Positions 1-64,000 of a stretch of DNA of 64,000 nt are shown here, piece by piece. The position numbers and the translations under genes are program-made. Under the pieces are notes generated by a model, which made no database searches, was not told the origin of the DNA, and saw nothing but the letters and a program-made list of their open reading frames with translations. Numbering within the stretch: position 1 is the first letter of the stretch; the number at the start of each line of letters is the position of its first letter. The stretch spans positions 125,702 through 189,701 of the forward strand of contig JAPLLX010000006.1 in the NCBI GenBank assembly GCA_026387335.1, in the 5' to 3' direction. The stretch comes from Candidatus Omnitrophota bacterium. GTDB lineage: Bacteria > Omnitrophota > Gorgyraeia > Gygaellales > Profunditerraquicolaceae.

Positions 1-258
1 ATCAATCGTCTTGGCTGTTGGTTCGAATATATCGATGAGCCTTTTATGCGTGGATAAATCGAACTGCTCGCGCGACTTCTTATCAATAACCGGAGAACGT
101 AAAACTGTGTAGATCTCTCTTCTGGTAGGAAGAGGAACCGGGCCGGCGATTTTGGCGCCGGTCCGTTTAACAGTTTCAACAATCTCTAAGACCGCCTGGT
201 CCAAGAGACGATGATCATAAGCTTTTAATTTTATCCGTATCTTTTGAGCAACTGACAT
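1..258 (-). CDS. rpsJ: 30S ribosomal protein S10, 3' end truncated by window edge (start codon at 256-258)
   Basis: Minus-strand translation [86 protein letters not shown] is a typical S10 sequence; it lies directly downstream of tuf as in the conserved str/S10 arrangement. Confidence 0.85.
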
Positions 259-263
259 ATTTT

Positions 264-1469
264 TTAGGCGATTATCTCGGTAACAACACCAGCGCCTACG
301 GTATGGCCGCCTTCGCGGATGGCGAAGCGCGATTCCTTTTCCATGGCGATAGGTGTGATTAATTCCACATCTAGATTAATATTATCCCCGGGCATAACCA
401 TCTCTACACCTGTCGGGAGTGTCACATTTCCGGTAACATCGGTTGTCCGGAAATAGAACTGCGGCCGGTAACCTTTGAAGAAGGGAGTATGCCTTCCGCC
501 TTCTTCTTTGGTTAAGATATAAACCTGGGCCTTAAATTTGGTATGTGGAGTAATGGATTTAGGAGCAGCAATAACCATACCACGTTCAATATCGTCCTTT
601 TCTACGCCTCTTAAGAGCAACCCTACATTATCTCCGGCATGCCCTTCATCCAGGAGCTTGCGGAACATTTCTATTCCGGTAACTACTGACTTCTTTACTT
701 CCGGCCTTAAACCTATGATCTCGACTTCTTCGCTTAATTTTACTTTACCGCGCTCTATTCTTCCGGTGGCAACCGTACCTCTACCTTCAATACTGAATAC
801 GTCTTCCACTGCCATCAAAAGCGGTTTATCCATGTCTCTTACCGGTAAAGGAATAAACTCATCGCAAGCCTTGATCAAGTCTAAAATCGGTTTGCAATCC
901 GCGCTGGCCGGATCGTTCACTGCGGCCATTGCCTTAGAAGCGCTACCGCGGATAATCGGTGTTTTATCTCCGGGATACCCGTATTTAGTAAGCAACTCTC
1001 GGACTTCCATTTCCACTAAGTCCAAAAGTTCGTTATCCGTAACCAAATCTACTTTATTTAAGAACACGACCATTGAGGGAACGTTTACCTGCCTGGCCAA
1101 AAGAATATGCTCTCTGGTCTGAGGCATAGGGCCGTCAGCAGCAGAAACAACGAGGATTGCGCCGTCCATCTGCGCAGCTCCGGTGATCATATTCTTAATG
1201 TAGTCAGCGTGACCCGGGCAGTCGATATGCGCGTAATGCCGGGCATCTGATTCGTATTCAACGTGGGCAACAGAAATAGTAACGGTCTTGGTATCGTCTC
1301 TTACTGTTCCGCCTTTAGCAATATCAGCATATGCCTTAGCGGTAGCCTTACCCAGCTTAGCCGAAATATTAACAATAGCAGCAGTCAAAGTAGTTTTACC
1401 GTGGTCAATGTGGCCGATAGTTCCGATGTTAACGTGTGGCTTATTTCTTACAAATTTCTCTTTAGCCAT
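264..1469 (-). CDS. tuf: Elongation factor Tu
   Basis: 401 aa with [15 protein letters not shown]-loop, DCPGHADY and NKVD motifs; RBS AAGGAGGAG upstream of the start. Confidence 0.97.
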
Positions 1470-1482
1470 TTTTTCTCCTCCT

Positions 1483-1535
1483 TGCCCCTAAGGGCACACC
1501 CGCGCAATTCCTTATAAGCGCGGGGTGTGTTTTTT
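1483..1535 (-). promoter_or_regulatory. Dual-hairpin 5' leader element directly upstream of the tuf RBS (copy 1 of 2)
   Basis: mRNA sense: CACACCCCGCGC-loop-GCGCGGGTGTG, then TGCCC-TTAG-GGGCA abutting AAGGAGGAG, then ATG. A second copy with compensatory stem changes is at 25745..25786. Confidence 0.5.
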
Positions 1536-3636
1536 AACGAAAACTCTTCCTGGTCGAACCGGTAGCGGCGAAACCCGTAACGATCTTTTCTGCTATATGT
1601 GCAGGCACTTCGGTGTAAAACGAAGGCTCTATTGTATAGGATGCGCGGCCCTGTGTCAAGGATCTTATTATAGTCGCGTAATTAAAAACTTCAGCTAGCG
1701 GAATGTTCGCGCGTATGGTGCGTAAGTTCAGGCGCTGGGCCAAGGAAATTATTTTGGCCCGTCGGGAACTCAAATCCCCGATAACCTGGCCCATAAACTC
1801 TTCCGGGACAACTACTTCCATATCCATAATCGGCTCCAATAAAACAGGGTTGCCTTTTTTTAAACCGTCATTAAATGCCAGCGAGCCGGCCATCTGAAAC
1901 GCTAATTCCGAAGAATCAACTTCATGAAAAGACCCGTCGATTAAAAGGACTTTGACATCGGTAACCGGATACCCGGCTAAGACGCCGGATTTTGCCGCGC
2001 CAAATACCCCCTGCTTTACTGCCGGTATATATTCACGCGGGATAGACCCGCTTTTAATTTTATCTTCAAAAGTAATCCCTGTCCCAGGGGTCTCCTGCGG
2101 TTCCATCTCAATAACGCAATGCCCATATTGGCCGCGGCCGCCGGACTGGGAGATAAACTTGCCCACTGACCTTACTTTTTTCCTTAAGGTTTCCCGGTAG
2201 GCTACCTGAGGCTGGCCTACCTGAGCTTCAACGTTAAATTCGCGTAAAATCCTGTCAATAATTATCTCCAGATGTAACTGACCCATACCCGCGATAAGAG
2301 TCTGTCCGGTCTCCTGATTATAAGTTACGCGGAAAGACGGATCCTCATCTTCAAGTTTATGTAAGGCTAACCCCAATTTCTCCTGAGCGTCCTTAGATGC
2401 CGGCTCAATGGCCTGCTGAATAACCGGCTCAGGGAAACGCATTGCTTCAATTAATATATGGTTATTTTCCGTGCACAGAGTTTCTCCGGTCTTAGTATCT
2501 TTTAATCCCACCAGAGCCGCGATCTCACCGCAAGAAATACTCTCTACAACTTCCTGACGGTTAGCGTGCATCTTAACGATCTTGGTGACTCTTTCTCTTT
2601 CTCTTTTAGAAGCGTTATAGATATATGTACCGGAACTTAAAACCCCTGAATATACCCGGGTAAAGAATATTTTTCCGACATAAGGGTCAGTGGCTACCTT
2701 AAAACATAACGCGCAGAAAGGCGCTTTTTCAGAAGCCTTGATCTCTTCAAATTCGCCTGTTTCCGGATTTGTCCCTTTAATCGCCGGAACATCAACAGGA
2801 GAAGGCAGATAATCTTTTACCGCGTCGAGTACCAGTTGGACCCCTTTATTTTTAAAAGCCGCTCCGCAAAGGACCGGAACAAATTTATTGGCAATAACGC
2901 TCTTTCTTATCGCGGTTTTCAATTCCGCAACCGGTATATCCTTGCCGTGTAAATAATCTTCCATTATCTTATCATCGACTTCAGCCAACCTCTCAAGCAT
3001 GACCGTGCGCTGTTTGTCGGCTTCTGGCAAAGCCTGCGCAGGGATCTCCTGGATTTCAAAATCTTTACCTAAATCATCTTTATAATAAATAAGTTTCTTT
3101 TCCACTAAATCTATGATGCCTTTAAACTCCCCGTCTTTTCCGAAAGGAAGCTGGATGGGAGCAGCATTTGCGCCTAACCTCTTATGCATCTGGTCTATGG
3201 CCTCCAGGAAATTAGCGCCGGTCCTATCCATTTTATTTACAAAAGCGATCCGCGGGACTTCATAGCGGTCAGCCTGGCGCCAGACTGTCTCGGATTGCGG
3301 CTCGACTCCGCCTACTCCGCAGAAAACCACTACTGCGCCGTCTAAAACCTTCAACGATCTTTCAACTTCAATAGTAAAATCCACGTGGCCGGGAGTATCA
3401 ATAAGGTTAATATGTACATCTTTCCAGATGCAGGTAGTCGCGGCCGCGGTAATCGTAATGCCTCTCTCCTGCTCCTGGACCATCCAGTCCATGGTCGCCG
3501 TCCCTTCATGGACTTCCCCTAATTTATAATTTCTACCGGTATAAAAAAGGATGCGCTCGCTGGTTGTAGTTTTCCCAGCGTCAATATGGGCGATAATCCC
3601 GATATTCCTGATTTTTTCTAATGGAACTTTTTCCAT
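1534..3636 (-). CDS. fusA: Elongation factor G
   Basis: 700 aa; [23 protein letters not shown], and EF-G domains IV/V. Confidence 0.97.
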
Positions 3637-3642
3637 ATTATA

Positions 3643-4113
3643 TTACCACCTAAAATGAGCAAACGCCTTGTTGGCTTCCGCCATCTTATGGGTATCATCT
3701 CTTTTCTTTATGGCTGAACCTTCGCCTTTATACGCCGCGATAATCTCTTCCGCCAGTTTCTGATCCATCGGCCTGCCTTTTTTATTCTGGGCAAAATCCC
3801 TCATCCAGCGTAAAGCTATTGATGTTCCACGCTCCTGGCGTACTTCAATCGGGACCTGATAAGTCGCGCCACCCACTCGGCGGGGCTTGACTTCCAGGCG
3901 GGGCCGGGCATTATCCAGCGCTTTGTAAAAAACCTTTAAGATATCCTGCTCATTAAGGTTTTTCTTTACGATCTCAAACGCGCCGTAAACAATTTTCTCG
4001 GCAATAGATTTCTTGCCTTCAACCATAACCATATTCACGAATTTCGCAACGATCTTGCTGTTAAGTTTCGGGTCCGCTAATATTACTTTTTCCTGGGCTT
4101 TTCTGCGTCTCAT
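3643..4113 (-). CDS. rpsG: 30S ribosomal protein S7
   Basis: 156 aa with typical S7 sequence; position between rpsL and fusA (str operon). Confidence 0.95.
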
Positions 4114-4481
4114 TTAGGCCTCTTTGCTCCGTATTTTGAACGTGATCTTCTTCTCTGGTTAACTCCTGCGGCATCCAATGTGCCTCTTACAATATGATAC
4201 CTTACCCCGGGCAAGTCCTTAACCCGGCCTCCCCTGACTAAAACTATGGAATGTTCCTGTAGGTTATGCCCTTCTCCCGGGATATAGGCGGTGACTTCTA
4301 TCCCCGTAGTCAACCTGACCCTGGCAATCTTACGCAGGGCTGAGTTTGGCTTTTTAGGCGTCATAGTGCGCACCTGTAAACATACACCGCGCCTCTGGGG
4401 GCAACCCTTTAAAGCCGGAGATTTACTCTTTTTATTCTTGGACCTTCTTCCTAACCTGATCAACTGCGAAATTGTGGGCAT
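4110..4481 (-). CDS. rpsL: 30S ribosomal protein S12
   Basis: 123 aa; [10 protein letters not shown] motif; overlaps the rpsG start by 4 nt. Confidence 0.95.
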
Positions 4482-4485
4482 ATGC

Positions 4486-7400
4486 TTATTCCTCTTTTTT
4501 TTCTTTTAATGTTTTTACGACTTCAATATCCCGATGATCGCGGAACCCTGTCCCTGCCGGAATAAGATGTCCGACGATAACATTCTCTTTCAAACCGAAT
4601 AGCTCATCGCGTTTTCCGGATGTGGCGGCTTCCGTGAGCACCCGGGTCGTCTCCTGGAAGCTGGCGGCTGAGATAAAACTTTCGGTGGTAAGTGAGGCTT
4701 TGGTAATGCCTAATAACAACGGCGTAGCTATCGCGGGCTTTGCGCCCTTTTTAATTACTCTGGAGTTTTCCTTCTGGAATGTCCATTTATCCACCTGTTG
4801 GGTAGCCAAAAATTCTGTATCGCCCGGATCCTCAACCCGCACCTTCTTTAACATCTGGCGGATGATCAATTCAATATGTTTATCGTTGATCCGCACTCCC
4901 TGCAAGCGGTATACTTCCTGGACCTCATTAACCAAATATTCCTGTAAAACTTTATCTCCGCAGACCCGTAAAATATCCTGTAAGACTACCGGTCCGTCGG
5001 TTAGCTGCTGGCCCGCATCCACCTTGTCACCTTTATAAACATTAGGATGCTTTCCGTGCGGTATAACATATTCTCTCTGCATACCGGTTGTTGATTTTAC
5101 GATGATTACCCTCTGGCCTTTTTTCGTCTCACCGAATTCTACAAAGCCGTCTATTTCGCTGATAATCGCCGGATCCTTAGGCCGCCTGGCTTCAAACAAC
5201 TCCGCCACGCGCGGAAGGCCGCCGGTAATATCTCTGGTCTTAACGACCATGCGCGGTATCTTAGCTAACAGGTCGCCGCCGTCAACTTTCTGGCCATCCT
5301 TAACCATAATATGCGCTCCGATGGGAATAGGATAGATCCCTAATACTTCTTTTGAGCTATCCAGAATTACGATCTGAGGATGGAATTCCTGCTTATGTTC
5401 CACAACCACGCGCTCAATTAACTTGGTCACCGGATTCAGCTCTTCCTTGATAGAGACATCTTCCTTTAAATCTTCGTATTTTACGGTTCCGGCGACTTCC
5501 GTTAAAACCGGCAGGGTATAAGGATCCCAATGGATAAAAGCTACGTCCTTGGCCACTTCTCCCGCGTCAGCAACATTAATAAACGCGCCCTGAGGAATAG
5601 CAAAACGCTCTAATTCTCTTCCCTGTTTGTCATTAATACTCAAGAAACCGTTTCTATTTAAAACAATAAATTCTTTATTCTTGGCGACTATCCTTAAGTT
5701 ATGATACTTGAGTATACCTTTGTTCTTAGATTTGATAAATGACTGTTCAACTTTCCGGGAAGCTGTACCGCCGATATGGAAGGTCCTCATGGTTAACTGG
5801 GTTCCGGGCTCGCCGATACTCTGCGCCGCTACCACTCCTACTGCTTCTCCCAACTCCGCCATTCTTCCTGTAGCCAGGTTCTTTCCGTAACATTTAGTGC
5901 AAACTCCTCGGCCGCTCTCGCAGGTCAGGACACTGCGGATGCGTATTTTCTCGATCCCCAGCTTCTCGATCATCTCCGCCTGCTCTTCGGGTATATCTGA
6001 ACCTGCGGCCACAATGACTTCATCGGTAATAATATCCACAATATTATCCAGGGCCACCCGGCCGATTATACGGTCCTTTAGCGATACCACTTCTTCATCA
6101 CCTTCAATAATCGCTGAAACTGTAATACCGTTAAGAGTACCACAGTCTTCCTCGGCAACAATGACTTCCTGGGCTACATCTACTAACCTGCGGGTCAGGT
6201 AACCGGCGTCGGCGGTTTTTAAGGCGGTATCGGCCAGACCTTTGCGCGCGCCGTGGGTAGAGATAAAATATTCCAAAACATTCAGGCCTTCCTTGAAATT
6301 TGCGGTAATCGGACTTTCAATGATTTCTCCCGAAGGTTTAGCCATAAGCCCGCGCATTCCGGCTAGCTGCCTGATCTGTAAACGGGAGCCTCTGGCGCCG
6401 GAATCGGCCATCATAAATATGGGGTTAAATGCATCCATCCCCTTAAATAACAAATCTGAAATTTCGTCTGTCGCATGCGTCCAGATATCAATAATCTTAG
6501 ACTTGCGCTCGCTGTCCGTAATAACACCGCGGCGATACTGCTCTTCCACCTTAGCTACTCTTTCTTTAGAATCTTTTAAAACTTCCTGCTTGGCTGCTGG
6601 AACCTGAAGGTCATCAATACCGATAGAGATGCCGCCGAGTGTCCCGATTTCAAAACCCAACCTCTTAATATCGTCAAGAAAACTAATCAACGCTGCGTGG
6701 CCAAACCTTTTGTAACAATCAACCACAAGATCACTGACCTTAGCCTTATTTAATTCCTTGTTCACAAAACCAAATTCTTTAGGTAAAACCTGATTAAAGA
6801 TTACCCTGCCTACTGTAGTAGCTATGCTTTGTTTTCCCGGAATTAACTTCTTTTGATCCAAGTCAAAAACATCCTCTACTCTCACCTTAATCTTAGTGTG
6901 TAAAGCTACCACGCCGTCCTGATGGGCAATGATTACTTCATCGGCATTCGCGAAACTCATGCCCTCTCCAATTGCTCCTGATTTTTCTTTGGTAAGATAG
7001 TGCACCCCCAGGATTATATCCTGCGTGGGAGATATGACTGGCCGGCCGTCAGCGGGAGAAAATACATTATTAGAAGCCAACATTAAAATCTTGGCTTCTA
7101 ATTGGGATTCCAGGGATAGCGGCACGTGAACAGCCATCTGGTCGCCGTCAAAGTCAGCGTTAAAAGCTGTACAAACTAACGGATGGATTTTTATGGATTT
7201 ACCTTCGATCAGAAGCGGCTGGAATGCCTGGATGCCTAAACGGTGCAAGGTAGGCGCGCGGTTCAACAATACCGGATGATCCTTAATCACCTCATCCAGT
7301 ATATCCCAAACTTCGATCTTGCCGCGCTCAACCATACGCCGAGCGCCTTTAATAGTATGCACAAATCCTTTTTCTCTCAGTTTCTTAATAATAAACGGCT

Positions 7401-8502
7401 CAAACAATTCCAAGGCCATCTGTTTAGGAAGCCCGCACTCATGAAGCTTTAATTCGGGTCCGACAACAATGACCGAACGGCCGGAGTAATCTACGCGCTT
7501 ACCTAATAGGTTCTGCCGGAAACGGCCCTGTTTGCCCTTTAACATATCGGAAAGGGATTTTAAAGGACGGTTATTCGCGCCCATTACGGCTTTACCATGC
7601 CTGCCGTTATCTAAAAGCGCATCGACTGCCTCCTGCAACATGCGCTTTTCATTGCGGATGATGATTTCCGGGGCGTTCAACTCCATTAACTTTTTTAAAC
7701 GATTATTCCGGTTAATTACCCTACGGTATAAATCATTAAGGTCTGAAGTGGCAAATCTTCCGCCGTCTAACGGCACCAGCGGCCTTAAGTCCGGAGGGAT
7801 GACCGGCAAGATCTCCAAAATCATCCAATCGGCGTTATTACCGGATTTCTTAAAATCTTCAACGATCTTTAAGCTCTTTAAGCCTTTACGGTTATTTAAA
7901 GCATCTTTTGACTTTTCCAGGTCCCGGCGTAATTTACGGCACTGCGCGTCCAAATCCAGTTCTTTTAAGAGGTCTCTTACTGCTTCGGCGCCGATCTTAG
8001 CCTTAAAATTAGAGCCATACTTGCCAAGAGCCTCCTGATATTTTTCTTCGGTCAAAAGCTCTTTTTTCTTTAAAGGAGTGGTTCCGGAGTCAATAACGAC
8101 ATACTCTTCATAATAAATAATTTTTTCTAAGTCCCTTAACCCTATATCCAGTAAAGCCGACATTCGAGAGGGGACTGCTTTAAAGAACCAAATATGGGTA
8201 ACCGCGGTGGCCAACTCAATATGGCCCATACGCTCGCGTCTTACCGAAGAGCGGTCAACGGTAACCCCGCAACGGTCGCAGGTTATTCCTTTAAATTTAA
8301 TGCCTTTATATTTGCCGCAGTTACATTCCCAATCGCGCACCGGCCCGAATATCTTTTCACAAAAAAGCCCGTCTTTTTCCGGTTTTAACGTGCGGTAATT
8401 GATTGTTTCGGCTTTTTTTACTTCCCCTTTGGACCAAGATTTAATTATCTGAGGGCTAGCGATCTTAATTGAAATACTATCGAAAGAAACTATCTCATCC
8501 AT
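4486..8502 (-). CDS. rpoC: DNA-directed RNA polymerase subunit beta'
   Basis: 1338 aa; [12 protein letters not shown] catalytic motif and N-terminal zinc-binding cysteines. Confidence 0.97.
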
Positions 8503-11500
8503 TATTTTACCTTTTCTGTCCGGATATCAAGACACAGACCCTGCAATTCCTTGATTAAAACATTAAATGACTCAGGTGTGCCGTGAGTCAGACGCTGTTC
8601 ACCTTTAACAATAGCTTCGTAAATTCTGGTCCTTCCTGAAACATCATCGCTCTTTACAGTGAGCATTTCCTGCAAAGTAAATGCCGCGCCGTAGGCCTCT
8701 AAGGCCCAGACTTCCATTTCGCCTAATCTCTGCCCGCCGAATTGCGCCTTGCCGCCTAATGGCTGCTGGGTGACCAGAGAATACGGGCCGATGGAACGGG
8801 CGTGGATCTTCTCATCAACCAAGTGGATGAGTTTCATTACATACATATAACCTATTGTTACTCTATGGTCAAACGGCTCGCCGCTATATCCATCATACAA
8901 TTGGATCTTCCCGTCTTCAGGAAGTCCGGCTTTTTTAAGCATCTCTTTAATTTCTTTCTCTGACGCTCCGTCAAAAACCGGAGTGCCTACATAAAGGCCG
9001 AGTGTTTTTGCCGCCCAACCCAAATGGCACTCTAAAATCTGGCCTACGTTCATACGGCTGGGAACACCTAACGGATTTAAAACTACTTCTACAGGAGTGC
9101 CATCAGGCAAATAAGGCATATCTTCTTCGGGCATAATCCGGGCAACCACACCCTTATTCCCGTGCCTTCCCGCTAATTTATCTCCTTCGGAAAGCCTGCG
9201 CTTGGTAGCGATATAAACCACTACTCTTTTTAAGACACCGGCGGGAAGTTCGTCTCCGCGCCTGACCTTTTCGATCTCCTGCTCCTGCTCGGAAAGCAAT
9301 TCCTGCACCTGTTCATCAAAAGAAGCGGCTAAAATCTTGGCCTCTTCATTATCGCTAAAATCATATTTTTCTATTTTCTTCTTATCCACGCCTAAAAGCT
9401 GGCTCAAACGGGCAATCTTCTCAGTCTGCACAAATTCCACTTCCTGCTTATAATAAGCTTTCAGTTCCCGGATTTTGGCTAACTCCTTACTCTTCTCTTC
9501 TTTGGTTTTCCTGCCCCTGTCTTTACGCGCGAAAACATGCACATCGATGACTACGCCTTGAACACCCGGAGGGACAATCAAAGAAGTATCCCGCACATCC
9601 CCGGCTTTCTCACCGAATATAGCCCTTAAAAGCCTTTCTTCCGGCGATGGTTCGGAATCAGTCTTAGGTGTGATTTTACCTACTAATATGTCTCCGGGGG
9701 TAACTTCCGCGCCTATGCGGATAATCCCGCCTTCGTCCAGATTAGCCAGGGCCTCTTCGCTGACATTGGGAATATCGCGAGTAATCTCTTCATTGCCTAA
9801 ACGGGTCTCTGTAGCCTCAATATCAAATTCTTCTATATGGATAGAGGTAAAAGCGTCTTCTTGGACCAATTTCTCGCTTATTAAAATAGCGTCTTCAAAG
9901 TTATAACCTCGCCAGGGCATAAATGAAACTAACACATTCTTGCCCAAAGCTAATTCGCCGTTCTTAGTAGCAATACCGTCGGCAATCACATCGCCCTGTT
10001 CGACCTTTTCACCCAGCCTGACAATCGGCCTCTGATTAATGCAGGTATCGTTGTTGGTGCGCAGAAATTTCTTTAGATGGTAAATTTTCTTTCCGACTGT
10101 AATTGAAGAAGCGTCAATACTGGTGACCTTGCCTGACTCTTGGGCCACCAGGACTGTCCCGGAATCGCGGGCAACTTTTTCTTCCATTTCGGTCCCGACA
10201 AAAGGCGCTTCAGTAATCATTAAAGGCACACCCTGTCTTTGCATATTTGAGCCCATAAGCGCTCGGTTAGCGTCATCATGCTCTAAAAACGGAATTAAAG
10301 ACGCGGCAACGGAAACCAATTGCTTCGGAGAAACATCCATATATTGCACCTGTTTGCCAGCTACTTTCGGGAAATCATTTTTATAGCGGCAAGATACCTC
10401 TTTTTCTACAAAGTATCCGCTTTCATCCAAAAGAACGTTGGCCTGAGCAATAACCTTATCTTCTTCAATGTCGGCGGTAAGATAATCAATTTTTTTAGTA
10501 ACCCTGCCGTCTTCCACCTTGCGATACGGAGTTTCAATAAGACCTAAAGTATTTACCCTGGCAAAAGTGCTTAAGGAGGCGATTAAACCGATATTCGGGC
10601 CTTCGGGAGTTTCAATAGGGCAAACCCGGCCATAATGCGAAGGATGAATATCTCTTACTTCAAACCCCGCGCGTTCACGAGATAAACCACCCGGGCCTAA
10701 AGCGCTTAAGCGCCTCTTGTGGGTCATTTCAGCCAAAGGATTTATTTGGTCCATAAACTGGGATAACTGGCTGCGGCCGAAGAAATCCCGGATCTGGTTA
10801 GACAATAACTTGGAATTGATCAGATAATGCACATTAACATTATCAAATTCGCCTAATATACTTAATCTTTCGCGGATAGACCTTTCCACGCGCGACAGAC
10901 CTATACGCACCTGGTTCTGGACTAATTCTCCGACGGTCTTGACCCTGCGGTTTCCTAAATGGTCAATATCGTCAATTTTTCCAATGCCGGAATTTAAATT
11001 GATCAAATACTCTATCACCTTAATCACGGTATCGGAATCCAGAACTCTTTTTTCCAGGGACACGTCCATCCCTAATTTTCTATTCAGGATAAATCGGCCT
11101 GCCCGCTCTAAATCGTAACGGGCAGTATCAAAGAATAGCCTGTAAAATAAAGCCTCCGCCGCCTCTTTGGTTACCGGTTCGGTCGGCCGCATTTTGCGGT
11201 AAAAATCCATATAGGCTTCTTCTTTATTCTTAGTGTAATCTTTTTTGAGGGTATTGGTGATTTCCGGGTACTCTTTACCGAAGGCGGCGATTATATCCTT
11301 GTCTTCGGAAAAACCGAGTATCCTTAAGATCTGGGTTGCGGGAAAATTTCGGCGGCGGTCAACATAAGCTAAGACTGTTTCAGTAAGGTCATATTTAAAC
11401 TCCAGCCACGCGCCGCGATAAGGAATTACCCTTCCGTAAAATATCTTTTTACCGGTCGGATGGAGCTCTTCTTCAAAAGATACTCCGGGAGATCGTTGTA

Positions 11501-11906
11501 ACTGACTGACCACCACCCGCTCATCGCCATTAATGATGAACGTGCCGGTCTCAGTCATCAACGGAATCTCGCCGAAATAAGCATCCTGCTCCTTGGTTTC
11601 TTTAGGAGTAGTCAGGCGGAATTTTACCTTAAGGGGAAGGGCATAGGAGAGGCTTCTGATCTTAGACTCAGCCAGGCTATATTTTGGCTTACCTAAAGAA
11701 TAGCTGATGAATTCCAGCTTAACCGAGCGATTTGGGCTTTCAATCGGGAATATCTCGCTAAAGACTTCCTGGAGCCCCTGATGCTTTTTTTCTCCGGGCT
11801 TGGCATTTAATTGCAAAAACTCAGCGTACGCCTCAAGTTGAACATCCAAAAGATTAGGTATATTATATACTTCTTTTATCTTGGCAAAGCTTTTTCTCTT
11901 TAGCAT
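8502..11906 (-). CDS. rpoB: DNA-directed RNA polymerase subunit beta
   Basis: 1134 aa; conserved beta-subunit blocks, and synteny rplL-rpoB-rpoC. Confidence 0.97.
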
Positions 11907-11923
11907 ATTGTCCCGTATTTTAG

Positions 11924-11953
11924 GGTAGCTTAAGAAATTTACCCAAAGCTACC
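11924..11953 (-). promoter_or_regulatory. rplL-rpoB intergenic stem-loop (attenuator/processing-site-like)
   Basis: Perfect 8-bp inverted repeat GGTAGCTT / AAGCTACC with a 14-nt loop in the 63-bp spacer between rplL and rpoB; no U-run follows it. Confidence 0.4.
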
Positions 11954-11969
11954 GTTACTGACAGATATA

Positions 11970-12356
11970 TTATTTAAGCTCTACTGTGGCTCCGGCTGCT
12001 TCCAGTTTCTTCTTTAATTCTTCGGCTTCTTCTTTAGTTGCGCCTTCTTTAATCGGCTTAGGAGCTCCATCAACTAAATCTTTGGCTTCTTTTAAGCCAA
12101 GACTGGTAATGGTGCGCACCTCTTTGATAACGGCGATCTTACTTGCGCCTGCGCTGGTTAAAACTACCGTAAAAGTAGATTTCTCTTCAGCTACCGGAGC
12201 TGCGCCTGCGCCTGTACCGGCTGCGGGAGCGGCCATCATCGGCATATTCGCCTTTACCCCGAATTTTTCCTCAAGGGCCTTGACTAAATCCGCCAGCTCT
12301 AACACCGTCATACCCTCTATGGATTTAATCATCTCGTCTAATTTTGTACTTGCCAT
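11970..12356 (-). CDS. rplL: 50S ribosomal protein L7/L12
   Basis: 128 aa; Ala-rich hinge and a C-terminal domain ending ...[13 protein letters not shown]. Confidence 0.93.
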
Positions 12357-12369
12357 CTTCTTCCTCCTT

Positions 12370-12897
12370 TTAACTTGTCTTTTTTTGTTTTATCTGGTCT
12401 AAACAATAAACAAATTTCGCCAATACCTGGTTTAGGGTTATAACCAAACCTGATATTGGCGAATTTAATGCCCAGACTACCTGGGCGCGTAAAACTTCCT
12501 TGGCGGGAAGCTTGGACATATATTCTATATCGGACTTTTGGATAATCTTATCTTTTAAGAAACCACCCTCAAGCTTCAATTGCTCGTGCTCTCTGCTAAA
12601 ATTACAGAGCGCCCGGGATGTGGCCACCGGCTCATCCTTAATAAAAATCAGGCCGCAGGGCCCGTCTATATTTTTGATTAAAGGTTCCAGGGTAGAATCC
12701 TTAAAAGCGCGCCGGGCGACGCTATTCTTCACTACAAACAAAGAAGCGTGTCCGCCTTTTAAGGTCTGCCTTAAAGAACACAGATCCGGGCTCTTGACCC
12801 CGGAATATTTAACGATAAATACCGCCTCGGATCCCTTTAACGTGTTCTTGATGCGGTTCTCGGAAGCCTCTTTAAATATTAACCCTAACTTTTTCAT
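12370..12897 (-). CDS. rplJ: 50S ribosomal protein L10
   Basis: 175 aa; L10-like sequence, positioned between rplA and rplL. Confidence 0.88.
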
Positions 12898-12901
12898 AAG
12901 T

Positions 12902-13582
12902 TTACACCGCTAATTTTAAACCCGGATTCATGGAAGTCGCAATGGATAGGCTGCGCATAAACTTTCCTTTTATGGATGCGGGTTTGGCCTCATTTAGCGC
13001 TTCGATGACCCTGGAGGCGTTATCATATAATTTATCTTCACTGAAAGACGCTTTTCCTACTGAAAGATGTACTCCGCCTTGCTTATCCACGCGGAATTCG
13101 ACCTTACCCTTTTTAACGTCTTCAATAGCTTTTAATATATCATTGGTAACCGTCCCGGTTTTAGGACTGGGCATAAGGCCCCGGGGGCCTAAGATCTTGC
13201 CTAACTTACTTAAGTCTTTCATCATCTCCGGAGTGGCAATGGCGCAATCAAAATCCATGAATCCCGCGGCTACTTTATCTATAAGTTCGATGCCGCCGAC
13301 AAAATCTGCGTTGGCCGTACGGGCAATTTTTTCATGTTCACCTTTGCAAAAAACCGCGACCCGGACTTTCTTCCCCGTGCCATGGGGTAAAATAACCGTA
13401 CCCCGGACCATCTGATCAGATTTCTTGGTATCTACCAATAAATGAAAATGCAAATCAACCGAGCTGTCAAACTTAGGCAAAGACATCTTCTTTAAGATAC
13501 TAATGGCTTCTTTAAGTTGATAGACCTTATCTACTTCTGTTTGCTTTTGCGATTCCTTATATCTTTTGCTGCGAGTCTTCAT
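12902..13582 (-). CDS. rplA: 50S ribosomal protein L1
   Basis: 226 aa; typical L1 sequence including GPRGLMP. Confidence 0.93.
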   Translation of the reverse strand: MKTRSKRYKESQKQTEVDKVYQLKEAISILKKMSLPKFDSSVDLHFHLLVDTKKSDQMVRGTVILPHGTGKKVRVAVFCKGEHEKIARTANADFVGGIELIDKVAAGFMDFDCAIATPEMMKDLSKLGKILGPRGLMPSPKTGTVTNDILKAIEDVKKGKVEFRVDKQGGVHLSVGKASFSEDKLYDNASRVIEALNEAKPASIKGKFMRSLSIATSMNPGLKLAV

Positions 13583-13588
13583 AGTGGA

Positions 13589-14017
13589 TTATCCCTCAAC
13601 CACAATACCCATGCTGCGGGCTGTGCCGGTAATGACCTTGACTGCCTGGTCCATATCCGAAGTATTTAAATCCGCCATCTTCTGTTTGGCAATCTCCTCT
13701 ACCTGCTTGCGCGTGACTTTACCGATGATCTCCTTACCGCTTATACCGGAAGCTTTAGCTAAATTCGCGGCTCGCTTCAGGAGCACCGAAGAAGGAGGGC
13801 TCTTGATTATAAAAGTAAATGACCGGTCATCGTAAACGCTTATAACCACGGGTAAGATCAACCCATCCCTGCCCTTGGTCTGGTCATTAAACTGCTTGCA
13901 AAACTGCATAATATTGACCCCGTGCTGGCCTAATGCGGGGCCGACCGGAGGCGCAGGGTTGGCCTGAGCTGCCGGAACATGTAATTTAATTTGCGCCTTA
14001 ATCGCTTTCTTAGCCAT
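13589..14017 (-). CDS. rplK: 50S ribosomal protein L11
   Basis: 142 aa; [22 protein letters not shown] is the L11 N-terminal domain. Confidence 0.95.
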
Positions 14018-14019
14018 AT

Positions 14020-14547
14020 TTATACTTTCTCAACTTGCCAGTATTCTAATTCCACCGGCGTAGAGCGCCCAAAAATAGAAACACTTACCTTAATCTTACC
14101 CTTTTCCGGGTGGATCTCGTCGATTGTCCCGTTAAAATTCTGGAATGGCCCTTCGGTGACCCTTACCTGTTCGCCTTTCTCAAAAACGATCTTAGGGCTG
14201 GGTTTAACTTGAGTATCCTTTGTCTTCTTTAAAATATTATCTACTTCGATTTGCGGCAGGGGCATAGGTTTCTTTCCTAAGCCTATAAATCCGGTGACTC
14301 CGGGAGAGCTTTTAACAAACAAATAAGTCTGCTCATTCAGTTCCATCTCAATCAATAAATAACCGGGGAAAAACTTCCTTTGAGAAATTTTCTTTTTGCC
14401 TGAACGGACCTCAGAAACCTGCTCGGTAGGAATGATCACGCTGGAAATCGCGTCCTGCATACCGCTAACGGCAATCTTGTTCTCTAAAGAGGTCTTGACC
14501 TTATCCTCTAATCCTGTTTGTGTGTGCACTACGTACCAGCTCTTCAT
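14020..14547 (-). CDS. nusG: Transcription termination/antitermination factor NusG
   Basis: 175 aa; NGN domain ([11 protein letters not shown]) plus a C-terminal KOW region; secE-nusG-rplK synteny. Confidence 0.92.
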
Positions 14548-14738
14548 TATTTAAATAAAAGGCTTAATAACTTGGAGAGGAATACATCCAGTACCCCGAT
14601 AAAAACACCCAAAGCTACAGTGACTACGATGACGACCAGGGTGGAAGCTAATAATTCTTCGCGGGTGCTCCAGGCGACCTTTCCCAGTTCTGCCTTAACC
14701 TCTTTTATAAAATTAACAGGTTTTGCGAATATTCCCAT
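14547..14738 (-). CDS. secE: Preprotein translocase subunit SecE
   Basis: 63 aa, single TM helix, immediately upstream of nusG and downstream of tRNA-Trp. Confidence 0.8.
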   Translation of the reverse strand: MGIFAKPVNFIKEVKAELGKVAWSTREELLASTLVVIVVTVALGVFIGVLDVFLSKLLSLLFK

Positions 14739-14776
14739 AACTTACTCTTTTTTTACCCTCTACCGCTTTCTAACTA

Positions 14777-14847
14777 CAGGAGCGGCAGGACTTGAACCTG
14801 CAGTCACGGTTTTGGAGACCGTTGGTTTGCCATTAACCGACGCCCCT
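14777..14847 (-). tRNA. tRNA-Trp (anticodon CCA)
   Basis: Minus-strand sequence AGGGGCGTCGGTTAATGGCAAACCAACGGTCTCCAAAACCGTGACTGCAGGTTCAAGTCCTGCCGCTCCTG folds as a cloverleaf: 7-bp acceptor, anticodon loop CTCCAAA, and T-arm GGTTCAAGTCC. Canonical position upstream of secE. Confidence 0.85.
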
Positions 14848-15014
14848 ATCATTAGTTATTTCGTTTCTTTATGCGGGGTATGCTTATGACAGGACTTACA
14901 GAATTTACTGATTTCTAAACGGTCCTGATGCAGTTTTTTATTTTTTGTCGTCGTATAATTTCTATTTTTGCAAACCGTACACTCTAATGTGATTATTTCG
15001 CGCATATAATTTTA

Positions 15015-15087
15015 AGCTGGAGACGAGAATTGAACTCGTGACCCCGTCCTTACCAAGGACGTGCTCTGCCAACTGAGCTACTCCAGC
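15015..15087 (-). tRNA. tRNA-Thr (anticodon GGT)
   Basis: Minus-strand GCTGGAGTAGCTCAGTTGGCAGAGCACGTCCTTGGTAAGGACGGGGTCACGAGTTCAATTCTCGTCTCCAGCT; anticodon loop TTGGTAA; T-loop GAGTTCAATTCTC. Confidence 0.85.
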
Positions 15088-15232
15088 ATTTTTTTTGTTG
15101 GATACCTTGCCGGAGAAATTATCCTAAATATAAAAAAAAACCCACCAGAAGAATTCAAAAAAAAGAATTCTCTTTGTTCCCTTTTATCCTGTAATTAAAG
15201 TATTATGAATCCTGAATTTACGTGAGCAATAG

Positions 15233-15261
15233 AATATATACCGGATTGGCGGGTTTGTCAA
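15233..15261 (-). promoter_or_regulatory. Candidate sigma70 promoter for the tRNA-Thr/tRNA-Trp/secE-nusG-rplKAJL-rpoBC transcription unit
   Basis: Minus strand TTGACA (15256-15261), a 17-nt spacer, then TATATT (15233-15238). It overlaps the rsmA stop codon, about 145 nt upstream of tRNA-Thr. Confidence 0.5.
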
Positions 15262-16067
15262 GTATTTTTTAATAAATATTGTGTATTTGCCAAAAGCGCA
15301 AAGTTTTCCAAAGTCAGGCATTCCGGCCTGGTCTTAGGGTTTAAGCTGGATTGCTTAAAGAAAATATCCAAAACTTCCGGAGAAACCAACTCTAAGAGGC
15401 TGTTTTTCAATGTCTTTCTCCTCTGGTTAAAAGCTCCCCGGATGATACTGAATAATAGTCCTTCATCTTTCACCAAGACTGCGGGAAATTCCCTTATTTT
15501 CAACTCCAGGAACGCGGAATCAACTTTGGGAGCCGGCTTAAAGCAATTTTTGCTGATCTCAAAAATGATCCTGGGTAAAGTATAATATTGCACAAAACAA
15601 CTGAACGACCCGTAATCTTTATTGCCGGGCAAGGAAACGACCCTTTTGGCAAATTCTTTCTGGACCGTGATAAATATAGCGGATAACGACTTACGGAAAT
15701 TTAAGAGCCGCTCAATTATAGGGCTGGATATATAATAAGGGATATTGCCGAATACCTTTATCCTGGATTTAATCTTATTCTCTTTAATAAACCCGGCTAA
15801 ATCAAATTTCAGGATATCCTGATTAATTATTTGTATATTTTTACGCTCACTCAGTGTCTGGGTTAAAAGGTCATAGAGCCTCTTGTCAATTTCAATGCCG
15901 TAAACCTGCTTAATCTTGGCGGCAATGAGCCCGGTCAATTCGCCTCGGCCCGAGCCTACTTCCAAAACAATATCATCCGGCTTTAAATCCAGAGAGTTAA
16001 TTATCTTAAGCCTTATGTTTTGATCGATTAGAAAATTCTGGCCTAAACTCTTTTTAGGTTTGTGCAT
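15258..16067 (-). CDS. rsmA: 16S rRNA (adenine1518/1519-N6)-dimethyltransferase
   Basis: 269 aa; KSLGQNFLID and VLEVGSGRGELT SAM-binding motifs; pdxA-ksgA synteny. Confidence 0.9.
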   Translation of the reverse strand: MHKPKKSLGQNFLIDQNIRLKIINSLDLKPDDIVLEVGSGRGELTGLIAAKIKQVYGIEIDKRLYDLLTQTLSERKNIQIINQDILKFDLAGFIKENKIKSRIKVFGNIPYYISSPIIERLLNFRKSLSAIFITVQKEFAKRVVSLPGNKDYGSFSCFVQYYTLPRIIFEISKNCFKPAPKVDSAFLELKIREFPAVLVKDEGLLFSIIRGAFNQRRKTLKNSLLELVSPEVLDIFFKQSSLNPKTRPECLTLENFALLANTQYLLKNT

Positions 16068-16999
16068 TTTATGGCAAGTTTAATCGCGGCGATCATTGAA
16101 CTCGGATCGGCTAAGCGCGGGGTCTTAGCAATGTCAAAGGCCGTCCCGTGAAGAGGCGAAGTCCTTATAAAGGGAAGTCCCAGAGTCATATTGGCGCCCG
16201 CAGCGAAACCGGTCAGCTTTAAGGGTATGAGTGCTTGATCATGATACAAAGCAATCAGGCAATCGTATTTACCCTGATAAGCCCGCAGGATAGCCACGTC
16301 AGCTGCCAGGGGACCGTCAATATTAATTCCTTTTCTCAACATTTTAAGCGCGGGCTGCATAATTTCCTTTTCTTCTTTTCCGATTAAACCGTTCTCGGAA
16401 GCATGCGGATTAAGGCTGCAGAGCGCTAAGCGCGGATTCTGTATACCAAAAAGGTTTTTAAGCGCCTTAAAAACAATAGAGACATCTTTGCATAGCTTAT
16501 CTTTGGATAATGCCGCCGGCACTGCTTTTAACGGTATATGCCTGGTAATGAGGCCAAACTTTAAAAAATCATTAAGCAACAGCATAACTACCTCTTCGAC
16601 CCCTGTTTTATTAAGAAAATATTCCGTGTGGCCGCCATACTTATAGCCCGCTTTTATTACAGCTTCCTTAGATATAGGGGCGGTCACCAGGCAATCAATT
16701 TCTTTCCTGCGCAATAGATCCAAAGCCTTATCCAGATACTCAATAGACGCTCTCCCATACTCAGCGCTTATTTTCCCGCGGGAGAATTTCTGGCGGTTGA
16801 TATTGCCTAAATCTACCAACCTGGCTGCGCTTAAATCCTTTAACAGATGACCGTCGCCGATGACCACAAAGTCCGCCAGGTTTTTAAGTTTATTGACTGC
16901 CTTAAGGGTTATAGCCGGGCCTATTCCGGAAGGATCCCCTATAGTAATGCCGACTCTGATTTTATTTGATTTTAATATAGGATTTATTTTTAAGCTCAT
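16043..16999 (-). CDS. pdxA: 4-hydroxythreonine-4-phosphate dehydrogenase
   Basis: 318 aa; PdxA family sequence; position between the surA-like gene and rsmA mirrors the E. coli surA-pdxA-ksgA order. Confidence 0.88.
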   Translation of the reverse strand: MSLKINPILKSNKIRVGITIGDPSGIGPAITLKAVNKLKNLADFVVIGDGHLLKDLSAARLVDLGNINRQKFSRGKISAEYGRASIEYLDKALDLLRRKEIDCLVTAPISKEAVIKAGYKYGGHTEYFLNKTGVEEVVMLLLNDFLKFGLITRHIPLKAVPAALSKDKLCKDVSIVFKALKNLFGIQNPRLALCSLNPHASENGLIGKEEKEIMQPALKMLRKGINIDGPLAADVAILRAYQGKYDCLIALYHDQALIPLKLTGFAAGANMTLGLPFIRTSPLHGTAFDIAKTPRLADPSSMIAAIKLAIKCTNLKRV

Positions 17000-17921
17000 C
17001 TAACCATTTAACAAGTTCTTCCTGCATTTTCTTCTCAAAAATAAACGACTGGATTTTATACTGGACATCGCTAAGGGAAAGCTGTTTGGAGGGGATTATA
17101 TTAATCAGCCTGAACACATAATATTTATCATCCATCTTGACGACACTTGATACTTCATTAACCCCGAGGCTAAAAACCGCCTCCTCAATCTCCTTCTTTA
17201 AATTTTCTTTCCTTAGCACGCTAAACTTATTAACCGTAAAAGGGTATCTTCCCGCCAGTTCTTCGGCGCTCTTACCGGCCTTTAAATTATAGGCGAAGCT
17301 ATCCGCCAAATCTTCACTCTCAAAAGCGAAGGCCTCAAACTCCCTCTCTTCACCGGAAGAGAAATCCTTCTTCTTGTCTTCATAAAACTTAGTCACCTCA
17401 TCCGGCCTTACGCTTATTTTACTGCGCACTTTCTGCTCGATTATCCCATACATAAGGAATTGTTCCCTTATCTTGTTTTCAATATCCGCCTGGGTAAGCC
17501 CCTGTTTCATCAGGTCCGCCTGGAACTGCGCGTCGGAATTATAACGCTTCTTTATTTCACTTATCCTGGACTTTACCCTGCCTTCATCAAAAACTACCTT
17601 TTCTTTTCTAGCCTCCTGGAGGATCAAACGATCCTCAATAAGCCGGTTTAACAAATCCAACTTGGCTGAAGAAATTTTCTCCTCAAGGTCCTTTCCTTTA
17701 TACTCCCGGGAAAATTGCAATCTCATAAAATTAAGGAAATCATTTAAATCCTTCTGGGTTATCACATCATTATTCACGATAGCTACTATCTGATCCTGCG
17801 CGTATAGAAAGCAGGCAGTATTTAGTATGCAGCCTGCCGGAAGGATAAGATAAAAAAATAAAATAAACTTTAAGTTAATTATGCGTTTCATTAAACACCC
17901 CGGTCTTTTTAAAAGTATCAA
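16962..17921 (-). CDS. SurA-like periplasmic chaperone (SurA N-terminal-domain protein)
   Basis: 319 aa; signal peptide after an internal Met (MKRIINLKFILFFYLILPAG); SurA_N-like helical region; a rotamase domain is not obvious. Confidence 0.65.
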   Translation of the reverse strand: MILLKRPGCLMKRIINLKFILFFYLILPAGCILNTACFLYAQDQIVAIVNNDVITQKDLNDFLNFMRLQFSREYKGKDLEEKISSAKLDLLNRLIEDRLILQEARKEKVVFDEGRVKSRISEIKKRYNSDAQFQADLMKQGLTQADIENKIREQFLMYGIIEQKVRSKISVRPDEVTKFYEDKKKDFSSGEEREFEAFAFESEDLADSFAYNLKAGKSAEELAGRYPFTVNKFSVLRKENLKKEIEEAVFSLGVNEVSSVVKMDDKYYVFRLINIIPSKQLSLSDVQYKIQSFIFEKKMQEELVKWLDELKNKSYIKIK

Positions 17922-19782
17922 TTGCCTCCCTTAATAATCGGCAATAAAGGTCAAAACCGATAGCCGAAATAAAACCGTGCTGCTCTAACCCTAACAAGTT
18001 TCCCGCTCCCCTTATCTCTAAATCCTCCATGGCGATATTAAAACCGCTCCCCAGTTGCGTATAACTCTGGATCGCGTCCAATCTCTTACGGGCGTCCTTC
18101 TCTAAAACCATATTTTTAGGCACCATAAAATAGGCGTAGGCTTTGCGGTTAAATCTGCCTACCCTTCCGCGCAATTGATGCAAATCGGATAACCCGAACA
18201 TCTGCGCGTTATTCACGATTATAGTATTGGCGTTAGGAATATCAATTCCCGATTCAATGATCATTGTAGAGATTAAACAATCCACGCGGCCCTTCAGGAA
18301 TTCAGACATTACTCCTTCCAGTTCGCTGGGATGCATTTGTCCGTGCCCTACTGCCAGGCGCACATTCTTAGGCAGAATTTTAGCCAGCCTCTCTTTTATT
18401 TCTTGAATATCTTCTACCCGGTTGTGCAGAAAGAAGACCTGGCCCCGACGGGCTACCTCCCTTAAAATAGCCTGGCGGATTAAATCGTCATCATATTCTA
18501 CCACAATCGTCTTTATAGGCAACCTATTTTCCGGAGGCGTATTGATAACGGATAAATCGCGGCTGCCCATCAAGCTCATATACAAAGTCCTGGGTATGGG
18601 GGTGGCGGTCAAGGTAAGGACGTTGGCGGAAAATTTAAGCTTCTTTAACTTCTCTTTATTTTTTACCCCAAAACGCTGCTCTTCGTCAATGATTACCAGG
18701 CCCAAATCTTTAAAGGATACATCATCTGAAAGCAGCCTATGCGTACCTATTACTATATCCACAAAACCTTCCCTTAAGCCCCGCACAACTTCTTTCTGCT
18801 CATCCTTAGTCTTAAAACGGCAAAGGAGCTGGATATTTATAGGAAATTCCGTAAGCCGCGAACTAAAGTTTTGATAATGCTGTTCAGCTAATATTGTCGT
18901 GGGGACCAGATAGGCTACCTGTTTACCGTCCATTACCGCCTTAAAAGCAGAGCGCATAGCGACTTCCGTCTTGCCATATCCGACATCTCCGCAAAGCAGC
19001 CTATCCATCAGCTTTCCGGACTCCATATCCTGCTTCACCTCTAAAACAACAGTTGCCTGATCCGGAGTCTCCTGGTAAGGAAAAGTCTCCTCAAACTTAA
19101 TCTGCCAGGCTGTATCCTTAGAATAAACAAAACCTTTTGTGCTAACGCGCATTGCCTGCAGGCTTAATAAATCCCAGGCCATCTTTTGAATACCCTTGTA
19201 AGCCCGCTGTTTTACCCTGGACCATTCTTTTCCTCCCAGACGGTAGAGCTTCGGCCGCTTAGCGTGAAATGCGATATATTTCTGCACCAGGTGCATGGAC
19301 TCAACCGGGACATAAAGTTTCTCCGTACGGTCATACTCAATGACTAGATGGTCTTTAAGCTTATCGCCGGACTCAATCTTATTTAAACCTAAAAACCTGC
19401 CCACGCCATGCTCATTATGCACGACATAATCGCCTATCTTTAGATCCAGAAAACCGGATAACGGAAAATCTTCGGTTATCGGCGTAGTCTTTAAGGTTCC
19501 TGGCTTTCGGATAGGCAGAATAATGGCTAACTTATGCTCCCAAAGAGGCTCGCCCGTGGAAGGATTAAAAGTTTTGATCGATGATATTATATCGTTATTT
19601 AATTCTATGCGGATAGGAAGCTCAAATGAATTGGGGAAAATATCGATGATCCCGCCGCGGCGGGCGAAATCGCCTTCAACCAGTATAGCATCCTGTCTCT
19701 TATAGCCAAAATCAACTAAAATGGCCAAGAGCTTTTCTAAATCAGTCTCCTGGCCGGAATATAGCTTAAGGGATTTAAACAT
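17875..19782 (-). CDS. mfd: Transcription-repair coupling factor, compact form (635 aa)
   Basis: CarD/TRCF RNAP-interacting motif VVHNEHGVGRFLGL; superfamily-2 helicase motifs (GDVGYGKTEVA, DEEQRFG, QLRGRVGR). Lacks the long UvrB-homology N-terminus and the C-terminal D7 of E. coli Mfd. Confidence 0.8.
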   Translation of the reverse strand: MFKSLKLYSGQETDLEKLLAILVDFGYKRQDAILVEGDFARRGGIIDIFPNSFELPIRIELNNDIISSIKTFNPSTGEPLWEHKLAIILPIRKPGTLKTTPITEDFPLSGFLDLKIGDYVVHNEHGVGRFLGLNKIESGDKLKDHLVIEYDRTEKLYVPVESMHLVQKYIAFHAKRPKLYRLGGKEWSRVKQRAYKGIQKMAWDLLSLQAMRVSTKGFVYSKDTAWQIKFEETFPYQETPDQATVVLEVKQDMESGKLMDRLLCGDVGYGKTEVAMRSAFKAVMDGKQVAYLVPTTILAEQHYQNFSSRLTEFPINIQLLCRFKTKDEQKEVVRGLREGFVDIVIGTHRLLSDDVSFKDLGLVIIDEEQRFGVKNKEKLKKLKFSANVLTLTATPIPRTLYMSLMGSRDLSVINTPPENRLPIKTIVVEYDDDLIRQAILREVARRGQVFFLHNRVEDIQEIKERLAKILPKNVRLAVGHGQMHPSELEGVMSEFLKGRVDCLISTMIIESGIDIPNANTIIVNNAQMFGLSDLHQLRGRVGRFNRKAYAYFMVPKNMVLEKDARKRLDAIQSYTQLGSGFNIAMEDLEIRGAGNLLGLEQHGFISAIGFDLYCRLLREAIDTFKKTGVFNETHN

Positions 19783-19814
19783 CCGTAATATTTATCTAGC
19801 CTAAAACTTACTAT

Positions 19815-22016
19815 CTATTTGGAGCGCTTGCGGCCCCAGGCAAGAACTAAAGGCGAAGCAATAAAAACTGTAGAATATACGCCTGAAATGAAACCTACTA
19901 ACAAGGCAAAAGCAAAGTTATTTAATACCGCTCCTCCGTAGAGAAAAATGGCCAGAACAACCAATAAAGTCACTCCGGAAGTAAGTATGGTCCTGGAGAG
20001 TGTCTGGTTTACGCTTAAATTAATCAACTCATAAAGGCTGAGTTTCTGATAAGTACGCATATTCTCCCTGACCCGGTCATAAATGACGATCGTATCATTA
20101 ATAGAATAACCGGCAATAGTCAAAAAAGCGGTAATACTCAAGAGGTCAATGGGCCTGCCCGTAACAACCAGGGCCCCAAAAGTTATCAGGACATCATGGA
20201 TAAGAGCGATTACGCCGGCAATAGCAAAATTCATATGCTTAAACCTGAAAGCCACATAGACTAGTATGATGACTAAAGACCAAACTAGAGCCCATATGGC
20301 TTTTTCTTTTAAATGTTTCCCGGCTACAGGGCCGACGCGTTCAATCTTTAAAATCTGGATATCCTGTTTAGGAAAGGCCTCTTTTAATTTAGAGGTCAAA
20401 ATCTCGCTTTTATCTTCGACAGTACGGATTAAGACCGCCTTAGGGTTCTCTTTAAATTGCTGTATAGAGGCATCGCCCAAACCTACATCTTTTAATACGC
20501 CGCGTATTTTATCCACGTCCGGGACTTCTTTAAAACTGTATTCCTGCATTGAGCCTCCGGCAAAATCAATCCCGTAGACGCTGTCTCCCTTTTTAAAATA
20601 AGCCGCCAGCCCGATGATTATGACAATAAGTGAAAGAGCGTAAAAAAACCTGCGCTTCTTAATAAAGTCGATTTTAGTCTGGCCGATTAATCTAAGCATC
20701 GGTAGCGTCTTCAGCCACCCCAAACTTAACAAGATTTCAAATATGGTCCGCGTTACTACTATCGCGGTAAACATGCTCGCGATTAAACCTATGGTCAAGG
20801 TTACGCCAAAACCTTTTATTGAGCCTGTTCCCAACCAGATCAAAATAATTGCCGCAAATAGTGTAGTCAGATTAGAGTCAAAGATCGCGCTAAAGGCCTT
20901 GGAATAACCATTAGTTATGGCAGCCCGCAAATTCCTGCCGAGGTTTAATTCTTCACGGATACGTTCATTAATTAAAACGTTAGCGTCTACGGCCATACCT
21001 AAAGATAAAACCATGCCGGCAATTCCGGGCAAAGTCAAAGTTGCGGAGAATTCCGGTAATAAATACGGGAGTGCTCCTAACACGCCTAAAATCATAAACA
21101 AATTGAATATAAGCGCGATATTGGCGATCAAGCCGGCTAAAAGATAATAAACCGCCATAAAAACAAAAACAAGTATACCCCCGACTATGCTGGCTTTTAC
21201 GCCGCTATTTATAGAGTCCTGGCCTAATAGAGGCCCGATAGTCCGCTCTTCTTCAATATAAAGCGGCGCGGGCAAAGCGCCTGACCTTAACACATTCGCC
21301 AGGTCCTGGGCCTGTTCAACGCTGAAACGCCCGGTAATCACTGCTTCCCCCGAAGGAATAGCTTCCCGGATATTTGGGGCTGACTGTACTTTACCGTCTA
21401 AAACAATGGCTAATCTTTTCCCGACGTTAGCCGCAGTCACTTCCGCAAACTTCTTAGCCCCTTCAGCGTTAAAACGCAAAGAGACTACCGGCTCGTTAAA
21501 TTGGCTTGAGCTAAAATGCACGGATGCGTCAGTCAAGGCCTCGCCGATCAAAGCTGTATTTTTTTCCACTAAAATCGGCGCATTATCATCCTGGACATAC
21601 TTTAATTCATAGCCCTCAGGGACTTTTCCGGCTAACGCTTCGGTTAAACCCGCTTGATCCGAAGAAACCAGCTTAAATTCCAGCAAGGCGACTTTCCCGA
21701 TCAACTCCCTGGCCCGCTCCCTATCCGTAAAACCAGCCAACTCCACTACTATTTCATCAATACCGTGCTTCTGGATCAAGGGTTCCCGTACACCGTAGCT
21801 ATCTATCCTCTTTCTGATGACCTCCATGGCCCGGTCTGCGGCATCTACTCTGGCGTTTTCCGGAATTTTAGCTGTATCCACCTTAAGCAAAAGATGCATC
21901 CCTCCTTTTAGATCCAATCCCAGATTGATCCTCTTATCTAAAGGAAAGGTAAAATAAACGCACAATCCCATAATTGCCAGTATAAAAACGGATTTATAAA
22001 TAACCCTTTTCTCCAT
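19815..22016 (-). CDS. secDF: Protein translocase subunit SecDF (fused)
   Basis: 733 aa with 12 predicted TM helices in two SecD/SecF halves and a periplasmic domain. Confidence 0.9.
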   Translation of the reverse strand: MEKRVIYKSVFILAIMGLCVYFTFPLDKRINLGLDLKGGMHLLLKVDTAKIPENARVDAADRAMEVIRKRIDSYGVREPLIQKHGIDEIVVELAGFTDRERARELIGKVALLEFKLVSSDQAGLTEALAGKVPEGYELKYVQDDNAPILVEKNTALIGEALTDASVHFSSSQFNEPVVSLRFNAEGAKKFAEVTAANVGKRLAIVLDGKVQSAPNIREAIPSGEAVITGRFSVEQAQDLANVLRSGALPAPLYIEEERTIGPLLGQDSINSGVKASIVGGILVFVFMAVYYLLAGLIANIALIFNLFMILGVLGALPYLLPEFSATLTLPGIAGMVLSLGMAVDANVLINERIREELNLGRNLRAAITNGYSKAFSAIFDSNLTTLFAAIILIWLGTGSIKGFGVTLTIGLIASMFTAIVVTRTIFEILLSLGWLKTLPMLRLIGQTKIDFIKKRRFFYALSLIVIIIGLAAYFKKGDSVYGIDFAGGSMQEYSFKEVPDVDKIRGVLKDVGLGDASIQQFKENPKAVLIRTVEDKSEILTSKLKEAFPKQDIQILKIERVGPVAGKHLKEKAIWALVWSLVIILVYVAFRFKHMNFAIAGVIALIHDVLITFGALVVTGRPIDLLSITAFLTIAGYSINDTIVIYDRVRENMRTYQKLSLYELINLSVNQTLSRTILTSGVTLLVVLAIFLYGGAVLNNFAFALLVGFISGVYSTVFIASPLVLAWGRKRSK

Positions 22017-22046
22017 TTTCCCTTTTTCTCCTTGAGTATTCGCTGG

Positions 22047-22322
22047 TTACGCTTTTTTAATAACCGCTATGCAATTCTTTTCCAGCTCAATCTTTACATT
22101 CTCATCTATTCTTAAGATTATTGTTTTTTCTTTGACATTGACAATAGTCCCGTGTATTCCGCTGGAAGTGACTACTTCGTCATTTTTATTAAGATTACCC
22201 AGCATCTTCTGGTGCTCTTTTTCCTTCTGTCTTTGCGGCCGGATCAGCATAAAATAAAAAATAACAAAAATAAGCGCTAAAGGAACCAGATTAATTATCG
22301 AGTTAGTTGCTTGAGGCTGCAT
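22047..22322 (-). CDS. yajC: Preprotein translocase subunit YajC
   Basis: 91 aa; LALIFVIFYFMLIRPQRQKEKEHQKML is the YajC signature. Confidence 0.85.
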   Translation of the reverse strand: MQPQATNSIINLVPLALIFVIFYFMLIRPQRQKEKEHQKMLGNLNKNDEVVTSSGIHGTIVNVKEKTIILRIDENVKIELEKNCIAVIKKA

Positions 22323-22560
22323 TTTTCTTCTCCTTCTTTATAAGGCTCTTAACGGTGGCTGAAACTTGAGCGCCATTTTTAATCCAATACTGGATTCGCT
22401 CTGACTTTAATCTTGCCTCACCGGTTGTAGGAACATAGAACCCCAACTCTTCCAGGACTCTGCCGTCCCGGCCGGTTCGCTCATCATAAGCGGCAACCCG
22501 GAAATGCGGCTTACCTTTGGGATTTTTTCCGATTCTTCTTAAACGAATATGAACCGCCAT
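22303..22560 (-). CDS. rpsP: 30S ribosomal protein S16
   Basis: 85 aa; MAVHIRLRRIGKNPKGKPHFRVAAYDERTGRDG. Confidence 0.9.
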   Translation of the reverse strand: MAVHIRLRRIGKNPKGKPHFRVAAYDERTGRDGRVLEELGFYVPTTGEARLKSERIQYWIKNGAQVSATVKSLIKKEKKNAASSN

Positions 22561-22710
22561 TTTTTACTCCTCCTATAATAAATTGTTAATATCCAATCAC
22601 CAAATCCCAATGTCAAATGAAATCCCAATGACCCAATGTCCAGATTGGGACTTGAGATTTGAAGTTTCATTCGTCATTGAAACTTGGATATTGGTCATTT
22701 ACCAGTATTA

Positions 22711-24192
22711 CTATTTGATAATTGCCTCTATCAACGCTTTAGCTTTATTCACTGTCTCAAAATATTCTTTTTCCGGGACGGAATCCGCTACGATTCCGGC
22801 GCCAGCCTGAACATAGGCATACCCGTTTTTCATAAGGATCGTCCTTATAGTAATGCAGGTATCCATATTATGCGAGAAGCTAAAATAACCGACGCATCCT
22901 GCGTAAGGGCCGCGCCTGGTGTTTTCCAATTCGTCGATAATCTCCATCGCGCGGATTTTGGGGCTGCCGGAAACTGTCCCTGCGGGAAAGGTGGCTTTCA
23001 ATACATCATAAATATCATAACGTTTATTGTCAAGCCTTCCTTTTACATCGCTCACTAAATGCATGACATGCGAATATTTCTCCACGCTCATAAATTCATC
23101 CACTTCTACTGTCCCCACACGGCTCACCCTCCCTAAATCATTCCTCCCTAAATCCACCAGCATAAGATGTTCAGCTCTTTCTTTTTTATCGTTAATCAAT
23201 TCCTTAGCCAATTTTTTATCTTCTTTTTCATCTCTGCCGCGCGGCCGCGTACCGGCAATAGGGCGAGTCTCAATTATTCCGTCCTCGCAACGCACCAGCA
23301 TTTCAGGAGAAGCCCCGACTAGATACATATCTTTTAGTTGTAAGTAATACATATAGGGAGAAGGATTCAGGCTGCGTAAAGCCCGGTAAATCCTAAACGG
23401 ATCCTTATCCGTAATAAGCTTAAAGCGTTGAGACGGAACAACCTGAATAATATCCCCTTTTTTAATATACTTTTTGGCCTCTCTGACTGCGTTCTCAAAT
23501 TCGTTCTTCTTAAAATTTGAGCTAAATTTCATTTTTTGAGGAAGAGCTTCATTCTCGTTTTCATCAAGCGGCTGGTTAAAATCTACCTGAATAGATTCTA
23601 TCCTGCAAACAGCTTTATTATATAAAGCGCTCTTTGCGGCTGTTGAAAGTTTTCCTTTAGGCAAAATCACATTGCTTACGATCTTAATATTGTGATTAAC
23701 ATGGTCAAAAACCAATAGGGTATCCGCCAGCATCAAAACACTATCCGGCACCTTAAGCTCATCCGGATTTTTATCGGGTATATTTTCAAAAAACCTGACC
23801 GTATCATAACCTATATACCCAACCAGCCCCCCGCAGAAACGCGGCAGGCCGCGAACTTCGACGCTTTTAAAATCCCGCATTATCTTTTTTATTTCATCGA
23901 TGGGAGTGGATTTAGTAACAAATTTTCTGACCGCTTTCCTGGCGGAATAATTTATTTCAATTTTCCGGCCCTTAGATTTAAATACTAAGGCCGGAACGCT
24001 CCCTAAAAATGAATAGCGGGCGACCTTCTCTTGTCCTTCTACAGATTCCAATAAGAAAGCGTAATTATCTTTACTTATCTTTAAAAAGGCAGAGACCGGA
24101 GTCTCAAGATCGGCGTTGATTTCCTTATAGACCGGGATCACATTGCCTCTCTTGGTCAACCTTAAGAATTCTTTTAATGGAGGATGGATCAT
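22711..24192 (-). CDS. Anthranilate/aminodeoxychorismate synthase component I family (TrpE/PabB)
   Basis: 493 aa; chorismate-binding enzyme motifs ([28 protein letters not shown]). No adjacent glutamine amidotransferase partner, so TrpE versus PabB is unresolved. Confidence 0.8.
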
Positions 24193-24524
24193 TTTATCTT
24201 CCTAAAAAAACAACTTCTATTTCCCGTGTGGCAAGCTACGCCTACTTGGCGCACCTTGATTAAAAGCGCGTCCAGATCACAGTCATATTGAATGGATTTG
24301 ACAAATTGAAAATGCCCGCTAGTCGAGCCTTTGACCCAATACTCTTTACGCGAGCGCGACCAAAAACAGGTCTTGCCCATCTTTATGGTCCGGCGCATTG
24401 ACTCTTTGTTCATATAGGCCAGCATCAGCACTTCGCCTGTTTTATAATCCTGTATTATTGCCGGGATTAATCCGGATTTATCAAACTTAAAATCGCTTAA
24501 ACTAACCTTGGCTTTTTTTATCAT
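24189..24524 (-). CDS. hisI: Phosphoribosyl-AMP cyclohydrolase
   Basis: 111 aa; HisI-only domain (LIPAIIQD...MLAYMN...CHTGNRSCF). Confidence 0.85.
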
Positions 24525-25276
24525 AATCTAACCGGGATTCCCTTCTCCCTTAAATATTCCTTTACCTGTTTTATGGAATACGTCCCGTAATGGAATAGCG
24601 ACGCGGCCAGAGCGGCATCCGCTCCAGTCTGAGCAAAGCATTCATAAAAATCTTCCAGCTTTCCCGCTCCCCCCGAAGCAATAACCGGAACAGTTACTGC
24701 CGAACTTATTGTTTTAGTCAGAGCTAGATCATACCCGTCCTTGGTCCCATCATAATCCATGCTAGTCAGAAGAATTTCGCCAGCTCCAAATTCGGCTCCC
24801 TGTTTTGCCCACTCTAGGGCATCCAAACCCGTCGGAGTCCTGCCTCCGTTAACATAGACTTCCCAACCTTCTTTAACTTTCTTAGCATCAATAGCCAGGA
24901 CAATACACTGGCTACCGAATTTCTTGGATGCATCCTTAATCAACTCCGGAAACCTCACCGCCTGAGTATTTATAGATACCTTTTCTGCCCCGGCGTTTAA
25001 AAGATTTCTTATATCGGCTAAGTCGCCGACTCCACCGCCGACAGTAAAAGGCATAAAAATATTCTTGGCTATGTTTTCTACCAACTCTACGAGGGTCTTG
25101 CGTTTTTCCACGCTGGCAGTAATATCCAGAAAAACCAGTTCATCCGCCTCTTGAGCATCGTAGAGCTTGGCTACACTTACAGGGTCGCCGGCGTCTTTTA
25201 GGCCCAGAAACTTTACGCCTTTTACCACCCTGCCGTCTTTAATATCCAGGCACGGTATAATTCGTTTAGCAAGCAT
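24521..25276 (-). CDS. hisF: Imidazole glycerol phosphate synthase cyclase subunit
   Basis: 251 aa; [16 protein letters not shown] and SGGAG motifs. Confidence 0.93.
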
Positions 25277-25281
25277 AACTG

Positions 25282-25734
25282 TTATTTTGTTTTTTGATTC
25301 AGGTACTCGCCTAACAAAGCCCAGGTTTTCTTATTGGCCTTGCCGTTAATTGTTAAATTATTCGCTTTCTGGAACGCTTTTAGCGCCTCACGGGTCTGTT
25401 TACCCATATGGCCGTCAATGTTTCCCGGGTCATAACCGGCATTTTTCAAAGCTGTCTGAACATCTTTTACCTTAGGATGTTTAACGCTGGCTGACTTTTC
25501 TTTAACCTGCGCCGCTTCTGCTTCAACCTTAGCTTGTTGCTCATTAGCCTTATTTAAAGCCTCCTGTAATCCACTGATCTCCTGATCCTTGCTTTGAACC
25601 TGCGCTTCTAAAACCGAGACTTTATTCTTTAAACCCTGCATCTCCAAATCTTTCTGTTTGCCTGCGGTAGCGCATCCAGCCAGCGATATAGTAAATACAG
25701 TTATAAACACAACAACAAATACTTTCTTAAACAT
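25282..25734 (-). CDS. Lipoprotein with coiled-coil region and C-terminal peptidoglycan-binding (PG_binding_1-like) domain
   Basis: Probable true start is [21 protein letters not shown] (lipobox LAGC) at 25734, with AAGGAGGAAAC as RBS. The ORF-track start at 25761 translates the leader hairpin. C-terminal [16 protein letters not shown] matches the PG-binding-1 consensus. Confidence 0.65.
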
Positions 25735-25744
25735 GTTTCCTCCT

Positions 25745-25786
25745 TGCCCACAAGGGCACACCGGCCGATCCGATAAGGCCGGGTGT
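25745..25786 (-). promoter_or_regulatory. Dual-hairpin 5' leader element upstream of the lipoprotein RBS (copy 2 of 2)
   Basis: mRNA sense: ACACCCGGCC-loop-GGCCGGTGTG, then TGCCC-TTGT-GGGCA abutting AAGGAGGAAAC, then ATG. The outer CACACC/GGTGTG and the TGCCC/GGGCA stem are conserved; the inner stem co-varies relative to the copy at 1483..1535. Confidence 0.5.
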
Positions 25787-25792
25787 AACTCC

Positions 25793-26512
25793 CTAAGATA
25801 ATTTTAAGGCCTGAGGTAAAGTAAACTTTCCCTCATACAAAGCCTTACCCACAATAACCGCGCTGACTCCATCTTTCTCTAAACCTTTTAACCTATGTAA
25901 ATCCTCCAAGCTTGAGACTCCTCCTGAGGCGATAATTTTTAAACCGGTTAATTTTAAAAGTTTCTTAAGCTCTTTTATGTTCGGCCCGGTGAGAGTGCCG
26001 TCTTTTAGTGTATCGGTATAAATCAATTCCCTAAATCCCAGCTTCTTTAAATAAAGGCTAAAATTTGCTGCTTCGGTATTTTTATATCCGGTTTTCCAGC
26101 CCCGCACCATAATCTGGCCGTTGGCGGCATCAACTCCCACAATAACCTTATTTTTAAATTTTTTAAAAGCCTTGATTAAGAATTCTTTATCTTCAACGGC
26201 TTGCGTCCCCAAAACTACCCGGGCTACTCCCGCCTTTAAAACATCCTCAATTGCCTCTATATCCCTAATTCCCCCTCCGAATTCCACCGGAACTTTAATC
26301 TGTTTGGCTATCTCCTTAACCACCCCTAAATTCTTAGGCTTACCGCTAAAAGCTCCGTCAAGATCCACTATATGCAAAAATTTCGCTCCCTGAGCCACCC
26401 AATGCTTGGCGACTTTAAGCGGGTCTTTGGAATAAACCTTTTTATTGGATCTACCTTGCACAAATCTTACCACGCAACCGTCTTTTAAATCTATCGCCGG
26501 AATAATCAACAT
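25793..26512 (-). CDS. hisA: 1-(5-phosphoribosyl)-5-[(5-phosphoribosylamino)methylideneamino]imidazole-4-carboxamide isomerase
   Basis: 239 aa; HisA family (IIPAIDLKDG ... GGGIRD). Confidence 0.9.
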   Translation of the reverse strand: MLIIPAIDLKDGCVVRFVQGRSNKKVYSKDPLKVAKHWVAQGAKFLHIVDLDGAFSGKPKNLGVVKEIAKQIKVPVEFGGGIRDIEAIEDVLKAGVARVVLGTQAVEDKEFLIKAFKKFKNKVIVGVDAANGQIMVRGWKTGYKNTEAANFSLYLKKLGFRELIYTDTLKDGTLTGPNIKELKKLLKLTGLKIIASGGVSSLEDLHRLKGLEKDGVSAVIVGKALYEGKFTLPQALKLS

Positions 26513-27114
26513 AGGTTAACAAAGTTCTCCAACATCTTTAAACCGATCCTTTGGCTTTTTTCAGGGTGAAATTGCGCGCCGTATACATTGCCCTTGCAGA
26601 CAACACAAGAAAAATCAATCCCGTAGCCGCAAACCGCCGCATTTACATCTTTTTCATCCGGCTCAGGATAATAAGAATGGCAGAAATAGGCGTAGGCAGC
26701 ATCCGGAATATCTTTTAACAATAAACATCCGCTTTTGGTTATCTTTAGCTGGTTCCAGCCCATATGGGGAACCTTTAAATTTTTAACGGAAAACTTCTTT
26801 ACCGCGCCTTTGATTAACCCCAAGCCCTTGCGTTTAGGCGCCTCTTCACTTTTTTCAAATAAAAGCTGCATACCTAAACAGATCCCTAAGAATGGTTTTT
26901 TATTTTTTACCTCATTTTTAATTATAGCAGACAAACCCTGTTTATCCAGTTCCTCCATTGCGTCGCCAAATGCGCCTACTCCGGGCAAGACTATTTTCCG
27001 ACAGGCGGCAATTTCCTTAGGGTTATTACTGACCTTAGTTTTAGCGCCGTAAAGTTCCAGCGCCTTTTTTACGCTATGAATATTACCCATACCGTAATCA
27101 ATTATCGCGATCAT
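26506..27114 (-). CDS. hisH: Imidazole glycerol phosphate synthase glutaminase subunit
   Basis: 202 aa; class-I glutamine amidotransferase with the GICLGMQ catalytic Cys. Confidence 0.9.
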   Translation of the reverse strand: MIAIIDYGMGNIHSVKKALELYGAKTKVSNNPKEIAACRKIVLPGVGAFGDAMEELDKQGLSAIIKNEVKNKKPFLGICLGMQLLFEKSEEAPKRKGLGLIKGAVKKFSVKNLKVPHMGWNQLKITKSGCLLLKDIPDAAYAYFCHSYYPEPDEKDVNAAVCGYGIDFSCVVCKGNVYGAQFHPEKSQRIGLKMLENFVNLC

Positions 27115-27728
27115 TAATCAATTACCCCTTTAGTAGAAGGAATTCCCTTTCTGCGGGGATCGATCTGCGTAGCTATATCCAAAGCAATACCTAAAGCCTT
27201 AAAGATTGCTTCTAAAATTGTATGCAAATCAGGATTGAATGGCCCAACTTTTACATTAAGGGTTGCTCCTAAATGTTTTGCAAAAGATTCGAAAAAATGC
27301 TCCGCATCTTTAATTGAGTAACCATCAACTGTTACTAAAGCACTCCGAGTCGTACTAGGGTCAGTTTCGGCTTTCAAACTTAAATACCCCCTGCCGCTTA
27401 TATCAACGGTTACACTAGCTTCCACTTCTTCCATTGGTGCAGAAGCTGAGCCAATACGATTGATTCCTTTTTTATCACCTAAGGCTTTCTTAAACGCCTG
27501 CCCTAAAACTATACCCACATCTTCATTAGTATGGTGAATATCTATATTAAAATCACCCCTCTTAACAATTATTTCTAAATCGAAGTGACCCCAATAAGCA
27601 AATAAATCCAGCATATGATCAAGAAGACCGATACCTGTATTAATTTTCCTTTCTTCAGTACCATCGATGTTTAATTTATACGAAATCTCAGTTTCGTTTG
27701 TCTTTCGTGTATCTTCAGATATCCTCAT
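27114..27728 (-). CDS. hisB: Imidazoleglycerol-phosphate dehydratase
   Basis: 204 aa; IGPD family (DxHHxxE-type metal-binding motifs, e.g. HHTNED). Confidence 0.9.
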   Translation of the reverse strand: MRISEDTRKTNETEISYKLNIDGTEERKINTGIGLLDHMLDLFAYWGHFDLEIIVKRGDFNIDIHHTNEDVGIVLGQAFKKALGDKKGINRIGSASAPMEEVEASVTVDISGRGYLSLKAETDPSTTRSALVTVDGYSIKDAEHFFESFAKHLGATLNVKVGPFNPDLHTILEAIFKALGIALDIATQIDPRRKGIPSTKGVID

Positions 27729-27743
27729 TTCAATTTTTCTCCT

Positions 27744-28970
27744 TTATTCAAACCTCGCCTTTACTGAATCAATGTGCTTGCCTAAGCCTTCGATTCCGGC
27801 AATTTTTTCCAAAGGTTCGCGCATTTTTTCCAGGGCCTTCTTGGAATAACTGATGATGTGATTGCTTTTCATAAAATCACAGACGGATAACCCGGAAAAA
27901 AATCTGGCAGTCCCGCCTGTCGGTAAAACATGACTTGGCCCGGCAACATAATCGCCGACAGCAGTCGGGCTATACGGGCCTAAAAATATTGCTCCGGCGT
28001 TCTTTATTCCTTTAAGCAGCCGCTTAGGATTCTGCACTAAAATTTCAAGGTGCTCAGGCGCGATCCTATTACTAACCTCAACTGCCTGCTCTAGATTTTT
28101 AGTCAAGATAATATAACCATCCTGGCCGTCAGACTGGGACTTCACCTGTTGGGCCAAGGCTTTAGAATTGGTAATTAACACCGCTAAACCTTTGGCGTGC
28201 TCTTTTTGAGCGGCTAAATCCGCGATGATAAATTTCGGATCGCTAAAGCGGTTAGCGATAACCACTAGTTCCGTAGGGCCGGCGATCATATCGATATCCA
28301 CCTGGCCAAAGACCTGCCTCTTGGCTTCGCTCACATAAATATTTCCCGGGCCGACAATTTTATCCACCGCCGGGATTGTCTTTGTGCCGTAAGCTAAGGC
28401 GGCGATTCCCTGAGCGCCACCTACCCGATAAACCTCATCCACCTTTAATAAATCCGCCATTACCAATATGTGCGGATTAATTTGACCGTTTTTATTCGGC
28501 GGGCTGATCAGAACGATTTTTTTAACTCCGGCAATTTTAGCCGGAAGGACAGTCATATAAACCGTGGAAACCAATGGCGCGGTTCCGGCTGGGATATAAA
28601 TTCCCACGCGCTCCAGAGGCGTATAGTTTTCTCCCAATACCACCCCATCACTATCCTTAATTCTCCAGGATTTTTTCAGGGTCTTGCGGTAAAAACGGTT
28701 CACGTTTTCAATTACCGTCTTAAGGCTGGCTACAAAATTCGGACTGATATTCTGATACGCTCCGCTGATTTCAATTTCCGATACCTTAAGCTGCCTGGGC
28801 ATTAATTTAACACCATCAAACTTCTTGGTATATTTCAACAAGGCGTCATCGCCAAATGAACGCACGTCATCAATTATCTTTTTTACCTTGTCTTCAACCC
28901 GGGGTTTTTTAAATGCGCCGCGATTGTAGATTTTTTCTAACTGTTTGCTCCCAAAACGGATTATCTTCAT
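27744..28970 (-). CDS. hisD: Histidinol dehydrogenase
   Basis: 408 aa; HisD family length and sequence. Confidence 0.92.
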   Translation of the reverse strand: MKIIRFGSKQLEKIYNRGAFKKPRVEDKVKKIIDDVRSFGDDALLKYTKKFDGVKLMPRQLKVSEIEISGAYQNISPNFVASLKTVIENVNRFYRKTLKKSWRIKDSDGVVLGENYTPLERVGIYIPAGTAPLVSTVYMTVLPAKIAGVKKIVLISPPNKNGQINPHILVMADLLKVDEVYRVGGAQGIAALAYGTKTIPAVDKIVGPGNIYVSEAKRQVFGQVDIDMIAGPTELVVIANRFSDPKFIIADLAAQKEHAKGLAVLITNSKALAQQVKSQSDGQDGYIILTKNLEQAVEVSNRIAPEHLEILVQNPKRLLKGIKNAGAIFLGPYSPTAVGDYVAGPSHVLPTGGTARFFSGLSVCDFMKSNHIISYSKKALEKMREPLEKIAGIEGLGKHIDSVKARFE

Positions 28971-31546
28971 GGGTTAATTACCTTTCTTAATTCCTCCATA
29001 GCCTTTCCTAAATTTTCAGGCTTTGACCCGCCTGCCTGCGCGAAATCCGGCCTTCCGCCTCCTGAACCGCCGATAAGCGGGGCAACCTGACGGATCAATA
29101 CTCCCGCATCCAAACCCTTAGATAATAAATCCTGCGTAACCGCGATAACCAAATACGCTTTTCTTTGCTCATTATCCTGCGAACCTAAAGCAATCACCCC
29201 CTGCTTTAACTCCTCCTTTAACTTATCCGCCAGAAGTCTTAAAGCATTCATATCTAAACCAATCTCAAGTGAAGAAACGACATTTACGCCATTTATCTTT
29301 ATACTCTTACTTATAAGCCTGGGTATTGCATCCTTCAAGCTGTTATTTACTTCGAAGTTGCGCTTCTTCTCTTGCTCCTTTAACTCTTTTAGTTTATCTC
29401 TCTTCCTAGATTCTTCAATACCTTTTTGTTCTTCGTCCTTAATAAACTGCTCGGCAAAACTACCGGTCACTCCTTCAATCCTTCTTATACCGCTGGCAAC
29501 CGAACCTTCGCTGATTATCTTTATAAGGCCAATTTTACTGATATTATCAAGATGTGTCCCCCCGCACAATTCTTTAGAAATATCTCCGATACTCACCACG
29601 CGCACACACTCGCCATATTTTTCCTCAAAAAATGCCAATGCCCCTTCTTTCTTGGCCTCTTTTAAAGGCATCTCCTTACAACTTACTGCCTGATGTTTAT
29701 AAACATACTCGTTAGCTACCTCTTCCACCCTGGCCATCTCTTCTTTGGACAAACCTTTGAAATGCGTAAAATCAAAACGGAATCTATCTTCGGCAACCAA
29801 TGAGCCCTGTTGCTGAACATGGGTTCCTAAGACTTTGCGTAAAGCTGCCTGCAATATATGCGTAGCCGTATGGTTCCTGGCGATAGACATTCTGCGTTCA
29901 AAATCAATTTCTACTTTTACCTCATCAGCAATTTTAAAAGTTCCTACCGTTACTTTGCCCCAATGAAAATGTACCTTATCATGAATATCAGTATCCTCAA
30001 CTCTAAAGATACTCTCACCTTTAATTATCTTACCAGTATCGCCAACCTGTCCACCTGATTCAGGATAAAAAACAGTTTTATCTAATATTATTTCGAATGT
30101 CTCTCCAACACTTGCCATTTCTACCAACTTATTATTCTTAATAATCTTTAAGATTTTTGCTGCGCATTTAAATTCTTTATAACCTAAGAATTTTGTTTCT
30201 TTTACTTTCAAGTTTAAGTCTTTAACGCTAAAAACATCCCCTTTCATCGCGCTACCCAACTTTGAACGCGCCCTCTGCTCTTCCATGGCCTGTTCAAATG
30301 CCTTTTTCGAAAAACTTACCCTATGTTTATCTAACCATTGACGAGTCAACTCAAAAGGAATTCCATAAGTATCATGTAACAAAAAGGCCATATTCCCTAC
30401 AGTTTCAGCATTTGGCTTATCTATAAATTCGGTAAACTTACTTTTGAATAATTCCTCGCTAGAACCAAGCCCATTAATAAAGTTTTTTTCTTCAGCTAAG
30501 ACTATCTGAGCGATCTCCTCCCGTTGATTAATTAATTCCGGATAAGGCTTACGCATTATTTCAGCCACTATTGGCACCAAACGATCAAGAAAATGATCTT
30601 TAATCCCCAGGCTCATTAAATGGAGACTAGCCTTACGTATTATTTTTCTTACTACATACCCTCTTCCTTCATTCGAAGGCAAGACTCCGTCATAAATACA
30701 AAAAACCACTGCCCGGATATGATCAGCTATGGCATAAACTATTTTTAATTTAGGACTACGCGGCACAGCATTACAAATTTCTTTTACTATCGGCTGGAAT
30801 AATTCCGTCTCAAAATTATTCTGTTTACCCTGCATGACCGCAGCTAACCTCTCTAAACCCATACCCGTATCAATATTTTTATTGGGAAGAGGTTCTAAAG
30901 AACCGTCTTCTTTACGGTTAAACTGGGTAAAAACCAGGTTCCAAATCTCCACAAACCTGCCGCAGCTGCAGGAAGGATCACAAATCTTTTCACCGCAACC
31001 CACATCAGCGCCAAAATCATAAAATATTTCAGAGCAAGGGCCGCAAGGCCCGTTTGGGCCTTTTGTTTTGGCTTCAGCCGGCCAGAAATTATCTTTATCG
31101 CCAAGTTTAATAATTTTCTTAACCGGTATGCCTATTTTATCTTTCCAAATCTTATAGGCCTCAGCATCATCTTGATAGACCGAAACCCAAAGCTTATCTT
31201 CCTTAATTTTTAACTCTTTAGTCAGGAATTCCCAGGCCCAGGCAATCGCTTCATCTTTAAAATAATCGCCAAAGGAAAAATTCCCCAGCATTTCAAAAAA
31301 CGTATGGTGGCTGGAAGTTTTACCAACCTTATCCAAATCATCAGTGCGCAGGCAACGTTGGGAAGTAGCCGCGCGCTTAAAACCTGAATCAAACCCTAAA
31401 AATTCCTTTTTAAACTGGTTCATCCCCGCGGGAGTAAATAATACCGTGGGGTCATCCTTAGGCACAAGCGAATCGCTTTCCACGATTTTGTGTTTTTGGG
31501 ATTTAAAAAACTCGAGGAATTTTTCTCTTAAAGAATCTACCTGCAT
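28967..31546 (-). CDS. alaS: Alanine--tRNA ligase
   Basis: 859 aa; class-II AlaRS core, editing-domain HxxxH/CGGTH motif, C-terminal DHHA1; recA-recX-alaS synteny. Confidence 0.95.
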   Translation of the reverse strand: MQVDSLREKFLEFFKSQKHKIVESDSLVPKDDPTVLFTPAGMNQFKKEFLGFDSGFKRAATSQRCLRTDDLDKVGKTSSHHTFFEMLGNFSFGDYFKDEAIAWAWEFLTKELKIKEDKLWVSVYQDDAEAYKIWKDKIGIPVKKIIKLGDKDNFWPAEAKTKGPNGPCGPCSEIFYDFGADVGCGEKICDPSCSCGRFVEIWNLVFTQFNRKEDGSLEPLPNKNIDTGMGLERLAAVMQGKQNNFETELFQPIVKEICNAVPRSPKLKIVYAIADHIRAVVFCIYDGVLPSNEGRGYVVRKIIRKASLHLMSLGIKDHFLDRLVPIVAEIMRKPYPELINQREEIAQIVLAEEKNFINGLGSSEELFKSKFTEFIDKPNAETVGNMAFLLHDTYGIPFELTRQWLDKHRVSFSKKAFEQAMEEQRARSKLGSAMKGDVFSVKDLNLKVKETKFLGYKEFKCAAKILKIIKNNKLVEMASVGETFEIILDKTVFYPESGGQVGDTGKIIKGESIFRVEDTDIHDKVHFHWGKVTVGTFKIADEVKVEIDFERRMSIARNHTATHILQAALRKVLGTHVQQQGSLVAEDRFRFDFTHFKGLSKEEMARVEEVANEYVYKHQAVSCKEMPLKEAKKEGALAFFEEKYGECVRVVSIGDISKELCGGTHLDNISKIGLIKIISEGSVASGIRRIEGVTGSFAEQFIKDEEQKGIEESRKRDKLKELKEQEKKRNFEVNNSLKDAIPRLISKSIKINGVNVVSSLEIGLDMNALRLLADKLKEELKQGVIALGSQDNEQRKAYLVIAVTQDLLSKGLDAGVLIRQVAPLIGGSGGGRPDFAQAGGSKPENLGKAMEELRKVINP

Positions 31547-32004
31547 AGTTGATTTAATGTATCGATGATAACTTCGGGCGAGAATCCGCGGCGCGCTAAA
31601 TATGCGTAAACCCGTCTCTTGGCGCTAATCTGATCAATTCCTTTTAATCTGCTTAATCTCCCTTTGGCTAAATCTAAAACTGTTTCAACTTCGGAATAAT
31701 CTTTAACCTTGGCTGTCTCTGCCTCAATTATTTCTTTATCTACCCCCTTTTGCCTTAACTCCTGCTTGATTCTTCTTAATCCTAAGGGCCTTTTCAAGCG
31801 CGAGTTAATCCAGGCCCTGGCAAAAATATTATCGTCAATAAATCTTTTCTCTTTCAGGAAAGAAACTACTTCTTTAATCGTCTCTTCGGGAATTTTCTTA
31901 AGCTTTAGACGTCCGACTAGCTCATTAACGCTACGCAGCCGGAATTTAAGCAAAAGAAACGCGTAATCCCGAGCCTTATCAAAAGATTCTGCCCGTTTAT
32001 TCAA
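31537..32004 (-). CDS. recX: Regulatory protein RecX
   Basis: 155 aa helical-repeat protein immediately downstream of recA. Confidence 0.8.
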
Positions 32005-33085
32005 CGCTCAGTTTTTTCCTGACTTCTTTTTCTATCGCGTCCTGCAGTTTAGGATTTTCCTTCAAGGCCTTAATCGCCGCGTCTCTACCTTGTCCGAGTT
32101 TTTCATTATTAAATGAGAGCCAGGTCCCGGACTTAGTGATTATTTCCATATTCACGCCAGCGTCGATTACCGCTGCGGTCTTAGCGATTCCTTCGTTGTG
32201 CAGGATATCAAACTCGGCCTCACGAAAAGGCGGAGCAATCTTATTCTTCACCACTCTTACTCTGACATGATTACCGATGACTTTATCCCCTTCTTTTAAG
32301 TAAGCGATTCTACGTACATCTAATCTTACCGATGAATAAAATTTTAGCGCCCGGCCTCCCGGAGTAGTTTCCGGTGAACCGAACATCACCCCGATCTTCT
32401 CCCGCAGCTGATTAATAAAGATTACCGTAGTTCGCGATTTACTAATGGCGCTGGTCAATTTACGCAAGGCCTGCGACATCAACCGCGCCTGAAGCCCCAT
32501 ATGCGAATCTCCCATCTCGCCTTCGATTTCAGCCCGCGGAGTAAGCGCGGCAACCGAATCAATAACTACCAGATCTACGGCATTTGAACGCACCAGTGTC
32601 TCGGCTATCTCTAAAGCCTGTTCTCCGGTATCCGGCTGCGAAATTAAAAGGTCATCCAGGTTTACACCGATCAACTTGGCGTAAGTAGAATCAAAAGCGT
32701 GCTCAGCGTCAATAAACGCGGCTACCCCGCCTTTTTTCTGGTTTTCCCTGATCGCGGTCAAAGTAAGTGTTGTTTTTCCGGATGCTTCCGGACCGAATAT
32801 CTCGACTACCCTGCCACGAGGCAAGCCGCCCACGCCTAAAGCCACATCTAAAGTAAGCGCGCCGGTAGAGATAGTCTCCACATTCGCCTTGGTGTGGCTG
32901 CCCAGCTTCATAATCGAACCTTTGCCAAACTGTTTCTCAATCTGAGCCAAAGCCAATTCTAACGCCTTAGAACGATCAGAAATATTCTGCGCTACCTCAT
33001 CTTTTTTCTCTTTGGTAACCATAACTACCTCCAATTTAGTAAGTTTTAGATTCAATATTATATCCTGCCCCCGCCCCACTGTCAA
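31997..33085 (-). CDS. recA: Recombinase RecA
   Basis: 362 aa; [10 protein letters not shown] Walker A and near-universal RecA core motifs. Confidence 0.97.
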
Positions 33086-33170
33086 ACAAATAATACCCTC
33101 CTTTCTACTATAATAGACGCAGGGGTATACGAAATCTAACGTAGGACAAAGTTGACAGCCGGCCTAAAAT

Positions 33171-34361
33171 ATGCTACATTTAATGACTATGGAAGAAACT
33201 ACCAAACTAAAACAGGAACTTGAGCGCACTAAGACCGAGCTGGGCATACTTTATGAAATCTCCAATGCCATGCGCACCACCTTAAAACTGGATGAAATCC
33301 TTTATATCATCCTTACCGGCGTAACTGCGCATATAGGCTTAGGCTTTAACCGCGCCCTGCTCTTTTTAATTAACGAAAAGGAAGGCTTGATCGAAGGCAA
33401 AATGGGGATCGGGCCGGATTCCGGCGAAGAGGCCAACCGCATTTGGGGCCAGATAGAAGGCGAAAAAATGGACCTGGATGACCTGATTAGCGCTTATAAA
33501 TTCTCCAGTAACGACAATAACGGTTTTGAATCCGGATTTAATAAACAGGTACAGCAGATCAAGGTTTCACTGGCTGATAAAAATGAAAATCTGCTATCTC
33601 TAGTGGCCCTGGAAGGAATGCCCCTGCATCTTACAAAAGAAACAATCGCTAATTACCGGAACTCTTCGATCGTCCAATCATTAAAAAGCGAGGAATTGGT
33701 CCTAATCCCTTTAAAGGCCAAAGATAAGATAAACGGCATAATTGTCGCGGATAACTTTATTACCCGCGAACCAATCAGTAAAGATGACCTGCATATGCTG
33801 GCCATGCTCGCTAACCAGGCAGGCTTAGCCATTGAAAATTCCCAACTCTATGAGAAAACCGTAATGCTGGCGCATATGGATTCCCTGACGCAGCTTTGGA
33901 ACCACGGGTATTTTCAGTATCTCTTGCAGACAGAATTAGAAAAATCCCGGGCGGAAAAAGCTCCGCTTAGTCTGATCATGCTGGATATTGACCATTTTAA
34001 AATTTACAATGACACTCTGGGTCATCAAGCTGGAGATAAGATCTTAACCGAATTAGCTTTACTCCTTAAGGATCAATCACGTAAAATGGATTTTGTCTGC
34101 CGCTACGGCGGAGAAGAATTCGCGATGGTCCTGCCCCAGGCGGACAAAAAAGAAGCGTTCTTAATCGCCGAACGCTTGAGGATGGATATTGAAAAACACG
34201 CCTTTAGCCACGAAGATATATTTCCTACTAAGAAACTCACCGTCAGCCTCGGTCTTGCGTCTTTTCCCGAGGACGGGTTAGTCCCTGCCGAACTTGTTGC
34301 GGCTTCCGACAAGGCTTTATATCAGGCCAAGAATAAAGGAAGAAATAACACCTGCTGTTAA
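33171..34361 (+). CDS. GAF-domain diguanylate cyclase (GGDEF, active-site GGEEF)
   Basis: N-terminal coiled-coil/GAF-like region, then a GGDEF domain with RYGGEEF. The true start is probably a downstream in-frame ATG (33183 or 33189), because TTGACA-17 nt-TACATT at 33152-33180 overlaps the annotated start. Confidence 0.85.
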   Translation: MLHLMTMEETTKLKQELERTKTELGILYEISNAMRTTLKLDEILYIILTGVTAHIGLGFNRALLFLINEKEGLIEGKMGIGPDSGEEANRIWGQIEGEKMDLDDLISAYKFSSNDNNGFESGFNKQVQQIKVSLADKNENLLSLVALEGMPLHLTKETIANYRNSSIVQSLKSEELVLIPLKAKDKINGIIVADNFITREPISKDDLHMLAMLANQAGLAIENSQLYEKTVMLAHMDSLTQLWNHGYFQYLLQTELEKSRAEKAPLSLIMLDIDHFKIYNDTLGHQAGDKILTELALLLKDQSRKMDFVCRYGGEEFAMVLPQADKKEAFLIAERLRMDIEKHAFSHEDIFPTKKLTVSLGLASFPEDGLVPAELVAASDKALYQAKNKGRNNTCC

Positions 34362-37300
34362 ACCGCTACGGCTTCGTCTTTTACTTCCGCTGCGTCCTCT
34401 TTCTTATCGTGAGCAAATTTAACTGAAACAATCTTAGATATCCCGGAATTCTCCATAGTGATCCCATACATGACATTGGCGTTAATAATAGTCTTTTTAT
34501 TATGGGTAATCACAATAAACTGCGAGCCTTTGGCAAATTCCTGCAACACCCTTGAGAACCTGTCCACATTCGCCTCATCCAATGCCGCGTCGATCTCATC
34601 CAGGATACAGAAAGGCGAAGGCTTTACTTTGAATATGGCAAAGATAAGAGCGATAGCCGACATGGATTTCTCGCCGCCCGATAATAAAAGCACATTTTGT
34701 AACTTCTTGCCCGGAGGCCGGCAAATAATTTCAATACCTGACTCCAGGGGATCCTGTTCATCGATCAGATACACCTGAGCGTCTCCGCCGTTAAAAAGCA
34801 GGCGGAAATAGTTACGGAATTCCTCCCGCACCTTCTGGAACGTCTCCATAAACATCTGCTTAGTGGTACGGTTAATTTTTAATATCGCCTGATGCAGCGA
34901 TTCTTTGGCCGTCATAAGGTCTGTCTGCTGCTGGATAAGGAAATCATAACGTTTCTTCAATTCATCATACTCTTCAATGGCTACCAGGTTTACCGTTCCG
35001 CAAGAATCCAACTTCTTCTTTAGCTCAGCAATCTCCTGAACCAACGCGTTGACATCTATACCCTCGGGGATAGACTCAATACCCTCTAAATCTATTTTAT
35101 AGGCCTGCAGCATCCTCTCTTTGATACCCGCGTATTTATAATCTATATCTTTATCCAGCATCTGTAATTCATAAAGCTTATCTTTAAGATTATCCAACTC
35201 CAGCCTATCTGCCTCAATTTTAGCCGTTACATCTCCGGTGCCCTCGGAAACCTGGGCGTAGCGCGACTGGGCATCCTTAAGCAGGCCCGATTTAGCCTCG
35301 ATATCTTTATTATGCTCCCTGATCTTTAATTCACAGTCACCTGTTTCTTCCTTAAAAGAAGCGATCTTTTGGATAGAATCTTCGATCTGCTTCTCGGTAT
35401 TCTTTAAATTTTCTTTATCCCGGCTAAAGGTATCTTCTAAAATATTAAGCGTTTCTTCGTCTGAAATTACCCGCTTATGCAAAGACTCTAATTCCGTCTT
35501 AACTTGGGTAATCGCTACCAGTAACTCTTCCCGGGATTTATTGTTTAAGGTAACGCTATCCTCTTCCTGTAAAATAGAATCTTCGGCCAGCCTCTGGCTA
35601 TTATTTAATTCGCTAAGAGAGCCCTGAGCGGTAAGAATATTCGCCTCCAACACGGAAAGTTCTTTCTGCGTGTCATTAAGCTCTAATATAATAATATCCT
35701 CTTCCTCTTTAATTTTATTAAACTGCTCTAAAATTGTTGAGCGGGAAGTTTCTTTATTCGCCAGGTAAATTTCCTGCGCACGCAACTCCTGTTGCAAAGA
35801 TGAAATCGCCTTATTCATCCCCTCGATCCCGGCCTCCTTAGACTGTTTTGTATTTTTTAAAACATCCAGTTCCCCCAGGATCTTAGCGATTTTTTCATCG
35901 ATTTTACGCGTATCCAATTCAATGGGCTTGGCTTCGCCGGTCAGTTTAAAATTAGCCGGAAGATAAGCCTTATCTTCATCAGTCAGGCCGCTAAAATCAT
36001 TTATTTTAATCACCAGGCCGCTGGTCTTCTCTGTAGGGAGTTTATCTAAATACACAACCGCATTCATTGTCTCAGCTGTATCCAGGTATTTTTCCTTGAG
36101 TTTCTCCAGAAATTCTTTGTGCGATTCTAATGTCAGTTTTTGCCTTTCCAGATCCTCAATTTCCGTGTTAATCCCGCTTAACGCCAGCCCTTCCCCTTCT
36201 AAATCGCTCTTTACTGCCGTAATTTTTTGCAATAAATCACTGACTATAGCCTTCACCGAATCAACTTCCTGCGTAACCTTACTTAAACTTTCTTCAGTAA
36301 TGGCTTTTTCTTCATATACTTTTGCTTTATCAATTTCAAGCCTCTTCTTTCGTGAAATAAACACCTGCTGCTGGGAGTTAAATTCGGAAATCTGGTTTCT
36401 GGCCGCGGCTAACCTCACCACCAGATCCATTATCTCTTTCTTTAAACTTACAATTTTGGCTAAAGAGTTTTTTATATTTTGGGCATGAATACTTATCTGT
36501 TCTTCCTTCCCGGTCAAAGCGCGGGATTTTTCCTCAATAATACTTTTTAAGCCTTGGTACTCCCGCCTTACTTCATTTAATTTTTGTTCGTCAACAATGA
36601 GCTTACTCCTTACTTCGCCTATCTGTCCCTCTAAGGCGGCCTTGGCCCCTTCTAATTCCAAAGTTTTTTCTTTATTAAAGTTTATCCGTTCATTATTCCG
36701 GATTACCTGACTTTCCAAATTGAGCAGGTCGTTCTTTACCAACATTATATTCTCTTCCAGGACCTTTAGTTCGCTTGAGCGGGAGGCGATTTTCGCTTCT
36801 TGTTCGTGAATAACCTTTAAAAGCCCTTCTTCCCGCAGCTGCAGCTCTTTTAACTGGGAGATAACCTTATCCTTTTGGGTTAAAAGTTCCCTTTTAGTTA
36901 AAACCCCCTGCTCTACCTCTTTATTCTTAAGCTCTTCAAAAATCTCTCTGTATTTACGCGCGCGGTTAGCCTGACGCTCAAGGCTTCCGATTTGACGCTT
37001 TACCTCAATGACTATATCGTTGACCCGCAAAAGATTCTGCTCGGTTTCTTCTAACCTGCGGGTAGCTTCTCTTTTCTGAGCTTTGTATTTGGTGATCCCG
37101 GAGGCCTCATCAAAAACTAAACGCCTATCCTCCGGCCTTGAACTTAAGACCAGGTCAATCTTGCCTTGAGCGATTATAGAATAACTCTCGGCCCCTATAC
37201 CGGTGCCTAAAAGCAAATCTAAAATATCCTTCAGGCGGACCTGACTCTTATTCAAAAGGTATTCGCTTTCTCCCGAACGAAAGAGCCTGCGGGTAATCGC

Positions 37301-37594
37301 GACTTCGTCATTATCAAAATTAAAAAAACGGGCCTGGTTATCAAACGTCAAAGTCACTTCAGCCATGCCTAACGGCTCCTTATTATCCGTGCCGTTAAAT
37401 ATGACATCCAACATCTCCGAGCCGCGCAAAGACTTAGCTGACTGCTCGCCTAAAACCCAACGTATGGAATCAAAGATATTAGATTTACCGCAGCCATTCG
37501 GCCCCACGACCGCGGTAATGCCCGGCTCAAAATGTAAGGTGGTCTTATCGCAGAAAGATTTAAAGCCTAACAGTTCAAGTTTTTTAAAGTACAT
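34358..37594 (-). CDS. smc: Chromosome partition protein Smc
   Basis: 1078 aa; N-terminal Walker A (GPNGCGKSN), long coiled coils with a hinge, C-terminal signature LSGGEKS and Walker B ILDEIDAALD. Confidence 0.92.
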   Translation of the reverse strand: MYFKKLELLGFKSFCDKTTLHFEPGITAVVGPNGCGKSNIFDSIRWVLGEQSAKSLRGSEMLDVIFNGTDNKEPLGMAEVTLTFDNQARFFNFDNDEVAITRRLFRSGESEYLLNKSQVRLKDILDLLLGTGIGAESYSIIAQGKIDLVLSSRPEDRRLVFDEASGITKYKAQKREATRRLEETEQNLLRVNDIVIEVKRQIGSLERQANRARKYREIFEELKNKEVEQGVLTKRELLTQKDKVISQLKELQLREEGLLKVIHEQEAKIASRSSELKVLEENIMLVKNDLLNLESQVIRNNERINFNKEKTLELEGAKAALEGQIGEVRSKLIVDEQKLNEVRREYQGLKSIIEEKSRALTGKEEQISIHAQNIKNSLAKIVSLKKEIMDLVVRLAAARNQISEFNSQQQVFISRKKRLEIDKAKVYEEKAITEESLSKVTQEVDSVKAIVSDLLQKITAVKSDLEGEGLALSGINTEIEDLERQKLTLESHKEFLEKLKEKYLDTAETMNAVVYLDKLPTEKTSGLVIKINDFSGLTDEDKAYLPANFKLTGEAKPIELDTRKIDEKIAKILGELDVLKNTKQSKEAGIEGMNKAISSLQQELRAQEIYLANKETSRSTILEQFNKIKEEEDIIILELNDTQKELSVLEANILTAQGSLSELNNSQRLAEDSILQEEDSVTLNNKSREELLVAITQVKTELESLHKRVISDEETLNILEDTFSRDKENLKNTEKQIEDSIQKIASFKEETGDCELKIREHNKDIEAKSGLLKDAQSRYAQVSEGTGDVTAKIEADRLELDNLKDKLYELQMLDKDIDYKYAGIKERMLQAYKIDLEGIESIPEGIDVNALVQEIAELKKKLDSCGTVNLVAIEEYDELKKRYDFLIQQQTDLMTAKESLHQAILKINRTTKQMFMETFQKVREEFRNYFRLLFNGGDAQVYLIDEQDPLESGIEIICRPPGKKLQNVLLLSGGEKSMSAIALIFAIFKVKPSPFCILDEIDAALDEANVDRFSRVLQEFAKGSQFIVITHNKKTIINANVMYGITMENSGISKIVSVKFAHDKKEDAAEVKDEAVAV

Positions 37595-37608
37595 GTTTTC
37601 TCCTTAAT

Positions 37609-37788
37609 CTAATGCTGTTGGGACTGGTTCTCCAGCCACGCGTCAATTTTATCTTTTTTAAACCGCCACTGCCCTACTAATTTCAGCGCAGGGATCTTAT
37701 TATGTTTTACCCAATCATAAATAGTCCGGCGGGTAACTTTCAGGTAACCCGCTAAATCTTCAATCGTCATTAATCCGCTGCTGAGCAT
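37609..37788 (-). CDS. Small excisionase/MerR-type helix-turn-helix DNA-binding protein (59 aa; below the ORF-track length cutoff)
   Basis: Minus-strand ORF MLSSGLMTIEDLAGYLKVTRRTIYDWVKHNKIPALKLVGQWRFKKDKIDAWLENQSQQH, a classic AlpA/excisionase-family HTH. RBS AAGGAGAAG; its stop is 14 nt upstream of the smc start. Confidence 0.7.
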   Translation of the reverse strand: MLSSGLMTIEDLAGYLKVTRRTIYDWVKHNKIPALKLVGQWRFKKDKIDAWLENQSQQH

Positions 37789-37817
37789 ATCTTCTCCTTA
37801 AAGGAACAATTGTTCAC

Positions 37818-37846
37818 ATTATAGGGAAAGAAATAATTCTTGTCAA
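37818..37846 (-). promoter_or_regulatory. Perfect consensus sigma70 promoter driving the HTH gene (and probably smc)
   Basis: Minus strand TTGACA (37841-37846), an exactly 17-nt spacer, then TATAAT (37818-37823), followed by RBS AAGGAG and the ATG at 37788. The -35 lies inside an inverted repeat TTGTCAAGG / CCTTGACA (37840-37870). Confidence 0.65.
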
Positions 37847-37961
37847 GGAAAATCTTAACATCCCTTGACATAAAGATGCAATTAGGGCTATTATGTTGAT
37901 AAATGATGCAGGAATATGCTAAATAATCTTAGCATTAACTCTATGGCGGGCAATGACTTAT

Positions 37962-38873
37962 TTATAAAAACCAGGTTATCAAGGCACCTAAAAACATCCA
38001 GGTAGCAAAGGGAAGATTTTTTTTAACAATTCTATCCGCATGCAGGTCTACTATCCTTTGAAACAGCGGCGCCAAAAGTATGACTAACAAAGTTTTTCCC
38101 AATATGCTTTTTATATCCAGGACAAACCGCTCCCAGGGGTAATCCATCTTTAAAAAAACATAGCCCATTAAAATTAAAAGGGCTAAGGATATCATTTTGA
38201 TATTTTTGTTAAAAAATCTGGAAAGCGGCGTAAACACAAATAAAGAAATTACTATAAGAATATTCTGATCGCCTGGAATCCTGCTCCCAAACAGATTGTA
38301 TAGCGACACATTGATCACCTTAAACAACAAAAAAAAGAAAAAAAACCCCAACAGGATATCACCGGCTTTGACTATATTAAATTTTGCCAGCTTTCCCTTA
38401 ATGAACCCATAAATCTTATCTCCAGGCTTAGAAAAATTAAACGTATTAGCAAAATAAACCCCGGACTTCACAATCAAAAATATGGTAGGCGGTATAAAAA
38501 TAGCCGACAATAATAAAAAGGCGGCAAAATAATAATTAAAATATACTTTAGAATATTGTCCTATAGGGATAAGCGCAACATAACAAACAAACAACTTAGC
38601 ATCGCCGGCCCCCCACATTCTAAAATGCCATAATACGTAAGCAACCAAACCGCTGATGAGCAAGTTTATGCACCATTTATCAAAGTTCCAGGTTAAGCCA
38701 GGGTTGGTCAGAGAGGGCTTACAGAAAATCCAAATCAAGGCGTAAGCAAAAAAAGAATAAAGCAGGCCAAGGATGACCCATTTATTTTTAATCTTGCTTT
38801 CCTTTATATCTTCGTAACTGGTAATAAAACCGATAAGAAGAATTATGGGTAGGAAAATTACATTGCTTGCCAT
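37962..38873 (-). CDS. A24-family prepilin peptidase-like membrane protein (CpaA/TadV/FlaK-like) with a long C-terminal polytopic extension
   Basis: 303 aa polytopic membrane protein. First catalytic-Asp context (YEDIKESKIKNKWVI, compare D-x5-IPN) and second motif (WGAGDAKLF, compare GGGDVKLL) both match A24 aspartic peptidases. Confidence 0.6.
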   Translation of the reverse strand: MASNVIFLPIILLIGFITSYEDIKESKIKNKWVILGLLYSFFAYALIWIFCKPSLTNPGLTWNFDKWCINLLISGLVAYVLWHFRMWGAGDAKLFVCYVALIPIGQYSKVYFNYYFAAFLLLSAIFIPPTIFLIVKSGVYFANTFNFSKPGDKIYGFIKGKLAKFNIVKAGDILLGFFFFFLLFKVINVSLYNLFGSRIPGDQNILIVISLFVFTPLSRFFNKNIKMISLALLILMGYVFLKMDYPWERFVLDIKSILGKTLLVILLAPLFQRIVDLHADRIVKKNLPFATWMFLGALITWFL

Positions 38874-38876
38874 AGT

Positions 38877-39356
38877 TTAGACTCTAGAGGTACGCTTGCT
38901 TACTTCCGAAACCATTTTTTTAAATTCCGAGTAAGTACCGCCGGCTAATTTTAAGTATTTATAGTAATACATTACGTAGCTATAATTAAATAATATCCCC
39001 CGGCTTATCCTATATTCCCCGTTATGCCTTAAAACAAAGGCCAGATCCATCCAATTATCCAGGTTATCCGGATTAAGCGCAATCGCCTTTAAAAAATATT
39101 CCTTGGCCTTCTTGAAATCCTCACTAATATAATAAACATACCCGGCTAAAGCCAGGATGGTCTCATCCTCTTGCGCTTTTAACCAATCATTGATTTTTCC
39201 TTTTAATTGATTAAACTTCGAAGGGCAGGAATAATATAAAACTGCTAATTGAGGAAAGAGCGAGTCCTCCCTCTCGGCATAACCGGATACATTATTAGTT
39301 TTGCGGGGGAAAATCCGGAAGCCGCAGATAATGTCGAATTCTTCAGGAATAGTCAT
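38877..39356 (-). CDS. TPR-repeat protein
   Basis: 159 aa; KAKEYFLKAIALNPDNLDNWMDLAFVLRHNGEY is a typical TPR unit. Confidence 0.55.
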   Translation of the reverse strand: MTIPEEFDIICGFRIFPRKTNNVSGYAEREDSLFPQLAVLYYSCPSKFNQLKGKINDWLKAQEDETILALAGYVYYISEDFKKAKEYFLKAIALNPDNLDNWMDLAFVLRHNGEYRISRGILFNYSYVMYYYKYLKLAGGTYSEFKKMVSEVSKRTSRV

Positions 39357-40328
39357 TTAGTTAAATTGGATAATAAAAGGGGTTTCGGGAGCAAACTGCT
39401 TTTTTTGCCATTTGATTCTTTTTATCGCCCTGCCCCTTTTTAAGATTACCGTATCCTTACCTTCCAAAAATACACAATCGCCTCTTTTTAAATCAGCTTC
39501 ATAAAGGTTATTCTCCGGCATCTGCCCGATAAAATAAACATTTTTATAATATATCCTTTTATTTTTTATCTCACCCTCAAAAGCGTAAAATTTTCTCTCG
39601 TAAAAGACAAGCAGAGGCAATTTCAGATGCCTGTCAATATTCCTGACTAATTCCGGTTCCTCCTCATAAATAGCGCTCCTTATCTTCTTGGTCAAACTCA
39701 GGGTCTTGGCGCAATCATAAGAACAGGGCATATGATAAATATAAGAATACGTCACATCTTTAGTAAAAGGGTTGCACAGGAACGGATGCTTACCTTGAGG
39801 CGTATTTTTTAGTATCTCATAAAGGTGGCTGTACTTATTCCAGTTATTATATTTCCGAAAGAAAGCGACACAGCAGGCCGGATAGCCCAGGTCATGCCCG
39901 AATTTGAAAGCGTCTATCAACGGTTTATCGATAACCCTGTTTTTTATGATCAAAGGGTACCATCCGTTTCGAAGAGCCTTATCTAAGTTATTTTTTGTTT
40001 TAGCTACGAAGACATGGACAGCGCTATTGACCCGCGGCTGATTTAACGGCAAGCCAAAAGCGGTAGTGGTAGTTAAACGCTCCCTGCCCACAATACCCAT
40101 AGGTAGATCTGTTTTTTTGACTACATCAAAAATAGTATCTGGCTCAACAAAAAGCCCGTAGCTGGCACATATATTATTATACGCCTTAAGCCTGTTTACC
40201 GGTATCCAATCATCCATACAGGGCTTGATTCCCTTAATGGTAGCCATAATCATTACCAATTGGCCGCTATAGCCTTTTATCTCCACAAATTCCCTGCAGA
40301 ACTTTTTAGGCAAAAATGGCTCAAACAT
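39357..40328 (-). CDS. Hypothetical protein with conserved Cys/His motifs (GYPACC ... HMPCSYDC)
   Basis: 323 aa ORF tightly packed in the operon (0-nt gap to the TPR gene; 1-nt overlap with the upstream rSAM gene). No family recognised from sequence alone. Confidence 0.4.
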   Translation of the reverse strand: MFEPFLPKKFCREFVEIKGYSGQLVMIMATIKGIKPCMDDWIPVNRLKAYNNICASYGLFVEPDTIFDVVKKTDLPMGIVGRERLTTTTAFGLPLNQPRVNSAVHVFVAKTKNNLDKALRNGWYPLIIKNRVIDKPLIDAFKFGHDLGYPACCVAFFRKYNNWNKYSHLYEILKNTPQGKHPFLCNPFTKDVTYSYIYHMPCSYDCAKTLSLTKKIRSAIYEEEPELVRNIDRHLKLPLLVFYERKFYAFEGEIKNKRIYYKNVYFIGQMPENNLYEADLKRGDCVFLEGKDTVILKRGRAIKRIKWQKKQFAPETPFIIQFN

Positions 40329-41212
40329 TATTTAATAGGTTTAAATTCATTCCAACCAAAAATCTCCGGATATTCACGCCAAGGCCCCTCGCAACATTTA
40401 AAATACCTGCATTTCTTACAATTCGGTCCCTTAAGCTTCCCCTCTTCCTTGCGCCAACGGCTGAAATCCTCATTTATCTTTACATCAAAAACCTTGGTTT
40501 CCGGTATATGCTGCTCCGCTATACAATCCCGGTATTTGCCCAAAAGACAATAAGGTATCGCCTCTGTCCTGACGATCCTGCCTCTGGCGATCCCGATCTT
40601 TAAACCTTTTTTGACATAAGGCATGATCTCTTTTTTCCGGGGGACTATAAAACTAATATTCTTAAGGGCATTCCCTAAAATATGAGGATAAGCAAATTGA
40701 TACTGCGGTACGCCTAAATCGATCAGAAAATCAGCGATTTCGGGTAAGAAACGGTAGTTTTTCTGGTTAATGACCGTATTCGTGACCACCATCTTACCTA
40801 AGGATAAAATATTTTTAATACCCGCGCTACTCTGTTGGAAACTTCCTCTGGCGCCGGTAAGGTAATCATGTAACCTGGCATTATGTCCATGGATAGATAC
40901 GGCAAACATATCCGCCCCTGCCTTAATTATATCCCTACAAAAATCTTTATAAACAAACATCCGGCCATTAGTCTGAAGCTGCACCTTATACCCTAAACCC
41001 TTGGCAAAACTGACCAATCCTATGATATTAGGCCTTAAGGTAAGTTCACCGCCGGTAAATACCACCTCCCCAAAAGCTTTCCTGGACTTTTTTAAAATCT
41101 CCTTGATCTCTTGATCGCTCTTATCGGGGCAAAAATCCCTTTTATCGCCCTGTACGCAAAATTTACAGTGGTTATTGCATTTAAAACTAACCTTGATGTC
41201 AATACGATTCAT
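40328..41212 (-). CDS. Radical SAM protein with C-terminal Cys-rich (SPASM/twitch-like) region
   Basis: CNNHCKFC (CxxxCxxC) at residues 12-19; FTGGELTL glycine-rich motif; C-terminal CKKCRYFKCCEGPW. Confidence 0.85.
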   Translation of the reverse strand: MNRIDIKVSFKCNNHCKFCVQGDKRDFCPDKSDQEIKEILKKSRKAFGEVVFTGGELTLRPNIIGLVSFAKGLGYKVQLQTNGRMFVYKDFCRDIIKAGADMFAVSIHGHNARLHDYLTGARGSFQQSSAGIKNILSLGKMVVTNTVINQKNYRFLPEIADFLIDLGVPQYQFAYPHILGNALKNISFIVPRKKEIMPYVKKGLKIGIARGRIVRTEAIPYCLLGKYRDCIAEQHIPETKVFDVKINEDFSRWRKEEGKLKGPNCKKCRYFKCCEGPWREYPEIFGWNEFKPIK

Positions 41213-42135
41213 CTAAAATATACTCCTATTTCTTTATTTTCCAGCGTTAAATACGACACGCCGGCGGAGATACCCTCTATTATAGCACCGGTAGAAATTA
41301 ACCAGCTATTTAATCGCGCTGGGACAGGCTTCATAATAGGCTGTAACGATTTAAATGGGGTCGGCTTTTTAAGGCGGGCCCAAATTTTAACTGATTCAAT
41401 GCGGGACGTTTTATCTATGCGATAAAGAAAACCGATATGTCTTAAGGGAATCTTCCCTATGACAGCAAGATAATGCCCCAGATATATATCTTTGCTGTTT
41501 TGATATTTCCTGTACGCCCTTGGTATATCAGATAGATTAAACGCGGGACGTAAAATTGTATAAATTTTAAGCCGGCAACAACCATTATGTAAAAAATCAA
41601 TTCCTATCGCGTCAAACTGCGTATCTAAAAAATTGTTTTTTAATTTCAGCCAGCTTAAACCTAAAAGAGCGCAGAGCCTCTCCATTAAATAACCGCATTG
41701 AGCGTTATCGCTGATAACGCTAAGATATATTTTCATTACAGGCGGTTTGTTTTTTTTAAGCGTATACCCGAATTGAACAGGCCAGGAGGTATCATCCATA
41801 GAAGAAGTCAGGTCTTTTAGTATATTTAAATTAAACCTAAAACCTGATTCCTTATTCACGTAGCTGATTATACTGGCGATAGATTCAATCCTTTTCTTCC
41901 TTAAGACCCTGATTTTATTATAAGGAAGACCCGGCTTGTAAAAATTAAGGTGGAGTAATCGGATAGCTCTTTCAGAAGAAACAAGCGAAGACTCAAATGT
42001 ATTCAGGCCGCCGGAGGATCCGCCAAGACTACTGCTCCAGAGCATTTTTGTAATCTTATTCAGGTCTAATGACGAATAAATATCCCATTTTTTAGTTAAG
42101 GATAAGATTAAATTTTGTACCTGGGCGCCTTGCAT
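41209..42135 (-). CDS. Hypothetical protein
   Basis: 308 aa, with a repeated strand-like K(I/V)Y/W pattern (MKIYLSV, CRLKIYT, VKIWARL). No confident family assignment. Confidence 0.35.
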   Translation of the reverse strand: MQGAQVQNLILSLTKKWDIYSSLDLNKITKMLWSSSLGGSSGGLNTFESSLVSSERAIRLLHLNFYKPGLPYNKIRVLRKKRIESIASIISYVNKESGFRFNLNILKDLTSSMDDTSWPVQFGYTLKKNKPPVMKIYLSVISDNAQCGYLMERLCALLGLSWLKLKNNFLDTQFDAIGIDFLHNGCCRLKIYTILRPAFNLSDIPRAYRKYQNSKDIYLGHYLAVIGKIPLRHIGFLYRIDKTSRIESVKIWARLKKPTPFKSLQPIMKPVPARLNSWLISTGAIIEGISAGVSYLTLENKEIGVYFR

Positions 42136-42143
42136 ATTCTAAC

Positions 42144-43259
42144 CTACTCAAAAATACGTTTTTTTGCTTCTTGGACATATTCCTTAAAGATCGGATCACT
42201 TTTTGCTTTTTTCAATACTTCCCTGGCTAGATCAACGGAACAAGAATCGCGTATTTGTAAAACCTTATTGAAATTTACACCTTTAGTGGCCTCTGTTTGG
42301 ACTTCATTACTGCTGTAATTTCTCCAACATTGCCTGCATTGAGCACAGCCCGGATCATGCTTACAAAATCGGTATTTATTTTTTAGTCCTTCCTGGATGT
42401 CTCCTATTATATATTTTTCTTTATCTTTGGAATTGATCAAAAAGGGAGAAAAGGCCAGCGTGCCATCCGGATGGACCTCCAGACTCCCAAAAAATGGACA
42501 CTCTTTATCCCGGCTACTTATTCTTTTATCTTTTAGTTCGCGGTTGACCGTATTGAGAAAGATAAAATTCCCTCTCTTAATATTAGCATATATATATTGC
42601 CTTAATTTAACCATTCCTTTTTGGAAACACTCTTTTTGCTTTATACTCCAGCTAAATCGCCGGCTACAGATAGGCTCGATATTAATACTGCTAAACCCTA
42701 AATCCGTTAAATAGAGCAAATTATTGTATATTTTATCCGCTAAAGCGGGCAATACCCCGAATAAGGCACAAAGTTTTTCTTGTTTTATATTCTTTAAAGC
42801 CAGGGGGAGCTTGTTCAATACAGCGTCAAACGAACCCTTTTGATTGCCAAAAACCCTATTTTTATCGTGATAGTCTTTACGGCCATCCAAACTAATGGCT
42901 AATCCTATTTTGGCCTTTTTGAAAAAGCTTAATTGTCGCTGATTCAATAAAATTCCATTTGTGCCCAAAGAGATGCTTAAAGACTTCTTAACCGATCTTG
43001 CTCTTTTTTGGGCAAAGTTTATTATTCTTTTAACGAGCTTGAATTTTAAAAGAGGTTCGCCTCCGTAGAGCATAAGTAGTTTTTGATTACCCGGTGAATT
43101 TAAAAACAGGGTTATTGCTTTAATGGCGACCGGATAGGTTATTGTTTGGTTGTTTTTATACACAAAACAATAGCGGCAATCTAAAATACACTCAGTGGTG
43201 ACGGTTAACCTCAGAAGATAGATCTCTTTGTTAAATTGGACGGGTAAATTAGTCAACAT
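42144..43259 (-). CDS. Radical SAM/SPASM-domain peptide-modifying-type enzyme (anSME/PqqE-like architecture)
   Basis: CILDCRYC motif, LYGGEPLL, and a C-terminal auxiliary-cluster region CPFFGS...CKHDPGCAQCRQC. Confidence 0.85.
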   Translation of the reverse strand: MLTNLPVQFNKEIYLLRLTVTTECILDCRYCFVYKNNQTITYPVAIKAITLFLNSPGNQKLLMLYGGEPLLKFKLVKRIINFAQKRARSVKKSLSISLGTNGILLNQRQLSFFKKAKIGLAISLDGRKDYHDKNRVFGNQKGSFDAVLNKLPLALKNIKQEKLCALFGVLPALADKIYNNLLYLTDLGFSSINIEPICSRRFSWSIKQKECFQKGMVKLRQYIYANIKRGNFIFLNTVNRELKDKRISSRDKECPFFGSLEVHPDGTLAFSPFLINSKDKEKYIIGDIQEGLKNKYRFCKHDPGCAQCRQCWRNYSSNEVQTEATKGVNFNKVLQIRDSCSVDLAREVLKKAKSDPIFKEYVQEAKKRIFE

Positions 43260-43268
43260 ATTGTTTTG

Positions 43269-44120
43269 TCAAGCAGCCATTTTCCGGCAATCCCTGCAGA
43301 GTTTTGTTTTCCAAAATCTCAGTTTTCTCTTTTCTTTATACCTCAGAGCGTCTAAAGGACTTAAAAAGAATTTCCCTTTGAATCTTTTGTTTAAATCAAC
43401 AGGACAGGCGTATTCATAGCCATCCCATCCGATAAATGCATAGTTATCAAACAAAAACGAACAGCAAAAAACCGGATTTGCCGAACAAAAATAACCGAAT
43501 ATTCTTTTGTTCACGCTAGATTTTGGCCTAAGGCTAGAAAAATGATTTGCGGGTTTCCCCCGGTCAGCAAAAGGCACCAGGTTGACTAAGGCCTTCCGGC
43601 TGCTCCAATATTGGATGATTTTACTTTCCTCTTTAAGGTTTAGATTAGTGACTACTATATTTATCCTGACCTGAATATTACTTTTTGCATCCAGCAAAGA
43701 GTCGATATTCCTTTTAACCTGGTTAAACCGCGAACCCAAGCACATTTTTTCGTATATTTCCCTCTTTAAACTGGGGAAATTAATATCTACGCGATCAACC
43801 CGGGAATCTATAAATTGCTCCCTGATTTTGCTATCCATCAATAGACCGTTCGTAGAAATGCCCACCCGCAGGCCCTTGCGTTTTGCATATTTAATAATTT
43901 CCATCAAATGGCCGTGCAGCAGCGGCTCACCCAAACCACACAGATATATACCCTCATATTTATCGCTACTTAACCTGGAAATGATCTTTTGGCATAAGAG
44001 ATAATCCATCGCCCCGATATTAAATAATTTCTCCCGCGGGCAAAAAACACAGTTTAGATTACATTCATTAGTTATCTCGATCTCCGCTATTTTAGGGACA
44101 TTCATATTTAGTTTCCGCAT
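43269..44120 (-). CDS. Radical SAM protein (small, with C-terminal Cys-rich twitch-like region)
   Basis: ITNECNLNCVFCPRE; LCGLGEPLLH; C-terminal CCSF...YACPVD...CRDCRKM. Confidence 0.8.
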   Translation of the reverse strand: MRKLNMNVPKIAEIEITNECNLNCVFCPREKLFNIGAMDYLLCQKIISRLSSDKYEGIYLCGLGEPLLHGHLMEIIKYAKRKGLRVGISTNGLLMDSKIREQFIDSRVDRVDINFPSLKREIYEKMCLGSRFNQVKRNIDSLLDAKSNIQVRINIVVTNLNLKEESKIIQYWSSRKALVNLVPFADRGKPANHFSSLRPKSSVNKRIFGYFCSANPVFCCSFLFDNYAFIGWDGYEYACPVDLNKRFKGKFFLSPLDALRYKEKRKLRFWKTKLCRDCRKMAA

Positions 44121-44133
44121 AGATCCAACAGGG

Positions 44134-45687
44134 CTACTTTCGGCAAACGCCGATTAATGTTGTATAATCACTGCCTGATTTAAATCCTTCAATAACATCT
44201 TTATTTTGCCCGAAAATTTCAAAGTCACCGAAATTTCCCAATAATTTCCTAAATTCAAGGTAAGAATACTCTCTCTTATGAAAAGGATTTTCCGGGTAGA
44301 ATCTATCCCGGCGGGCATTTAAAGGAGTGGAAATCAAAAAAAATGCGCTGCGTTTCATCAATTCTAAAACTTTCTTCAGGAAAATAGCGGCGAACTTATA
44401 TTTATGATGTTCTATAAACTCAAAAGCAATTATTGTGTCAAACGTTTTAGGATGATTGAAGGAAAAAAAATCGCTGTTCTGAAAACGCGATTTTCGGGTT
44501 AAGTAGTTTTTATTCGCGAAATCTATGGCCTCTTTAGAGATGTCTATGCCGGTAAGCGAAGAATATAAACTGGCGTTTAATTCCCGTAATCCGTATCCTG
44601 TCCCGCAGCCGATATCTAAAACCTTTCCCTTAATATATTTATTGGCGAATCTATACCTGGCGATATGCTCGGGTATAATTCCCCGGAGAAAAGTAGCAGA
44701 GTGTAAAATGGGGTCGATTCTTTCCTGATAAATTATTTTTTTTAGTCCGGATAAAATTTTGTTTTTCCCGTTTAAATGATGCCTGCGGGAATCTTTAATG
44801 ACCACAACTTTGCCAGCGGTATAATCTAAATCAAATTGCCACTTGGCCTCACCTTTCAGATGGGTAGCTGGATCCTTGAGCCTACGCAATTGTTCAGGTA
44901 TATACTCAAATAGTTTATCGTTCTCCCACTTCTCCTTGAACAAGCAGAAACCTTTTCTTAAATCCGCCAGCCTCTTATTCATATCTTTATAAGAACTGCC
45001 GTTGTAATGATAGACGAACAGATTCTTACAGACTCCGACCTGAAACCCGGATTTTATCAGTCTAAAACAGAGATCTATGTCGTCAAAGTAGCCCGCTGGC
45101 GACACCTTAAATAATTCATCGAAATATCCGCACTTTTTAAACACTGACCTTTTAACAACCATACAGGCGCCAAAAATATAAGGGGAACCTTGAAAACCAT
45201 TTTCCCCTTCCTTATCCAGCAAGTGATTTATTTGGTTTACTTTATTTTCTAACCGGCTACCGGCTAGGCCCGTTGATTTAAATTGTAGGTATTGGTGGGG
45301 GTTGATTGAATCATTAAAGAGCGGCCCTAGAGCGGCGACCCGCGCAGAATAATAAAATCCTCGGATTATTTTTCTTACCCAATTATCCGGTAAGACCACA
45401 TCATTGTCGATTATGGCCACCACCCGGGCTTTAGACGCTTTAATTCCTAAATTTACACTCTTGGTCCTGCCTAAATTTGTATTATTCGTAATGCAGATTA
45501 TATTCTTTTCTTTTTTTAACCTTTCCAGGTAATTAATCAAAGCGGCTTCGCTGGAGGCGTCGTTGATTATTATAATTCTGTAAGGGCAACGCGTAGACCT
45601 AAAGATAGAACTAATGCATCTTTTAGTTAATAAATAATTATTATAAACGGGGACTATAATGTCTATTGGGGTTACGCTGGCAAACAT
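44134..45687 (-). CDS. GT2 glycosyltransferase fused to a class-I SAM-dependent methyltransferase
   Basis: N-terminal IDIIVPVYNN ... IIINDASS ... IDNDV (GT-A fold, DxD); C-terminal VLDIGCGTGYGLREL (motif I of a Rossmann-fold MTase). Confidence 0.8.
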   Translation of the reverse strand: MFASVTPIDIIVPVYNNYLLTKRCISSIFRSTRCPYRIIIINDASSEAALINYLERLKKEKNIICITNNTNLGRTKSVNLGIKASKARVVAIIDNDVVLPDNWVRKIIRGFYYSARVAALGPLFNDSINPHQYLQFKSTGLAGSRLENKVNQINHLLDKEGENGFQGSPYIFGACMVVKRSVFKKCGYFDELFKVSPAGYFDDIDLCFRLIKSGFQVGVCKNLFVYHYNGSSYKDMNKRLADLRKGFCLFKEKWENDKLFEYIPEQLRRLKDPATHLKGEAKWQFDLDYTAGKVVVIKDSRRHHLNGKNKILSGLKKIIYQERIDPILHSATFLRGIIPEHIARYRFANKYIKGKVLDIGCGTGYGLRELNASLYSSLTGIDISKEAIDFANKNYLTRKSRFQNSDFFSFNHPKTFDTIIAFEFIEHHKYKFAAIFLKKVLELMKRSAFFLISTPLNARRDRFYPENPFHKREYSYLEFRKLLGNFGDFEIFGQNKDVIEGFKSGSDYTTLIGVCRK

Positions 45688-45704
45688 ATTATCATTCCTT
45701 AGGA

Positions 45705-47684
45705 TTAATCGGGATACCGGACATTTATATTTAAAGCCTTTAGAAACCCCCGGACTTTTATCACCTTTCCCGCTTGCAATCCGTTACTCCCTCTCCCATT
45801 TTCATTATCTAGATAGCTGTCGACGTCAACGCGGATAGAATCTAATCCTGATTTCTTAAGTGACTTAAGTAGCCCGAATGAAATATGCGCGAGGCTCTCC
45901 ACTCTAGTTTGAAAAGACCAAGGGAAAGAATAAATTTTCCCGTTCTTTATCTCAACTGAAAGCTTAGCCACAAATTCCTTCGCCCGGGTCGCATCTTTAA
46001 GAAAATCATCTTCAATAAAATCTACATATTTATCATCAACATACAAAAATAGATCCTTAATCTTATTTATTATGGTCTGCGCAGTATTATTCCCGGTTTG
46101 TATGCGGGCTATCCGGTATTTGGAAAAATACTCTGATAATAAATAATGCGGTAAAGGACGGAAAATCCGCTTAGCCTTTAATAACTGGCCCGCTTTGCTC
46201 CCCAAGGAACCCTCGACAACAACAGGTATAGCGAACCGGGATTTAATGCGCCGGGCTAACCTTTTGATTTCTTCAATTTGAGCAGGCTCGCCTCCGACAA
46301 GACCGATACGAATCAATTTATTTTTTCCGGCTAATTCTATGATTTTTCTGGATAAATGAGGCTCCTGCCTGGCATCGAGAATTTTAACTTTTATATTATT
46401 TCTTACTAACGGTTCCGCTAATTCCAAAAGCTCTAAAGGATAAACAGAGGCATCATTTTCCTTTCCGGAAGCCAGATAGATCAACAACACATCAACAGGG
46501 CCTGGCGGGACTGTTTTGGCTATGGAATCAAAAATCGTTTTAGGTTGATAGGCAAGTTCGATTTTCGTCTTTAATTTATCTTGTTCTCTAATTAAATTCT
46601 CCATCCGCATGATAACCGACGTCCTGTACATAATTTCCGAACAGGGAACCTTACCGCCTAAATCATACGCCTTGGTGCCTTCCCTGTCTGAATAGTAGAA
46701 ACAACTCATTAAATCAAAATGCCCGAACAACGAGAATAGACTGTTAAAGTCTTTCCGGCTCTCCCCCGGAAAGCCATAAATCAAGTGCGTCCTCAGATCG
46801 ATTTTCTGGTTTATCCTTTTGATATCGGCTAAAATATTTAGAACGGCGTTAATATTATAGCTCCTGTTCATTAGCTTAAGCAAACGGGCAGAAACTGTCT
46901 GAATCGGAACATTCAGAGAGTCAATTTTTTTAAAGACGTTTTTATCGATATGGGGGTACAATTTTAGCAGCCGGTTAGGCTCAAAATATAAAATTCCCAA
47001 AGAATCAAAACTATCCCCGAGCTCGCCGCATAATAAATTCAAAAGCTCGGCAAAATTAGTCTTGATGTCTAAACCGTAACTACCGCAATCATCAGCCAAT
47101 AAGAAAAACTTTCTTAATCCGGATTTTATCCCCAGTTTAAACTCACGCAGTATCTGTTCCGGAGCTTTACTTTCAATATTTCCCTTGGCTTTTTTGATTA
47201 TGCAATATGAGCAATTATTAACGCACCCCTGGCCGATCTGTATATAGCCATACTCCAACTCTCCAATACGATCGGAGCAAAAATATTTGTTCAGCTTGCC
47301 CGTATAGACATCTTCCATTTTTATTTTTGCTGAAAAAATCTCGTCAAATTTCGTTAGCTCTTTCGGACCTACGGCGATTATCCTTTTATCCCGGGGGAGG
47401 TCTCGGTTGATTTTAGGAAGGCATCCACAGACTATTATCTGTTTTTTAGACGCAAATCTTTCTATCAAGGGCTCTAGTAAAGACAACGCTTCGTTTTCGC
47501 GCCTTTTATCAAAAGCGCAGGTAGTAATAATAATAAAATCGGCTTCTTCCGGATTATCAACTATCCAAAAACCGTTTCTTTCGAAGAAAGAATACAACTG
47601 GCTTCCTAAATAGGCGTTAGTCTTGCAGAATTTAAAACTAGTGGTTAAATAAACCTTATTAATTTTTGTTTTTCGCATAATCAA
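45705..47684 (-). CDS. MiaB-like (methylthiotransferase N-domain) radical SAM protein with an extra C-terminal Rossmann/B12-binding-like domain
   Basis: N-terminal MTTase-like block (ADFIIITTCAF), rSAM motif GCVNNCSYC, then about 280 extra residues including VDVLLIYLAS...KVKILDARQEP. Confidence 0.7.
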   Translation of the reverse strand: MIMRKTKINKVYLTTSFKFCKTNAYLGSQLYSFFERNGFWIVDNPEEADFIIITTCAFDKRRENEALSLLEPLIERFASKKQIIVCGCLPKINRDLPRDKRIIAVGPKELTKFDEIFSAKIKMEDVYTGKLNKYFCSDRIGELEYGYIQIGQGCVNNCSYCIIKKAKGNIESKAPEQILREFKLGIKSGLRKFFLLADDCGSYGLDIKTNFAELLNLLCGELGDSFDSLGILYFEPNRLLKLYPHIDKNVFKKIDSLNVPIQTVSARLLKLMNRSYNINAVLNILADIKRINQKIDLRTHLIYGFPGESRKDFNSLFSLFGHFDLMSCFYYSDREGTKAYDLGGKVPCSEIMYRTSVIMRMENLIREQDKLKTKIELAYQPKTIFDSIAKTVPPGPVDVLLIYLASGKENDASVYPLELLELAEPLVRNNIKVKILDARQEPHLSRKIIELAGKNKLIRIGLVGGEPAQIEEIKRLARRIKSRFAIPVVVEGSLGSKAGQLLKAKRIFRPLPHYLLSEYFSKYRIARIQTGNNTAQTIINKIKDLFLYVDDKYVDFIEDDFLKDATRAKEFVAKLSVEIKNGKIYSFPWSFQTRVESLAHISFGLLKSLKKSGLDSIRVDVDSYLDNENGRGSNGLQAGKVIKVRGFLKALNINVRYPD

Positions 47685-48486
47685 AAAAATACTGGTAACG
47701 CCGGCAACCCGTAGAATCCATTGCCCACTTTTTGTATATTTTGCTTATCTTGGCCTGAATTTTTCTGCGTTTGATTGTTTTATTTACGTAGTAAACAAGA
47801 AGGGCCAGCCTTTCTTCTTCATTCATGCCGGCTAATAGAGAATTTTGATGATTACGCTTTAAATAGAGAAGTTTATTAATTGTTTTAATCCTTCCGACCT
47901 CCTCCATTCTTATGAATAGATCCACGTCTTCGATATAACCAAACCGTTTCCTAAATCTTAGCCAACCGATTTTTTCTAAGTACCCCCTATTAAGCAAATA
48001 CGGCTGGCTCACATTTCCAGGATTTAGCGGTAATCCAAATTTCTTAAGGCGTAAAGGCACGCTGAATTTACCGCCTAAAATATGCGGGCTTAACTGCTTC
48101 CAAGAAACAATATTTTCTTCTATTTCATAAGAACAACCGCGGGCAATCGCGAAATTTTTATTTTTCTCTATAAAATCAGTGAACTCTTCCACGCAACCAG
48201 GCATAAGCATATCGTCATCGTCAAGAGGCAGGATATATTTTAAACGGGTAAGCTTAAAAAGCCTTTGCCTAGTGACACCTATACCGCATTTTTTCTGGGA
48301 GTATCTCCTTATTTTACCTTGGCCTTTGAATCTACTGATTATTTCCTCTATGCGTTGCTTTTCAACAGGAGTCGGCCCATCAAGCAAGATCACCAATTCC
48401 CAATTATTGCTAGTTTGATCAATTACGCTTTTAATTGCCGGAAAAAGGAATCTACTCCTGGTTACGGGCATCTGTACGGATATCAT
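47659..48486 (-). CDS. GT2 family glycosyltransferase
   Basis: 275 aa; PVTRSRFLFPAIKSV ... VILLDGPT ... PLDDDDML (DxD). Confidence 0.75.
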   Translation of the reverse strand: MISVQMPVTRSRFLFPAIKSVIDQTSNNWELVILLDGPTPVEKQRIEEIISRFKGQGKIRRYSQKKCGIGVTRQRLFKLTRLKYILPLDDDDMLMPGCVEEFTDFIEKNKNFAIARGCSYEIEENIVSWKQLSPHILGGKFSVPLRLKKFGLPLNPGNVSQPYLLNRGYLEKIGWLRFRKRFGYIEDVDLFIRMEEVGRIKTINKLLYLKRNHQNSLLAGMNEEERLALLVYYVNKTIKRRKIQAKISKIYKKWAMDSTGCRRYQYFFDYAKNKN

Positions 48487-49549
48487 CGCACGCCTCTAAA
48501 ATTAAGGTTTTATCCAAGGATGCTAAATTCAACGGGTCTATTTTCCTCCGCCTGACCCGGCTTTTCATTTCTTTCAGCCACCCATTGTATTTAAATTTAT
48601 TGGCCAAATACAGGCTTAATCCGTCAAGGTCGCGGTTATTTAGATAATACAATCTTGCCCAAAATGATTTATCGCTTCCGCTCCAAAGAGAAAAGAAGTT
48701 TCCCTTAAATTTCCCTTTCATATAAGTTTGGAGAAAAAATAAATTATCTTCCCGGCTGCGCACCCTGCCGTTAAGCTTAAACGATTTAACCCCTAAATCC
48801 CGGTAGAATTCTAAATCCTCCGGCCGTATACAGGGAGAGGTTAAGATATAATTAACATCCGTGATCATCTTTCTTATGCATTCCCGCTTAAAATAATCCC
48901 GGTCAAAGAACCGACTCTTATTGAAGAGCCCGACAAAGTAATAGTGATCTTTATTAAATGCGCAATTGTATAAGCAATCACTATTTACAATCAATTTAAT
49001 CTCTAGTCCCATTTTTTTAGATAACTTAAGCAGGCGTTTAAGATTAGGCACCTCTCTATTGACATCAATGGAAGGCGTAAGCATATTAATTTTATAATCC
49101 CTTAGCTGCGCCAGTTGCGCTGAATTCTTAATGTTAGCTACGGTGGAAATATTCAATTTATGGTCCCTGAACTTACGCGTAACAATATCCATCAGGCTTA
49201 GGCTGCTGACAGAGAGCTCATCCACCCCCAAGCCAAAGATCATCTTAATAAAATCAATTAACTCATTTTTCTTTTTCGGGTCGGTCTCAAATCTATGCAT
49301 GAAAGGAGAATTCAGGGTATATTCAAATACAAAACCAAGTTTATGCAGATAGGTTAGGTAACCTTTAAGTTTCCTGGGAGAGACTGACGGTAAGTTAAAT
49401 GGCGACCTGGCTGACGGCCAGACAGATGGATTAAGGCAGCCGTAAAAGGTTTTCACCCTTATTAGCTTATTTTTGAATTTCGCATTCAAATTTACTATAG
49501 CCTCAACTTCATCCTTGTTAAAGCTGGCTGGATAACTAAAATTTACCAT
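48452..49549 (-). CDS. Possible peptidase-U32-family protein (the U32 family includes O2-independent Fe-S hydroxylases); assignment tentative
   Basis: 365 aa; loose resemblance to U32 TIM-barrel proteins and a four-Cys cluster (CLYNC ... ECIRK ... SPCIRP). Confidence 0.35.
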   Translation of the reverse strand: MVNFSYPASFNKDEVEAIVNLNAKFKNKLIRVKTFYGCLNPSVWPSARSPFNLPSVSPRKLKGYLTYLHKLGFVFEYTLNSPFMHRFETDPKKKNELIDFIKMIFGLGVDELSVSSLSLMDIVTRKFRDHKLNISTVANIKNSAQLAQLRDYKINMLTPSIDVNREVPNLKRLLKLSKKMGLEIKLIVNSDCLYNCAFNKDHYYFVGLFNKSRFFDRDYFKRECIRKMITDVNYILTSPCIRPEDLEFYRDLGVKSFKLNGRVRSREDNLFFLQTYMKGKFKGNFFSLWSGSDKSFWARLYYLNNRDLDGLSLYLANKFKYNGWLKEMKSRVRRRKIDPLNLASLDKTLILEACDDIRTDARNQE

Positions 49550-49704
49550 TATTTCCCCGGAATTAGCTTCTTTTTGGTATTATATTCTGTCTTCCGGCAA
49601 TCCGCAAGCACTTTCAATCCAGCAAAATAAATTGAAATCGGAAAGTTAATATGGTTTAATAAGCAAGAGAGTTCGATACACTCTTCTAAAAACCTTACCT
49701 AAAT

Positions 49705-51306
49705 ATGGCTATATTCGGCTTTAGTGAAGACAATCCCGGTTTACTCGACAGAATGACCGGTTATCTTAAGGGACAAAAACCGGGCAAGGCTTATAAATTT
49801 TGCGCTAAAAATATTTGCCTGGCCTATGCGGATAAACTTCATAACGGCGATCCCAGAAATAACTTTGCTGTTTGCGATGGCAAAAAAACAATTGCGCTTA
49901 TTCTGGAGGGCCATATTTATAATACCCGGGATTTTGCGGCTGAATCAATCATTTGGCTATATAAAGAATACGGCTTAGATTTCATTAAGCGCCTGGAAGG
50001 AGAATTTACGTTTGTGCTCTATGATAGCCTGGCAGGTAAATTGATTTTTTACCGGGATGAATTTGGAACAAAACCTCTGTATTACTCTTATAAGAACGGA
50101 AAAATAATTTTTGCTTCAGAAATAAAAGCGATCTTCCGCCACCCCCTCAAACGAGAATTTAACCTTGAGGCGCTCGTTGAGCAATCAATATTAGGATTTA
50201 CTTATAACGATAAAACTATATTTTCCGGAATTTATTCCCTGCCGGCCGGCATTCCTACTCTATTCGACCTAAAGACACAAGCTTTTTCCTACCCCTCCTA
50301 TCGCCCTAAAAAAGGCTCTCGGAAAAATAATTTAACCGAGCTAGAAATTATCCAAAGGACAGAGAAACTAATCGTTGAATCTAGCCAGCGTAAGATTGCT
50401 TCGGAAAAAGAGATCGGCTTATATTTATCGGGAGGAGTAGATTCAACTTTAATCGCGGATATAATCCGGAACAATAAAATACGCGTAAACGCGTATTCCC
50501 TAAAGGGCCAAAAAAACCGCGCAGACTTATTTTATGCCGCAAAAAACGCTCAAAAATACGGTTTTCAGCATCAGATAATCGCAATAAAGGAAACCGAGGC
50601 TTTGCGTTTTTTACCCGCGGCTTGTTACCACGTTGAAAATATCTGGTTTCAGATGGCTAAAGTATACCTTTTTCTTCATAAAATAAAGGGTAATCAGCGG
50701 GTGAATTTATGGGGTATCGGCACTGAAGAATTCTTTAAAGGATTGGCTTCGCATATAAATCAGGAGGGATTCAGGAACTATTTAACCAATAGAATAACCA
50801 AAAAATACCCCCAGGCAAAGATAGTTCTTCCCTGGGCCCAAGAAATGCTTAGGCATCCGGCAAAGATAATGTTTGATGAAATTGCGCTGCGCACTCTTCT
50901 CTACCAAATAAGACTAATTTACCAGGTTTCGGCAAGTGTTAATCAAGAAGCGCGTTTTCCATACCTCTCTCAGAAAATAAGGAATTTCCTGGAACAAATA
51001 CCCCAAAAATTACATACTCAGAATGCTAACCCAAAATATATCATCCGGCAGATCGCCAAGACGCGAGGATTAAAATATAACAACAGGTTTAAATTAGGAT
51101 TTGATACCTCTTTGGATATGGAAGTTACTGCCAAATCCCTAAGGGAATTGTTTCCAAAAATAAAACCTAAACTAAAAAATCTAAAATTGTTTTCCGGTTT
51201 AAAATTTAACGCGGAGGAGATAATCTGTTTGGATATCTTAGACCGGGTAATGCTCAAAGAGACAAATCATTATAGCCAAGATTTACAAACAATATACCGG
51301 ATTTAA
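49705..51306 (+). CDS. Asparagine synthetase B-like amidotransferase lacking the N-terminal Cys nucleophile
   Basis: 533 aa; Ntn-glutaminase-like N-domain but MAIFGF instead of MCG(I/F); PP-loop SGGVDSTLIA in the synthetase domain. It is the only plus-strand gene in the accessory block, and a candidate promoter TTGAAA-N16-TTTAAT lies at 49633-49660. Confidence 0.8.
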   Translation: MAIFGFSEDNPGLLDRMTGYLKGQKPGKAYKFCAKNICLAYADKLHNGDPRNNFAVCDGKKTIALILEGHIYNTRDFAAESIIWLYKEYGLDFIKRLEGEFTFVLYDSLAGKLIFYRDEFGTKPLYYSYKNGKIIFASEIKAIFRHPLKREFNLEALVEQSILGFTYNDKTIFSGIYSLPAGIPTLFDLKTQAFSYPSYRPKKGSRKNNLTELEIIQRTEKLIVESSQRKIASEKEIGLYLSGGVDSTLIADIIRNNKIRVNAYSLKGQKNRADLFYAAKNAQKYGFQHQIIAIKETEALRFLPAACYHVENIWFQMAKVYLFLHKIKGNQRVNLWGIGTEEFFKGLASHINQEGFRNYLTNRITKKYPQAKIVLPWAQEMLRHPAKIMFDEIALRTLLYQIRLIYQVSASVNQEARFPYLSQKIRNFLEQIPQKLHTQNANPKYIIRQIAKTRGLKYNNRFKLGFDTSLDMEVTAKSLRELFPKIKPKLKNLKLFSGLKFNAEEIICLDILDRVMLKETNHYSQDLQTIYRI

Positions 51307-52443
51307 TCAGGCATCAAAACCCAGACCCGTGATATCAATAACCTTGCGCAGGTCTTTGTATTTTTTAAGTCGCAGCAATTTATTAAACAAATCTAGGCTG
51401 TTTTTTAATTCTACCCCGCAGGCCTTTTTAGTAGCTGAATAAGGGTAAACATCTACCCTGGAAAAACTAAACCTTTTTAAGAAATCTAAAGTCTGGACCA
51501 AATCATCTTTAGTCTCACCCGGGAATCCGACAATAATATCGGTAGTCAAACGTAGATTACGCACCTTGCGGCATAATTTATTAAACAACATCCGCAAGTA
51601 GGCGGAATCATATTTTCTACGCATCATCTTTAAAATACGATCGGAAGCCGACTGGATAGGAACACTTATTTCTTTATTGATCTTATCATTTAAGATGAGC
51701 TCCATAAGCTTATCCGATAAATCGTTGGGATAAAATTCCAAATAAAATACCTCCAGATTAGTCTGGGCTAAAATAAATTCTAATAACTGAGTGAAGGTAA
51801 AATGTTTGTTCCGCGGGTCATGCCAACCGCCCATGCAGGGCCCGCCAAATTCAATCCTCTTTATCCCTCTTAACCCCAACTGCCTAATCTGCTTTTTAAC
51901 CTCACTAAAACTGACATTCCTATTTTTCCGCAGGCAGGGGCAAATACAATAACGGCAATAATTATTGCACCCATTTTCTATTAATATTATCCCGGAATTA
52001 AGAGTGTTACGGTAAACCGGTTTATTAGATGAGGCTAGTGTTTTTCTTAAATATCCGGCAATGCCTTCTTCCCTTATAAATAATATATTCCGGAGACCTT
52101 TTATCTTGGTCTCTGGCAATGACGAGGATGGATAACTCAAGGAACAACCGCTTAATATTATCAAAGCTTCTTTATTGACCCTCCTAATGTAAAACAAAAA
52201 ATTCTTTACAAATTTTTCTAAGTAAGCGGTTATCGGGCAGGCATAAATAATAAAAACCTTTGCTTTGAAAGCCAGGCGTCTTTCTTGCGAATCGCGGAAG
52301 AAATCCCGGTCATCTCCAAAATATTGGTTATAGATAGAAAAGGAATTCTCTAAGGCAAAAGTTAACTGTTGCGCTTGGAACCGGTTAGCCGCGCAACCGT
52401 AAGATTTAATAAAAATGTCCGGATTTTTATTATTTTTAGGCAT
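51307..52443 (-). CDS. MiaB-like methylthiotransferase-family radical SAM protein (no TRAM domain evident)
   Basis: N-terminal MTTase block IKSYGCAANRFQAQ; rSAM motif GCNNYCRYC; 378 aa. Confidence 0.75.
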   Translation of the reverse strand: MPKNNKNPDIFIKSYGCAANRFQAQQLTFALENSFSIYNQYFGDDRDFFRDSQERRLAFKAKVFIIYACPITAYLEKFVKNFLFYIRRVNKEALIILSGCSLSYPSSSLPETKIKGLRNILFIREEGIAGYLRKTLASSNKPVYRNTLNSGIILIENGCNNYCRYCICPCLRKNRNVSFSEVKKQIRQLGLRGIKRIEFGGPCMGGWHDPRNKHFTFTQLLEFILAQTNLEVFYLEFYPNDLSDKLMELILNDKINKEISVPIQSASDRILKMMRRKYDSAYLRMLFNKLCRKVRNLRLTTDIIVGFPGETKDDLVQTLDFLKRFSFSRVDVYPYSATKKACGVELKNSLDLFNKLLRLKKYKDLRKVIDITGLGFDA

Positions 52444-52445
52444 CT

Positions 52446-53828
52446 CTAAAAATACAGATATTTCATATCGGCCCGCTTAATCCTGCCGGCTAGAGGAGAA
52501 AGTACTGCCCTGCATTTAGCAATAATTTTTTGATCATAAAAATATTTAGAAAAAATGGCGTACTCGCCCATATTAGCCGATTTAGAGCATAAAAATCCCG
52601 GTGTATCTTTAATTTTTTTTCTTGTTTTTAAATAGGCTATTTCTTTAGCGAAAACCTTATCCGGGTCTTTTTTAAAAATATCCCTGAATCTCTCTTTGCT
52701 GACCCTGCCGTAACGCAGCCAACTGGTTATAAAATATATCATTTCATCTCTTTGGGTTAGGCGGCAGGTTGATTGAATCGGGAGCTTCCCTTGGTTTAAA
52801 GAATAACAGTATTTATCCGGGTCGTTAAGATTAACGTATCTTGAATAACCGGTGGCATGAGAGACCGCCCCGGCTCCTAGACCTAAAAATGGGCTGTTGT
52901 GTTCTATCGCATCGGAGAGTTGGACATTCCGAGCTGCCGGGTTTAGGCCGTTAGCGTCAAATTCTATCGCCGCGTATCCGGCTTGCCTAATAACTGCCTG
53001 GCTGATTTTGGCCAAACGCTCTCTTAGATCCATCTCTTCTTTAGAAAGCTGGCCTCCGGCTTGCATAAATGCGGTTAAGGCTGTCGGATAAAAGGGATGG
53101 ATATGGATCAATTCGGGCCGCAGCCGAATTACCTCCTCAAGGGTTTTCAAAACACTCTTAGCGGTTTGCCCGCTTAATCCTACCATTAAATCAACATTAA
53201 TGTTGGCTATTCCGGCGTTGCGGGCATCCTGAAAACAGCGCTCAAATGATTCTTTTGACTGATAGCGATTAGCGGACTCTAGGACCCGGCTATCTAAACT
53301 TTGGATACCTATAGTCAGCCTATTCACGCCGTATTTCTTTAATAATTTGAGCTTAGTCCAAGATAAAAAATCAGGATTCCCCTCAAAGGATATTTGTCGG
53401 CATTGATTAAGGTTAAAACTCATATACAGAGCATCAAATAACTCTTTTAATTGGCCTAAGCTTAATAAAGCTGGCGTGCCGCCGCCAAGATAAACTGAAG
53501 ATAGGGGAAATTTTGCGAATAATGGTTTATAGATTTTTATTTCTTTCTTTAAGGCGGCGAGGTAATCTTTTAATGCGGCCCTTTGCGCTAACTCTTGAGA
53601 AAAATAACGGCAGAATGAACATTTTTGCTTGCAAAAGGGTATGTGCACATATAACCCCAGGTGCCTAAAATTATTGGCCAAGGATTTTGACCATGACCTT
53701 AAGATTTCCCGGTTTGAACGGGCTTTCCCCCACAAAAACATCGGGGGATATTGAATAGTGTAACCGCTAAAATCCGTATTAGCGATTCCCTCGGTGATAC
53801 GCTTGAACAAAAAATCGTTATTTTCCAT
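52446..53828 (-). CDS. HemN-like radical SAM protein (HemN/HemW; class C rSAM methyltransferase-type architecture)
   Basis: YVHIPFCKQKCSFCRYF and the HemN-family fold length (460 aa). Confidence 0.8.
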   Translation of the reverse strand: MENNDFLFKRITEGIANTDFSGYTIQYPPMFLWGKARSNREILRSWSKSLANNFRHLGLYVHIPFCKQKCSFCRYFSQELAQRAALKDYLAALKKEIKIYKPLFAKFPLSSVYLGGGTPALLSLGQLKELFDALYMSFNLNQCRQISFEGNPDFLSWTKLKLLKKYGVNRLTIGIQSLDSRVLESANRYQSKESFERCFQDARNAGIANINVDLMVGLSGQTAKSVLKTLEEVIRLRPELIHIHPFYPTALTAFMQAGGQLSKEEMDLRERLAKISQAVIRQAGYAAIEFDANGLNPAARNVQLSDAIEHNSPFLGLGAGAVSHATGYSRYVNLNDPDKYCYSLNQGKLPIQSTCRLTQRDEMIYFITSWLRYGRVSKERFRDIFKKDPDKVFAKEIAYLKTRKKIKDTPGFLCSKSANMGEYAIFSKYFYDQKIIAKCRAVLSPLAGRIKRADMKYLYF

Positions 53829-53833
53829 AACAT

Positions 53834-54978
53834 TTAATTAAGCAATTGCCGGGTCCCGTAAATTTTAGTAAACAAGCGGTTCCGGTGAAGTTTTCTTTCT
53901 ATTTCGAGAAAGGTATGGATATAAATCTGAGACAAGCGGCAGAATTGGGGAAAGTAGCGCTTAAAATCTAAGCCCCAAGAAGAAAAATAAATATAATGCC
54001 CAACCGGGCAGAAGCAGTATCTTAAATATTTACATCTATTGCAATCCTTACCGGTTAATTCCCTTATTTCTTTTCTCTTTTGGGCTAAGAGCTTAAGCCG
54101 TAAACGGTTATTTATCCCTTTATGGATATCCCCGATAATAAATTTTTTTCTTTCCGGCTGGGCTATAGAAAATACTTTATCGCAGCAATAAAAATTCCCC
54201 TCCCAACCTAAGTGGATTTTCTGGCAACGAATGGGTTTATAAAGCCCTTTTCCTCTTATAAATGTACCCAATAAAGAATTTTCAAAAATATCTTTACTAT
54301 CTTTGGCTTTCTCAAAGATAGAGATATAGAAATCGCTAAACTCCCGGAATGCTGATTCGGCTTTATCTAAGCCAGCTTTTGACCATTGGGTGTAAAGGTT
54401 AGGGAAGAAATTAATGCGGTTAAACCCCAGATTCCGGAGATATTTTATATTTTTGAGCAGGCCGCTGATTGTCTGAGGCGTAAAGACTAAAGCGGAATAT
54501 ATTTTATGTCTGGTGTTATCCAGATCCAGTCGCTTTAAGTTCCCGGCTAGGCGATCATGACTAGAGCCATATGCTTTGCGCTTGAAAGGACGGTTGGAGT
54601 CTTGAACCTTTTTCTGGCCGTCTATACTGACTGTGGTTATAATCCTGTTTTCTTTTAAAAAACTTGACCGGCTGGGAGTCAGAAGAGTACCGTTAGTAAC
54701 AACCGTAACCGCTAATTTTGAACTTCCCTTATTCTGCTGAATATAATGATACAGCTTTTTTAACTTTCCAAACCTTAAACAAGGTTCCCCGCCGACAAAA
54801 TTTATACTCTTAGTGTTTCCGGGAGATGTTAAAAAAAAACTACGGCCTTCTTTAACTGCTCAACATCCAGTTCTTTATCTTTACAACTGTCCTTTTTAAC
54901 GAAACAATAATGGCAATCTAAATTACAGTGCTTGGTCAAAAAGATGTTCAACGCCTCGGGATGACTTTCTAACACCAT
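53834..54978 (-). pseudogene. Radical SAM/SPASM maturase (HxsC-like position) interrupted by a single-base frameshift in a T9 homopolymer (54831-54839)
   Basis: From the ATG at 54976-54978: MVLESHPEALNIFLTKHCNLDCHYCFVKK...VVFF then stop. Reading on in the +2 frame through the T-run gives FFLTSPGNTKSINFVGGEP... and runs continuously into the annotated C-terminal fragment (53834..54271, CCDK...CNRCKYLRYCFCP). One extra T (T10) would restore an intact protein of about 380 aa. Confidence 0.7.
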
Positions 54979-55307
54979 CCCCCTCCTCGCCCATGGTTAC
55001 CGTGGTTAGAGTGGTTAGAGTGGTTAGAGTGGTTACTATGGTTGGTGTGCGAACTGGAATGTGGCGTAGAGGAAGTATGGCCGCCTCCCCCCCCAGAGAC
55101 GAGCGAGTTACTATGGCTGGAATGACTGGCATGCTGGGCCTGAGCGCCTTTAGGTTCTAGCATCATTCCCAATACGGCTAAAGATATGCCTAATTTAGCA
55201 ATATTCTTCTTAGAGGCGTTCCCTTCTTCATTAAAAAGAAAGTCTTTAATATTTCTTTTAGTAACGGGCAATTTTTTATTCACCTTCTTATGGAGCTTTT
55301 TTTTCAT
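54969..55307 (-). CDS. His/Ser-rich triplet-repeat secreted peptide (His-Xaa-Ser-repeat precursor-like)
   Basis: Likely start is MKKKLHKK (ATG 55305-55307), 6 nt after AAGGAGG; the ORF-track GTG start at 55376 overlaps the upstream gene. Hydrophobic segment IAKLGISLAVLGMMLEPKGAQA, then HASHSSHSNS...GGGGG...HSSSHTNHSNHSNHSNHSNHGNHGRGGGWC. Its stop overlaps the start of the downstream rSAM gene. Confidence 0.55.
   Translation of the reverse strand: MKKKLHKKVNKKLPVTKRNIKDFLFNEEGNASKKNIAKLGISLAVLGMMLEPKGAQAQHASHSSHSNSLVSGGGGGHTSSTPHSSSHTNHSNHSNHSNHSNHGNHGRGGGWC
54993..55047 (-). repeat. Tandem 9-bp coding repeats (GTGGTTAGA x3 perfect, plus degenerate flanking units) encoding the HSN triplet repeat
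   Basis: gtggttaga gtggttaga gtggttaga gtggttact atggttggt. Confidence 0.85.
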
Positions 55308-56073
55308 TACGCGCCTCCTTATTAAGGGTAGCACAATATTTCTGGATAAATTCTTCAAATCCCTCATACTTTTCACAAGTAGTTTCGTCCCCGCTGATAT
55401 AACCCTGGCACATTAATCTTATATTAGGATCTTTTATTCCGTTGCATTTAGCAAGATTCTTTTCCTTAATCGCTTTTATATAAATGACTTTATCTACACA
55501 AAAATCATTCTTGCACAGTTTAACGTTTCCGGTGGTAAAAGCCCTGCATTCATTGCGTTCTGCTTCATTTTGCGCCTTTTCACAGACAGAACTATCATTG
55601 TTCAGCACTCCTTGCATAAATAGTTTAAACCCTTCACTATTCCGGTCCTTCCAGGAATTCATCAATTGCAGGCTGTTAAAGCCGGACTTAAAAAATCTGC
55701 CGTATATACCCTGATACTCGGTAAAATTAACCCGGCAGTCTTCCAGAAGAGAAGGTTGTAAACTAAGTTTGCCGCATTCCTCTATATCATCCTTTACCAC
55801 TGAACGGCAGTAGATACAACCAGTTAGAAGCTCCACTATCGGGGCCACTCGGGGATCATTAAAGTCTACCTTGTTAATATAAAAATCCTTAGAGCAATCT
55901 GCTGGCTTTTTTTCTTGAGGATAAGTCTCCACTTCTTGGGGATAATCCTCGATTAACTCGGCTTCGCTAAAAAGGAAAGAAAAATGGCTACTCAACATAA
56001 GAGAAACCAGAGACAGGAAGATGACCTTTAGGGCTAGTTTAAATTTGTCCATTATCAGCTCCTCATCACCCAT
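55288..56073 (-). CDS. Cys-rich secreted/membrane-anchored protein (16 Cys in the mature part)
   Basis: 261 aa; N-terminal hydrophobic helix LALKVIFLSLVSLMLSS; cysteines in spaced pairs (CIYC, CEKAQNEAERNEC, CKNDFC). Lies between the rSAM gene and the His/Ser peptide. Confidence 0.5.
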   Translation of the reverse strand: MGDEELIMDKFKLALKVIFLSLVSLMLSSHFSFLFSEAELIEDYPQEVETYPQEKKPADCSKDFYINKVDFNDPRVAPIVELLTGCIYCRSVVKDDIEECGKLSLQPSLLEDCRVNFTEYQGIYGRFFKSGFNSLQLMNSWKDRNSEGFKLFMQGVLNNDSSVCEKAQNEAERNECRAFTTGNVKLCKNDFCVDKVIYIKAIKEKNLAKCNGIKDPNIRLMCQGYISGDETTCEKYEGFEEFIQKYCATLNKEARNEKKAP

Positions 56074-57497
56074 TTATAAAATATATCCTTTATCTTCTCA
56101 TCTTTGAGCTTAATAAATAAATAATCCAAAATACCCTTATTGATCTGGCACCAAAATGCGGACTTATTAAAAATGTTCCCATTTATGGTATAATTCTGCA
56201 AAGGACATACCCCGCAATAGGGTTTATATACGCACTGGCTGCATTCGGGAAGATTATCCAGGCATGACGCTATGCACATCGTTTTTACCACGTTACTCTT
56301 AAAAAAATCCCTGTGCGAACCGGTCCTTACATTACCCAGCCTAAAAGATTCGTCTTTCTGCCGGCTCATCATCCTTCCTTCGTCACAGGCATAAACATCG
56401 CCATTAAAATTATAAGCCATTTGCCCTGTCCCTGCCCCGCAGGGAGAACGCAAATCAACATAACCCGGATCTTTATCCGTCAAAATTTTAGTTAAAAATA
56501 TCACGGCGAACCTTTCCCGAAAATCTTTGCCTTTCATATTCAAATCTATTATATGATCCAAAGCCTTTTTATAAAAAGTAAGGAAATCCTGCCCGGAGAA
56601 AGCTAACCTCTTCCATACCTTCTTATTAGTCCCAAACGGGCTTAGCGGCCTTAAATGCATCCCTTCCAGCCCTAATTTTACATATTCATTGACAATTTCT
56701 TTCGGAAAAGGAAGGGCCAGGCGGGTAATCGTAGCCAGAGCGAACGGCTTATGGCAGGAATTTGCTTTTTTATACTCCCTTATTAATCTTTTCAGCCATT
56801 TAACCGTATTTTTATGACTATTTTTATTCCCCAGAGTAACCCTGCATTTGTTATGCACCTTTTCGGGCCCATCCAATGAAGTGCATATATGGATATCGTT
56901 CTTTAAAAGGTACTTAACTATTTTCTCATTCATAAAGGTCAAATTGGATACAACGGTAAAACGCAAGTCCTTCTTGGCTTTTTTGTTCTTCTCTTGAGCA
57001 TACCGAACAATAAATTTTATAATTTCAAAATTGACTAAGGGTTCGCCTCCCTGAAATTCAATAGTAATTCCTTTATTGGCAGATTCAAAAATCCTATCGA
57101 CAACTTTTTCAGCCGTAGCTATATCCATATCTAATTCATTTTCCTTAAGATCCCGGGAACTTGCCTGACAATAAATACACTTATGGTCGCATCTTAAAGT
57201 AACTACCACAATATGTAAAGCGGTGCCTGCACTCCTTAAAAACATATTTTTTTGCACGTATCTTTGGGCCAGGTTATCAAAGTTTAACTGACCCCGGATA
57301 AAACCTTTATTCCGCAACTGGGAATACTCTTGGGGCGAAGCTTGTTCTATTTTACCGCTAAGGAAGGCGTTAAAACTTGGGGGCTGCAAAAAAATATAAT
57401 CCCCTATGACATTAGTCAGCAAATATTGCCCGTTTAACCGCTTAAATTGAAAGAAACCGACCTTCTGTCTATCTATCTTTTCAGACTCTAGCAACAT
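56055..57497 (-). CDS. Radical SAM/SPASM peptide-maturase-type enzyme with an about 100-aa N-terminal extension (HxsB-like position)
   Basis: LRCDHKCIYCQAS; FQGGEPL; C-terminal SPASM CGAG...YACDEG ... CSQCVYKPYCGVCP. Confidence 0.85.
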   Translation of the reverse strand: MLLESEKIDRQKVGFFQFKRLNGQYLLTNVIGDYIFLQPPSFNAFLSGKIEQASPQEYSQLRNKGFIRGQLNFDNLAQRYVQKNMFLRSAGTALHIVVVTLRCDHKCIYCQASSRDLKENELDMDIATAEKVVDRIFESANKGITIEFQGGEPLVNFEIIKFIVRYAQEKNKKAKKDLRFTVVSNLTFMNEKIVKYLLKNDIHICTSLDGPEKVHNKCRVTLGNKNSHKNTVKWLKRLIREYKKANSCHKPFALATITRLALPFPKEIVNEYVKLGLEGMHLRPLSPFGTNKKVWKRLAFSGQDFLTFYKKALDHIIDLNMKGKDFRERFAVIFLTKILTDKDPGYVDLRSPCGAGTGQMAYNFNGDVYACDEGRMMSRQKDESFRLGNVRTGSHRDFFKSNVVKTMCIASCLDNLPECSQCVYKPYCGVCPLQNYTINGNIFNKSAFWCQINKGILDYLFIKLKDEKIKDIFYKWVMRS

Positions 57498-57700
57498 TTC
57501 TTGGTCGCTCCTAAGACGTAATTGTTAAATTCATCTACAAATATATCCTTGACCTGCGTATCTATATTCTCTATTTTTACTTCTAGGTAATCTTTACAAT
57601 CCTTGACCCTGAATTTTGCCAGATGAGCATAAGCAAGGATCGCTTTCTGGATCGCCTTTTTTTTATAAAACCGAGTATTAAATCTTACGTTTTCTGGCAT
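57488..57700 (-). CDS. Small hypothetical protein (70 aa, ends ...KKCC)
   Basis: ORF overlapping both neighbours within the operon; no family recognised. Confidence 0.3.
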   Translation of the reverse strand: MPENVRFNTRFYKKKAIQKAILAYAHLAKFRVKDCKDYLEVKIENIDTQVKDIFVDEFNNYVLGATKKCC

Positions 57701-58082
57701 TTTTCTGTTTTCTATGTTTCTTTTTCCAAGGCAAAGCTATACCTAAAGGATCATCCTGATAATCCAGTTTTTCGGAAAGACTGACTACACCCGGACCCGG
57801 TAAAGTAGTATATAAAGCGCGGCCAACGATATATTCCCTGATCTTTTTGTTATTCTTACTTATCTCGTATCTTAAGGCGCAGCGCAATAGCTCATTCTTG
57901 AATTCACCTTTTAACGCTTCCAGTTTTTTACCCGCAACCTTGCCTTTACTTTTAAAAAAAACCTTAATCTGATTTCCCTTAAGATCGCTATCCAAAAAAA
58001 TGTAGACGCGGTCAATAAATAAATAACAAGCATTCAAAATAGCTTCTAAAGGATAGATTCTTGCGCTTAGCTTAATCTCCAC
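57678..58082 (-). CDS. Small hypothetical protein with basic C-terminal tail (possible HxsD-like accessory protein; unverified)
   Basis: 134 aa, GTG start; located between the secreted paralogs and the rSAM/SPASM gene. Confidence 0.35.
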   Translation of the reverse strand: MEIKLSARIYPLEAILNACYLFIDRVYIFLDSDLKGNQIKVFFKSKGKVAGKKLEALKGEFKNELLRCALRYEISKNNKKIREYIVGRALYTTLPGPGVVSLSEKLDYQDDPLGIALPWKKKHRKQKNARKRKI

Positions 58083-58115
58083 TAAACTCCGCTCCTTCCT
58101 AAACTTAAGATTCCC

Positions 58116-58457
58116 TTAAGGTGACACAAAATAATCTACCGTACTCACCCATTTACTTTTATTTTTAACCCATACGTCACTAGCCGCGATCTCACCGTTA
58201 ACATCCAGTTCCGTCTGAACGCCCCCGTAGCTAGCTGCGCTGGTCGCTCCAATATTCACCTGCCCCTGGACAATAAGGCCGTTACTGGGCAGAGTGGTTG
58301 CTCTATACCCGGAGCCGATGGACATCTGGTCCGAGCGCAATTCTATATAACTACCGTAGGGCGAGGGATAGTAGGTAGCGATGGGGATGTTTTCTCCGGC
58401 AAAAACAGTTATATATCCTAAAAAAGATACCGCGATAATTAATAATAACTTCTTCAT
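58116..58457 (-). CDS. Secreted Gly/Ser-rich protein, paralog 1 (113 aa)
   Basis: Signal peptide MKKLLLIIAVSFLGYITVFAG; mature part ENIPIATYYPSPYGSY...VNGEIAASDVWVKNKSKW shared with paralog 2. Confidence 0.6.
   Translation of the reverse strand: MKKLLLIIAVSFLGYITVFAGENIPIATYYPSPYGSYIELRSDQMSIGSGYRATTLPSNGLIVQGQVNIGATSAASYGGVQTELDVNGEIAASDVWVKNKSKWVSTVDYFVSP
58149..58337 (-). repeat. 189-bp near-identical direct repeat, copy A (copy B at 58633..58821; about 98% identity)
   Basis: Copy A (58149..58337) aligns with copy B (58633..58821) with only 3-4 mismatches, which indicates a recent tandem duplication or gene conversion between the paralogous genes. Confidence 0.8.
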
Positions 58458-58470
58458 TGGAGGCCTTTAA

Positions 58471-58950
58471 TTAACCGCAGCATAAAAAAGATCCGGACGT
58501 AGGTATATCATAAGTAGTGGGGCTAGTGCCATATATTGGCTGAAACCAACTATACGTAGTCCCTGAACCGCAGAGGGTATTTCCAGTATTAGGTCCATAT
58601 GTCTTCATTGTACACCAGCTCAGACTCCCCAGCCATTTACTTTTATTTTTAACCCATACGTCACTAGCCGCGATCTCACCGTTAACATCCAGTTCCGTCT
58701 GAACGCCCCCGTAGCTAGCTGCGCTGGTCGCTCCAATACTCACCTGCCCCTCGATAATAAGGCCGTTACTGGGCAGAGTGGTTGCTCTATACCCGGAGCC
58801 GATGGACATCTGGTCCGAGCGTAGATTCGCGTAAACTCCGTAAGGCGAAGGATAATAAGTGGTAATGGTCAGATCTTCTGAAAAAGCAAAAGGGAAGGAA
58901 ATTATAATTAAACCTATAGAAATTACTAACGTGGTAAAAAATTTATTCAT
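58471..58950 (-). CDS. Secreted Gly/Ser-rich protein, paralog 2, with Cys-containing C-terminal tail
   Basis: Likely start MNKFF (ATG 58948-58950) preceded by AAGAGGTG. Shares the core with paralog 1, plus the tail CTMKTYGPNTGNTLCGSGTTYSWFQPIYGTSPTTYDIPTSGSFLCCG. Confidence 0.6.
   Translation of the reverse strand: MNKFFTTLVISIGLIIISFPFAFSEDLTITTYYPSPYGVYANLRSDQMSIGSGYRATTLPSNGLIIEGQVSIGATSAASYGGVQTELDVNGEIAASDVWVKNKSKWLGSLSWCTMKTYGPNTGNTLCGSGTTYSWFQPIYGTSPTTYDIPTSGSFLCCG
58633..58821 (-). repeat. 189-bp direct repeat, copy B
   Basis: See copy A (58149..58337). Confidence 0.8.
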
Positions 58951-59028
58951 TGCACCTCTTAGCATAATTCCTACTTGACCCTGCCCGCTCTTAAGAATAA
59001 ATTATCATAACTCCTGCAATGAGTCAAG

Positions 59029-60597
59029 TTAAAACAGGTGCGCCTTGACCCTGGCAATATCTTCTCCCTGCTTAAGCTCATTTATGAAATTTTCCATATT
59101 CTTCTCCCAGGCCCTATCCGTAAAAAAATAACGCGCGAGGTACTTATTCATTCGCCGCGGATCTTTAAACTTCCTGTTCATTAAAAATACGAACTGGACA
59201 GGCCTGAAATAATCAATCTTATTGCGGTCCAGGCACTCTAAGAAACGGGAATACCGGTATTCCATCAATTTCCTAGCCATATCCCACTTCCAACCCCGGA
59301 ATTCATCATAGGCAAACTCAAAACCCGGATTTGATTGCTCCCTAACATTAATAATCCTGTATTTTGCGCAAGATCTAAACATCAGACTTTCCGGTTTAAG
59401 CACAAACCTGTTTAAATTAACTCCTTTAATATACGCATTATTATCTCTTATGAATTCCAGCGTGGAAATGATATCCTGGCTCGTCTCAAAAGGCAAACCG
59501 ATCAACAGGTCTATCTCTACCCAGATGCCCAGGTCATGGCATAGTTTTAAAATATGGGAAGCGTGTTTAAGGTCAATGACTTTACCTATGTATTTCTGCA
59601 GTTTAATACCGGCGGATTCCAATCCGATCACCAGCCTTACTGCCCCCGCTTCTTTTAAACGCAAAAGTATTTCTTTATCCAGGTTATTAAAGGTGGCGCA
59701 GTCGGTAAACTTTATCTTTAGGCGCTCTTTTGCTATCTTATCGGTAAGATCCCGGACAGTCTGCTTGGTTGGATTGATATTCGAATTCAGAAAAAAGAAG
59801 TCCTGCGTCTTATGTTCCCGTTTAAGAAATTTTAGTTCGCGGATTATCCTATCGTAATCCTTTATCTTAAATCCGGGTTTTCCGGATAATTCACAAAATA
59901 TACAGCTATTCTGGCAGCCTTCGATAAACGTATACGGGAGCAATAAAGGAAGTGATTTTGAAACGCCGGTATATCTGGATAAATTGCTTATCCGCCCTGA
60001 ATGCGGGAGAAACTCCGAGATTATAGTATTCCTGCTGTATTTATATAGGCTAAGCGGAAACCCCTTAAAATTCGGCTCTAAGAAAATCCGGGGAAGTTTC
60101 GGGTTAAGCTTGTTTTTGACGTTTAAAAAATCAATAAAGCTGTCTATACTGGAAGTCTGGTAATCTATAAGGCCTGCCTCTCGGTAAGCCGGCAGCTCGA
60201 AATTAGCGACGATTATCACGCCATAGCTATCTTTTATCTTCTTCATCAGGCAGGCGGCGATAGCCTGGCTGTTGATTCTATCCAACGACGGGTAATGCCC
60301 GGAAAAACAGACATAATCATACCCCGAAAAATCTGTTAAGGCCATTACTTTTGCGGTTTCCGCATCAATCTCAGCGCAAGCAGACCCGCGTAGGTAATCA
60401 TTGACTCTGGCTTGGTCCAGAAAAACATCCGTTTTTATGCTCCCCTTTACCAAAGACCTGTAAAGTTTGACATAAAGATCGTCGATATCATGCTCTATAT
60501 TATTCTGGCTTAAAGCCGAACTTACTAGCGCCAGGCCCAAAGGAGGCATGAAGGCATGATAGAAATAGTAAGGGGTAAGAACTAATTTCACTTTCAT
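59029..60597 (-). CDS. Cobalamin-binding-domain radical SAM protein (class B-type architecture)
   Basis: N-terminal B12-binding-like region (VLTPYY...PPLGLALVSSAL) and rSAM motif EGCQNSCIFCEL; 522 aa. Starts 21 nt downstream of etfA. Confidence 0.8.
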   Translation of the reverse strand: MKVKLVLTPYYFYHAFMPPLGLALVSSALSQNNIEHDIDDLYVKLYRSLVKGSIKTDVFLDQARVNDYLRGSACAEIDAETAKVMALTDFSGYDYVCFSGHYPSLDRINSQAIAACLMKKIKDSYGVIIVANFELPAYREAGLIDYQTSSIDSFIDFLNVKNKLNPKLPRIFLEPNFKGFPLSLYKYSRNTIISEFLPHSGRISNLSRYTGVSKSLPLLLPYTFIEGCQNSCIFCELSGKPGFKIKDYDRIIRELKFLKREHKTQDFFFLNSNINPTKQTVRDLTDKIAKERLKIKFTDCATFNNLDKEILLRLKEAGAVRLVIGLESAGIKLQKYIGKVIDLKHASHILKLCHDLGIWVEIDLLIGLPFETSQDIISTLEFIRDNNAYIKGVNLNRFVLKPESLMFRSCAKYRIINVREQSNPGFEFAYDEFRGWKWDMARKLMEYRYSRFLECLDRNKIDYFRPVQFVFLMNRKFKDPRRMNKYLARYFFTDRAWEKNMENFINELKQGEDIARVKAHLF

Positions 60598-60618
60598 AGT
60601 TTTGTAAATAGCTATCTA

Positions 60619-61821
60619 TTAACGCTTAAGGGTTTCTTGGAATTTTTTAATTAAGGCAGGGATAATTTCAAAAAGGTCGCCGACTATTCCATAAGTAGCT
60701 ACCTTAAAAATAGGAGCTTCGGGGTCTTTATTAATGGCTACGATTATTTTTGAGGATTGCATACCGACCAAGTGCTGGATCTGGCCGGATATTCCGCAGG
60801 CAAAATAAATCTTCGGGGCGACGGTGCGTCCGGTCTGGCCCACCTGGTGCGAATAAGGCATCCAGCCGGCGTCAACTGCCGCGCGGGATGAACCAACGGC
60901 AGCGCCTAAAACCTGGGCCAATTCTTTTAATATCTTGAAATTTTCCGGGCTCCCCATTCCGCGGCCGCCGGAGACAATGATATCCGCTTCAGATAAGTTG
61001 ATCAATGATTCGACTTCCTCCACTATATCTAACAATTTCGTCCGCGAAAAATATAAAGAACTATCAAAGCTCTCTTTTATAATCTTACCTTTGCGCTTTT
61101 TATCTGCCGGCAGAGGTTGGAAGACTTTATGCCTGACTGTCGCCATCTGCGGACGGTAATTCGGAGAGATGATTGTCGCCATAATGTTCCCGCCAAACGC
61201 CGGACGAGTCTGAAGCAAGATCTTTTTATCCGGGTCAATATCCAGCCCAGTGCAATCCGCGGTCAGGCCGGCCTTAATATTGATGGCTACCCGCGAAATA
61301 AGCGAACGGCCGATATTGGTAGCTCCGCACAATAGAATCTCCGGTTTATGTTTTTTAATCAACTCCACTAATATATTTGTATAAGGCTCGTCCTGGAAAT
61401 TAGCTAATTCCGCAGCCTCGACTAAATAAATATTATCAGCGCCGCAGAAAATTAATTCGTCCAGCTGGTCTTCCATTTTATTGCCTATTAAAACGCCGCT
61501 TACAGCGCAGCCGATTTTCTTGGCTAATTCTTGAGCCTTACCTAAAAGTTCATAGGCCACCGACTGAACTTTACCGTTTTTCTGCTCTAAAAATACCCAG
61601 ATACCCTTATAATCCTTAATATCCGGAAGCTCGCATTTAGCCAAAGTCTTCTCAATTAAAACCGCCTTAAATTTACAGGCGTCTTGGCAGGCTCCGCAGA
61701 GAGTACACTTATGTAAATCAATGATTGCCTTTTTGTCCATAATGCGGATGGCATCAAATGGACAGGCTTTCAGGCATAAGGTGCAACCTGTGCACTTCTC
61801 AATGATAATCTGAATTGACAT
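60619..61821 (-). CDS. etfA: Electron transfer flavoprotein alpha subunit with N-terminal 2x[4Fe-4S] ferredoxin domain
   Basis: CTGCTLCLKACP and CTLCGACQDACK motifs followed by the ETF-alpha FAD-binding domain. Confidence 0.85.
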   Translation of the reverse strand: MSIQIIIEKCTGCTLCLKACPFDAIRIMDKKAIIDLHKCTLCGACQDACKFKAVLIEKTLAKCELPDIKDYKGIWVFLEQKNGKVQSVAYELLGKAQELAKKIGCAVSGVLIGNKMEDQLDELIFCGADNIYLVEAAELANFQDEPYTNILVELIKKHKPEILLCGATNIGRSLISRVAINIKAGLTADCTGLDIDPDKKILLQTRPAFGGNIMATIISPNYRPQMATVRHKVFQPLPADKKRKGKIIKESFDSSLYFSRTKLLDIVEEVESLINLSEADIIVSGGRGMGSPENFKILKELAQVLGAAVGSSRAAVDAGWMPYSHQVGQTGRTVAPKIYFACGISGQIQHLVGMQSSKIIVAINKDPEAPIFKVATYGIVGDLFEIIPALIKKFQETLKR

Positions 61822-62606
61822 TATGAGATAACCTCGCTTCTTAATAATTCCACTATCTGAGCCGCGATCTCCGGAACCTCGCCTTTAAGCATCTGGCCTC
61901 CGACTCTTTGCGGCGGAGTAAAAATCTTCACTACTTGTGTGGGCGAACCGCACAAACCAATGTTCTGCGGGTCCAAATCTAAATCTTTCTGACCCCACAT
62001 AATAATTTTGGCTGCTTTCGCGCGGATCATCCCTTTTAAAGAAGGAATCCGCGGTTCGTTTATCTCCTTAACTACGGTAAGTAAAGCCGGTAAGGGTGTT
62101 TCAATAATCTCAAACCCTTCCTCCAGCATTCTTTCTACGCGCATGGATTTGTCCGTTGCTTCTTCTACTTTCTTAACGTAAGTTACCTGCGGGATATTTA
62201 AATGCGTGGATATTCCGGGGCCGACCTGCGCGGTATCTCCGTCCGAAGCCTGCTTACCGCAGATAATCAAATCAAAGGCGCCGATTTTTTTAATTGCTCC
62301 GGACAAAGTATAACTTGTCGCCCAGGTGTCGCTTCCGGCAAATGCCCGGTCACAGACTAAAACCCCTTCGTCAGCTCCCATGGAAATCGCTTCGCGTAAA
62401 GCTCCGTCTGCTTGCGGAGGGCCCATGGTTACAATCGTAACCTTACCTCCAAACCTTTCTTTAAGCCGCACGCCTTCTTCAATAGCATACATATCAAAAG
62501 GATTGATAATGGATTTTACCCCTTCGCGGATCAAAGTGTTGGTTTCCGGATTTATCCTGACTTCAGTGGTTTCAGGGACCTGTTTTATGCAGACGATAAT
62601 ATTCAT
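61821..62606 (-). CDS. etfB: Electron transfer flavoprotein beta subunit
   Basis: 261 aa; MNIIVCIKQVPE ETF-beta N-terminus. Confidence 0.85.
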   Translation of the reverse strand: MNIIVCIKQVPETTEVRINPETNTLIREGVKSIINPFDMYAIEEGVRLKERFGGKVTIVTMGPPQADGALREAISMGADEGVLVCDRAFAGSDTWATSYTLSGAIKKIGAFDLIICGKQASDGDTAQVGPGISTHLNIPQVTYVKKVEEATDKSMRVERMLEEGFEIIETPLPALLTVVKEINEPRIPSLKGMIRAKAAKIIMWGQKDLDLDPQNIGLCGSPTQVVKIFTPPQRVGGQMLKGEVPEIAAQIVELLRSEVIS

Positions 62607-62607
62607 T

Positions 62608-63759
62608 TTATTTCGCCATCTCTCTAATCAACTGTAAACCTATAATATTACGCTGGATCTGGTTTGTCCCTTCGTAGATCTGAGTGATCTTGGCGTCGCG
62701 GACATATTTCTCAATTGGATAATCTTTCATATAACCGTATCCGCCGAAAATCTGCAGGGCATCTACAGTCACCTTCATCGCCACATCCGAAGCATACATC
62801 TTAGCCATAGCCGATTCCTTAGAGACATCTCTTGAGCCGGCGTCAATTGCCCGGGCGCAAGAATATACTAATGCCCTGGCCGCCTCAATTTCGGTCGCCA
62901 TATCCGCGAGCATCCATTGAATACCCTGGAAACTGGAAATTGATTTTCCGAACTGATGCCTCTCTTTGGCGTATTTTACGGCTAATTCCAGAGCGCCCTG
63001 GGCGATCCCTAAAGCCTGCGCCGCAACCCCCGGACGGGACATATCAAAAGTCCTCATAGTGACGATAAAACCCATACCTTCTTTAGCCAGTAAATTCTTA
63101 GCGGGAATTTTACAATCGGTAAATATTAATTCGCGGGTGGAAGATGCGCGGATACCGAATTTATCTTCTTTTTTACCGAAGGTAAACCCCGGAGTCCCTT
63201 TTTCAACGATAAAAGCTGACGCACCGCGCGCGCCTTTGTCCTTATTAGTCATAGCAATAACAGTATAAGTTTCCGCATCGCCGCCATTAGTAATAAAATG
63301 CTTTAGGCCGTTTAAAATATAATGCTCGCCTTCTTTTTTAGCGGTAGTCTTTATGGCGGAAGCGTCTGAGCCGGCTTCCGGTTCAGTTATGCCAAAAGCC
63401 GCGACTTTTTTACCGCTGGCTAAATCCGGAAGGTATTTCTTCTTTTGTTCATCATTGCCGAATAAAACTATCGGGAAAGTCCCTAACGCCGAGGCTGCGT
63501 AGCAAACAGCGATACCGCCGCAGGCGCGGGAGAGCTCTTCGGTAGCTAAGCAAAGGTTAGTGATATTGACACCCATTCCGCCGTACTCTTCAGGTATAAA
63601 TAAACCGAAAAGGTCGGATTCTCCGATGACCTTAAGCACATCCCAGGGGTATTCTTCGCTGATATCGTATTTGGCTGCCGCGGGACGCACCTTCTCTTCG
63701 GCGATCTTATGCGCTAATTCCTTGATCATCTTTTGTTCATCGGTAAACAAATAATCCAT
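62608..63759 (-). CDS. Acyl-CoA dehydrogenase (short-chain/butyryl-CoA dehydrogenase-like)
   Basis: 383 aa; ACAD N/middle/C domains (GFGITEPEAGSD, YEGTNQIQ). Confidence 0.9.
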   Translation of the reverse strand: MDYLFTDEQKMIKELAHKIAEEKVRPAAAKYDISEEYPWDVLKVIGESDLFGLFIPEEYGGMGVNITNLCLATEELSRACGGIAVCYAASALGTFPIVLFGNDEQKKKYLPDLASGKKVAAFGITEPEAGSDASAIKTTAKKEGEHYILNGLKHFITNGGDAETYTVIAMTNKDKGARGASAFIVEKGTPGFTFGKKEDKFGIRASSTRELIFTDCKIPAKNLLAKEGMGFIVTMRTFDMSRPGVAAQALGIAQGALELAVKYAKERHQFGKSISSFQGIQWMLADMATEIEAARALVYSCARAIDAGSRDVSKESAMAKMYASDVAMKVTVDALQIFGGYGYMKDYPIEKYVRDAKITQIYEGTNQIQRNIIGLQLIREMAK

Positions 63760-63816
63760 GTTTCCTCCTGTTTAATTCCAAAAATTATAACATAAAATAA
63801 TTATTTTACAAGATTT

Positions 63817-64000
63817 TTAGCAAGGCAATCTCATTACAATCGGGGAATTTGCAGCAGTTAATGCATTCTGCCCAAATCTTATGCGGGAGGCTCTCATGCT
63901 TAACGTGTTTAAACCCGAACTTTTTAAAATATCCCGGTTTATAGGTGAGTACAAATATCTTCTTTGCACCTAAATCAGCTGCTTCCTCTAAACAAACCTC
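63817..64000 (-). CDS. GNAT-family N-acetyltransferase (ArgA-short-form-like), 5' end outside window
   Basis: C-terminal ...LTYKPGYFKKFGFKHVKHESLPHKIWAECINCCKFPDCNEIALLKIL. Confidence 0.5.

Follow-up and report, generated by a model that had tools for sequence, protein, structure and literature searches.

A family of twin-hairpin RNA leader modules in Omnitrophota genomes

In several described mRNA leaders, namely the 5′ stem-loop of E. coli ompA, the aprE and ermC leaders of B. subtilis and the STAB-SD of cryIIIA, a stable hairpin or stabiliser lies near a strong Shine-Dalgarno (SD) sequence, and synthetic insulators such as RiboJ or a Csy4 hairpin are placed before the ribosome-binding site (RBS); both kinds protect the 5′ end of the mRNA and make expression independent of upstream sequence. 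The REP, BIME and REPIN repeats of proteobacteria are short imperfect palindromes, rich in GC and with one base left unpaired; a genome holds tens to hundreds of them, all intergenic and often in operons near a stop codon, and they form subfamilies and clusters. REPs also affect the stability of flanking mRNA segments. The REPIN unit is an inverted doublet with a random extragenic distribution (PMC3116915). REPINs are tied to a RAYT gene. ERIC elements of Yersinia act through RNase E exposure by terminating ribosomes and NEMIS elements of Neisseria through RNase III cleavage, and whether the upstream or the downstream cistron is affected in its stability depends on orientation (PMC2229807). 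Plastid IEE and PPR10-type elements are described as giving stable, translatable downstream cistrons with defined RNA ends (PMC2230500, PMC3326301).

We compared these systems with a twin-hairpin module found twice in a 64-kb window (the whole stretch of 64,000 nt analysed here). An initial annotation had proposed two copies of one architecture, and both were present on the minus, mRNA-sense strand (Table 1). Scanning the window by covariance model with filters off recovered just these two, copy 1 with an R1 model score of 77.6 bits (E = 6.6e-28) and copy 2 with 64.3 bits (E = 9e-23). The pattern TGCCCNNNNGGGCAAGGAGG had two exact matches in the window against 0.05 expected, a number reached by none of 100 shuffles, and the block GGTGTGCCCTTnnGGGCAAGGAGGA common to both copies was identical at 23 of 25 positions. 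Copy 1 entirely occupies the 64-nt spacer between fusA, which has EF-G domains by Pfam, and tuf, which matched GTP_EFTU with domains D2 and D3. Copy 2 fills the spacer between hisA and a gene for a 150-aa lipoprotein with a PG_binding_1 domain (Pfam, E = 3e-19) in a cluster of the order hisH-hisA-lipoprotein-hisF, where Pfam reported His_biosynth in both neighbours of the lipoprotein gene and GATase in the gene upstream.

Table 1. Features of the two module copies and of the adjoining genes in the window
Feature	Position	Strand	Sequence or remark
Copy 1, in fusA-tuf spacer	1477-1527	-	
Copy 1 hairpin 1	1497-1527	-	CACCCCGCGC / loop UUAUAAGGAAUU / GCGCGGGUG
Copy 1 hairpin 1 as modelled	1497-1527	-	CACC(C)CGCGC, 12-nt loop UUAUAAGGAAUU, 9 pairs and one bulged C
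Copy 1 hairpin 2	1483-1496	-	UGCCC-UUAG-GGGCA; zero linker after hairpin 1
Copy 1 SD	1477-1483	-	AAGGAGG; followed by tuf ATG at 1467-1469
Copy 1 5′ flank and fusA stop	1528-1536	-	A-rich; stop TAA at 1534-1536
tuf ORF	264-1469		
fusA	1537-3636		
Copy 2, in hisA-lipoprotein spacer	25739-25785	-	
Copy 2 hairpin 1	25759-25785	-	second subtype; CACCCGGCC / UUAUCGGAUC / GGCCGGUG
Copy 2 hairpin 1 as modelled	25759-25785	-	CACC(C)GGCC / 10-nt loop UUAUCGGAUC / GGCCGGUG
Copy 2 hairpin 2	25745-25758	-	UGCCC-UUGU-GGGCA; commonest form in the family
Copy 2 SD	25739-25745	-	AAGGAGG; followed by ATG at 25732-25734
Copy 2 5′ flank and hisA stop	25786-25795	-	stop TAG at 25793-25795

The claim that the inner stem of hairpin 1 differs between the copies while pairing is preserved was borne out in both. 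Its proposed closing by CACACC/GGTGTG needed amendment, as the final G of GGTGTG also belongs to hairpin 2 and the 5′ arm contains one unpaired C in both copies, and the distance of 5-6 nt given from the SD to the ATG was wrong, the AGGAGG-ATG spacers being 7 nt in copy 1 and 4 nt in copy 2. RNAfold returned both hairpins for copy 1 (z = -2.2) and, clearly, hairpin 1 of copy 2, for which an alternative displaced hairpin 2 in the minimum-energy fold (z = -0.5). In copy 1, hairpin 1 could be extended by an A-U and a C-G pair (1528-1529 with 1495-1496) at the expense of hairpin 2, whose closing A doubles as the first A of AAGGAGG and whose YUAG loop is common to copy 1 and the tuf copies of other species. 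The hairpin 1 subtype of copy 2 was also found in four further modules (L015, L026, L035 and L104).

Both copies are members of a large family of twin-hairpin RNA leader modules. A 20-base core pattern matched 49 loci in 37 GTDB assemblies, where an arithmetic estimate gave about one chance match over 1.2e12 positions; all 37 assemblies were labelled Omnitrophota or were TPA 'Planctomycetales' MAGs with Omnitrophota-like genes. With a covariance model we identified 157 distinct modules in 0.84 Mb of Omnitrophota DNA (844 kb), which supplied the further copies on which the initial annotation had staked its proposal beforehand. Module density was about one per 32 kb, with two in the window and about 11 more in 350 kb of flanks, and those modules that were examined were located in spacers between ORFs. 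The family was found in this analysis only in Omnitrophota-type genomes. Viral contigs gave no match to the core pattern and held no true copies; eight viral matches to the hairpin-1 pattern were attributed to chance, as their sequences were 49-73% GC and lacked hairpin 2. Among 120 metagenome matches to the hairpin-1 pattern, about 47 at high-GC loci were dropped as chance palindromes, many of them located in what reads as coding sequence.

Rfam 15 at the gathering threshold reported two tRNAs only in the whole window, and permissive Rfam scans of copy 1 and of the nested copy L031 gave weak matches only, all with E ≥ 0.13 and with scores well short of gathering (SAM-II, 14.3 versus 44 bits; CRISPR-DR57, 17.5 versus 39; whalefall-1, 13.5 versus 37). 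The literature on Omnitrophota or Omnitrophica RNA motifs or stem-loops yielded one unrelated mention and no description of the module. The family is previously undescribed, with no Rfam or literature match in the searches made. An integron attC site, a CRISPR repeat, a riboswitch and a self-cleaving ribozyme were each excluded by the anatomy of the module, because its spacing is irregular, it precedes too many unrelated genes and it has no Rfam match.

Across the family, the module starts with a very stable GC-rich hairpin closed by CACC/GGUG, which has a single bulged C, an inner stem that covaries and a loop of 8-12 nt as aligned, with the near-invariant sequence U-N-A-U-N-G-G-W-A-U-U. Immediately 3′ of it stands a short second hairpin, U-(4-5 bp)-NNGU-(4-5 bp)-A, whose final base mostly continues straight into AGGAGG, with the start codon following after a spacer of 4-8 nt. 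The initial annotation had taken compensatory changes as a sign of a selected RNA structure, and large alignments upheld this, since both hairpins covary strongly: 97-99% of the cells hold a pair, and two-sided changes affect 11-13 of the 14 pairs. Hairpin 1 was 97-99% paired with two-sided changes in 7-8 of its 9 pairs, and in the hairpin-1-anchored set all of the 4-5 pairs of hairpin 2 had such changes; none of 500 shuffles matched the observed values and slid controls collapsed. A perfect hairpin 2 stood at offset 0-2 in 66 of 72 hairpin-1-anchored copies, formed by 37 different stems. We counted 29 G.U or U.G cells versus 10 A.C or C.A cells, which indicates that the sense strand is the one that folds, and the compensatory changes together with the wobble pairs point to a folded single strand and not to a site in duplex DNA.

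These observations bear on whether there is a family at all, the alternative being a chance match, an intrinsic terminator (including an antisense one formed through the T6 beside copy 1) or a double-stranded DNA binding site. RNAfold does show that the plus strand of copy 1 folds well (z = -3.0) with T6 after the hairpin, yet this T6 proved to be the A-run behind the fusA stop codon, occurs only in some tuf copies and is missing from copy 2 and most non-tuf copies; the earlier suggestion that copy 1 may terminate antisense transcription is not supported. A Rho-independent terminator in the sense direction was likewise rejected, as neither hairpin is followed by a U-run there, because hairpin 2 and then AGGAGG occupy that place. 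With two window matches where 0.05 were expected, 157 family members and pairing typical of a folded single strand, the alternative is already contradicted by pattern statistics, GTDB matches and covariation, and we regard it as scarcely conceivable.

We then related the modules to the start sites of genes. AGGAG(G) stood immediately 3′ of hairpin 2 in 106 of 156 copies and any SD-like sequence in 117 of 156 (68-75%), and an SD, a start codon and an ORF lay downstream of 112 of 157 modules. Orientation was mostly that of the downstream gene, and most uncoupled modules lay upstream of a coupled module of the same orientation; about 10 were antisense to their neighbours or had no nearby start codon. 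An RNA thermometer or SD-sequestering switch of the ROSE or fourU type did not agree with the canonical form, in which the SD core begins past the last pair of hairpin 2. In the pgk and argH copies the SD lies within the stem of hairpin 2 (a UCCUCC/GGAGGA variant), so initiation would there be reduced rather than helped, and copies with a UUCU loop have an alternative CCUUCU:AGGAGG pairing. Predicted unpaired probability from the SD to the start was 0.58 with the native module versus 0.48 with a shuffled module and was higher for the native one in 71 of 91 cases (p = 2e-10). This gain in accessibility is modest and in part expected for any self-paired GC-rich sequence. Hexamers resembling a -10 element had no preferred distance upstream of hairpin 1, so that a fixed transcription start is unsupported.

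We hold with moderate confidence that the element is a unit of a lineage-wide family of sense-strand RNA leaders in Omnitrophota that act in cis after transcription. The modules probably set how downstream genes are expressed, each probably serving as a portable cis-acting leader that provides a structured boundary beside a strong SD and is read by a putative factor. By locking GC-rich upstream RNA in self-contained helices, the module would place a helix end beside the SD and leave the strong SD and the start codon single-stranded, and the downstream cistron would gain a structured 5′ boundary that may resist 5′-end-dependent decay or mark a processing point. The downstream gene, such as that of EF-Tu after EF-G or of the lipoprotein in the his cluster, would thus be expressed independently of the preceding gene and probably more strongly. 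The family has presumably grown by duplication into its tandem and nested forms. Stability, translation control, a processing site and a protein site, as listed initially, are still the right shortlist of candidate roles. The likeness to stabiliser hairpins and insulators lies in a stable hairpin close upstream of a strong SD, with an SD-exposing effect that for the module is predicted; the former are single-locus or engineered and share no sequence, whereas the Omnitrophota modules form a naturally occurring sequence family in which certain loop bases are invariant and which stands before more than 100 gene families.

The genes so preceded are diverse, as 94 non-redundant downstream proteins matched 104 Pfam families, including EF-Tu, Hsp70, OmpH/Skp, P-II, GS-III, PGK, rubrerythrin, ferritin and an ammonium transporter. 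The ribosomal-protein genes in the window are without a module. From gene identity only, we infer that module-linked genes are abundantly expressed, because a codon-bias index calibrated on the window's own genes for the ribosome and RNA polymerase barely separated them from their neighbours (means -0.006 versus -0.009, p = 0.046).

Conservation was assessed at orthologous loci, where four-fold degenerate sites were 16-50% identical in most pairs, which we read as saturation of synonymous sites, while modules of the same architecture before the same gene were 70-97% identical. Identities at four-fold sites versus the module were 0.35 versus 0.95 for GS-III, 0.49 versus 0.97 for tuf, 0.16 versus 0.81 for cysK and 0.25 versus 0.83 for the nested glnB modules. 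Conservation upstream of tuf, the second point on which the proposal had been made to depend, was also found, as at least five other species (L002, L012, L023, L032 and L047) carry the module between fusA and tuf. Retention of modules at orthologous genes despite synonymous sites that appear saturated points to selection. Orthologues such as tuf, glnB, skp and aroC have a simple module in some cases and a nested one in others, which shows module turnover.

This retention has to be weighed against a selfish origin, in which the module would be a non-autonomous repeat of REP/REPIN or MITE type that spreads as a single-stranded DNA hairpin by means of a host-encoded transposase, its proximity to start codons reflecting insertion preference or tolerance and any effects on expression being incidental. 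The module is indeed a short GC-rich imperfect palindrome with many extragenic copies (157 in 0.84 Mb), and its density, its distinct subfamilies and the turnover at the four genes above are as such a repeat would have them. Modules occur singly, in tandem or nested, the nested ones inserted at one precise place in the loop of another module, between UUAUAAGG and AAUU, with no duplication at the insertion point. The conserved bulged base also fits, as hairpins recognised by IS200/IS605-type enzymes carry one, and G.T wobble is tolerated in single-stranded DNA too, so the strand asymmetry does not prove folding as RNA. Against this reading, module pairs within 150 nt were 14 on the same strand versus three inverted (head-to-head), although the latter do occur as in REPINs, and placement is not a random extragenic scatter, since in 106-117 of 156 copies an SD follows with no gap. 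Orientation mostly follows the downstream gene, with a start directly coupled to 112 of 157 modules. The 5′-flank profile had a purine and stop-codon preference only, with neither terminal inverted repeats nor target-site duplications, viral contigs carried no true copies, and modules were retained at the same genes across species with seemingly saturated synonymous sites. Unlike REPINs, the module is mostly single or same-strand, sense-oriented and fused to an SD, and it has a second obligatory hairpin, conserved loops and retention at orthologues across apparently saturated divergence. We consider a selfish repeat quite unlikely.

A third reading takes the twin hairpin mainly as a processing signal, whose invariant loop bases would be read by a dedicated RNA-binding protein or RNase, with cleavage or trimming of the polycistronic transcript at that point; the module, being bound or structured, would define the ends of the products, and flanking cistrons or tRNAs would decay at different rates. 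An upstream stop codon (of a frame of at least 60 codons) lay within 10 nt of hairpin 1 in 59 of 149 copies and within 20 nt in 76 of 149, so in about half of the copies a terminating ribosome must unwind hairpin 1, which could expose a cleavage site. The A/U-rich, single-stranded 5′ flank agrees with such a signal, and two module arrays lie in tRNA spacers directly against tRNA-Gly, for which a purely translational role is insufficient. The bases of the hairpin 1 loop are conserved without covariation, as expected for protein contact; pairs within this loop were rejected, since its positions are conserved instead of covarying. Precedents exist in plastid intercistronic elements and PPR10 sites, which define processed mRNA ends (PMC2230500, PMC3326301). 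Like IEE and the PPR10/HCF107 sites, the module is a short intercistronic RNA element just upstream of the SD/start region; those are single-stranded protein sites in an organelle at one or two loci each, whereas the module is a double hairpin at about 3% of genes in free-living or episymbiotic bacteria.

By analogy, the nearest known way of working would be that of ERIC/IRU and Correia/NEMIS, which are likewise intergenic repeats co-transcribed with their neighbours and folding in RNA, as the module would. These are MITEs of 100-160 bp that have inverted repeats at their ends, duplicate their target and occur in both orientations, whereas the module measures about 45 nt, mostly follows the orientation of the downstream gene and ends 3′ in an SD. 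A MITE of this type was rejected, the unit being about 45 nt with no duplicated target in the 5′ flank. About half of the modules lie in longer intergenic regions with no upstream cistron to separate, and the tight fusion to an SD would be unnecessary for a pure processing signal, so processing as the main role seems to us fairly unlikely.

The loop of hairpin 1 contains GG in 114 and GGA in 85 of 143 simple copies. Mimicry of the SD by this loop was considered and dismissed, as GG is followed by A or U and not by AG. Another possibility is that the module is an operator of a global translational repressor of CsrA/RsmA type, with one subunit on the loop GGA and the other on the SD GGA about 30 nt downstream; initiation would be blocked, and only titration of the repressor would release it. 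The CsrA SELEX consensus is RUACARGGAUGU, which the 12-nt loop UUAUAAGGAAUU of copy 1 resembles, and CsrA dimers bridge two GGA sites over a known range that covers the spacing in the module, where the SD always supplies the second GGA; arrays of GGA-loop hairpins further recall RNAs of the CsrB/RsmZ type. The GGA is however not universal, with 41% of loops lacking it (GGU, UGU and UGA variants), and an operator would not account for why the CACC/GGUG stem, the bulge and hairpin 2 are so strictly conserved. Modules also lie beside tRNA genes. With E. coli and B. subtilis CsrA as tblastn queries, no homologue was found in the 844 kb of Omnitrophota DNA, which is well under one genome equivalent per species, and Hfq had no tblastn match in the sampled Omnitrophota loci; the sample is too small to exclude either. 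We rate a CsrA operator as very unlikely. For the leader that we favour, the near-invariant loop bases suggest reading by a putative protein or the ribosome.

More tentatively, and as a possibility that we doubt more than the leader itself, the modules may form a genome-wide post-transcriptional system of Omnitrophota with a single dedicated reader, whether a protein, an RNase complex or the ribosome, that recognises the invariant loop bases of a portable leader shared by about 3% of cistrons and some tRNAs. The common leader would set processing, stability and initiation, and new copies of the module would arise in tandem with it or inside its own loop. Were this true, bacteria would have an equivalent of plastid PPR/IEE punctuation and, in natural form, of the 'insulated RBS cassette' of synthetic biology. 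If the leader function proposed above holds, a whole uncultivated phylum would use one reusable structured leader to drive or tune central genes, namely those of translation factors, chaperones, nitrogen assimilation, glycolysis and oxidative-stress proteins. The family is a new RNA family for annotating Omnitrophota genomes that can flag true start codons and operon sub-units, and the module could serve as a handle for finding the putative reading factor and as a candidate compact 'insulated ribosome-binding site' part for engineering. It may also show, in a natural and testable case, how adjoining cistrons in bacteria come to be expressed independently, and as a repeat family whose copies selection retains at orthologous genes it bears on the long-standing debate over intergenic repeats as parasites or recruited regulators. 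The sequence conservation of the stems is stronger than a simple clamp would need, and some copies, for example L040 and L086, have U.G-rich 5′ arms.

The minus strand carries almost every gene of the window, and the element was accordingly read in mRNA sense. The whole 64-nt fusA-tuf spacer is taken up by copy 1, in the order fusA stop codon (TAA), A-run, hairpin 1, hairpin 2, AAGGAGG, 7 nt and ATG, and copy 2 occupies the spacer between hisA and a lipoprotein gene as hairpin 1, hairpin 2, AAGGAGG, 4 nt and ATG. The 16-base pattern of hairpin 2 plus Shine-Dalgarno (SD) matched the window exactly twice against 0.05 matches expected, the copies have 23 of 25 bases in common across GGTGTGCCCTTnnGGGCAAGGAGGA, and RNAfold recovered both hairpins of copy 1 and hairpin 1 of copy 2, in which an alternative fold competes with hairpin 2. 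Together with the reads of both copies, these results indicated that the initial annotation was correct in describing two copies of one dual-hairpin architecture. Its hairpins and SD stood, but it had overlooked the bulged C that each copy carries, and its SD-to-ATG spacers of 5-6 nt are in fact 7 and 4 nt. The lipoprotein gene, which encodes a PG_binding_1 domain (Pfam), is inserted between hisA and hisF in the order hisH-hisA-[module]-lipoprotein-hisF (window 24521-27114, minus), and copy 2 may let this foreign-looking gene be expressed within the his cluster.

Scanning one GTDB genome per species with GGTGTGCCCNNNNGGGCAAGGAGG (20 fixed bases) returned 49 loci in 37 assemblies, against a chance expectation, by our own arithmetic, of ~1 match in 1.2e12 positions. 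All matches carried a Candidatus Omnitrophota/Omnitrophica label or came from TPA 'Planctomycetales' MAGs with genes very similar to those of Omnitrophota (Skp 84% identical). Hairpin 1 formed upstream of the pattern in every match, with varying inner stems (CCGCGC/GCGCGG, CCGGCGC/GCGCCGG, CCGGCC/GGCCGG, CCAATC/GATTGG and CCGCGT/ACGCGG), confirming the earlier proposal that this stem differs while pairing is kept. A metagenome-contig scan anchored solely on the commonest hairpin 1 matched at least 120 loci; among the matches listed, the 73 loci at 36-51% GC contained the element with few exceptions (e.g. L118), hairpin 2 lying directly 3' of hairpin 1, and 47 high-GC loci were discarded as chance palindromes. 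A covariance model, R1, built from 37 simple copies, matched 62 times in the window and GTDB loci and 99 times in the metagenome loci of low GC content; these matches represent 157 distinct modules, so that the further copies on which the initial annotation had made its reading depend were found. With filters off, R1 detected 2 modules per 64 kb in the window; flanking DNA held ~11 further copies in 350 kb, and we extrapolate to ~60-90 modules per genome. The window copies are the visible tip of a real, phylum-wide RNA family that no Rfam 15 family matches and of which a full-text literature search found no description; no true copy was found in the viral contigs searched.

In alignments fitted to R1, which favours the structure, 97.8-98.6% of cells were standard pairs and 11-13 of the 14 modelled pairs showed changes on both sides, bearing out the compensatory changes first read from two copies. 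None of 500 column shuffles reached these values, and pairing dropped to 25-62% once the 3' partner was shifted by 1-3 columns. An independent MAFFT alignment gave the same result for hairpin 1, and a simple script identified, at an offset of 0-2, a perfect hairpin 2 in 66/72 hairpin-1-anchored copies, with 37 different stems. Wobble cells comprised 29 G.U/U.G versus 10 A.C/C.A, and the folding strand is therefore the mRNA-sense strand. Chance resemblance, a terminator and a duplex-DNA site were excluded by the window pattern count, the GTDB scan, the covariation and the wobble pairs.

Strong conservation extended to unpaired bases, namely the bulged C, the hairpin-2 loop (mostly NNGU) and the hairpin-1 loop (U-N-A-U-N-G-G-W-A-U-U, with A3, one G and the final UU near-invariant), the latter without covariation among its positions. 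Because loop bases are invariant, we argue for a specific reader. A CsrA-type operator is suggested by the GGA found in 59% of loops and in the SD, but it leaves both the conserved stems and the loops lacking GGA unexplained, and tblastn detected no csrA in a small Omnitrophota DNA sample (844 kb); we consider this reading unlikely.

AGGAG(G) follows the last hairpin-2 pair without a gap in 106/156 aligned modules, and an SD-like sequence does so in 117/156. Modules leading into an SD, start codon and ORF numbered 112 of 157, with SD-to-start spacers of 4-8 nt, while the 44 uncoupled modules mostly belong to arrays, standing upstream of a final module that is coupled. In 59/149 modules no more than 10 nt separate hairpin 1 from the stop codon of a co-directional upstream frame, and in 76/149 no more than 20 nt; the remainder have longer spacers, and no -10-like box was seen at a fixed distance upstream.

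Of the 157 modules, 18 reach 80 nt or more, and most of these are nested, with a second complete module (CACCYGGCSC / UUAUUKGAAUU / GSGCCRGUG + UYCCC-UUGY-GGGRA) set in the hairpin-1 loop exactly between UUAUAAGG and AAUU; such forms are predicted to fold into a three-way junction, after which hairpin 2 and the SD come as usual. Same-strand tandem arrays also occur (L104, L142, L086, L067), head-to-head modules are rare (L074, L109, L111), and neighbour pairs are 14 same-strand versus 3 inverted. A selfish REP/REPIN- or MITE-like repeat would account for the number of copies, the subfamilies, the nested forms and the small number of inverted pairs. Against this, modules are retained at orthologous genes, fused to the SD and biased in orientation, and they lack terminal repeats, target duplications and the inverted doublets of the REPIN criteria (PMC3116915), so we judge a selfish repeat unlikely. 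Where several species have a module at the same gene, four-fold degenerate sites were 16-50% identical in most pairs, which would suggest saturation, and modules of matching architecture were 70-97% identical. The tuf copies have a locus-specific hairpin-2 loop (UUAG, CUAG or CUCG versus the family norm UUGU), pointing to vertical inheritance at this locus, and orthologous tuf, glnB, skp and aroC genes have the simple form in some cases and the nested form in others, indicating that inner modules were gained or lost over time.

Coordinates of the window copies, their flanking genes and variant modules (L-numbers are loci from the GTDB-assembly or metagenome-contig scans)
Feature	Sequence	Coordinates	Strand
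tuf		264-1469	minus
Copy 1 hairpin 2	UGCCC-UUAG-GGGCA	1483-1496	minus
Copy 1 hairpin 1	CACC(C)CGCGC / UUAUAAGGAAUU / GCGCGGGUG	1497-1527	minus
fusA		1534-3636	minus
PG_binding_1 lipoprotein gene, 150 aa		25282-25734	minus
Copy 2 hairpin 2	UGCCC-UUGU-GGGCA	25745-25758	minus
Copy 2 hairpin 1	CACC(C)GGCC / UUAUCGGAUC / GGCCGGUG	25759-25785	minus
hisA		25793-26512	minus
UCCUCC variant, pgk		L067 434-564
UCCUCC variant, pgk		L112 1272-1330
UCCUCC variant, pgk		L134 10470-10528
UCCUCC variant, argH		L097 264-325
UCCUCC variant, argH		L136 2390-2451
Head-to-head variant		L074 4215-4276	minus
Head-to-head variant		L109 1806-1867	plus
Head-to-head variant		L111 5681-5742	plus
Module without SD		L083 176-242
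Module without SD		L083 1458-1521
Module without SD		L141 978-1043

Several variants depart from this plan. Before pgk and argH, hairpin 2 has the sequence UCCUCC-NNGU-GGAGGA; the SD forms its 3' arm and therefore lies inside the stem, a variant kept at these two genes in several species. Modules with the hairpin-2 loop UUCU occur family-wide (e.g. L013, L028, L030, L049); CCUUCU is fully complementary to AGGAGG, and an alternative 6-bp hairpin would hide the SD. The head-to-head variant, kept in three contigs, has hairpin 2 CGCGCU-UUGU-AGCGCG followed by GGGUGUC, not an SD, and stands head-to-head with sense-oriented modules, facing the 3' end of a convergent gene. The modules without an SD have AGGCGGGGC and an extra GC-rich hairpin in its place, with no ORF start close by, and may belong to a different non-coding RNA. 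Two arrays sit in tRNA spacers, their last hairpin overlapping the first tRNA-Gly bases. In the tRNA-Thr/tRNA-Tyr/tRNA-Gly cluster of L086 (10267-11330), the ~600-nt Tyr-Gly spacer holds an array of nested modules, and tRNA-Gly shares its first three bases with the 3' arm of the array's final hairpin (CGCGAU-UGGU-AUCGCG); L089 (5721-5834) shows the same layout before a tRNA-Gly that runs off the locus end.

Downstream of the modules we obtained 94 non-redundant proteins with 104 Pfam families, including EF-Tu, Hsp70/DnaK, OmpH/Skp (four members), P-II, GS-III, ammonium transporter, PGK, chorismate synthase, PLP-dependent PALP (consistent with CysK), rubrerythrin, ferritin-like/Dps, PilT-type ATPases and tautomerase. 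From N-terminal sequences alone, we take further products to be ribosomal protein S1, ACP, cold-shock protein, HU, ClpP, PFK, PEPCK, GDH, ATP synthase subunit c and ferredoxin. Many of these proteins are abundant in other bacteria, and by gene identity the module-linked genes may be abundantly expressed. Their codon-bias index gave only a marginal signal, and the ribosomal-protein genes in the window carry no module.

The module is a selected, sense-strand folded element of fixed geometry beside a strong SD, used between cistrons and in longer leaders. It would keep SD and start codon free of pairing, provide the downstream cistron with a structured 5' boundary and so uncouple that cistron from its upstream neighbour. 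In predictions, accessibility was 0.58 for native versus 0.48 for shuffled modules (native higher in 71/91, p = 2e-10). From the tRNA-linked copies we argue that the role is not purely translational and lies at least in part in transcript processing or stability. Classical 5' stabiliser hairpins are among the nearest parallels known for such a mode of action. The others are Yersinia ERIC repeats, which cause orientation-dependent, ribosome-triggered differential decay mediated by RNase E (PMC2229807), and plastid intercistronic elements and PPR10 barrier sites (PMC2230500, PMC3326301). In kind, the module is an intergenic repeat with RNA structure that has been recruited to serve as a leader, its function being a proposed one; what distinguishes it is the unit of two hairpins with invariant loops, the direct SD fusion, the self-nesting and the retention at orthologous genes.

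Elsewhere in the window, a 150-nt intergenic region (22561-22710) upstream of gene 22303-22560 contains several direct copies of CATTGGGA/TTGGGATTT. An apparent 367-nt spacer (37595-37961) holds a short ORF (MLSSGLMTIEDLAGYLKVTRRTIYDWVKHNKIPALKLVGQWRFKKDKIDAWLENQ...) with its own AAGGAG, which by eye looks like an excisionase-type helix-turn-helix protein. The 697-nt 'intergenic' stretch at 54272-54968 carries what look like radical-SAM-type ORF fragments (..LTKHCNLDCHYCF..) broken by stop codons and may be a pseudogene or frameshift. At 14548-15257, tRNA-Thr(GGU) and tRNA-Trp(CCA) lie upstream of an apparent secE-nusG-rplKAJL-rpoBC-rpsLG-fusA-tuf-rpsJ block, in which names besides fusA and tuf were assigned by ORF order and size, and no second tuf gene lies between these tRNAs and the block. 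Two terminator-like sites, each a hairpin with a T-run, are found nearby, suggesting that ordinary intrinsic terminators seem to be present in this organism.

What the first reader, a model, noticed from the sequence alone, without database searches (positions are those of the whole stretch)
37962..60597. A 22.6-kb block with nine radical SAM enzymes, glycosyltransferases, methyltransferase, AsnB-like and U32-like proteins
Between smc and etfA lie 24 contiguous genes with intergenic gaps mostly of 0-20 nt or overlapping. Nine of them carry CxxxCxxC radical SAM motifs: 40328-41212, 42144-43259, 43269-44120, 45705-47684, 51307-52443, 52446-53828, 53834-54978, 56055-57497 and 59029-60597. They span at least four subclasses (SPASM/twitch, MTTase-like, HemN-like class C type, B12-binding class B type). 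Interleaved are two GT2 glycosyltransferases, a SAM methyltransferase fusion, an AsnB-like protein lacking the Cys nucleophile, a U32-like protein, an A24 peptidase, secreted Cys-rich and His-rich proteins, and several proteins with no recognisable family. This density and diversity of rSAM tailoring enzymes resembles heavily modified RiPP or glycoconjugate pathways, but no known cluster type fits the whole set. The segment 37.9-49.5 kb also looks clearly AT-richer than the flanking core genes, which suggests horizontal acquisition.
Basis: partly seen in the sequence, partly recalled or inferred. Interest (0 to 1): 0.85.

Follow-up and report, generated by a model that had tools for sequence, protein, structure and literature searches.

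The report
Expanded His-Xaa-Ser peptide-maturation cluster with prenyltransferase
This block in an uncultured Omnitrophota genome is a conserved, much enlarged version of the His-Xaa-Ser (HXS) radical-SAM system, recently shown in E. coli to block phage DNA entry, and it appears to build a heavily modified, probably prenylated, histidine-rich envelope peptide.

Summary
Nine carry CxxxCxxC radical-SAM motifs, but one (53834-54978) is broken by a 1-nt frameshift in an A9 run. The "His-rich protein" (54969-55307) is an HxsA-type precursor. Gene 56055-57497 is HxsB (506 bits, cutoff 370). Genes 57678-58082 and 57488-57700 are HxsD and an HxsD-like protein. Gene 40328-41212 is the closest thing to HxsC.

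The two halves of the block are adjacent in homologous clusters of six other diverged lineages, nearly all Omnitrophota. This is therefore one conserved system with a variable tailoring shell, not scattered housekeeping radical-SAM genes.

The conserved "no family" protein 41209-42135 folds (pLDDT 90) as an ABBA prenyltransferase, closest to the RiPP enzymes PagF, PirF and LimF. One homologous cluster also carries a polyprenyl synthase. All six prenyltransferase-containing loci have a precursor ending in Trp-Cys.

The most conserved gene, a DUF483-like protein, has no structural relative.

The AT-richness is real but mild and lies mostly at codon position 1, so it is weak evidence for horizontal transfer.

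Verdict: a new variant of a known kind. The biological role (phage defence or other) is unproven.

The parts
57678..58082 (-). HxsD (134 aa)
   Evidence: TIGR03976 scores 66.9 bits against a cutoff of 50. Orthologues lie in L002, L004, L006, L014 and L018.
57488..57700 (-). HxsD-like small protein (70 aa)
   Evidence: NF038315 'HxsD-like protein' scores 69.3 bits against a cutoff of 41. It always sits between HxsD and HxsB in homologous loci.
56055..57497 (-). HxsB, radical SAM/SPASM maturase (480 aa)
   Evidence: TIGR03978 equivalog scores 505.9 bits against a cutoff of 370, full length 3-466/466. CxxxCxxC at residue 103. SPASM domain PF13186.
55288..56073 (-). Conserved Cys-rich protein with an N-terminal hydrophobic, signal-like segment (261 aa, 13 Cys); function unknown
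   Evidence: No family hit. Orthologues at 29-39% identity occupy the same position in L002, L004, L014 and L017. The 215-aa Cys-rich protein of L018 gave no BLAST hit. The signal-like N-terminus is my reading of the sequence.
54969..55307 (-). HxsA-type precursor (112 aa from the Met at 55307). It has a basic N-terminus, an IKDFLxxEEG leader motif, K-L-G, a hydrophobic segment, A-Q-A, a His/Ser/Asn/Gly-rich core (4 HxS + 7 HxN) and a C-terminal GGGWC.
   Evidence: HxsA3 scores 43.7 bits (cutoff 65) and HxsA4 30.2 bits. There are 214 representative relatives at E<=1e-3, and 131 of 150 carry the leader motif. Orthologues are read.
53834..54978 (-). Radical SAM/SPASM maturase of a conserved family, frameshifted here at an A9 run (54831-54839, plus strand)
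   Evidence: The repaired 381-aa protein has CxxxCxxC at residue 18 and is 64%, 51%, 50%, 36% and 35% identical to intact orthologues in L002, L004, L017, L006 and L018. The best NCBIfam hits, PapB and CcpM, fall below their cutoffs.
52446..53828 (-). HemN-like (class C type) radical SAM protein (460 aa); shell gene
   Evidence: Best hits are STM4012 197 bits (cutoff 380), HemW 161 (205) and HemN 164 (325). Orthologues are 50% identical in L004 and 47% in L018.
51307..52443 (-). MiaB/RimO-like methylthiotransferase-type radical SAM protein (378 aa); shell gene
   Evidence: TIGR00089 scores 171 bits (cutoff 251). PF04055 plus a weak UPF0004 hit. Orthologues are 42% identical in L004 and 37% in L018.
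49705..51306 (+). AsnB-like ATP-dependent amidotransferase homologue without the Cys nucleophile (533 aa); lineage-specific
   Evidence: PF00733 80.5 bits, with GATase_7 covering only residues 79-144. The N-terminus is MAIFG and SGGVDS is present. No orthologue in other lineages.
48452..49549 (-). Peptidase-U32-family-like protein (365 aa); shell gene
   Evidence: PF01136 scores 32.3 bits over a partial stretch, residues 96-158. It is 33% identical to the L002 orthologue. A U32 gene is also present in L017.
47659..48486 (-). GT2 glycosyltransferase (275 aa); shell gene
   Evidence: PF00535 55 bits. It is 33% identical to the L002 orthologue.
45705..47684 (-). RimO/MiaB-like radical SAM protein with an unassigned 280-aa C-terminal extension (659 aa)
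   Evidence: UPF0004 plus Radical_SAM domains. RimO 188 bits (cutoff 357) and TIGR00089 217.5 (251). The C-terminal 281 aa have no Pfam hit. It is 72% identical to the L002 orthologue.
44134..45687 (-). GT2 glycosyltransferase fused to a class I SAM methyltransferase (517 aa); lineage-specific
   Evidence: PF00535 79.5 bits (residues 10-186) and Methyltransf_23/25/31 (residues 353-461). No orthologue in other lineages.
43269..44120 (-). Small radical SAM protein, MoaA/W-cofactor-maturase-like (283 aa); lineage-specific
   Evidence: PF04055 65.5 bits. TIGR04317 101.8 bits against a cutoff of 380. Only 23-29% matches in other loci.
42144..43259 (-). Second radical SAM/SPASM peptide-maturase-like protein (371 aa); conserved
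   Evidence: PapB 146 bits (cutoff 340) and SCIFF 116. Orthologues are 35-44% identical in L002, L004, L017 and L018.
41209..42135 (-). ABBA-fold (PT-barrel) prenyltransferase of a new sequence family (308 aa); conserved
   Evidence: No Pfam or NCBIfam hit and only 17 homologues. The AF2 model has pLDDT 89.8 and pTM 0.89 with five (alpha-alpha-beta-beta) units. Foldseek top hits are PagF 5tu6 (E 2.6e-8), PirF, LimF, PatF, KgpF, DciF and DMATS enzymes (TM up to 0.75). Invariant K/R/Y/E residues lie on strands. L017 co-clusters a polyprenyl synthase.
40328..41212 (-). HxsC-like radical SAM protein (294 aa); conserved
   Evidence: Best NCBIfam hits are HxsC4 152 bits (cutoff 500) and HxsC TIGR03977 91 bits (cutoff 268). 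Orthologues are 45-76% identical in L002, L004, L006, L011, L014, L017 and L018. In L018 it abuts a second hxsD.
39357..40328 (-). DUF483-like protein (323 aa); among the most conserved genes of the cluster, function unknown
38877..39356 (-). Small TPR protein (159 aa), always paired with the DUF483-like gene
   Evidence: TPR_2 33 bits. Orthologues follow DUF483 in L002, L004, L013, L014, L015 and L016.
37962..38873 (-). A24-family (GxGD aspartyl, prepilin-peptidase-like) polytopic membrane protein (303 aa); conserved
   Evidence: PF01478 scores 29.3 bits against a cutoff of 26.5. D22 and GAGD91AKLF are invariant in 5 orthologues. Orthologues lie in L002, L004, L014, L015 and L018.
58471..58965 (-). 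Protein with an N-terminal hydrophobic, signal-like segment, a TTYYPSPYG motif and a Cys-rich C-terminus (164 aa); conserved, function unknown
   Evidence: No family hit. Relatives with the same N-terminal motif and a C-terminal CC flank the cluster in L002, L004 and L014.
58116..58457 (-). Truncated tandem paralogue of the previous gene (113 aa, no Cys)
   Evidence: Near-identical to the 164-aa protein over about 80 residues.
59029..60597 (-). B12-class-like radical SAM protein (522 aa); membership in the system uncertain
   Evidence: PF04055 63.5 bits. HpnJ 70 bits and ApyD 63, all far below their cutoffs. No orthologue in other loci, only 26% identity in L015. Its GC3 of 0.489 resembles the flanks.
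37609..37788 (-). Small HTH_17 (excisionase/MerR-type) DNA-binding protein (59 aa) just past the 3' end of the block; link to the system unknown
   Evidence: PF12728 63.4 bits.

Best explanation
The block is one conserved biosynthetic system: an enlarged His-Xaa-Ser (HXS)-type radical-SAM maturation cluster of Omnitrophota.

Shown:
- It encodes an HxsA-type precursor, HxsB, HxsD, a second HxsD-like protein and an HxsC-like radical-SAM enzyme.
- It also encodes conserved extras: two further SPASM maturases, an ABBA-fold prenyltransferase, a DUF483-like/TPR pair, a GxGD aspartyl membrane peptidase, a Cys-rich protein and a TTYYPSPYG protein, both with signal-like N-termini.
- A lineage-variable shell of tailoring enzymes surrounds these: two methylthiotransferase-like, one HemN-like, one MoaA-like and one B12-like radical-SAM protein, two GT2s, a methyltransferase, a U32-like protein and an AsnB-like protein.

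Inferred mechanism:
1. In the cytoplasm the precursor's conserved leader (IKDFLxxEEG) docks on HxsB, on HxsC-like/HxsD complexes, or on both.
2. These enzymes and the other SPASM enzymes install cross-links or related modifications in the His/Ser/Asn-rich core.
3. The shell enzymes add methylthio, methyl, glycosyl, hydroxyl or amide decorations that differ between lineages.
4. The prenyltransferase alkylates the invariant C-terminal Trp-Cys.
5. The hydrophobic segment takes the peptide to the membrane. There it is cut either before that segment, after the conserved K-L-G, by the dedicated A24-like peptidase (prepilin-style), or after A-Q-A by signal peptidase.
6. The result is a histidine-rich, lipid-tagged peptide in the cell envelope.

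By analogy with E. coli HXS, its most likely role is an envelope-located defence or barrier effector. That role is the least certain step.
For: Hxs kernel:
- HxsB scores 505.9 bits (cutoff 370), HxsD 66.9 (50) and HxsD-like 69.3 (41).
- The precursor's best hits are HxsA3 and HxsA4.
- The 294-aa radical-SAM protein's best hits are HxsC4 and HxsC.

One unit, not a chance juxtaposition:
- In L002 (prenyltransferase 55% identical to the window's), the left and right halves of the window's block are contiguous within 16 kb.
- The same core recurs in L004, L006, L014, L017 and L018, with different tailoring genes in between (orthology).
- In L018 the HxsC-like gene abuts a second hxsD. This matches the HxsC-HxsD complex shown in E. 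coli (PMC13128918).

Precursor family:
- There are 214 representative relatives.
- 131 of 150 carry the leader motif, followed by a conserved Gly, a hydrophobic segment and HxS repeats.

Prenylation:
- The structure model is high-confidence and has the ABBA fold. Its top PDB matches are RiPP prenyltransferases.
- The invariant E48, K135, Y137, K190, Y192, R239, K250, W252, R254, Y295, Y306 and R308 sit at alternating strand positions.
- The homologous cluster in L017 carries a polyprenyl synthase with both DDxxD motifs and a second prenyltransferase paralogue.
- All 6 prenyltransferase-containing loci have precursors ending in WC. The one locus without it ends GGPCGW. Only 19 of 105 short family representatives end in WC.

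Peptidase:
- D22 and GxGD91 are invariant.

Function precedent:
- E. coli HxsBCD mature and N-terminally process HxsA, which acts in the periplasm against phage DNA entry (PMC13128918).
Against: - HxsC and HxsA membership fail the curated cutoffs: 91 vs 268 and 44 vs 65.
- The precursor lacks the peptidoglycan-binding domain that E. coli HxsA needs (PMC13128918).
- Gene order differs from the canonical D-B-C-A, and PADLOC gives only generic viperin-type radical-SAM hits.
- No chemistry has been observed. The prenyl acceptor, the donor length and every radical-SAM reaction are inferred.
- One core SPASM gene is frameshifted in this genome, so the system may be impaired here, or the base call may be wrong.
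- The DUF483/TPR pair also occurs without any radical-SAM or Hxs genes within 10 kb in Vulcanimicrobiota-type contigs. Its tie to the pathway is therefore not obligatory.
- The six prenyltransferase-containing loci are phylogenetically related, so the WC association overstates independence.
- In L004 the A24-like gene is followed by type IV pilus genes, so a pilus-related role for it cannot be excluded.
Confidence: 0.62

Rival explanations
1. The same cluster makes a diffusible, secreted RiPP natural product, such as an antimicrobial or signalling peptide, rather than an envelope-resident defence effector. The hydrophobic segment plus A-Q-A acts as a Sec signal with a long n-region, and the modified 55-residue core is released.
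For: - The enzyme set is typical of RiPP biosynthetic clusters: several SPASM maturases, a prenyltransferase and GT2s.
- An AxA-type site follows the hydrophobic segment in the window, L002, L004 and L014 precursors.
- The tailoring shell varies between lineages, as in diversifying natural-product families.
Against: - No transporter, immunity gene or C39-type export protease lies in any of the loci.
- The only characterised relative, E. coli HXS, is a cell-bound periplasmic effector (PMC13128918).
- A C-terminal prenyl group would favour membrane retention (inference).
- Conserved proteins with signal-like N-termini, the Cys-rich protein and the TTYYPSPYG protein, suggest an envelope assembly.
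Confidence: 0.2
2. The product is a metal-handling peptide. The His/Ser/Asn-rich core (12 His in 55 residues) would bind Ni, Zn, Cu or Fe in the envelope as a metallochaperone or metallophore, and the modifications would tune metal affinity.
For: - Core composition is S15, H12, G10, N7.
- His-rich repeats are conserved across the 214-member precursor family.
Against: - No metal transporter, TonB-dependent receptor or metal-responsive regulator lies in any locus examined.
- In E. coli the HxS repeats are needed for DNA binding and defence (PMC13128918).
- The evidence is purely compositional.
Confidence: 0.1
3. The block is a juxtaposition of unrelated units. These would be a small Hxs operon, housekeeping radical-SAM enzymes for tRNA, ribosome or heme modification, and a polysaccharide gene set, clustering only in this genome.
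For: - Four genes are unique to this lineage: the GT2-methyltransferase fusion, AsnB-like, rSAM283 and the B12-like radical-SAM gene.
- AsnB is on the opposite strand and splits the block into at least three transcription units.
- The B12-like radical-SAM gene has flank-like GC3.
Against: - The two ends of the block (the Hxs genes, and the prenyltransferase, HxsC-like, DUF483, TPR and A24 genes) are adjacent in L002, L004 and L014. They partly recur in L006, L017 and L018, whose prenyltransferases are 32-55% identical to the window's.
- The MTTase-like and HemN-like proteins miss every housekeeping equivalog cutoff.
- They have orthologues inside the homologous clusters.
Confidence: 0.05

Closest known systems
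HXS / His-Xaa-Ser system (HxsA, HxsB, HxsC, HxsD; TIGR03976-TIGR03979). Predicted by Haft and Basu 2011 (from my own knowledge; cited as ref. 10 in PMC9062424). Shown to be an antiphage system that blocks phage DNA entry in E. coli (PMC13128918).
   Same: - HxsB and HxsD pass the curated equivalog cutoffs.
- The precursor has His-x-Ser/Asn repeats behind an N-terminal export-type segment.
- A second, smaller radical-SAM enzyme is closest to HxsC, and in L018 it is paired with an HxsD.
   Different: - This cluster has 23 genes rather than 4. The order is D-D'-B-X-A-SPASM...C-like, not D-B-C-A.
- The precursor is 112 aa with no peptidoglycan-binding domain and ends in GGWC.
- The HxsC-like and HxsA-like proteins fall below the family cutoffs.
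- There are conserved extra genes: prenyltransferase, two SPASM enzymes, DUF483-like/TPR, A24-like peptidase and two proteins with signal-like N-termini.
- The phylum is Omnitrophota, whereas 99.7% of canonical systems are in Pseudomonadota (PMC13128918).
NCBIfam variant Hxs families: HxsA3 (NF038309), HxsA4 (NF038313), HxsC4 (NF038332) and HxsD-like (NF038315)
   Same: - The HxsD-like model is met at 69.3 bits against a cutoff of 41.
- The short precursor and the HxsC-like enzyme have these models as their best hits.
   Different: - The scores for HxsA3 (43.7 vs 65), HxsA4 (30.2 vs 55) and HxsC4 (152 vs 500) are below the cutoffs.
- The library rows returned here give only model names and cutoffs, with no system composition. 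None of the papers I searched describes a 20-plus-gene context or a prenyltransferase for these variants.
Cyanobactin-type RiPP ABBA prenyltransferases (PagF, PirF, LimF, PatF, KgpF, DciF) and bacterial DMATS-type Trp prenyltransferases (CymD, IptA, PriB)
   Same: - The same ten-stranded PT-barrel fold, with Foldseek E down to 2.6e-8 and TM up to 0.75.
- A similar size of about 300 aa.
- The gene sits in a peptide-modification cluster.
- Conserved basic and Tyr residues lie on the strands.
   Different: - Sequence identity is 10-15%. There is no Pfam or NCBIfam hit, and the profile search of PDB sequences gives only E 0.24 to a LynF/TruF/PatF member.
- The partner enzymes are radical-SAM enzymes, not cyanobactin proteases or heterocyclases.
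- The putative acceptor is a C-terminal Trp-Cys.
Radical SAM/SPASM RiPP maturases (ranthipeptide PapB, SCIFF, CcpM) and MiaB/RimO methylthiotransferases
   Same: - Domain architectures and the CxxxCxxC motif match.
- The UPF0004 N-domain with its three Cys is present in both MTTase-like proteins.
   Different: - All scores are below the equivalog and subfamily cutoffs.
- No TRAM domain is detected.
- The 659-aa protein carries an unassigned 280-aa C-terminal extension.

Membership tests
HXS / His-Xaa-Ser system | HxsB radical SAM/SPASM maturase (TIGR03978) | tested here: met
   505.9 bits against a cutoff of 370, aligned 3-466 of 466.
HXS / His-Xaa-Ser system | HxsD small protein (TIGR03976) | tested here: met
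   66.9 bits against a cutoff of 50. A second, HxsD-like protein scores 69.3 against 41.
HXS / His-Xaa-Ser system | HxsC radical SAM maturase (TIGR03977) | tested here: not met
   The best candidate, 40328-41212, scores 91 bits against a cutoff of 267.9, and HxsC4 scores 152 against 500. It is a homologue but not a member by the curated threshold. An orthologue abuts hxsD in L018.
HXS / His-Xaa-Ser system | HxsA effector or precursor with tandem His-Xaa-Ser repeats | tested here: inconclusive
   4 HxS plus 7 HxN triplets. HxsA3 scores 43.7 against 65 and HxsA4 30.2 against 55. The leader motif is shared with 131 of 150 family representatives.
HXS / His-Xaa-Ser system | Peptidoglycan-binding domain in HxsA, required in E. 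coli (PMC13128918) | tested here: not met
   The protein is 112 aa with no Pfam domain. Nothing follows the repeats except GGGWC.
HXS / His-Xaa-Ser system | Four-gene operon in the order D-B-C-A (99.6% of systems; PMC13128918) | tested here: not met
   The order here is D, D-like, B, Cys-rich, A, SPASM and so on, with the HxsC-like gene about 13 kb downstream. There are 23 genes.
HXS / His-Xaa-Ser system | Antiphage activity through block of DNA entry | not testable with these tools
   The organism is uncultured, and PADLOC 2023 returned no Hxs-family match.
ABBA (PT-barrel) prenyltransferases | Five alpha-alpha-beta-beta units forming a 10-stranded barrel | tested here: met
   The AF2 model has pLDDT 89.8 with the secondary-structure order H-H-E-E repeated five times. 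There are 90 PDB matches at E<=1e-3, and all 50 top listed matches are ABBA prenyltransferases.
ABBA (PT-barrel) prenyltransferases | Sequence membership in a described prenyltransferase family (LynF/TruF/PatF, DMATS, CloQ/NphB) | tested here: not met
   No Pfam or NCBIfam hit. The profile search against PDB sequences gives only E 0.24 to a LynF/TruF/PatF protein.
ABBA (PT-barrel) prenyltransferases | Barrel lined by Lys/Arg (diphosphate binding), Tyr, and a catalytic Glu | tested here: inconclusive
   The invariant E48, K135, Y137, K190, Y192, R239, K250, R254, Y295, Y306 and R308 fall on strands at i, i+2 spacing. I made no residue-by-residue superposition on PagF.
ABBA (PT-barrel) prenyltransferases | Prenyl transfer from an isoprenyl diphosphate | not testable with these tools
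   There is only contextual support. A polyprenyl synthase (PF00348, with DDIYD and DDLLD motifs) lies inside the homologous cluster in L017.
Peptidase A24 (prepilin/preflagellin GxGD aspartyl peptidases) | Pfam PF01478 match plus two catalytic Asp, the second in GxGD | tested here: met
   29.3 bits against a cutoff of 26.5. D22 and GAGD91 are invariant in 5 orthologues. The substrate was not tested.
MiaB/RimO methylthiotransferases | TIGR00089 subfamily score, UPF0004 + radical SAM + TRAM architecture | tested here: not met
   217.5 and 171 bits against a cutoff of 251. No RimO, MiaB or MtaB equivalog cutoff is reached and no TRAM domain is found.
Ranthipeptide/SCIFF-type SPASM maturases | Equivalog score for PapB (NF047865) or SCIFF maturase (TIGR03974) | tested here: not met
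   42144-43259 scores 146 against 340 (PapB) and 116 against 425 (SCIFF). The C-terminal part of 53834-54850 scores 99 against 340.

The most novel reading that the evidence does not exclude
The Omnitrophota cluster defines a new RiPP or protein-maturation class. In it, an HxsB/HxsC-type radical-SAM-modified histidine-rich peptide is lipidated at a C-terminal Trp-Cys by a previously unrecognised family of ABBA prenyltransferases. The peptide is released from its leader by a dedicated prepilin-peptidase-like enzyme. The resulting prenyl-anchored periplasmic effector would replace the peptidoglycan-binding anchor of E. coli HxsA. The DUF483-like protein, among the most conserved genes and without a known fold relative, would be a new peptide-modifying enzyme.
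Probability: 0.3. Interest if true: 0.8.

Novelty: new variant of a known kind. Interest (0 to 1): 0.66.

Why it matters
The chemistry of the HXS system is unresolved. Only a +8 Da change on one motif has been seen in E. coli (PMC13128918), and the system was reported as almost exclusive to Pseudomonadota.

This locus shows that the same HxsB/HxsD kernel is embedded, in an uncultured phylum of very small bacteria, in a conserved machine of about 10 core genes with a changing set of tailoring enzymes. The precursor family has at least 214 diverged representatives.

It offers three concrete, testable leads:
1. A new sequence family of peptide prenyltransferases, with a predicted acceptor motif (C-terminal WC) and in one case its own polyprenyl synthase.
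2. A candidate dedicated leader peptidase for Hxs-type precursors. In E. coli the protease responsible for cleavage is unknown.
3. A highly conserved protein of unknown fold.

If the defence role carries over, it would also extend envelope-level phage exclusion to Omnitrophota.

Tried and rejected
- PADLOC scan of ten cluster proteins returned only generic viperin-type radical-SAM matches and no Hxs-family match.
- Rfam over 37-61 kb returned no family.
- The promoter and terminator scan gave counts close to the shuffled expectation, so it was not used.
- I tried to reach the frameshift site in the closely related genome (92-100% identical proteins over the shared stretch) through exact look-ups of the AsnB-like and HxsD-like proteins. 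Neither was on record.
  - Indirectly, the homologue search with the SPASM C-terminal part found no protein above 63% identity. The relative therefore has no called intact orthologue either.
  - That is compatible with a shared real frameshift, but it is not proof.
  - The identical Logan contig is probably from the same sample and is not independent.
- The genome-collection scan with the prenyltransferase alignment found only one species representative, because the search pattern was narrow.
- The small-ORF search in the two real intergenic gaps found no further precursor. It found only an HTH_17 gene.
- I rejected horizontal acquisition as a strong claim.
- I rejected the housekeeping reading.
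- Literature searches found no description of this cluster in Omnitrophota. The DUF483 search only matched longer DUF numbers.

Full report
**Observation**

The region 37962-60597 lies between smc (34358-37594) and an etfA/etfB/acyl-CoA dehydrogenase operon (60619-63759). It holds 23 genes. All are on the minus strand except the AsnB-like gene.

Junctions range from a 35-nt overlap to a 21-nt gap, with four exceptions:
- a 155-nt divergent gap at 49550-49704
- gaps of 63, 33 and 13 nt around the two small secreted-protein genes

The opposite orientation of the AsnB-like gene implies at least three transcription units: 60597/58965 to 51307, the AsnB-like gene, and 49549 to 37962.

Under an assumed 2% genomic frequency of radical-SAM genes, nine among 24 has a probability of about 5e-10.

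One of the nine, 53834-54978, is not intact. Its cluster-binding N-terminus is in a different frame from the remaining 338 codons. The break is an A9 run at 54831-54839 (plus strand), and one extra base restores a 381-aa protein 64% identical to an intact orthologue.

**What the genes are**

- 56055-57497 is HxsB (505.9 bits, cutoff 370, full length).
- 57678-58082 is HxsD (66.9 bits, cutoff 50).
- 57488-57700 is the "HxsD-like protein" NF038315 (69.3 bits, cutoff 41).
- The 294-aa radical-SAM protein at 40328-41212, about 13 kb away, has HxsC4 and HxsC as its best hits (152 and 91 bits, below cutoff).

The remaining radical-SAM proteins are:
- two further SPASM-type maturase-like proteins (42144-43259 and the frameshifted gene)
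- two MiaB/RimO-like proteins with UPF0004 N-domains
- a HemN-like protein
- a MoaA/W-cofactor-maturase-like protein
- a B12-class-like protein

None of these reaches the curated score of any housekeeping equivalog.

The organism is a Candidatus Omnitrophica/Omnitrophota MAG (100% identical NCBI proteins NTW18_06145 and NTW18_06135). The left flank of the window is core genome: tuf, fusA, rpoC, rpoB, ksgA, secDF, trpE, alaS and recA.

**One system or several?**

I used the 308-aa protein without a family (41209-42135) and the DUF483-like protein (39357-40328) as probes. I then read the neighbourhoods of their homologues.

- **L002/L003** (Hainich groundwater Omnitrophota; prenyltransferase homologue 55% identical). 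The whole set is contiguous within 16 kb. The order is: TTYYPSPYG protein, HxsD, HxsD-like, HxsB, Cys-rich protein, HxsA-type precursor, SPASM, SPASM, rSAM, U32, GT2, methyltransferase, 307-aa protein, HxsC-like, DUF483-like, TPR, A24-like, long MTTase.
- **L004** (37% identical). The same flanks are present, with HemN-like, MTTase-like and other radical-SAM genes in between.
- **L014**. The Hxs half and the DUF483/TPR pair are divergently arranged, with an A24-like gene and a TTYYPAPFG protein at the far end.
- **L006, L017 and L018**. These add three more diverged versions.

The orthology tables sort the genes into three groups:
- **Core:** HxsD, HxsD-like, HxsB, Cys-rich protein, precursor, the SPASM family of the frameshifted gene, SPASM371, the 308-aa protein, HxsC-like, DUF483-like, TPR and A24-like.
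- **Shell**, shared with some lineages: HemN-like, MTTase378, MTTase659, U32 and GT2-275.
- **Seen only in this lineage:** the GT2-methyltransferase fusion, AsnB-like, rSAM283 and the B12-like radical-SAM gene.

It is therefore not what the data show.

**The precursor**

Read from the Met at 55307, the precursor is 112 aa:

MKKKLHKKVNKKLPVTKRNIKDFLFNEEGNASKKNIAKLG-ISLAVLGMMLEPKGAQA-QHASHSSHSN...HSNHSNHSNHSNHGNHGRGGGWC

A full-library HMMER search found 214 representative relatives at E<=1e-3. Of the 150 I fetched, 131 share the leader motif (DF-L/I-x-x-E-E-G). This is followed by a nearly invariant Gly, a hydrophobic segment and His-x-Ser repeats. Many end in an aromatic residue.

The core has 12 His, 15 Ser, 10 Gly and 7 Asn in 55 residues, with 4 HxS and 7 HxN triplets. 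Unlike E. coli HxsA (PMC13128918), it has no peptidoglycan-binding domain.

**A new prenyltransferase family**

The 308-aa core protein has no Pfam, NCBIfam or PADLOC hit and only 17 homologues among 5.8 billion clusters.

With that alignment, AlphaFold2 gives pLDDT 89.8 and pTM 0.89, with five alpha-alpha-beta-beta units. Foldseek against the PDB returns only ABBA prenyltransferases among its 50 top listed matches. The best are the RiPP enzymes PagF (E 2.6e-8), PirF, PatF, LimF, KgpF and DciF. The highest TM-scores (0.73-0.75) are to the Trp prenyltransferase CymD.

The invariant residues of the family are E48, K135, Y137, K190, Y192, R239, K250, W252, R254, Y295, Y306 and R308. They fall on the predicted strands at alternating positions. 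This is the pattern expected for a barrel lumen lined by diphosphate-binding Lys/Arg and carbocation-shielding Tyr. That expectation rests on my knowledge of PagF and DMATS structures. I did no superposition.

Two independent contextual results support prenylation:
- The homologous cluster in L017 contains a polyprenyl synthase (PF00348) with both DDxxD motifs, plus a second paralogue of the barrel protein.
- All six loci that carry the barrel protein have a precursor ending in Trp-Cys: GGGWC, GGWC, GGWC, GGWC, GSWC and GGWC. The one Hxs locus without it (L014) ends in GGPCGW. Only 19 of 105 short family representatives end in WC.

The six loci are related, so the naive probability (0.18^6, about 3e-5) overstates independence. 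The association is nevertheless a clear prediction: the enzyme acts on the C-terminal Trp or Cys.

**Other conserved parts**

- **A24-like membrane protein.** It passes the Pfam cutoff narrowly but keeps both catalytic aspartates (D22, GAGD91AKLF) in five orthologues. The precursor's conserved K-L/I-G directly before the hydrophobic stretch resembles a class III (prepilin-type) cleavage site. A-Q-A after the stretch resembles a signal-peptidase I site. Either could be used; this is inference. In E. coli, HxsA is N-terminally processed by an unidentified activity that depends on HxsB, HxsC and HxsD (PMC13128918). A dedicated peptidase here is therefore notable.
- **DUF483-like protein.**
  - It is among the most conserved genes of the cluster (74% identical in L002 and 62% in L004; at least 145 homologues at 45-79%).
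  - Four Cys, a His and several Asp are invariant.
  - A confident model (pLDDT 91.8) has no meaningful structural relative.
  - It always travels with a small TPR protein.
  - That pair also occurs without any Hxs or radical-SAM genes within 10 kb in Vulcanimicrobiota-type contigs.
- **HxsC-like assignment.** In L018 the HxsC-like gene abuts a second hxsD. This fits the HxsC-HxsD complex reported in E. coli and supports the assignment despite the sub-threshold score.

**Composition**

Block genes average GC 0.393 against 0.436 outside (p = 1.5e-5), and GC3 0.424 against 0.462 (p = 4e-4). The shift is largest at codon position 1. The outside set is dominated by highly expressed core genes.

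A related genome (proteins 92-100% identical over the shared stretch) has the same gene order from the AsnB-like gene through smc, GGDEF and recA. The cluster family is largely confined to Omnitrophota.

The AT-richness is therefore real, but it is weak evidence for recent horizontal acquisition.

**Most likely mechanism**

- **Shown:** gene identities, conserved synteny, precursor features and the prenyltransferase fold.
- **Inferred:**
  1. Recognition of the precursor's leader and radical-SAM modification of the His-rich core by HxsB, HxsC-like/HxsD and the SPASM enzymes.
  2. Lineage-specific decoration by the shell enzymes. Candidate reactions are methylthiolation, C-methylation, glycosylation by GT2 enzymes (glycocin S/O-glycosyltransferases such as SunS are also GT2, from my own knowledge), hydroxylation and amide formation.
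  3. Prenylation of the C-terminal WC.
  4. Membrane insertion and leader removal.
  5. The end product: a lipid-tagged, histidine-rich envelope peptide.

By analogy with E. coli HXS, the best guess for its role is an envelope barrier or defence effector, with a prenyl anchor standing in for the missing peptidoglycan-binding domain. A diffusible RiPP and a metal-binding peptide remain live alternatives.

**Novelty and verdict**

The kernel belongs to a known kind (HXS). The 10-plus-gene conserved architecture, the new prenyltransferase family with its predicted acceptor, the dedicated A24-like peptidase and the DUF483-like protein were not described in any paper I could find. I rate it a new variant of a known kind.

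Its interpretation is partly supported: the block is a coherent RiPP-like cluster, but it has a recognisable known core and only weak evidence for horizontal transfer.

Noticed in passing
window 54831-54839 (A9 on the plus strand, inside 53834-54978): A single-base frameshift in a homopolymer splits a core SPASM maturase gene. A Logan contig from SRR20698650 is 100% identical across it. No intact orthologue above 63% identity exists in the protein database, although a close relative of the genome (92-100% identical proteins over the shared stretch) is present there. It could be a sequencing error, a real pseudogene or a slippage-prone tract.
   Followed up: partly
window 37609-37788 (-): A 59-aa HTH_17 (excisionase/MerR-type) DNA-binding protein sits in the 367-nt gap between smc and the A24-like gene. 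No integrase or repeat was seen nearby.
   Followed up: partly
L017 6920-8935: A homologous Omnitrophota cluster carries a polyprenyl synthase (with DDIYD and DDLLD motifs). Directly after it comes a second, divergent paralogue of the ABBA prenyltransferase (30% identity over 156 aa).
   Followed up: partly
L013 10001-11442 and L016 10001-11469: The DUF483-like/TPR gene pair also occurs in Vulcanimicrobiota-type contigs with no radical-SAM or Hxs gene within 10 kb. There it sits next to unknown proteins of 304 and 486-505 aa and an ankyrin-repeat protein, so the pair may be an independent module.
   Followed up: no
proteins P0270 and P0271 (relatives of the precursor): Some members of the HxsA-type precursor family carry, after the His-rich repeats, what looks by eye like a C-terminal Hint/intein-like domain (CFPAGT ... 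HN). This was not tested with a domain search. Others have long Pro/Thr/Ser-rich tails, and one (P0245) is 470 aa.
   Followed up: no
window 58116-58457 and 58471-58965 (-): These are tandem paralogues with signal-like N-termini, nearly identical over about 80 residues. The shorter copy lacks the Cys-rich C-terminal part. Both share an N-terminal TTYYPSPYG motif with proteins flanking the homologous clusters in L002, L004 and L014.
   Followed up: partly
L004 16133-20921: In one homologous locus the A24-like gene is followed directly by a type IV pilin, pilM, pilN, pilO and a secretin gene. This raises the possibility that the peptidase is shared with pilus biogenesis in that lineage.
   Followed up: no
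window 17875-19782 (-): The Mfd-like ORF is only 635 aa and matches positions 300-822 of the 907-position TIGR00580 model. It may be truncated or split relative to typical transcription-repair coupling factors.
   Followed up: no
L018 3917-5276 (-): An HxsC-like radical-SAM gene overlaps a second hxsD copy on the strand opposite to the main hxsD-hxsB operon. This is a compact HxsC/HxsD pair inside the expanded cluster.
   Followed up: partly

What the first reader, a model, noticed from the sequence alone, without database searches (positions are those of the whole stretch)
53834..58082. His-Xaa-Ser (Hxs)-like module: His/Ser triplet-repeat peptide flanked by paired rSAM/SPASM maturases and small accessory ORFs
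The ORF at 54969-55307 ends in HASHSSHSNS...HSSSHTNHSNHSNHSNHSNHGNHGRGGGWC. A 480-aa rSAM/SPASM enzyme with an N-terminal extension lies just upstream (56055-57497). A shorter rSAM/SPASM gene lies immediately downstream, with its start overlapping the peptide's stop. Two small ORFs (57488-58082) sit upstream of the pair. This architecture parallels the described HxsA-HxsB/HxsC-HxsD system, a bioinformatically predicted RiPP-like system whose product and function are still unknown. Here it is embedded in a far larger rSAM operon and is accompanied by a 16-Cys secreted protein.
Basis: partly seen in the sequence, partly recalled or inferred. Interest (0 to 1): 0.8.

Follow-up and report, generated by a model that had tools for sequence, protein, structure and literature searches.

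The report
Variant His-Xaa-Ser radical-SAM peptide system
An uncultivated Omnitrophota bacterium carries a divergent version of the His-Xaa-Ser (HXS) system, in which radical-SAM enzymes modify an exported histidine-repeat peptide; this version has a short peptide ending in GGWC, an extra dedicated enzyme whose gene needs a conserved frameshift to be read, and its HxsC-like enzyme encoded 14 kb away.

Summary
All genes are on the minus strand. They are HxsD (57678-58082), an HxsD-like protein (57488-57700), HxsB (56055-57497), a membrane-anchored Cys-rich protein (55288-56073), a 112-aa His-repeat precursor (54969-55307) and a SPASM radical-SAM gene (53834-54978).

HxsB, HxsD and HxsD-like pass NCBIfam curated cut-offs. 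The precursor resembles HxsA3/HxsA4 but scores below their cut-offs.

Three corrections:
- The adjacent second radical-SAM gene is not HxsC. The HxsC-like enzyme lies at 40328-41212.
- That adjacent gene is interrupted at a T9 run. The run is conserved in four lineages, and the downstream frame is under purifying selection (dN/dS 0.13-0.19). This points to recoding, not decay.
- The canonical HXS system was shown in 2026 to be an anti-phage system, so "function unknown" is outdated.

About 100 related loci from Omnitrophota and Patescibacteria share one leader (LPxIKKxLKxFLxSEEGK), His repeats and varied C-termini. GGWC-ending peptides always co-occur with the adjacent enzyme family (12/12 versus 0/16).

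Most likely this is a leader-guided radical-SAM maturation system for an exported His-rich envelope peptide. Its biological role is inferred only. Verdict: new variant of a known kind.

The parts
57678..58082 (-). HxsD (134 aa)
   Evidence: TIGR03976 scores 66.9 bits against a cut-off of 50. Pfam PF27806 HxsD is recorded on the identical gene. It is the first gene of the block in every related locus.
57488..57700 (-). HxsD-like small protein (70 aa), a distant paralogue of HxsD
   Evidence: NF038315 HxsD_rel scores 69.3 bits against a cut-off of 41; it scores 20.6 on the HxsD model. It sits between HxsD and HxsB in most related loci.
56055..57497 (-). HxsB, radical-SAM/SPASM maturase with an N-terminal extension (480 aa)
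   Evidence: TIGR03978 scores 505.9 bits against a cut-off of 370, covering residues 15-477. Pfam Radical_SAM, Fer4_12 and SPASM all hit. It is 36-39% identical to annotated HxsB genes on plasmids.
55288..56073 (-). Membrane-anchored Cys-rich all-helical protein (261 aa as listed; homologues start at M8, position 56052). It has 13 Cys and its 3' end overlaps the peptide gene by 20 nt.
54969..55307 (-). HxsA-like precursor (112 aa). It has a basic leader (about residues 1-36), a hydrophobic stretch ending in AQA (37-57), a His-Xaa-Ser/Asn core (59-108) and an invariant C-terminal GGWC.
   Evidence: HxsA3 scores 44.6 bits (E 9e-12) and HxsA4 31.1 bits, both below cut-off. In the alignment of 18 homologues the invariant residues are P14, K21, L24, E27, E28, G29, K34, H102, H105, G109, W111 and C112. 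It is the only such precursor in the window.
54994..55035 (.). 9-bp tandem repeat (4.7 copies) encoding the HSN triplets
   Evidence: Tandem Repeats Finder, score 70, 93% matches.
53834..54978 (-). Second radical-SAM/SPASM-type gene ('rSAM2'; 381 aa when the T9 shift is bridged), specific to GGWC-type peptides and not HxsC
   Evidence: There are 83 homologues of 370-385 aa that align to the bridged sequence over 98% of its length. CxxxCxxC plus seven conserved C-terminal Cys are present. The best NCBIfam hit is PapB at 131.6 bits (cut-off 340); HxsC is absent from the list. Against canonical HxsC, BLASTP gives E 0.19. It co-occurs with GGWC peptides in 12/12 loci against 0/16 for other cargo.
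54831..54839 (-). T9 run (A9 on the + strand): the site where the rSAM2 reading frame shifts by -1
   Evidence: The same T9 and the same -1 requirement occur in L034, L106 and the 98%-identical strains L108/L109. The downstream frame has dN/dS 0.13-0.19. This is the only A/T run of 9 or more inside a gene in the 64-kb window.
40328..41212 (-). HxsC-like radical-SAM protein (294 aa), the likely true partner of HxsB
   Evidence: The best NCBIfam hits are NF038332 HxsC4 (152.4 bits, cut-off 500) and TIGR03977 HxsC (91 bits, cut-off 267.9). BLASTP against Aeromonas HxsC gives E 8e-11. Orthologues (284-489 bits, about 50% identity) occur in loci of every cargo type.
42144..43259 (-). Third SPASM-type radical-SAM protein (371 aa), an accessory of GGWC-type loci
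   Evidence: PapB-like at 146 bits (cut-off 340). Orthologues of at least 180 bits were seen only in GGWC-type loci.
41209..42135 (-). Conserved protein of unknown family (308 aa) next to the HxsC-like gene
   Evidence: No family hit. Homologues occur in L002, L005, L008, L013, L018, L020 and L093.
37962..38873 (-). A24 (prepilin-peptidase-type) membrane peptidase, a candidate leader peptidase
   Evidence: Pfam Peptidase_A24 scores 29.3 bits against a cut-off of 26.5. Homologues occur in 8 distinct related loci and lie directly next to the leader-bearing protein in L043/L045/L100 and L099.
51307..53828 (-). HemN-like (52446-53828) and MiaB-like (51307-52443) radical-SAM genes directly downstream of rSAM2
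   Evidence: These are sub-threshold HemN/STM4012-type and MiaB/RimO-type hits. The HemN-like gene follows rSAM2 or HxsA in L002, L008, L012, L015, L016, L018, L019 and L093.

Best explanation
This is a non-canonical His-Xaa-Ser (HXS-type) maturation system in an Omnitrophota chromosome.

Shown by sequence:
- A 112-aa precursor carries a conserved basic leader (LPxxKRNIKDFLFNEEG), a signal-peptide-like hydrophobic stretch ending in AQA, a 54-residue core with 12 His at period 3 (H-x-S, then H-x-N), and an invariant C-terminal GGWC.
- It is encoded together with bona fide HxsB, HxsD and an HxsD-like protein.
- An HxsC-like radical-SAM enzyme is encoded 14 kb downstream in the same minus-strand gene string.
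- A separate SPASM-type radical-SAM enzyme (rSAM2) is encoded right after the peptide. Its family is found only with GGWC-ending peptides.

Inferred:
1. In the cytoplasm the leader recruits HxsB with HxsD and HxsD-like, together with the HxsC-like enzyme. These install radical-SAM modifications on the His triplets. This mirrors the E. coli HXS system, where HxsB/C/D are needed for maturation of HxsA.
2. rSAM2, probably with the GGWC-linked 371-aa SPASM enzyme, modifies the C-terminal Trp-Cys, most simply by a thioether or C-C cross-link.
3. Full-length rSAM2 is made only when the T9 run is bridged. This could be by transcriptional slippage to U10 or by -1 ribosomal slippage on U_UUU_UUU. Either would set or limit its level.
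4. The modified peptide is exported through its hydrophobic segment and the leader is removed. Cleavage is by signal peptidase at AQA or by the clustered A24 peptidase. This leaves a His-rich modified peptide in the envelope, possibly held by the membrane-anchored Cys-rich protein.

Confidence by layer: about 0.75 for 'leader-guided radical-SAM maturation of an exported His-repeat peptide of the HXS kind', about 0.5 for 'rSAM2 acts on GGWC', and about 0.3 for an anti-phage barrier role like canonical HXS.
For: - HxsB, HxsD and HxsD-like are above curated cut-offs.
- The precursor matches HxsA3/HxsA4 profiles end to end (E 9e-12 and 3e-7).
- The HxsC-like enzyme lies at 40328-41212. Its orthologues occur in loci of all cargo types.
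- The order HxsD, HxsD-like, HxsB, [Cys-rich, HxsA], rSAM2 is conserved in Omnitrophota. The order HxsD, HxsD-like, HxsB, rSAM2, HxsA is conserved in Patescibacteria.
- The leader, the hydrophobic stretch, an AxA-like site, the His triplets and GGWC are conserved in 18 aligned peptides. GGWC is kept even where the peptide gene does not overlap rSAM2.
- GGWC and rSAM2 co-occur in 12/12 loci, against 0/16 for other cargo, among loci found through the leader alone (Fisher 3e-8).
- rSAM2 has CxxxCxxC plus 7 conserved C-terminal Cys.
- The same T9 with a -1 requirement occurs in 4 lineages from at least 5 samples. The downstream frame is under purifying selection (dN/dS 0.13-0.19, dS 0.9-1.2).
- Precedent for slippage on a run of U fusing two ORFs: mxiE (PMC1088944).
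- Experimental precedent: HxsB/C/D-dependent processing, a +8 Da change within an HxS repeat, and periplasmic action of HxsA (PMC13128918).
- Chemical precedent: His-C2 to X3-C-beta cross-links on H-x-x motifs made by radical-SAM/SPASM enzymes (PMC11499958).
Against: - No experiment exists on any member of this variant.
- The precursor is below the HxsA3/HxsA4 cut-offs and has no hit to canonical HxsA. It lacks the peptidoglycan-binding domain and the Arg-rich repeats on which the proposed DNA-binding mechanism of canonical HxsA rests.
- The HxsC-like enzyme is below both HxsC cut-offs and is 14 kb away. Ten other genes lie between, so co-function rests on synteny in other loci.
- The GGWC and rSAM2 link is a correlation among related genomes. 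Phylogeny inflates the statistic.
- Export and the cleavage site are read from sequence pattern only; no signal-peptide predictor was available.
- No conserved stimulatory RNA structure follows the T9 run.
- The locus is not in a recognisable defence island. It sits in a conserved biosynthetic cluster of small-genome lineages, which argues against a purely accessory defence role.
Confidence: 0.72

Rival explanations
1. The product is a diffusible RiPP natural product, such as an antimicrobial or signalling peptide, not an envelope-resident effector. The leader is removed and a cross-linked His-rich peptide is released. The cross-links would be triceptide-like His cyclophanes on H-x-S/N plus a C-terminal thioether.
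For: - The precursor is short, with a separate conserved leader and a variable core.
- Several SPASM enzymes have their nearest characterised relatives among RiPP maturases such as PapB, SCIFF and YhhB.
- His-x-x cyclophane chemistry is established (PMC11499958).
- Both Ser and Asn occupy the third position, as expected if only a beta-CH2 is needed.
Against: - All hits to characterised RiPP maturases are far below their cut-offs (62-146 bits against 310-445).
- The same leader also heads proteins of 150-550 aa with large C-terminal domains. That fits a protein-modification and export system better than a small-molecule pathway.
- No transporter or peptidase of the usual RiPP kind (PCAT/C39) is in the cluster.
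- The only studied relative (HXS) makes a protein effector.
Confidence: 0.25
2. The product is a metal-binding peptide for acquisition, buffering or delivery of Ni, Zn or Cu. The His triplets and terminal Cys would be the ligands, and radical-SAM cross-links would pre-organise them.
For: - The 54-residue core has 12 His, 15 Ser, 10 Gly and one Cys, and no Arg/Lys except one Arg. It lacks the basic residues invoked for DNA binding in canonical HxsA.
- The system is widespread in small-genome lineages, which suggests a housekeeping role.
Against: - No metal transporter, metallochaperone or metal-responsive regulator was seen among the cluster genes scanned.
- His-rich composition alone is weak evidence.
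- The long-cargo relatives do not look like metallophores.
Confidence: 0.2
3. The product is a surface-assembly substrate. The leader plus hydrophobic stretch would act as a class-III (prepilin-like) signal cut by the clustered A24 peptidase at the K-x-G | hydrophobic junction. The hydrophobic helix would stay on the mature protein as an anchor or assembly module, with the His-rich tail exposed.
For: - An A24-type peptidase is in the window cluster (37962-38873) and in 8 related loci.
- It lies directly next to the leader-bearing gene in two other architectures (L043/L045/L100 and L099).
- A Gly, Ser or Thr precedes the hydrophobic stretch in all aligned leaders.
- Glycosyltransferases, TPR proteins and small secreted proteins share the cluster.
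Against: - The site lacks the usual charged residue at -2 and Glu at +5 of type IV pilins.
- An AxA-like signal-peptidase-I site follows the hydrophobic stretch.
- The A24 gene is missing from many loci with long flanks.
- No pilus ATPase or platform protein was identified next to it.
Confidence: 0.15
4. The system is decaying. The frameshift in rSAM2 would mark a pseudogene, and the module would be inactive in this organism.
For: The rSAM2 frame is broken at 54831-54839 in the window and in every assembly of this species.
Against: - The same T9 occurs at the same codon in lineages 26-29% divergent in protein (L034, L106).
- There is no second lesion in up to 331 downstream codons, and dN/dS is 0.13-0.19 at dS about 1.
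- All other genes of the module are intact.
- Relatives have an in-frame T7 at the site.
Confidence: 0.05

Closest known systems
Canonical HXS (HxsD-HxsB-HxsC-HxsA) anti-phage system of Pseudomonadota. Predicted by Haft and Basu in 2011 (as cited in PMC9062424). Function reported in Nat Commun 2026 (PMC13128918).
   Same: - HxsB and HxsD orthologues are above curated cut-offs.
- An HxsC-like radical-SAM partner is present.
- The substrate has tandem His-Xaa-Ser-type triplets downstream of an export signal.
- Maturation before export is the expected logic.
   Different: - The substrate is 112 aa, against about 190-214 aa.
- It has no peptidoglycan-binding domain and no Arg-rich repeats. The triplets are largely His-Xaa-Asn, and it ends in GGWC.
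- It has a long conserved leader in place of a plain signal peptide.
- It adds an HxsD paralogue, an rSAM2 enzyme, further SPASM, HemN-like and MiaB-like radical-SAM genes, and a Cys-rich membrane protein.
- The HxsC-like gene is 14 kb away, not adjacent, and is below the HxsC cut-off.
- The host phylum is Omnitrophota/Patescibacteria, whereas 99.7% of canonical systems are in Pseudomonadota.
NCBIfam variant families HxsA3 (NF038309), HxsA4 (NF038313), HxsC4 (NF038332) and HxsD-like (NF038315). These are database models only; I found no publication on them.
   Same: - The leader and core align to the HxsA3/HxsA4 profiles end to end.
- HxsD-like passes its cut-off.
- The 294-aa enzyme's best hit is HxsC4.
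- A locus whose peptide NCBI names HxsA4 (L025) has the same layout: HxsD, HxsD-like, HxsB, X, HxsA, several radical-SAM genes.
   Different: - The window peptide is below both HxsA cut-offs (44.6 against 65; 31.1 against 55).
- Of 13 GGWC-type peptides scanned (three Omnitrophota-type including the window's, ten others), only one passes.
- HxsC4 scores 152 against a cut-off of 500.
- No model exists for rSAM2, the 371-aa SPASM enzyme or the Cys-rich protein.
- The HxsA4-named locus (L025) has no rSAM2, and its peptide ends in W, not GGWC.
Triceptides: three-residue cyclophane RiPPs made by radical-SAM/SPASM enzymes, including the His-modifying HaaB, HtkB and YhhB (PMC11499958)
   Same: - The aromatic-X-X triplets have His in the first position and a residue with a beta-CH2 (Ser or Asn) in the third.
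- SPASM-type maturases are guided by a leader.
   Different: - The maturases here are not members of those families (YhhB model 62-78 bits against a cut-off of 445).
- The only mass change reported for an HXS substrate is +8 Da, not -2 Da.
- The array has up to about 40 triplets and can be fused to large proteins.
Ranthipeptide/SCIFF-type thioether maturases (PapB, SCIFF maturase)
   Same: PapB is the best-scoring characterised relative of rSAM2 and of the 371-aa enzyme. A single invariant Cys at the peptide's C-terminus would suit a thioether donor.
   Different: The scores are 131-146 bits against a cut-off of 340. There are no CxxxD/Cys-rich motifs, and the window peptide has only one Cys.
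Recoding at homopolymer runs: Shigella mxiE (run of U, one extra nucleotide fuses two ORFs) and Thermus dnaX (A9) (PMC1088944; review PMC5009743)
   Same: A run of 9 T inside a gene, two overlapping frames, and a full-length product requiring one extra U or a -1 ribosomal slip. The run is conserved across lineages.
   Different: It occurs in a peptide-maturase gene of an uncultivated phylum. The mechanism (transcriptional or ribosomal) is untested, and no conserved downstream structure was found.

Membership tests
Canonical HXS system (HxsDBCA) | HxsB radical-SAM/SPASM maturase (TIGR03978, cut-off 370 bits) | tested here: met
   505.9 bits over residues 15-477. The Pfam SPASM domain is present.
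Canonical HXS system (HxsDBCA) | HxsD small protein (TIGR03976, cut-off 50 bits) | tested here: met
   66.9 bits for 57678-58082.
Canonical HXS system (HxsDBCA) | HxsC radical-SAM maturase (TIGR03977, cut-off 267.9 bits) adjacent to HxsB | tested here: not met
   For the adjacent rSAM2, TIGR03977 is not among the 25 best hits, BLASTP against Aeromonas HxsC gives E 0.19, and hhalign covers only the radical-SAM core. The distal 294-aa enzyme (40328-41212) is HxsC-like but scores 91 bits, below cut-off. It lies 14 kb from HxsB.
Canonical HXS system (HxsDBCA) | [quoted passage not shown] | tested here: not met
   The window peptide has no TIGR03979 hit at E <= 0.01 and no Pfam domain. It is 112 aa and its core has one Arg and no Lys.
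Canonical HXS system (HxsDBCA) | Blocks phage DNA entry; HxsB/C/D-dependent processing and a +8 Da modification | not testable with these tools
   This is an experimental property (PMC13128918). PADLOC 2.0 holds no Hxs models, and even canonical HxsC gives no hit.
NCBIfam HxsA3/HxsA4-type variant systems | HxsD-like protein (NF038315, cut-off 41 bits) | tested here: met
   69.3 bits for 57488-57700.
NCBIfam HxsA3/HxsA4-type variant systems | Precursor passes HxsA3 (NF038309, cut-off 65) or HxsA4 (NF038313, cut-off 55) | tested here: not met
   44.6 and 31.1 bits. The E-values (9e-12 and 3e-7) and the full-length profile alignment show homology, not membership.
NCBIfam HxsA3/HxsA4-type variant systems | HxsC4 radical-SAM protein (NF038332, cut-off 500 bits) | tested here: not met
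   152.4 bits for 40328-41212, which is its best hit. The counterpart in a locus whose peptide is named HxsA4 also scores only 177, so the cut-off is very narrow.
   Alignment A2 of 18 peptides. Of the 120 best profile hits, 57 end in GGWC.
   Present at 53834-54978. The co-occurrence is 12/12 against 0/16 in leader-ascertained loci.
Triceptides (three-residue cyclophane RiPPs) | Maturase belongs to a 3-residue-cyclophane-forming family (for example YhhB NF041707 cut-off 445; GrrM/OscB TIGR04261 cut-off 310) | tested here: not met
   HxsB scores 62.4 and 64.7, rSAM2 scores 69.6 and 55.0, and the 371-aa enzyme scores 78.3 and 56.4 bits.
Triceptides (three-residue cyclophane RiPPs) | Aromatic-to-C-beta cross-link (-2 Da) on aromatic-X-X motifs | not testable with these tools
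   The motif is present in sequence (H-x-S/N). The chemistry needs mass spectrometry and NMR.
Ranthipeptide maturases (PapB family, NF047865, cut-off 340) | Score above cut-off | tested here: not met
   rSAM2 scores 131.6 bits and the 371-aa enzyme 146.2 bits.

The most novel reading that the evidence does not exclude
The conserved leader plus hydrophobic segment is a dedicated targeting signal of Omnitrophota and Patescibacteria. It first docks cargo on an HxsB / HxsC-like / HxsD / HxsD-like radical-SAM machine. It is then cut by the co-clustered A24 aspartyl peptidase, like a class-III signal, so that heavily modified His-repeat peptides and proteins are displayed on the cell surface. The cargo ranges from 75-aa GGWC peptides to 550-aa proteins. 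In one Omnitrophota clade the GGWC-specific enzyme is additionally gated by programmed slippage at a conserved T9 run. This would be a new protein-modification-and-display pathway, not just another RiPP or defence cassette.
Probability: 0.2. Interest if true: 0.85.

Novelty: new variant of a known kind. Interest (0 to 1): 0.6.

Why it matters
- The HXS system has just been shown to be the first defence that stops phage DNA at the envelope, and its chemistry is unsolved. It was thought to be almost confined to Pseudomonadota.
- This locus shows that a large, mostly unannotated sister group exists in Omnitrophota and Patescibacteria. It has at least 770 precursor clusters and about 100 loci were read here. 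The HxsB/HxsD core is the same, but the substrates are much simpler: short peptides with up to ten clean His-Gly-Ser triplets.
- Such substrates are far easier to analyse by mass spectrometry than the insoluble 214-aa HxsA. They could therefore make the radical chemistry of HxsB and HxsC testable.
- The strict pairing of a C-terminal GGWC with one enzyme family gives a ready-made hypothesis for a second reaction.
- The conserved T9 interruption under purifying selection is a candidate case of programmed recoding in an uncultivated phylum.
- The system sits in core biosynthetic clusters of small-genome bacteria. This raises the question of whether HXS-type modification is primarily a defence or a more general envelope function.

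Tried and rejected
- **PADLOC scan**: no Hxs models exist in version 2.0, and canonical HxsC is also blank. The scan therefore says nothing about defence.
- **Look-up of P0001's contig**: not on record.
- **Cys-rich protein, first model**: AlphaFold2 with a 3-sequence alignment gave pLDDT 62, and Foldseek against PDB gave nothing with E <= 0.001.
- **RNA structure downstream of the T9 run**: the consensus is only -9.6 kcal/mol and mostly pairs the T run with an A run. There is no evidence for a frameshift stimulator, so ribosomal and transcriptional slippage cannot be told apart.
- **Promoter and terminator scan of 53-61 kb**: counts are within the shuffle expectation, so no operon boundaries can be drawn.
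- **Sequencing error at T9**: rejected. The run appears in five contigs of the species from several samples, assembled by different pipelines, and in two diverged lineages.
- **rSAM2 as HxsC**: rejected.
- **GGWC conserved only because it overlaps the rSAM2 start codon**: rejected. In Patescibacteria the peptide gene lies after rSAM2 and still ends in GGWC.
- **Lipoprotein-type signal**: considered because many Patescibacteria cores start with Cys after the AxA-like site. The -3 position is not consistently hydrophobic, and the Omnitrophota peptides have no such Cys.

Full report
**1. What is in the sequence**

All genes of interest are on the minus strand. Reading 5' to 3' on that strand:

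| Gene | Coordinates | Size |
|---|---|---|
| B12-type radical-SAM gene | 59029-60597 | |
| Two paralogous small secreted proteins | 58471-58965, 58116-58457 | |
| Small ORF | 57678-58082 | 134 aa |
| Small ORF | 57488-57700 | 70 aa |
| Radical-SAM/SPASM gene | 56055-57497 | 480 aa |
| Cys-rich ORF | 55288-56073 | 261 aa |
| His-repeat ORF | 54969-55307 | 112 aa |
| Radical-SAM gene starting inside the last codons of the peptide | 53834-54978 | |
| HemN-like radical-SAM gene | 52446-53828 | |
| MiaB-like radical-SAM gene | 51307-52443 | |

- The peptide gene has an AAGGAGG Shine-Dalgarno sequence 6 nt before its ATG.
- Its last 54 residues contain 12 His, mostly 3 apart. The third residue of each triplet reads S,S,N,S,S,N,N,N,N,N,N.
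- Four to five of these triplets are encoded by a 9-bp tandem repeat.
The Cys-rich protein has 13 Cys, not 16. The downstream radical-SAM gene is not a single open frame.

**2. Family tests**

Results against NCBIfam:

| Protein | Model | Score (bits) | Cut-off |
|---|---|---|---|
| 480-aa enzyme | HxsB (TIGR03978) | 505.9 | 370 |
| 134-aa ORF | HxsD (TIGR03976) | 66.9 | 50 |
| 70-aa ORF | HxsD-like (NF038315) | 69.3 | 41 |
| Peptide | HxsA3 | 44.6 (E 9e-12) | 65 |
| Peptide | HxsA4 | 31.1 (E 3e-7) | 55 |

- The peptide aligns to both HxsA profiles end to end but stays below the cut-offs. It does not hit canonical HxsA.
- I bridged the frameshift in the gene after the peptide to obtain a 381-aa protein ('rSAM2'). 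It scores best on PapB (131.6 bits, cut-off 340) and on HxsB (113 bits). HxsC is not among its 25 best hits.
- I fetched a canonical hxsDBCA operon from an Aeromonas plasmid. Its HxsC gives BLASTP E 0.19 against rSAM2. A profile comparison aligns only 151 columns of the generic radical-SAM core. rSAM2 is therefore not HxsC.
- The 294-aa radical-SAM protein at 40328-41212 has HxsC4 (152.4 bits) and HxsC (91 bits) as its two best hits. It matches the Aeromonas HxsC with E 8e-11. It is HxsC-like, though below both curated cut-offs.

**3. Related loci**

- The window stretch 52370-58178 is identical to a Logan contig from run SRR20698650.
- Strains about 98% identical at the DNA level occur in two other samples.
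- rSAM2 has 83 homologues, nearly all 370-385 aa. Where named, they come from Omnitrophota, Parcubacteria and Moranbacteria.
- A genome scan returned 18 loci (Omnitrophota, Saccharibacteria, Moraniibacteriota, Parcubacteria). A metagenome scan with the peptide's leader returned 80 more.
- Gene order is conserved. Omnitrophota-type loci read HxsD, HxsD-like, HxsB, Cys-rich protein, peptide, rSAM2. Patescibacteria-type loci read HxsD, HxsD-like, HxsB, rSAM2, peptide.
- Almost every locus encodes a peptide with four shared elements:
  - the leader (consensus LPxIKKxLKxFLxSEEGK);
  - a hydrophobic stretch of about 15 residues;
  - an AxA-like site;
  - His triplets and the invariant C-terminus GGWC.
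- A profile of 18 such peptides finds at least 770 protein clusters, nearly all unannotated. Of the best 120, 57 end in GGWC. The rest end in an aromatic residue (…HSSY, …HGQW, …HTSW).
- The same leader also heads proteins of 150-550 aa, in which up to about 40 His triplets precede a large C-terminal domain.
- Of 13 GGWC-type peptides scanned (three Omnitrophota-type including the window's, ten others), only one passes the HxsA3/HxsA4 cut-offs.

**4. Which genes travel together**

- I took only loci found through the leader and collapsed identical C-termini. rSAM2 (at least 200 bits on its family HMM) is present in 12 of 12 GGWC-type loci. It is present in 0 of 16 loci with other cargo (Fisher 3e-8). 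The sequences are related, so this is a strong correlation and not a true probability.
- The 371-aa SPASM enzyme (42144-43259; PapB-like, 146 bits) shows the same restriction to GGWC-type loci.
- Orthologues of the HxsC-like 294-aa enzyme (about 50% identity) behave differently. They occur with GGWC, GQW, long-protein and CCCGTT-type cargo alike, usually 1-5 kb after the precursor.
- The conserved core is therefore HxsD, HxsD-like, HxsB, the leader-bearing substrate and the HxsC-like enzyme. rSAM2 and the 371-aa enzyme are accessories of the GGWC subtype.
- In the window, about 13 kb of further genes separate the precursor from the HxsC-like gene. These are HemN-like, MiaB-like, asparagine synthase, U32 peptidase, glycosyltransferases, a methyltransferase and more radical-SAM genes.
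- A locus whose peptide NCBI names HxsA4 has the same core layout. It has no rSAM2, and its peptide ends in W.

**5. The frameshift**

- In the window the rSAM2 0 frame reads …GCC GTA GTT TTT TTT TAA. The rest of the gene is in the -1 frame (AGT TTT TTT TTA ACA TCT CCC GGA…).
- With ten T's the protein aligns without a gap to intact homologues: …KKAVVFFLTSPG… against …KKAVNIFLTLPG….
- The same T9, at the same codon and with the same -1 requirement, is present in:
  - the 98%-identical strains;
  - L106 from run SRR12676968 (GCG GTT TTT TTT TAG);
  - L034 from a JGI metagenome (GCG AGT TTT TTT TTA ATA).
- These lineages are only 71-74% identical in protein. Yet the downstream frame has no further lesion, and dN/dS is 0.13-0.19 at dS 0.87-1.19.
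- Closer intact relatives have an in-frame T7 at the site. About 30 other homologues are intact.
- It is the only A/T run of 9 or more inside a gene in the whole 64-kb window.
- This excludes sequencing error and recent decay. It points to recoding, either by insertion of one U during transcription or by a -1 ribosomal slip on U_UUU_UUU.
  - The transcription route has a precedent in Shigella mxiE (PMC1088944).
  - In the window and L106 a 0-frame stop directly follows the slippery site.
- No conserved downstream structure was found, so the two routes cannot be distinguished here.

**6. The Cys-rich protein**

- It has no family assignment.
- It belongs to a family of 125 representative clusters of 220-260 aa.
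- With a 76-sequence alignment AlphaFold2 gives a confident model (pLDDT 88.5). The model has one N-terminal transmembrane helix, a linker and an all-helical repeat with conserved Cys.
- It accompanies both GGWC and non-GGWC peptides in Omnitrophota-type loci.
- Its gene overlaps the precursor gene by 20 nt. Its role is unknown. A membrane-anchored partner or holder of the exported peptide is a guess.

**7. What is known**

- The His-Xaa-Ser system was defined bioinformatically by Haft and Basu (cited in PMC9062424).
- In March 2026 the E. coli HxsDBCA system was reported to give broad anti-phage protection by blocking DNA entry.
  - HxsB, HxsC and HxsD are needed for N-terminal processing of the 214-aa HxsA and for a +8 Da change in the SHRSS repeat.
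  - Mature HxsA is periplasmic, binds peptidoglycan and binds DNA.
  - 99.7% of systems found through HxsA are in Pseudomonadota, and 99.6% have the order D-B-C-A (PMC13128918).
- Separately, radical-SAM/SPASM 'triceptide' synthases are known to link His-C2 to the beta-carbon of the third residue of H-x-x motifs (PMC11499958).

**8. Most likely mechanism**

Shown:
- The component families, their conservation and their co-occurrence.
- The anatomy of the precursor.
- The recoding site.

Inferred:
1. The leader docks the precursor on HxsB, with HxsD, HxsD-like and the HxsC-like enzyme. These modify the His triplets.
2. rSAM2, probably with the 371-aa enzyme, modifies the GGWC end.
3. rSAM2 synthesis depends on slippage at T9.
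4. The peptide is exported through its hydrophobic segment and loses the leader. Cleavage is at AQA by signal peptidase or at the K-x-G junction by the clustered A24 peptidase. The A24 peptidase lies next to leader-bearing genes in other architectures.
5. The His-rich product acts in the envelope.

Probabilities:
- About 0.75 for the maturation-and-export logic.
- About 0.5 for the rSAM2-GGWC assignment.
- About 0.3 for a phage-barrier role.

The substrate lacks the peptidoglycan-binding domain and the basic residues of HxsA. The locus also sits in a conserved biosynthetic cluster of small-genome lineages, not in a defence island. The rivals are a diffusible RiPP, a metal-binding peptide, an A24-processed surface component, and decay. 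They are listed with their tests.

**9. Novelty**

- The kind is known: an HXS system, with NCBIfam models for some variants.
- New here:
  - the delimitation of a large GGWC-ending subfamily with its own SPASM enzymes;
  - the recognition that the HxsC-like partner is distal and that the adjacent enzyme is something else;
  - the common leader on very different cargo;
  - the spread through Omnitrophota and Patescibacteria;
  - the conserved T9 recoding site.
- I rate it a new variant of a known kind, with interest 0.6.

Noticed in passing
window 54831-54839 (A9 on the + strand); also L034:2756-2764, L106:217-225, L108:11213-11221, L109:3369-3377: A conserved T9 run interrupts the rSAM2 gene with a -1 frame requirement in four lineages from at least five samples. 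The downstream frame is under purifying selection (dN/dS 0.13-0.19). This is a candidate programmed transcriptional slippage or -1 ribosomal frameshift. Intact relatives have an in-frame T7 at the site.
   Followed up: yes
window 58116-58457 and 58471-58965 (minus strand); L002:5935-6507; L005:6340-6885; L030:3726-4226: Two paralogous small secreted proteins lie directly upstream of HxsD. They share a motif TTYYPSPYG(S/V)Y after the signal sequence, and the longer one has a Cys-rich C-terminus (…LCCG). They share a roughly 230-bp stretch at about 92% identity (cross-matches of the L108 strain against the window). Homologues occupy the same position in other Omnitrophota loci. No Pfam or NCBIfam hit was found.
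   Followed up: partly
L044:3269-4903, L051:2320-3831, L058:3726-5240, L071:6998-8374, L018:16895-18562, L085:6989-7654, L081:5417-5860, L099:665-1903: The same leader and His-triplet array are fused to quite different cargo. One type is a protein of about 500 aa with a conserved domain starting CCPFI(I/V)LWNGK and ending …KSKGYY…. Another is 150-220 aa and ends CCCGTTGY…. A third is a 412-aa Asp/Tyr/Asn-rich protein. All sit directly after HxsB or next to an A24 peptidase.
   Followed up: partly
window 37962-38873; L043:294-1454, L099:1929-3086, L005:19273-20196, L017:16192-17061, L003:20093-21043, L021:4373-5323, L011:18652-19668, L013:667-1644: An A24 (prepilin-peptidase-type) membrane peptidase recurs in these clusters. 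In two architectures it lies directly next to the leader-bearing gene, which hints that it processes the leader.
   Followed up: partly
[not shown]
   Followed up: yes
window 38000-58000 versus flanks: The radical-SAM cluster has lower G+C (0.37-0.40) than the flanks (0.44-0.47 below 14 kb and above 60 kb). This may reflect foreign origin or just the composition of these genes.
   Followed up: no
window 60619-63759 (minus strand): Directly upstream of the cluster lie a ferredoxin-domain ETF alpha subunit, an ETF beta subunit and an acyl-CoA dehydrogenase. The Pfam assignments come from the genes of the about 98% identical strain, L108. They are probably unrelated to the peptide system.
   Followed up: no
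window 40328-60597: Nine radical-SAM genes lie in 20 kb: B12-type, HxsB, rSAM2, HemN-like, two MiaB-like, a 283-aa MoaA/tungsten-maturase-like, a 371-aa PapB-like and the HxsC-like gene. With them are two glycosyltransferases, a methyltransferase fusion, an asparagine-synthase homologue on the opposite strand and a U32 peptidase. Whether all act on the one precursor is open.
   Followed up: partly
L014:13601-14561 and L018:15667-18562: Some Patescibacteria-type loci carry two or more leader-bearing substrates side by side. Examples are a GGWC peptide next to a 179-aa form ending in …CPCCAGVGAEI, or next to a 555-aa form. One enzyme set may therefore serve several substrates.
   Followed up: no
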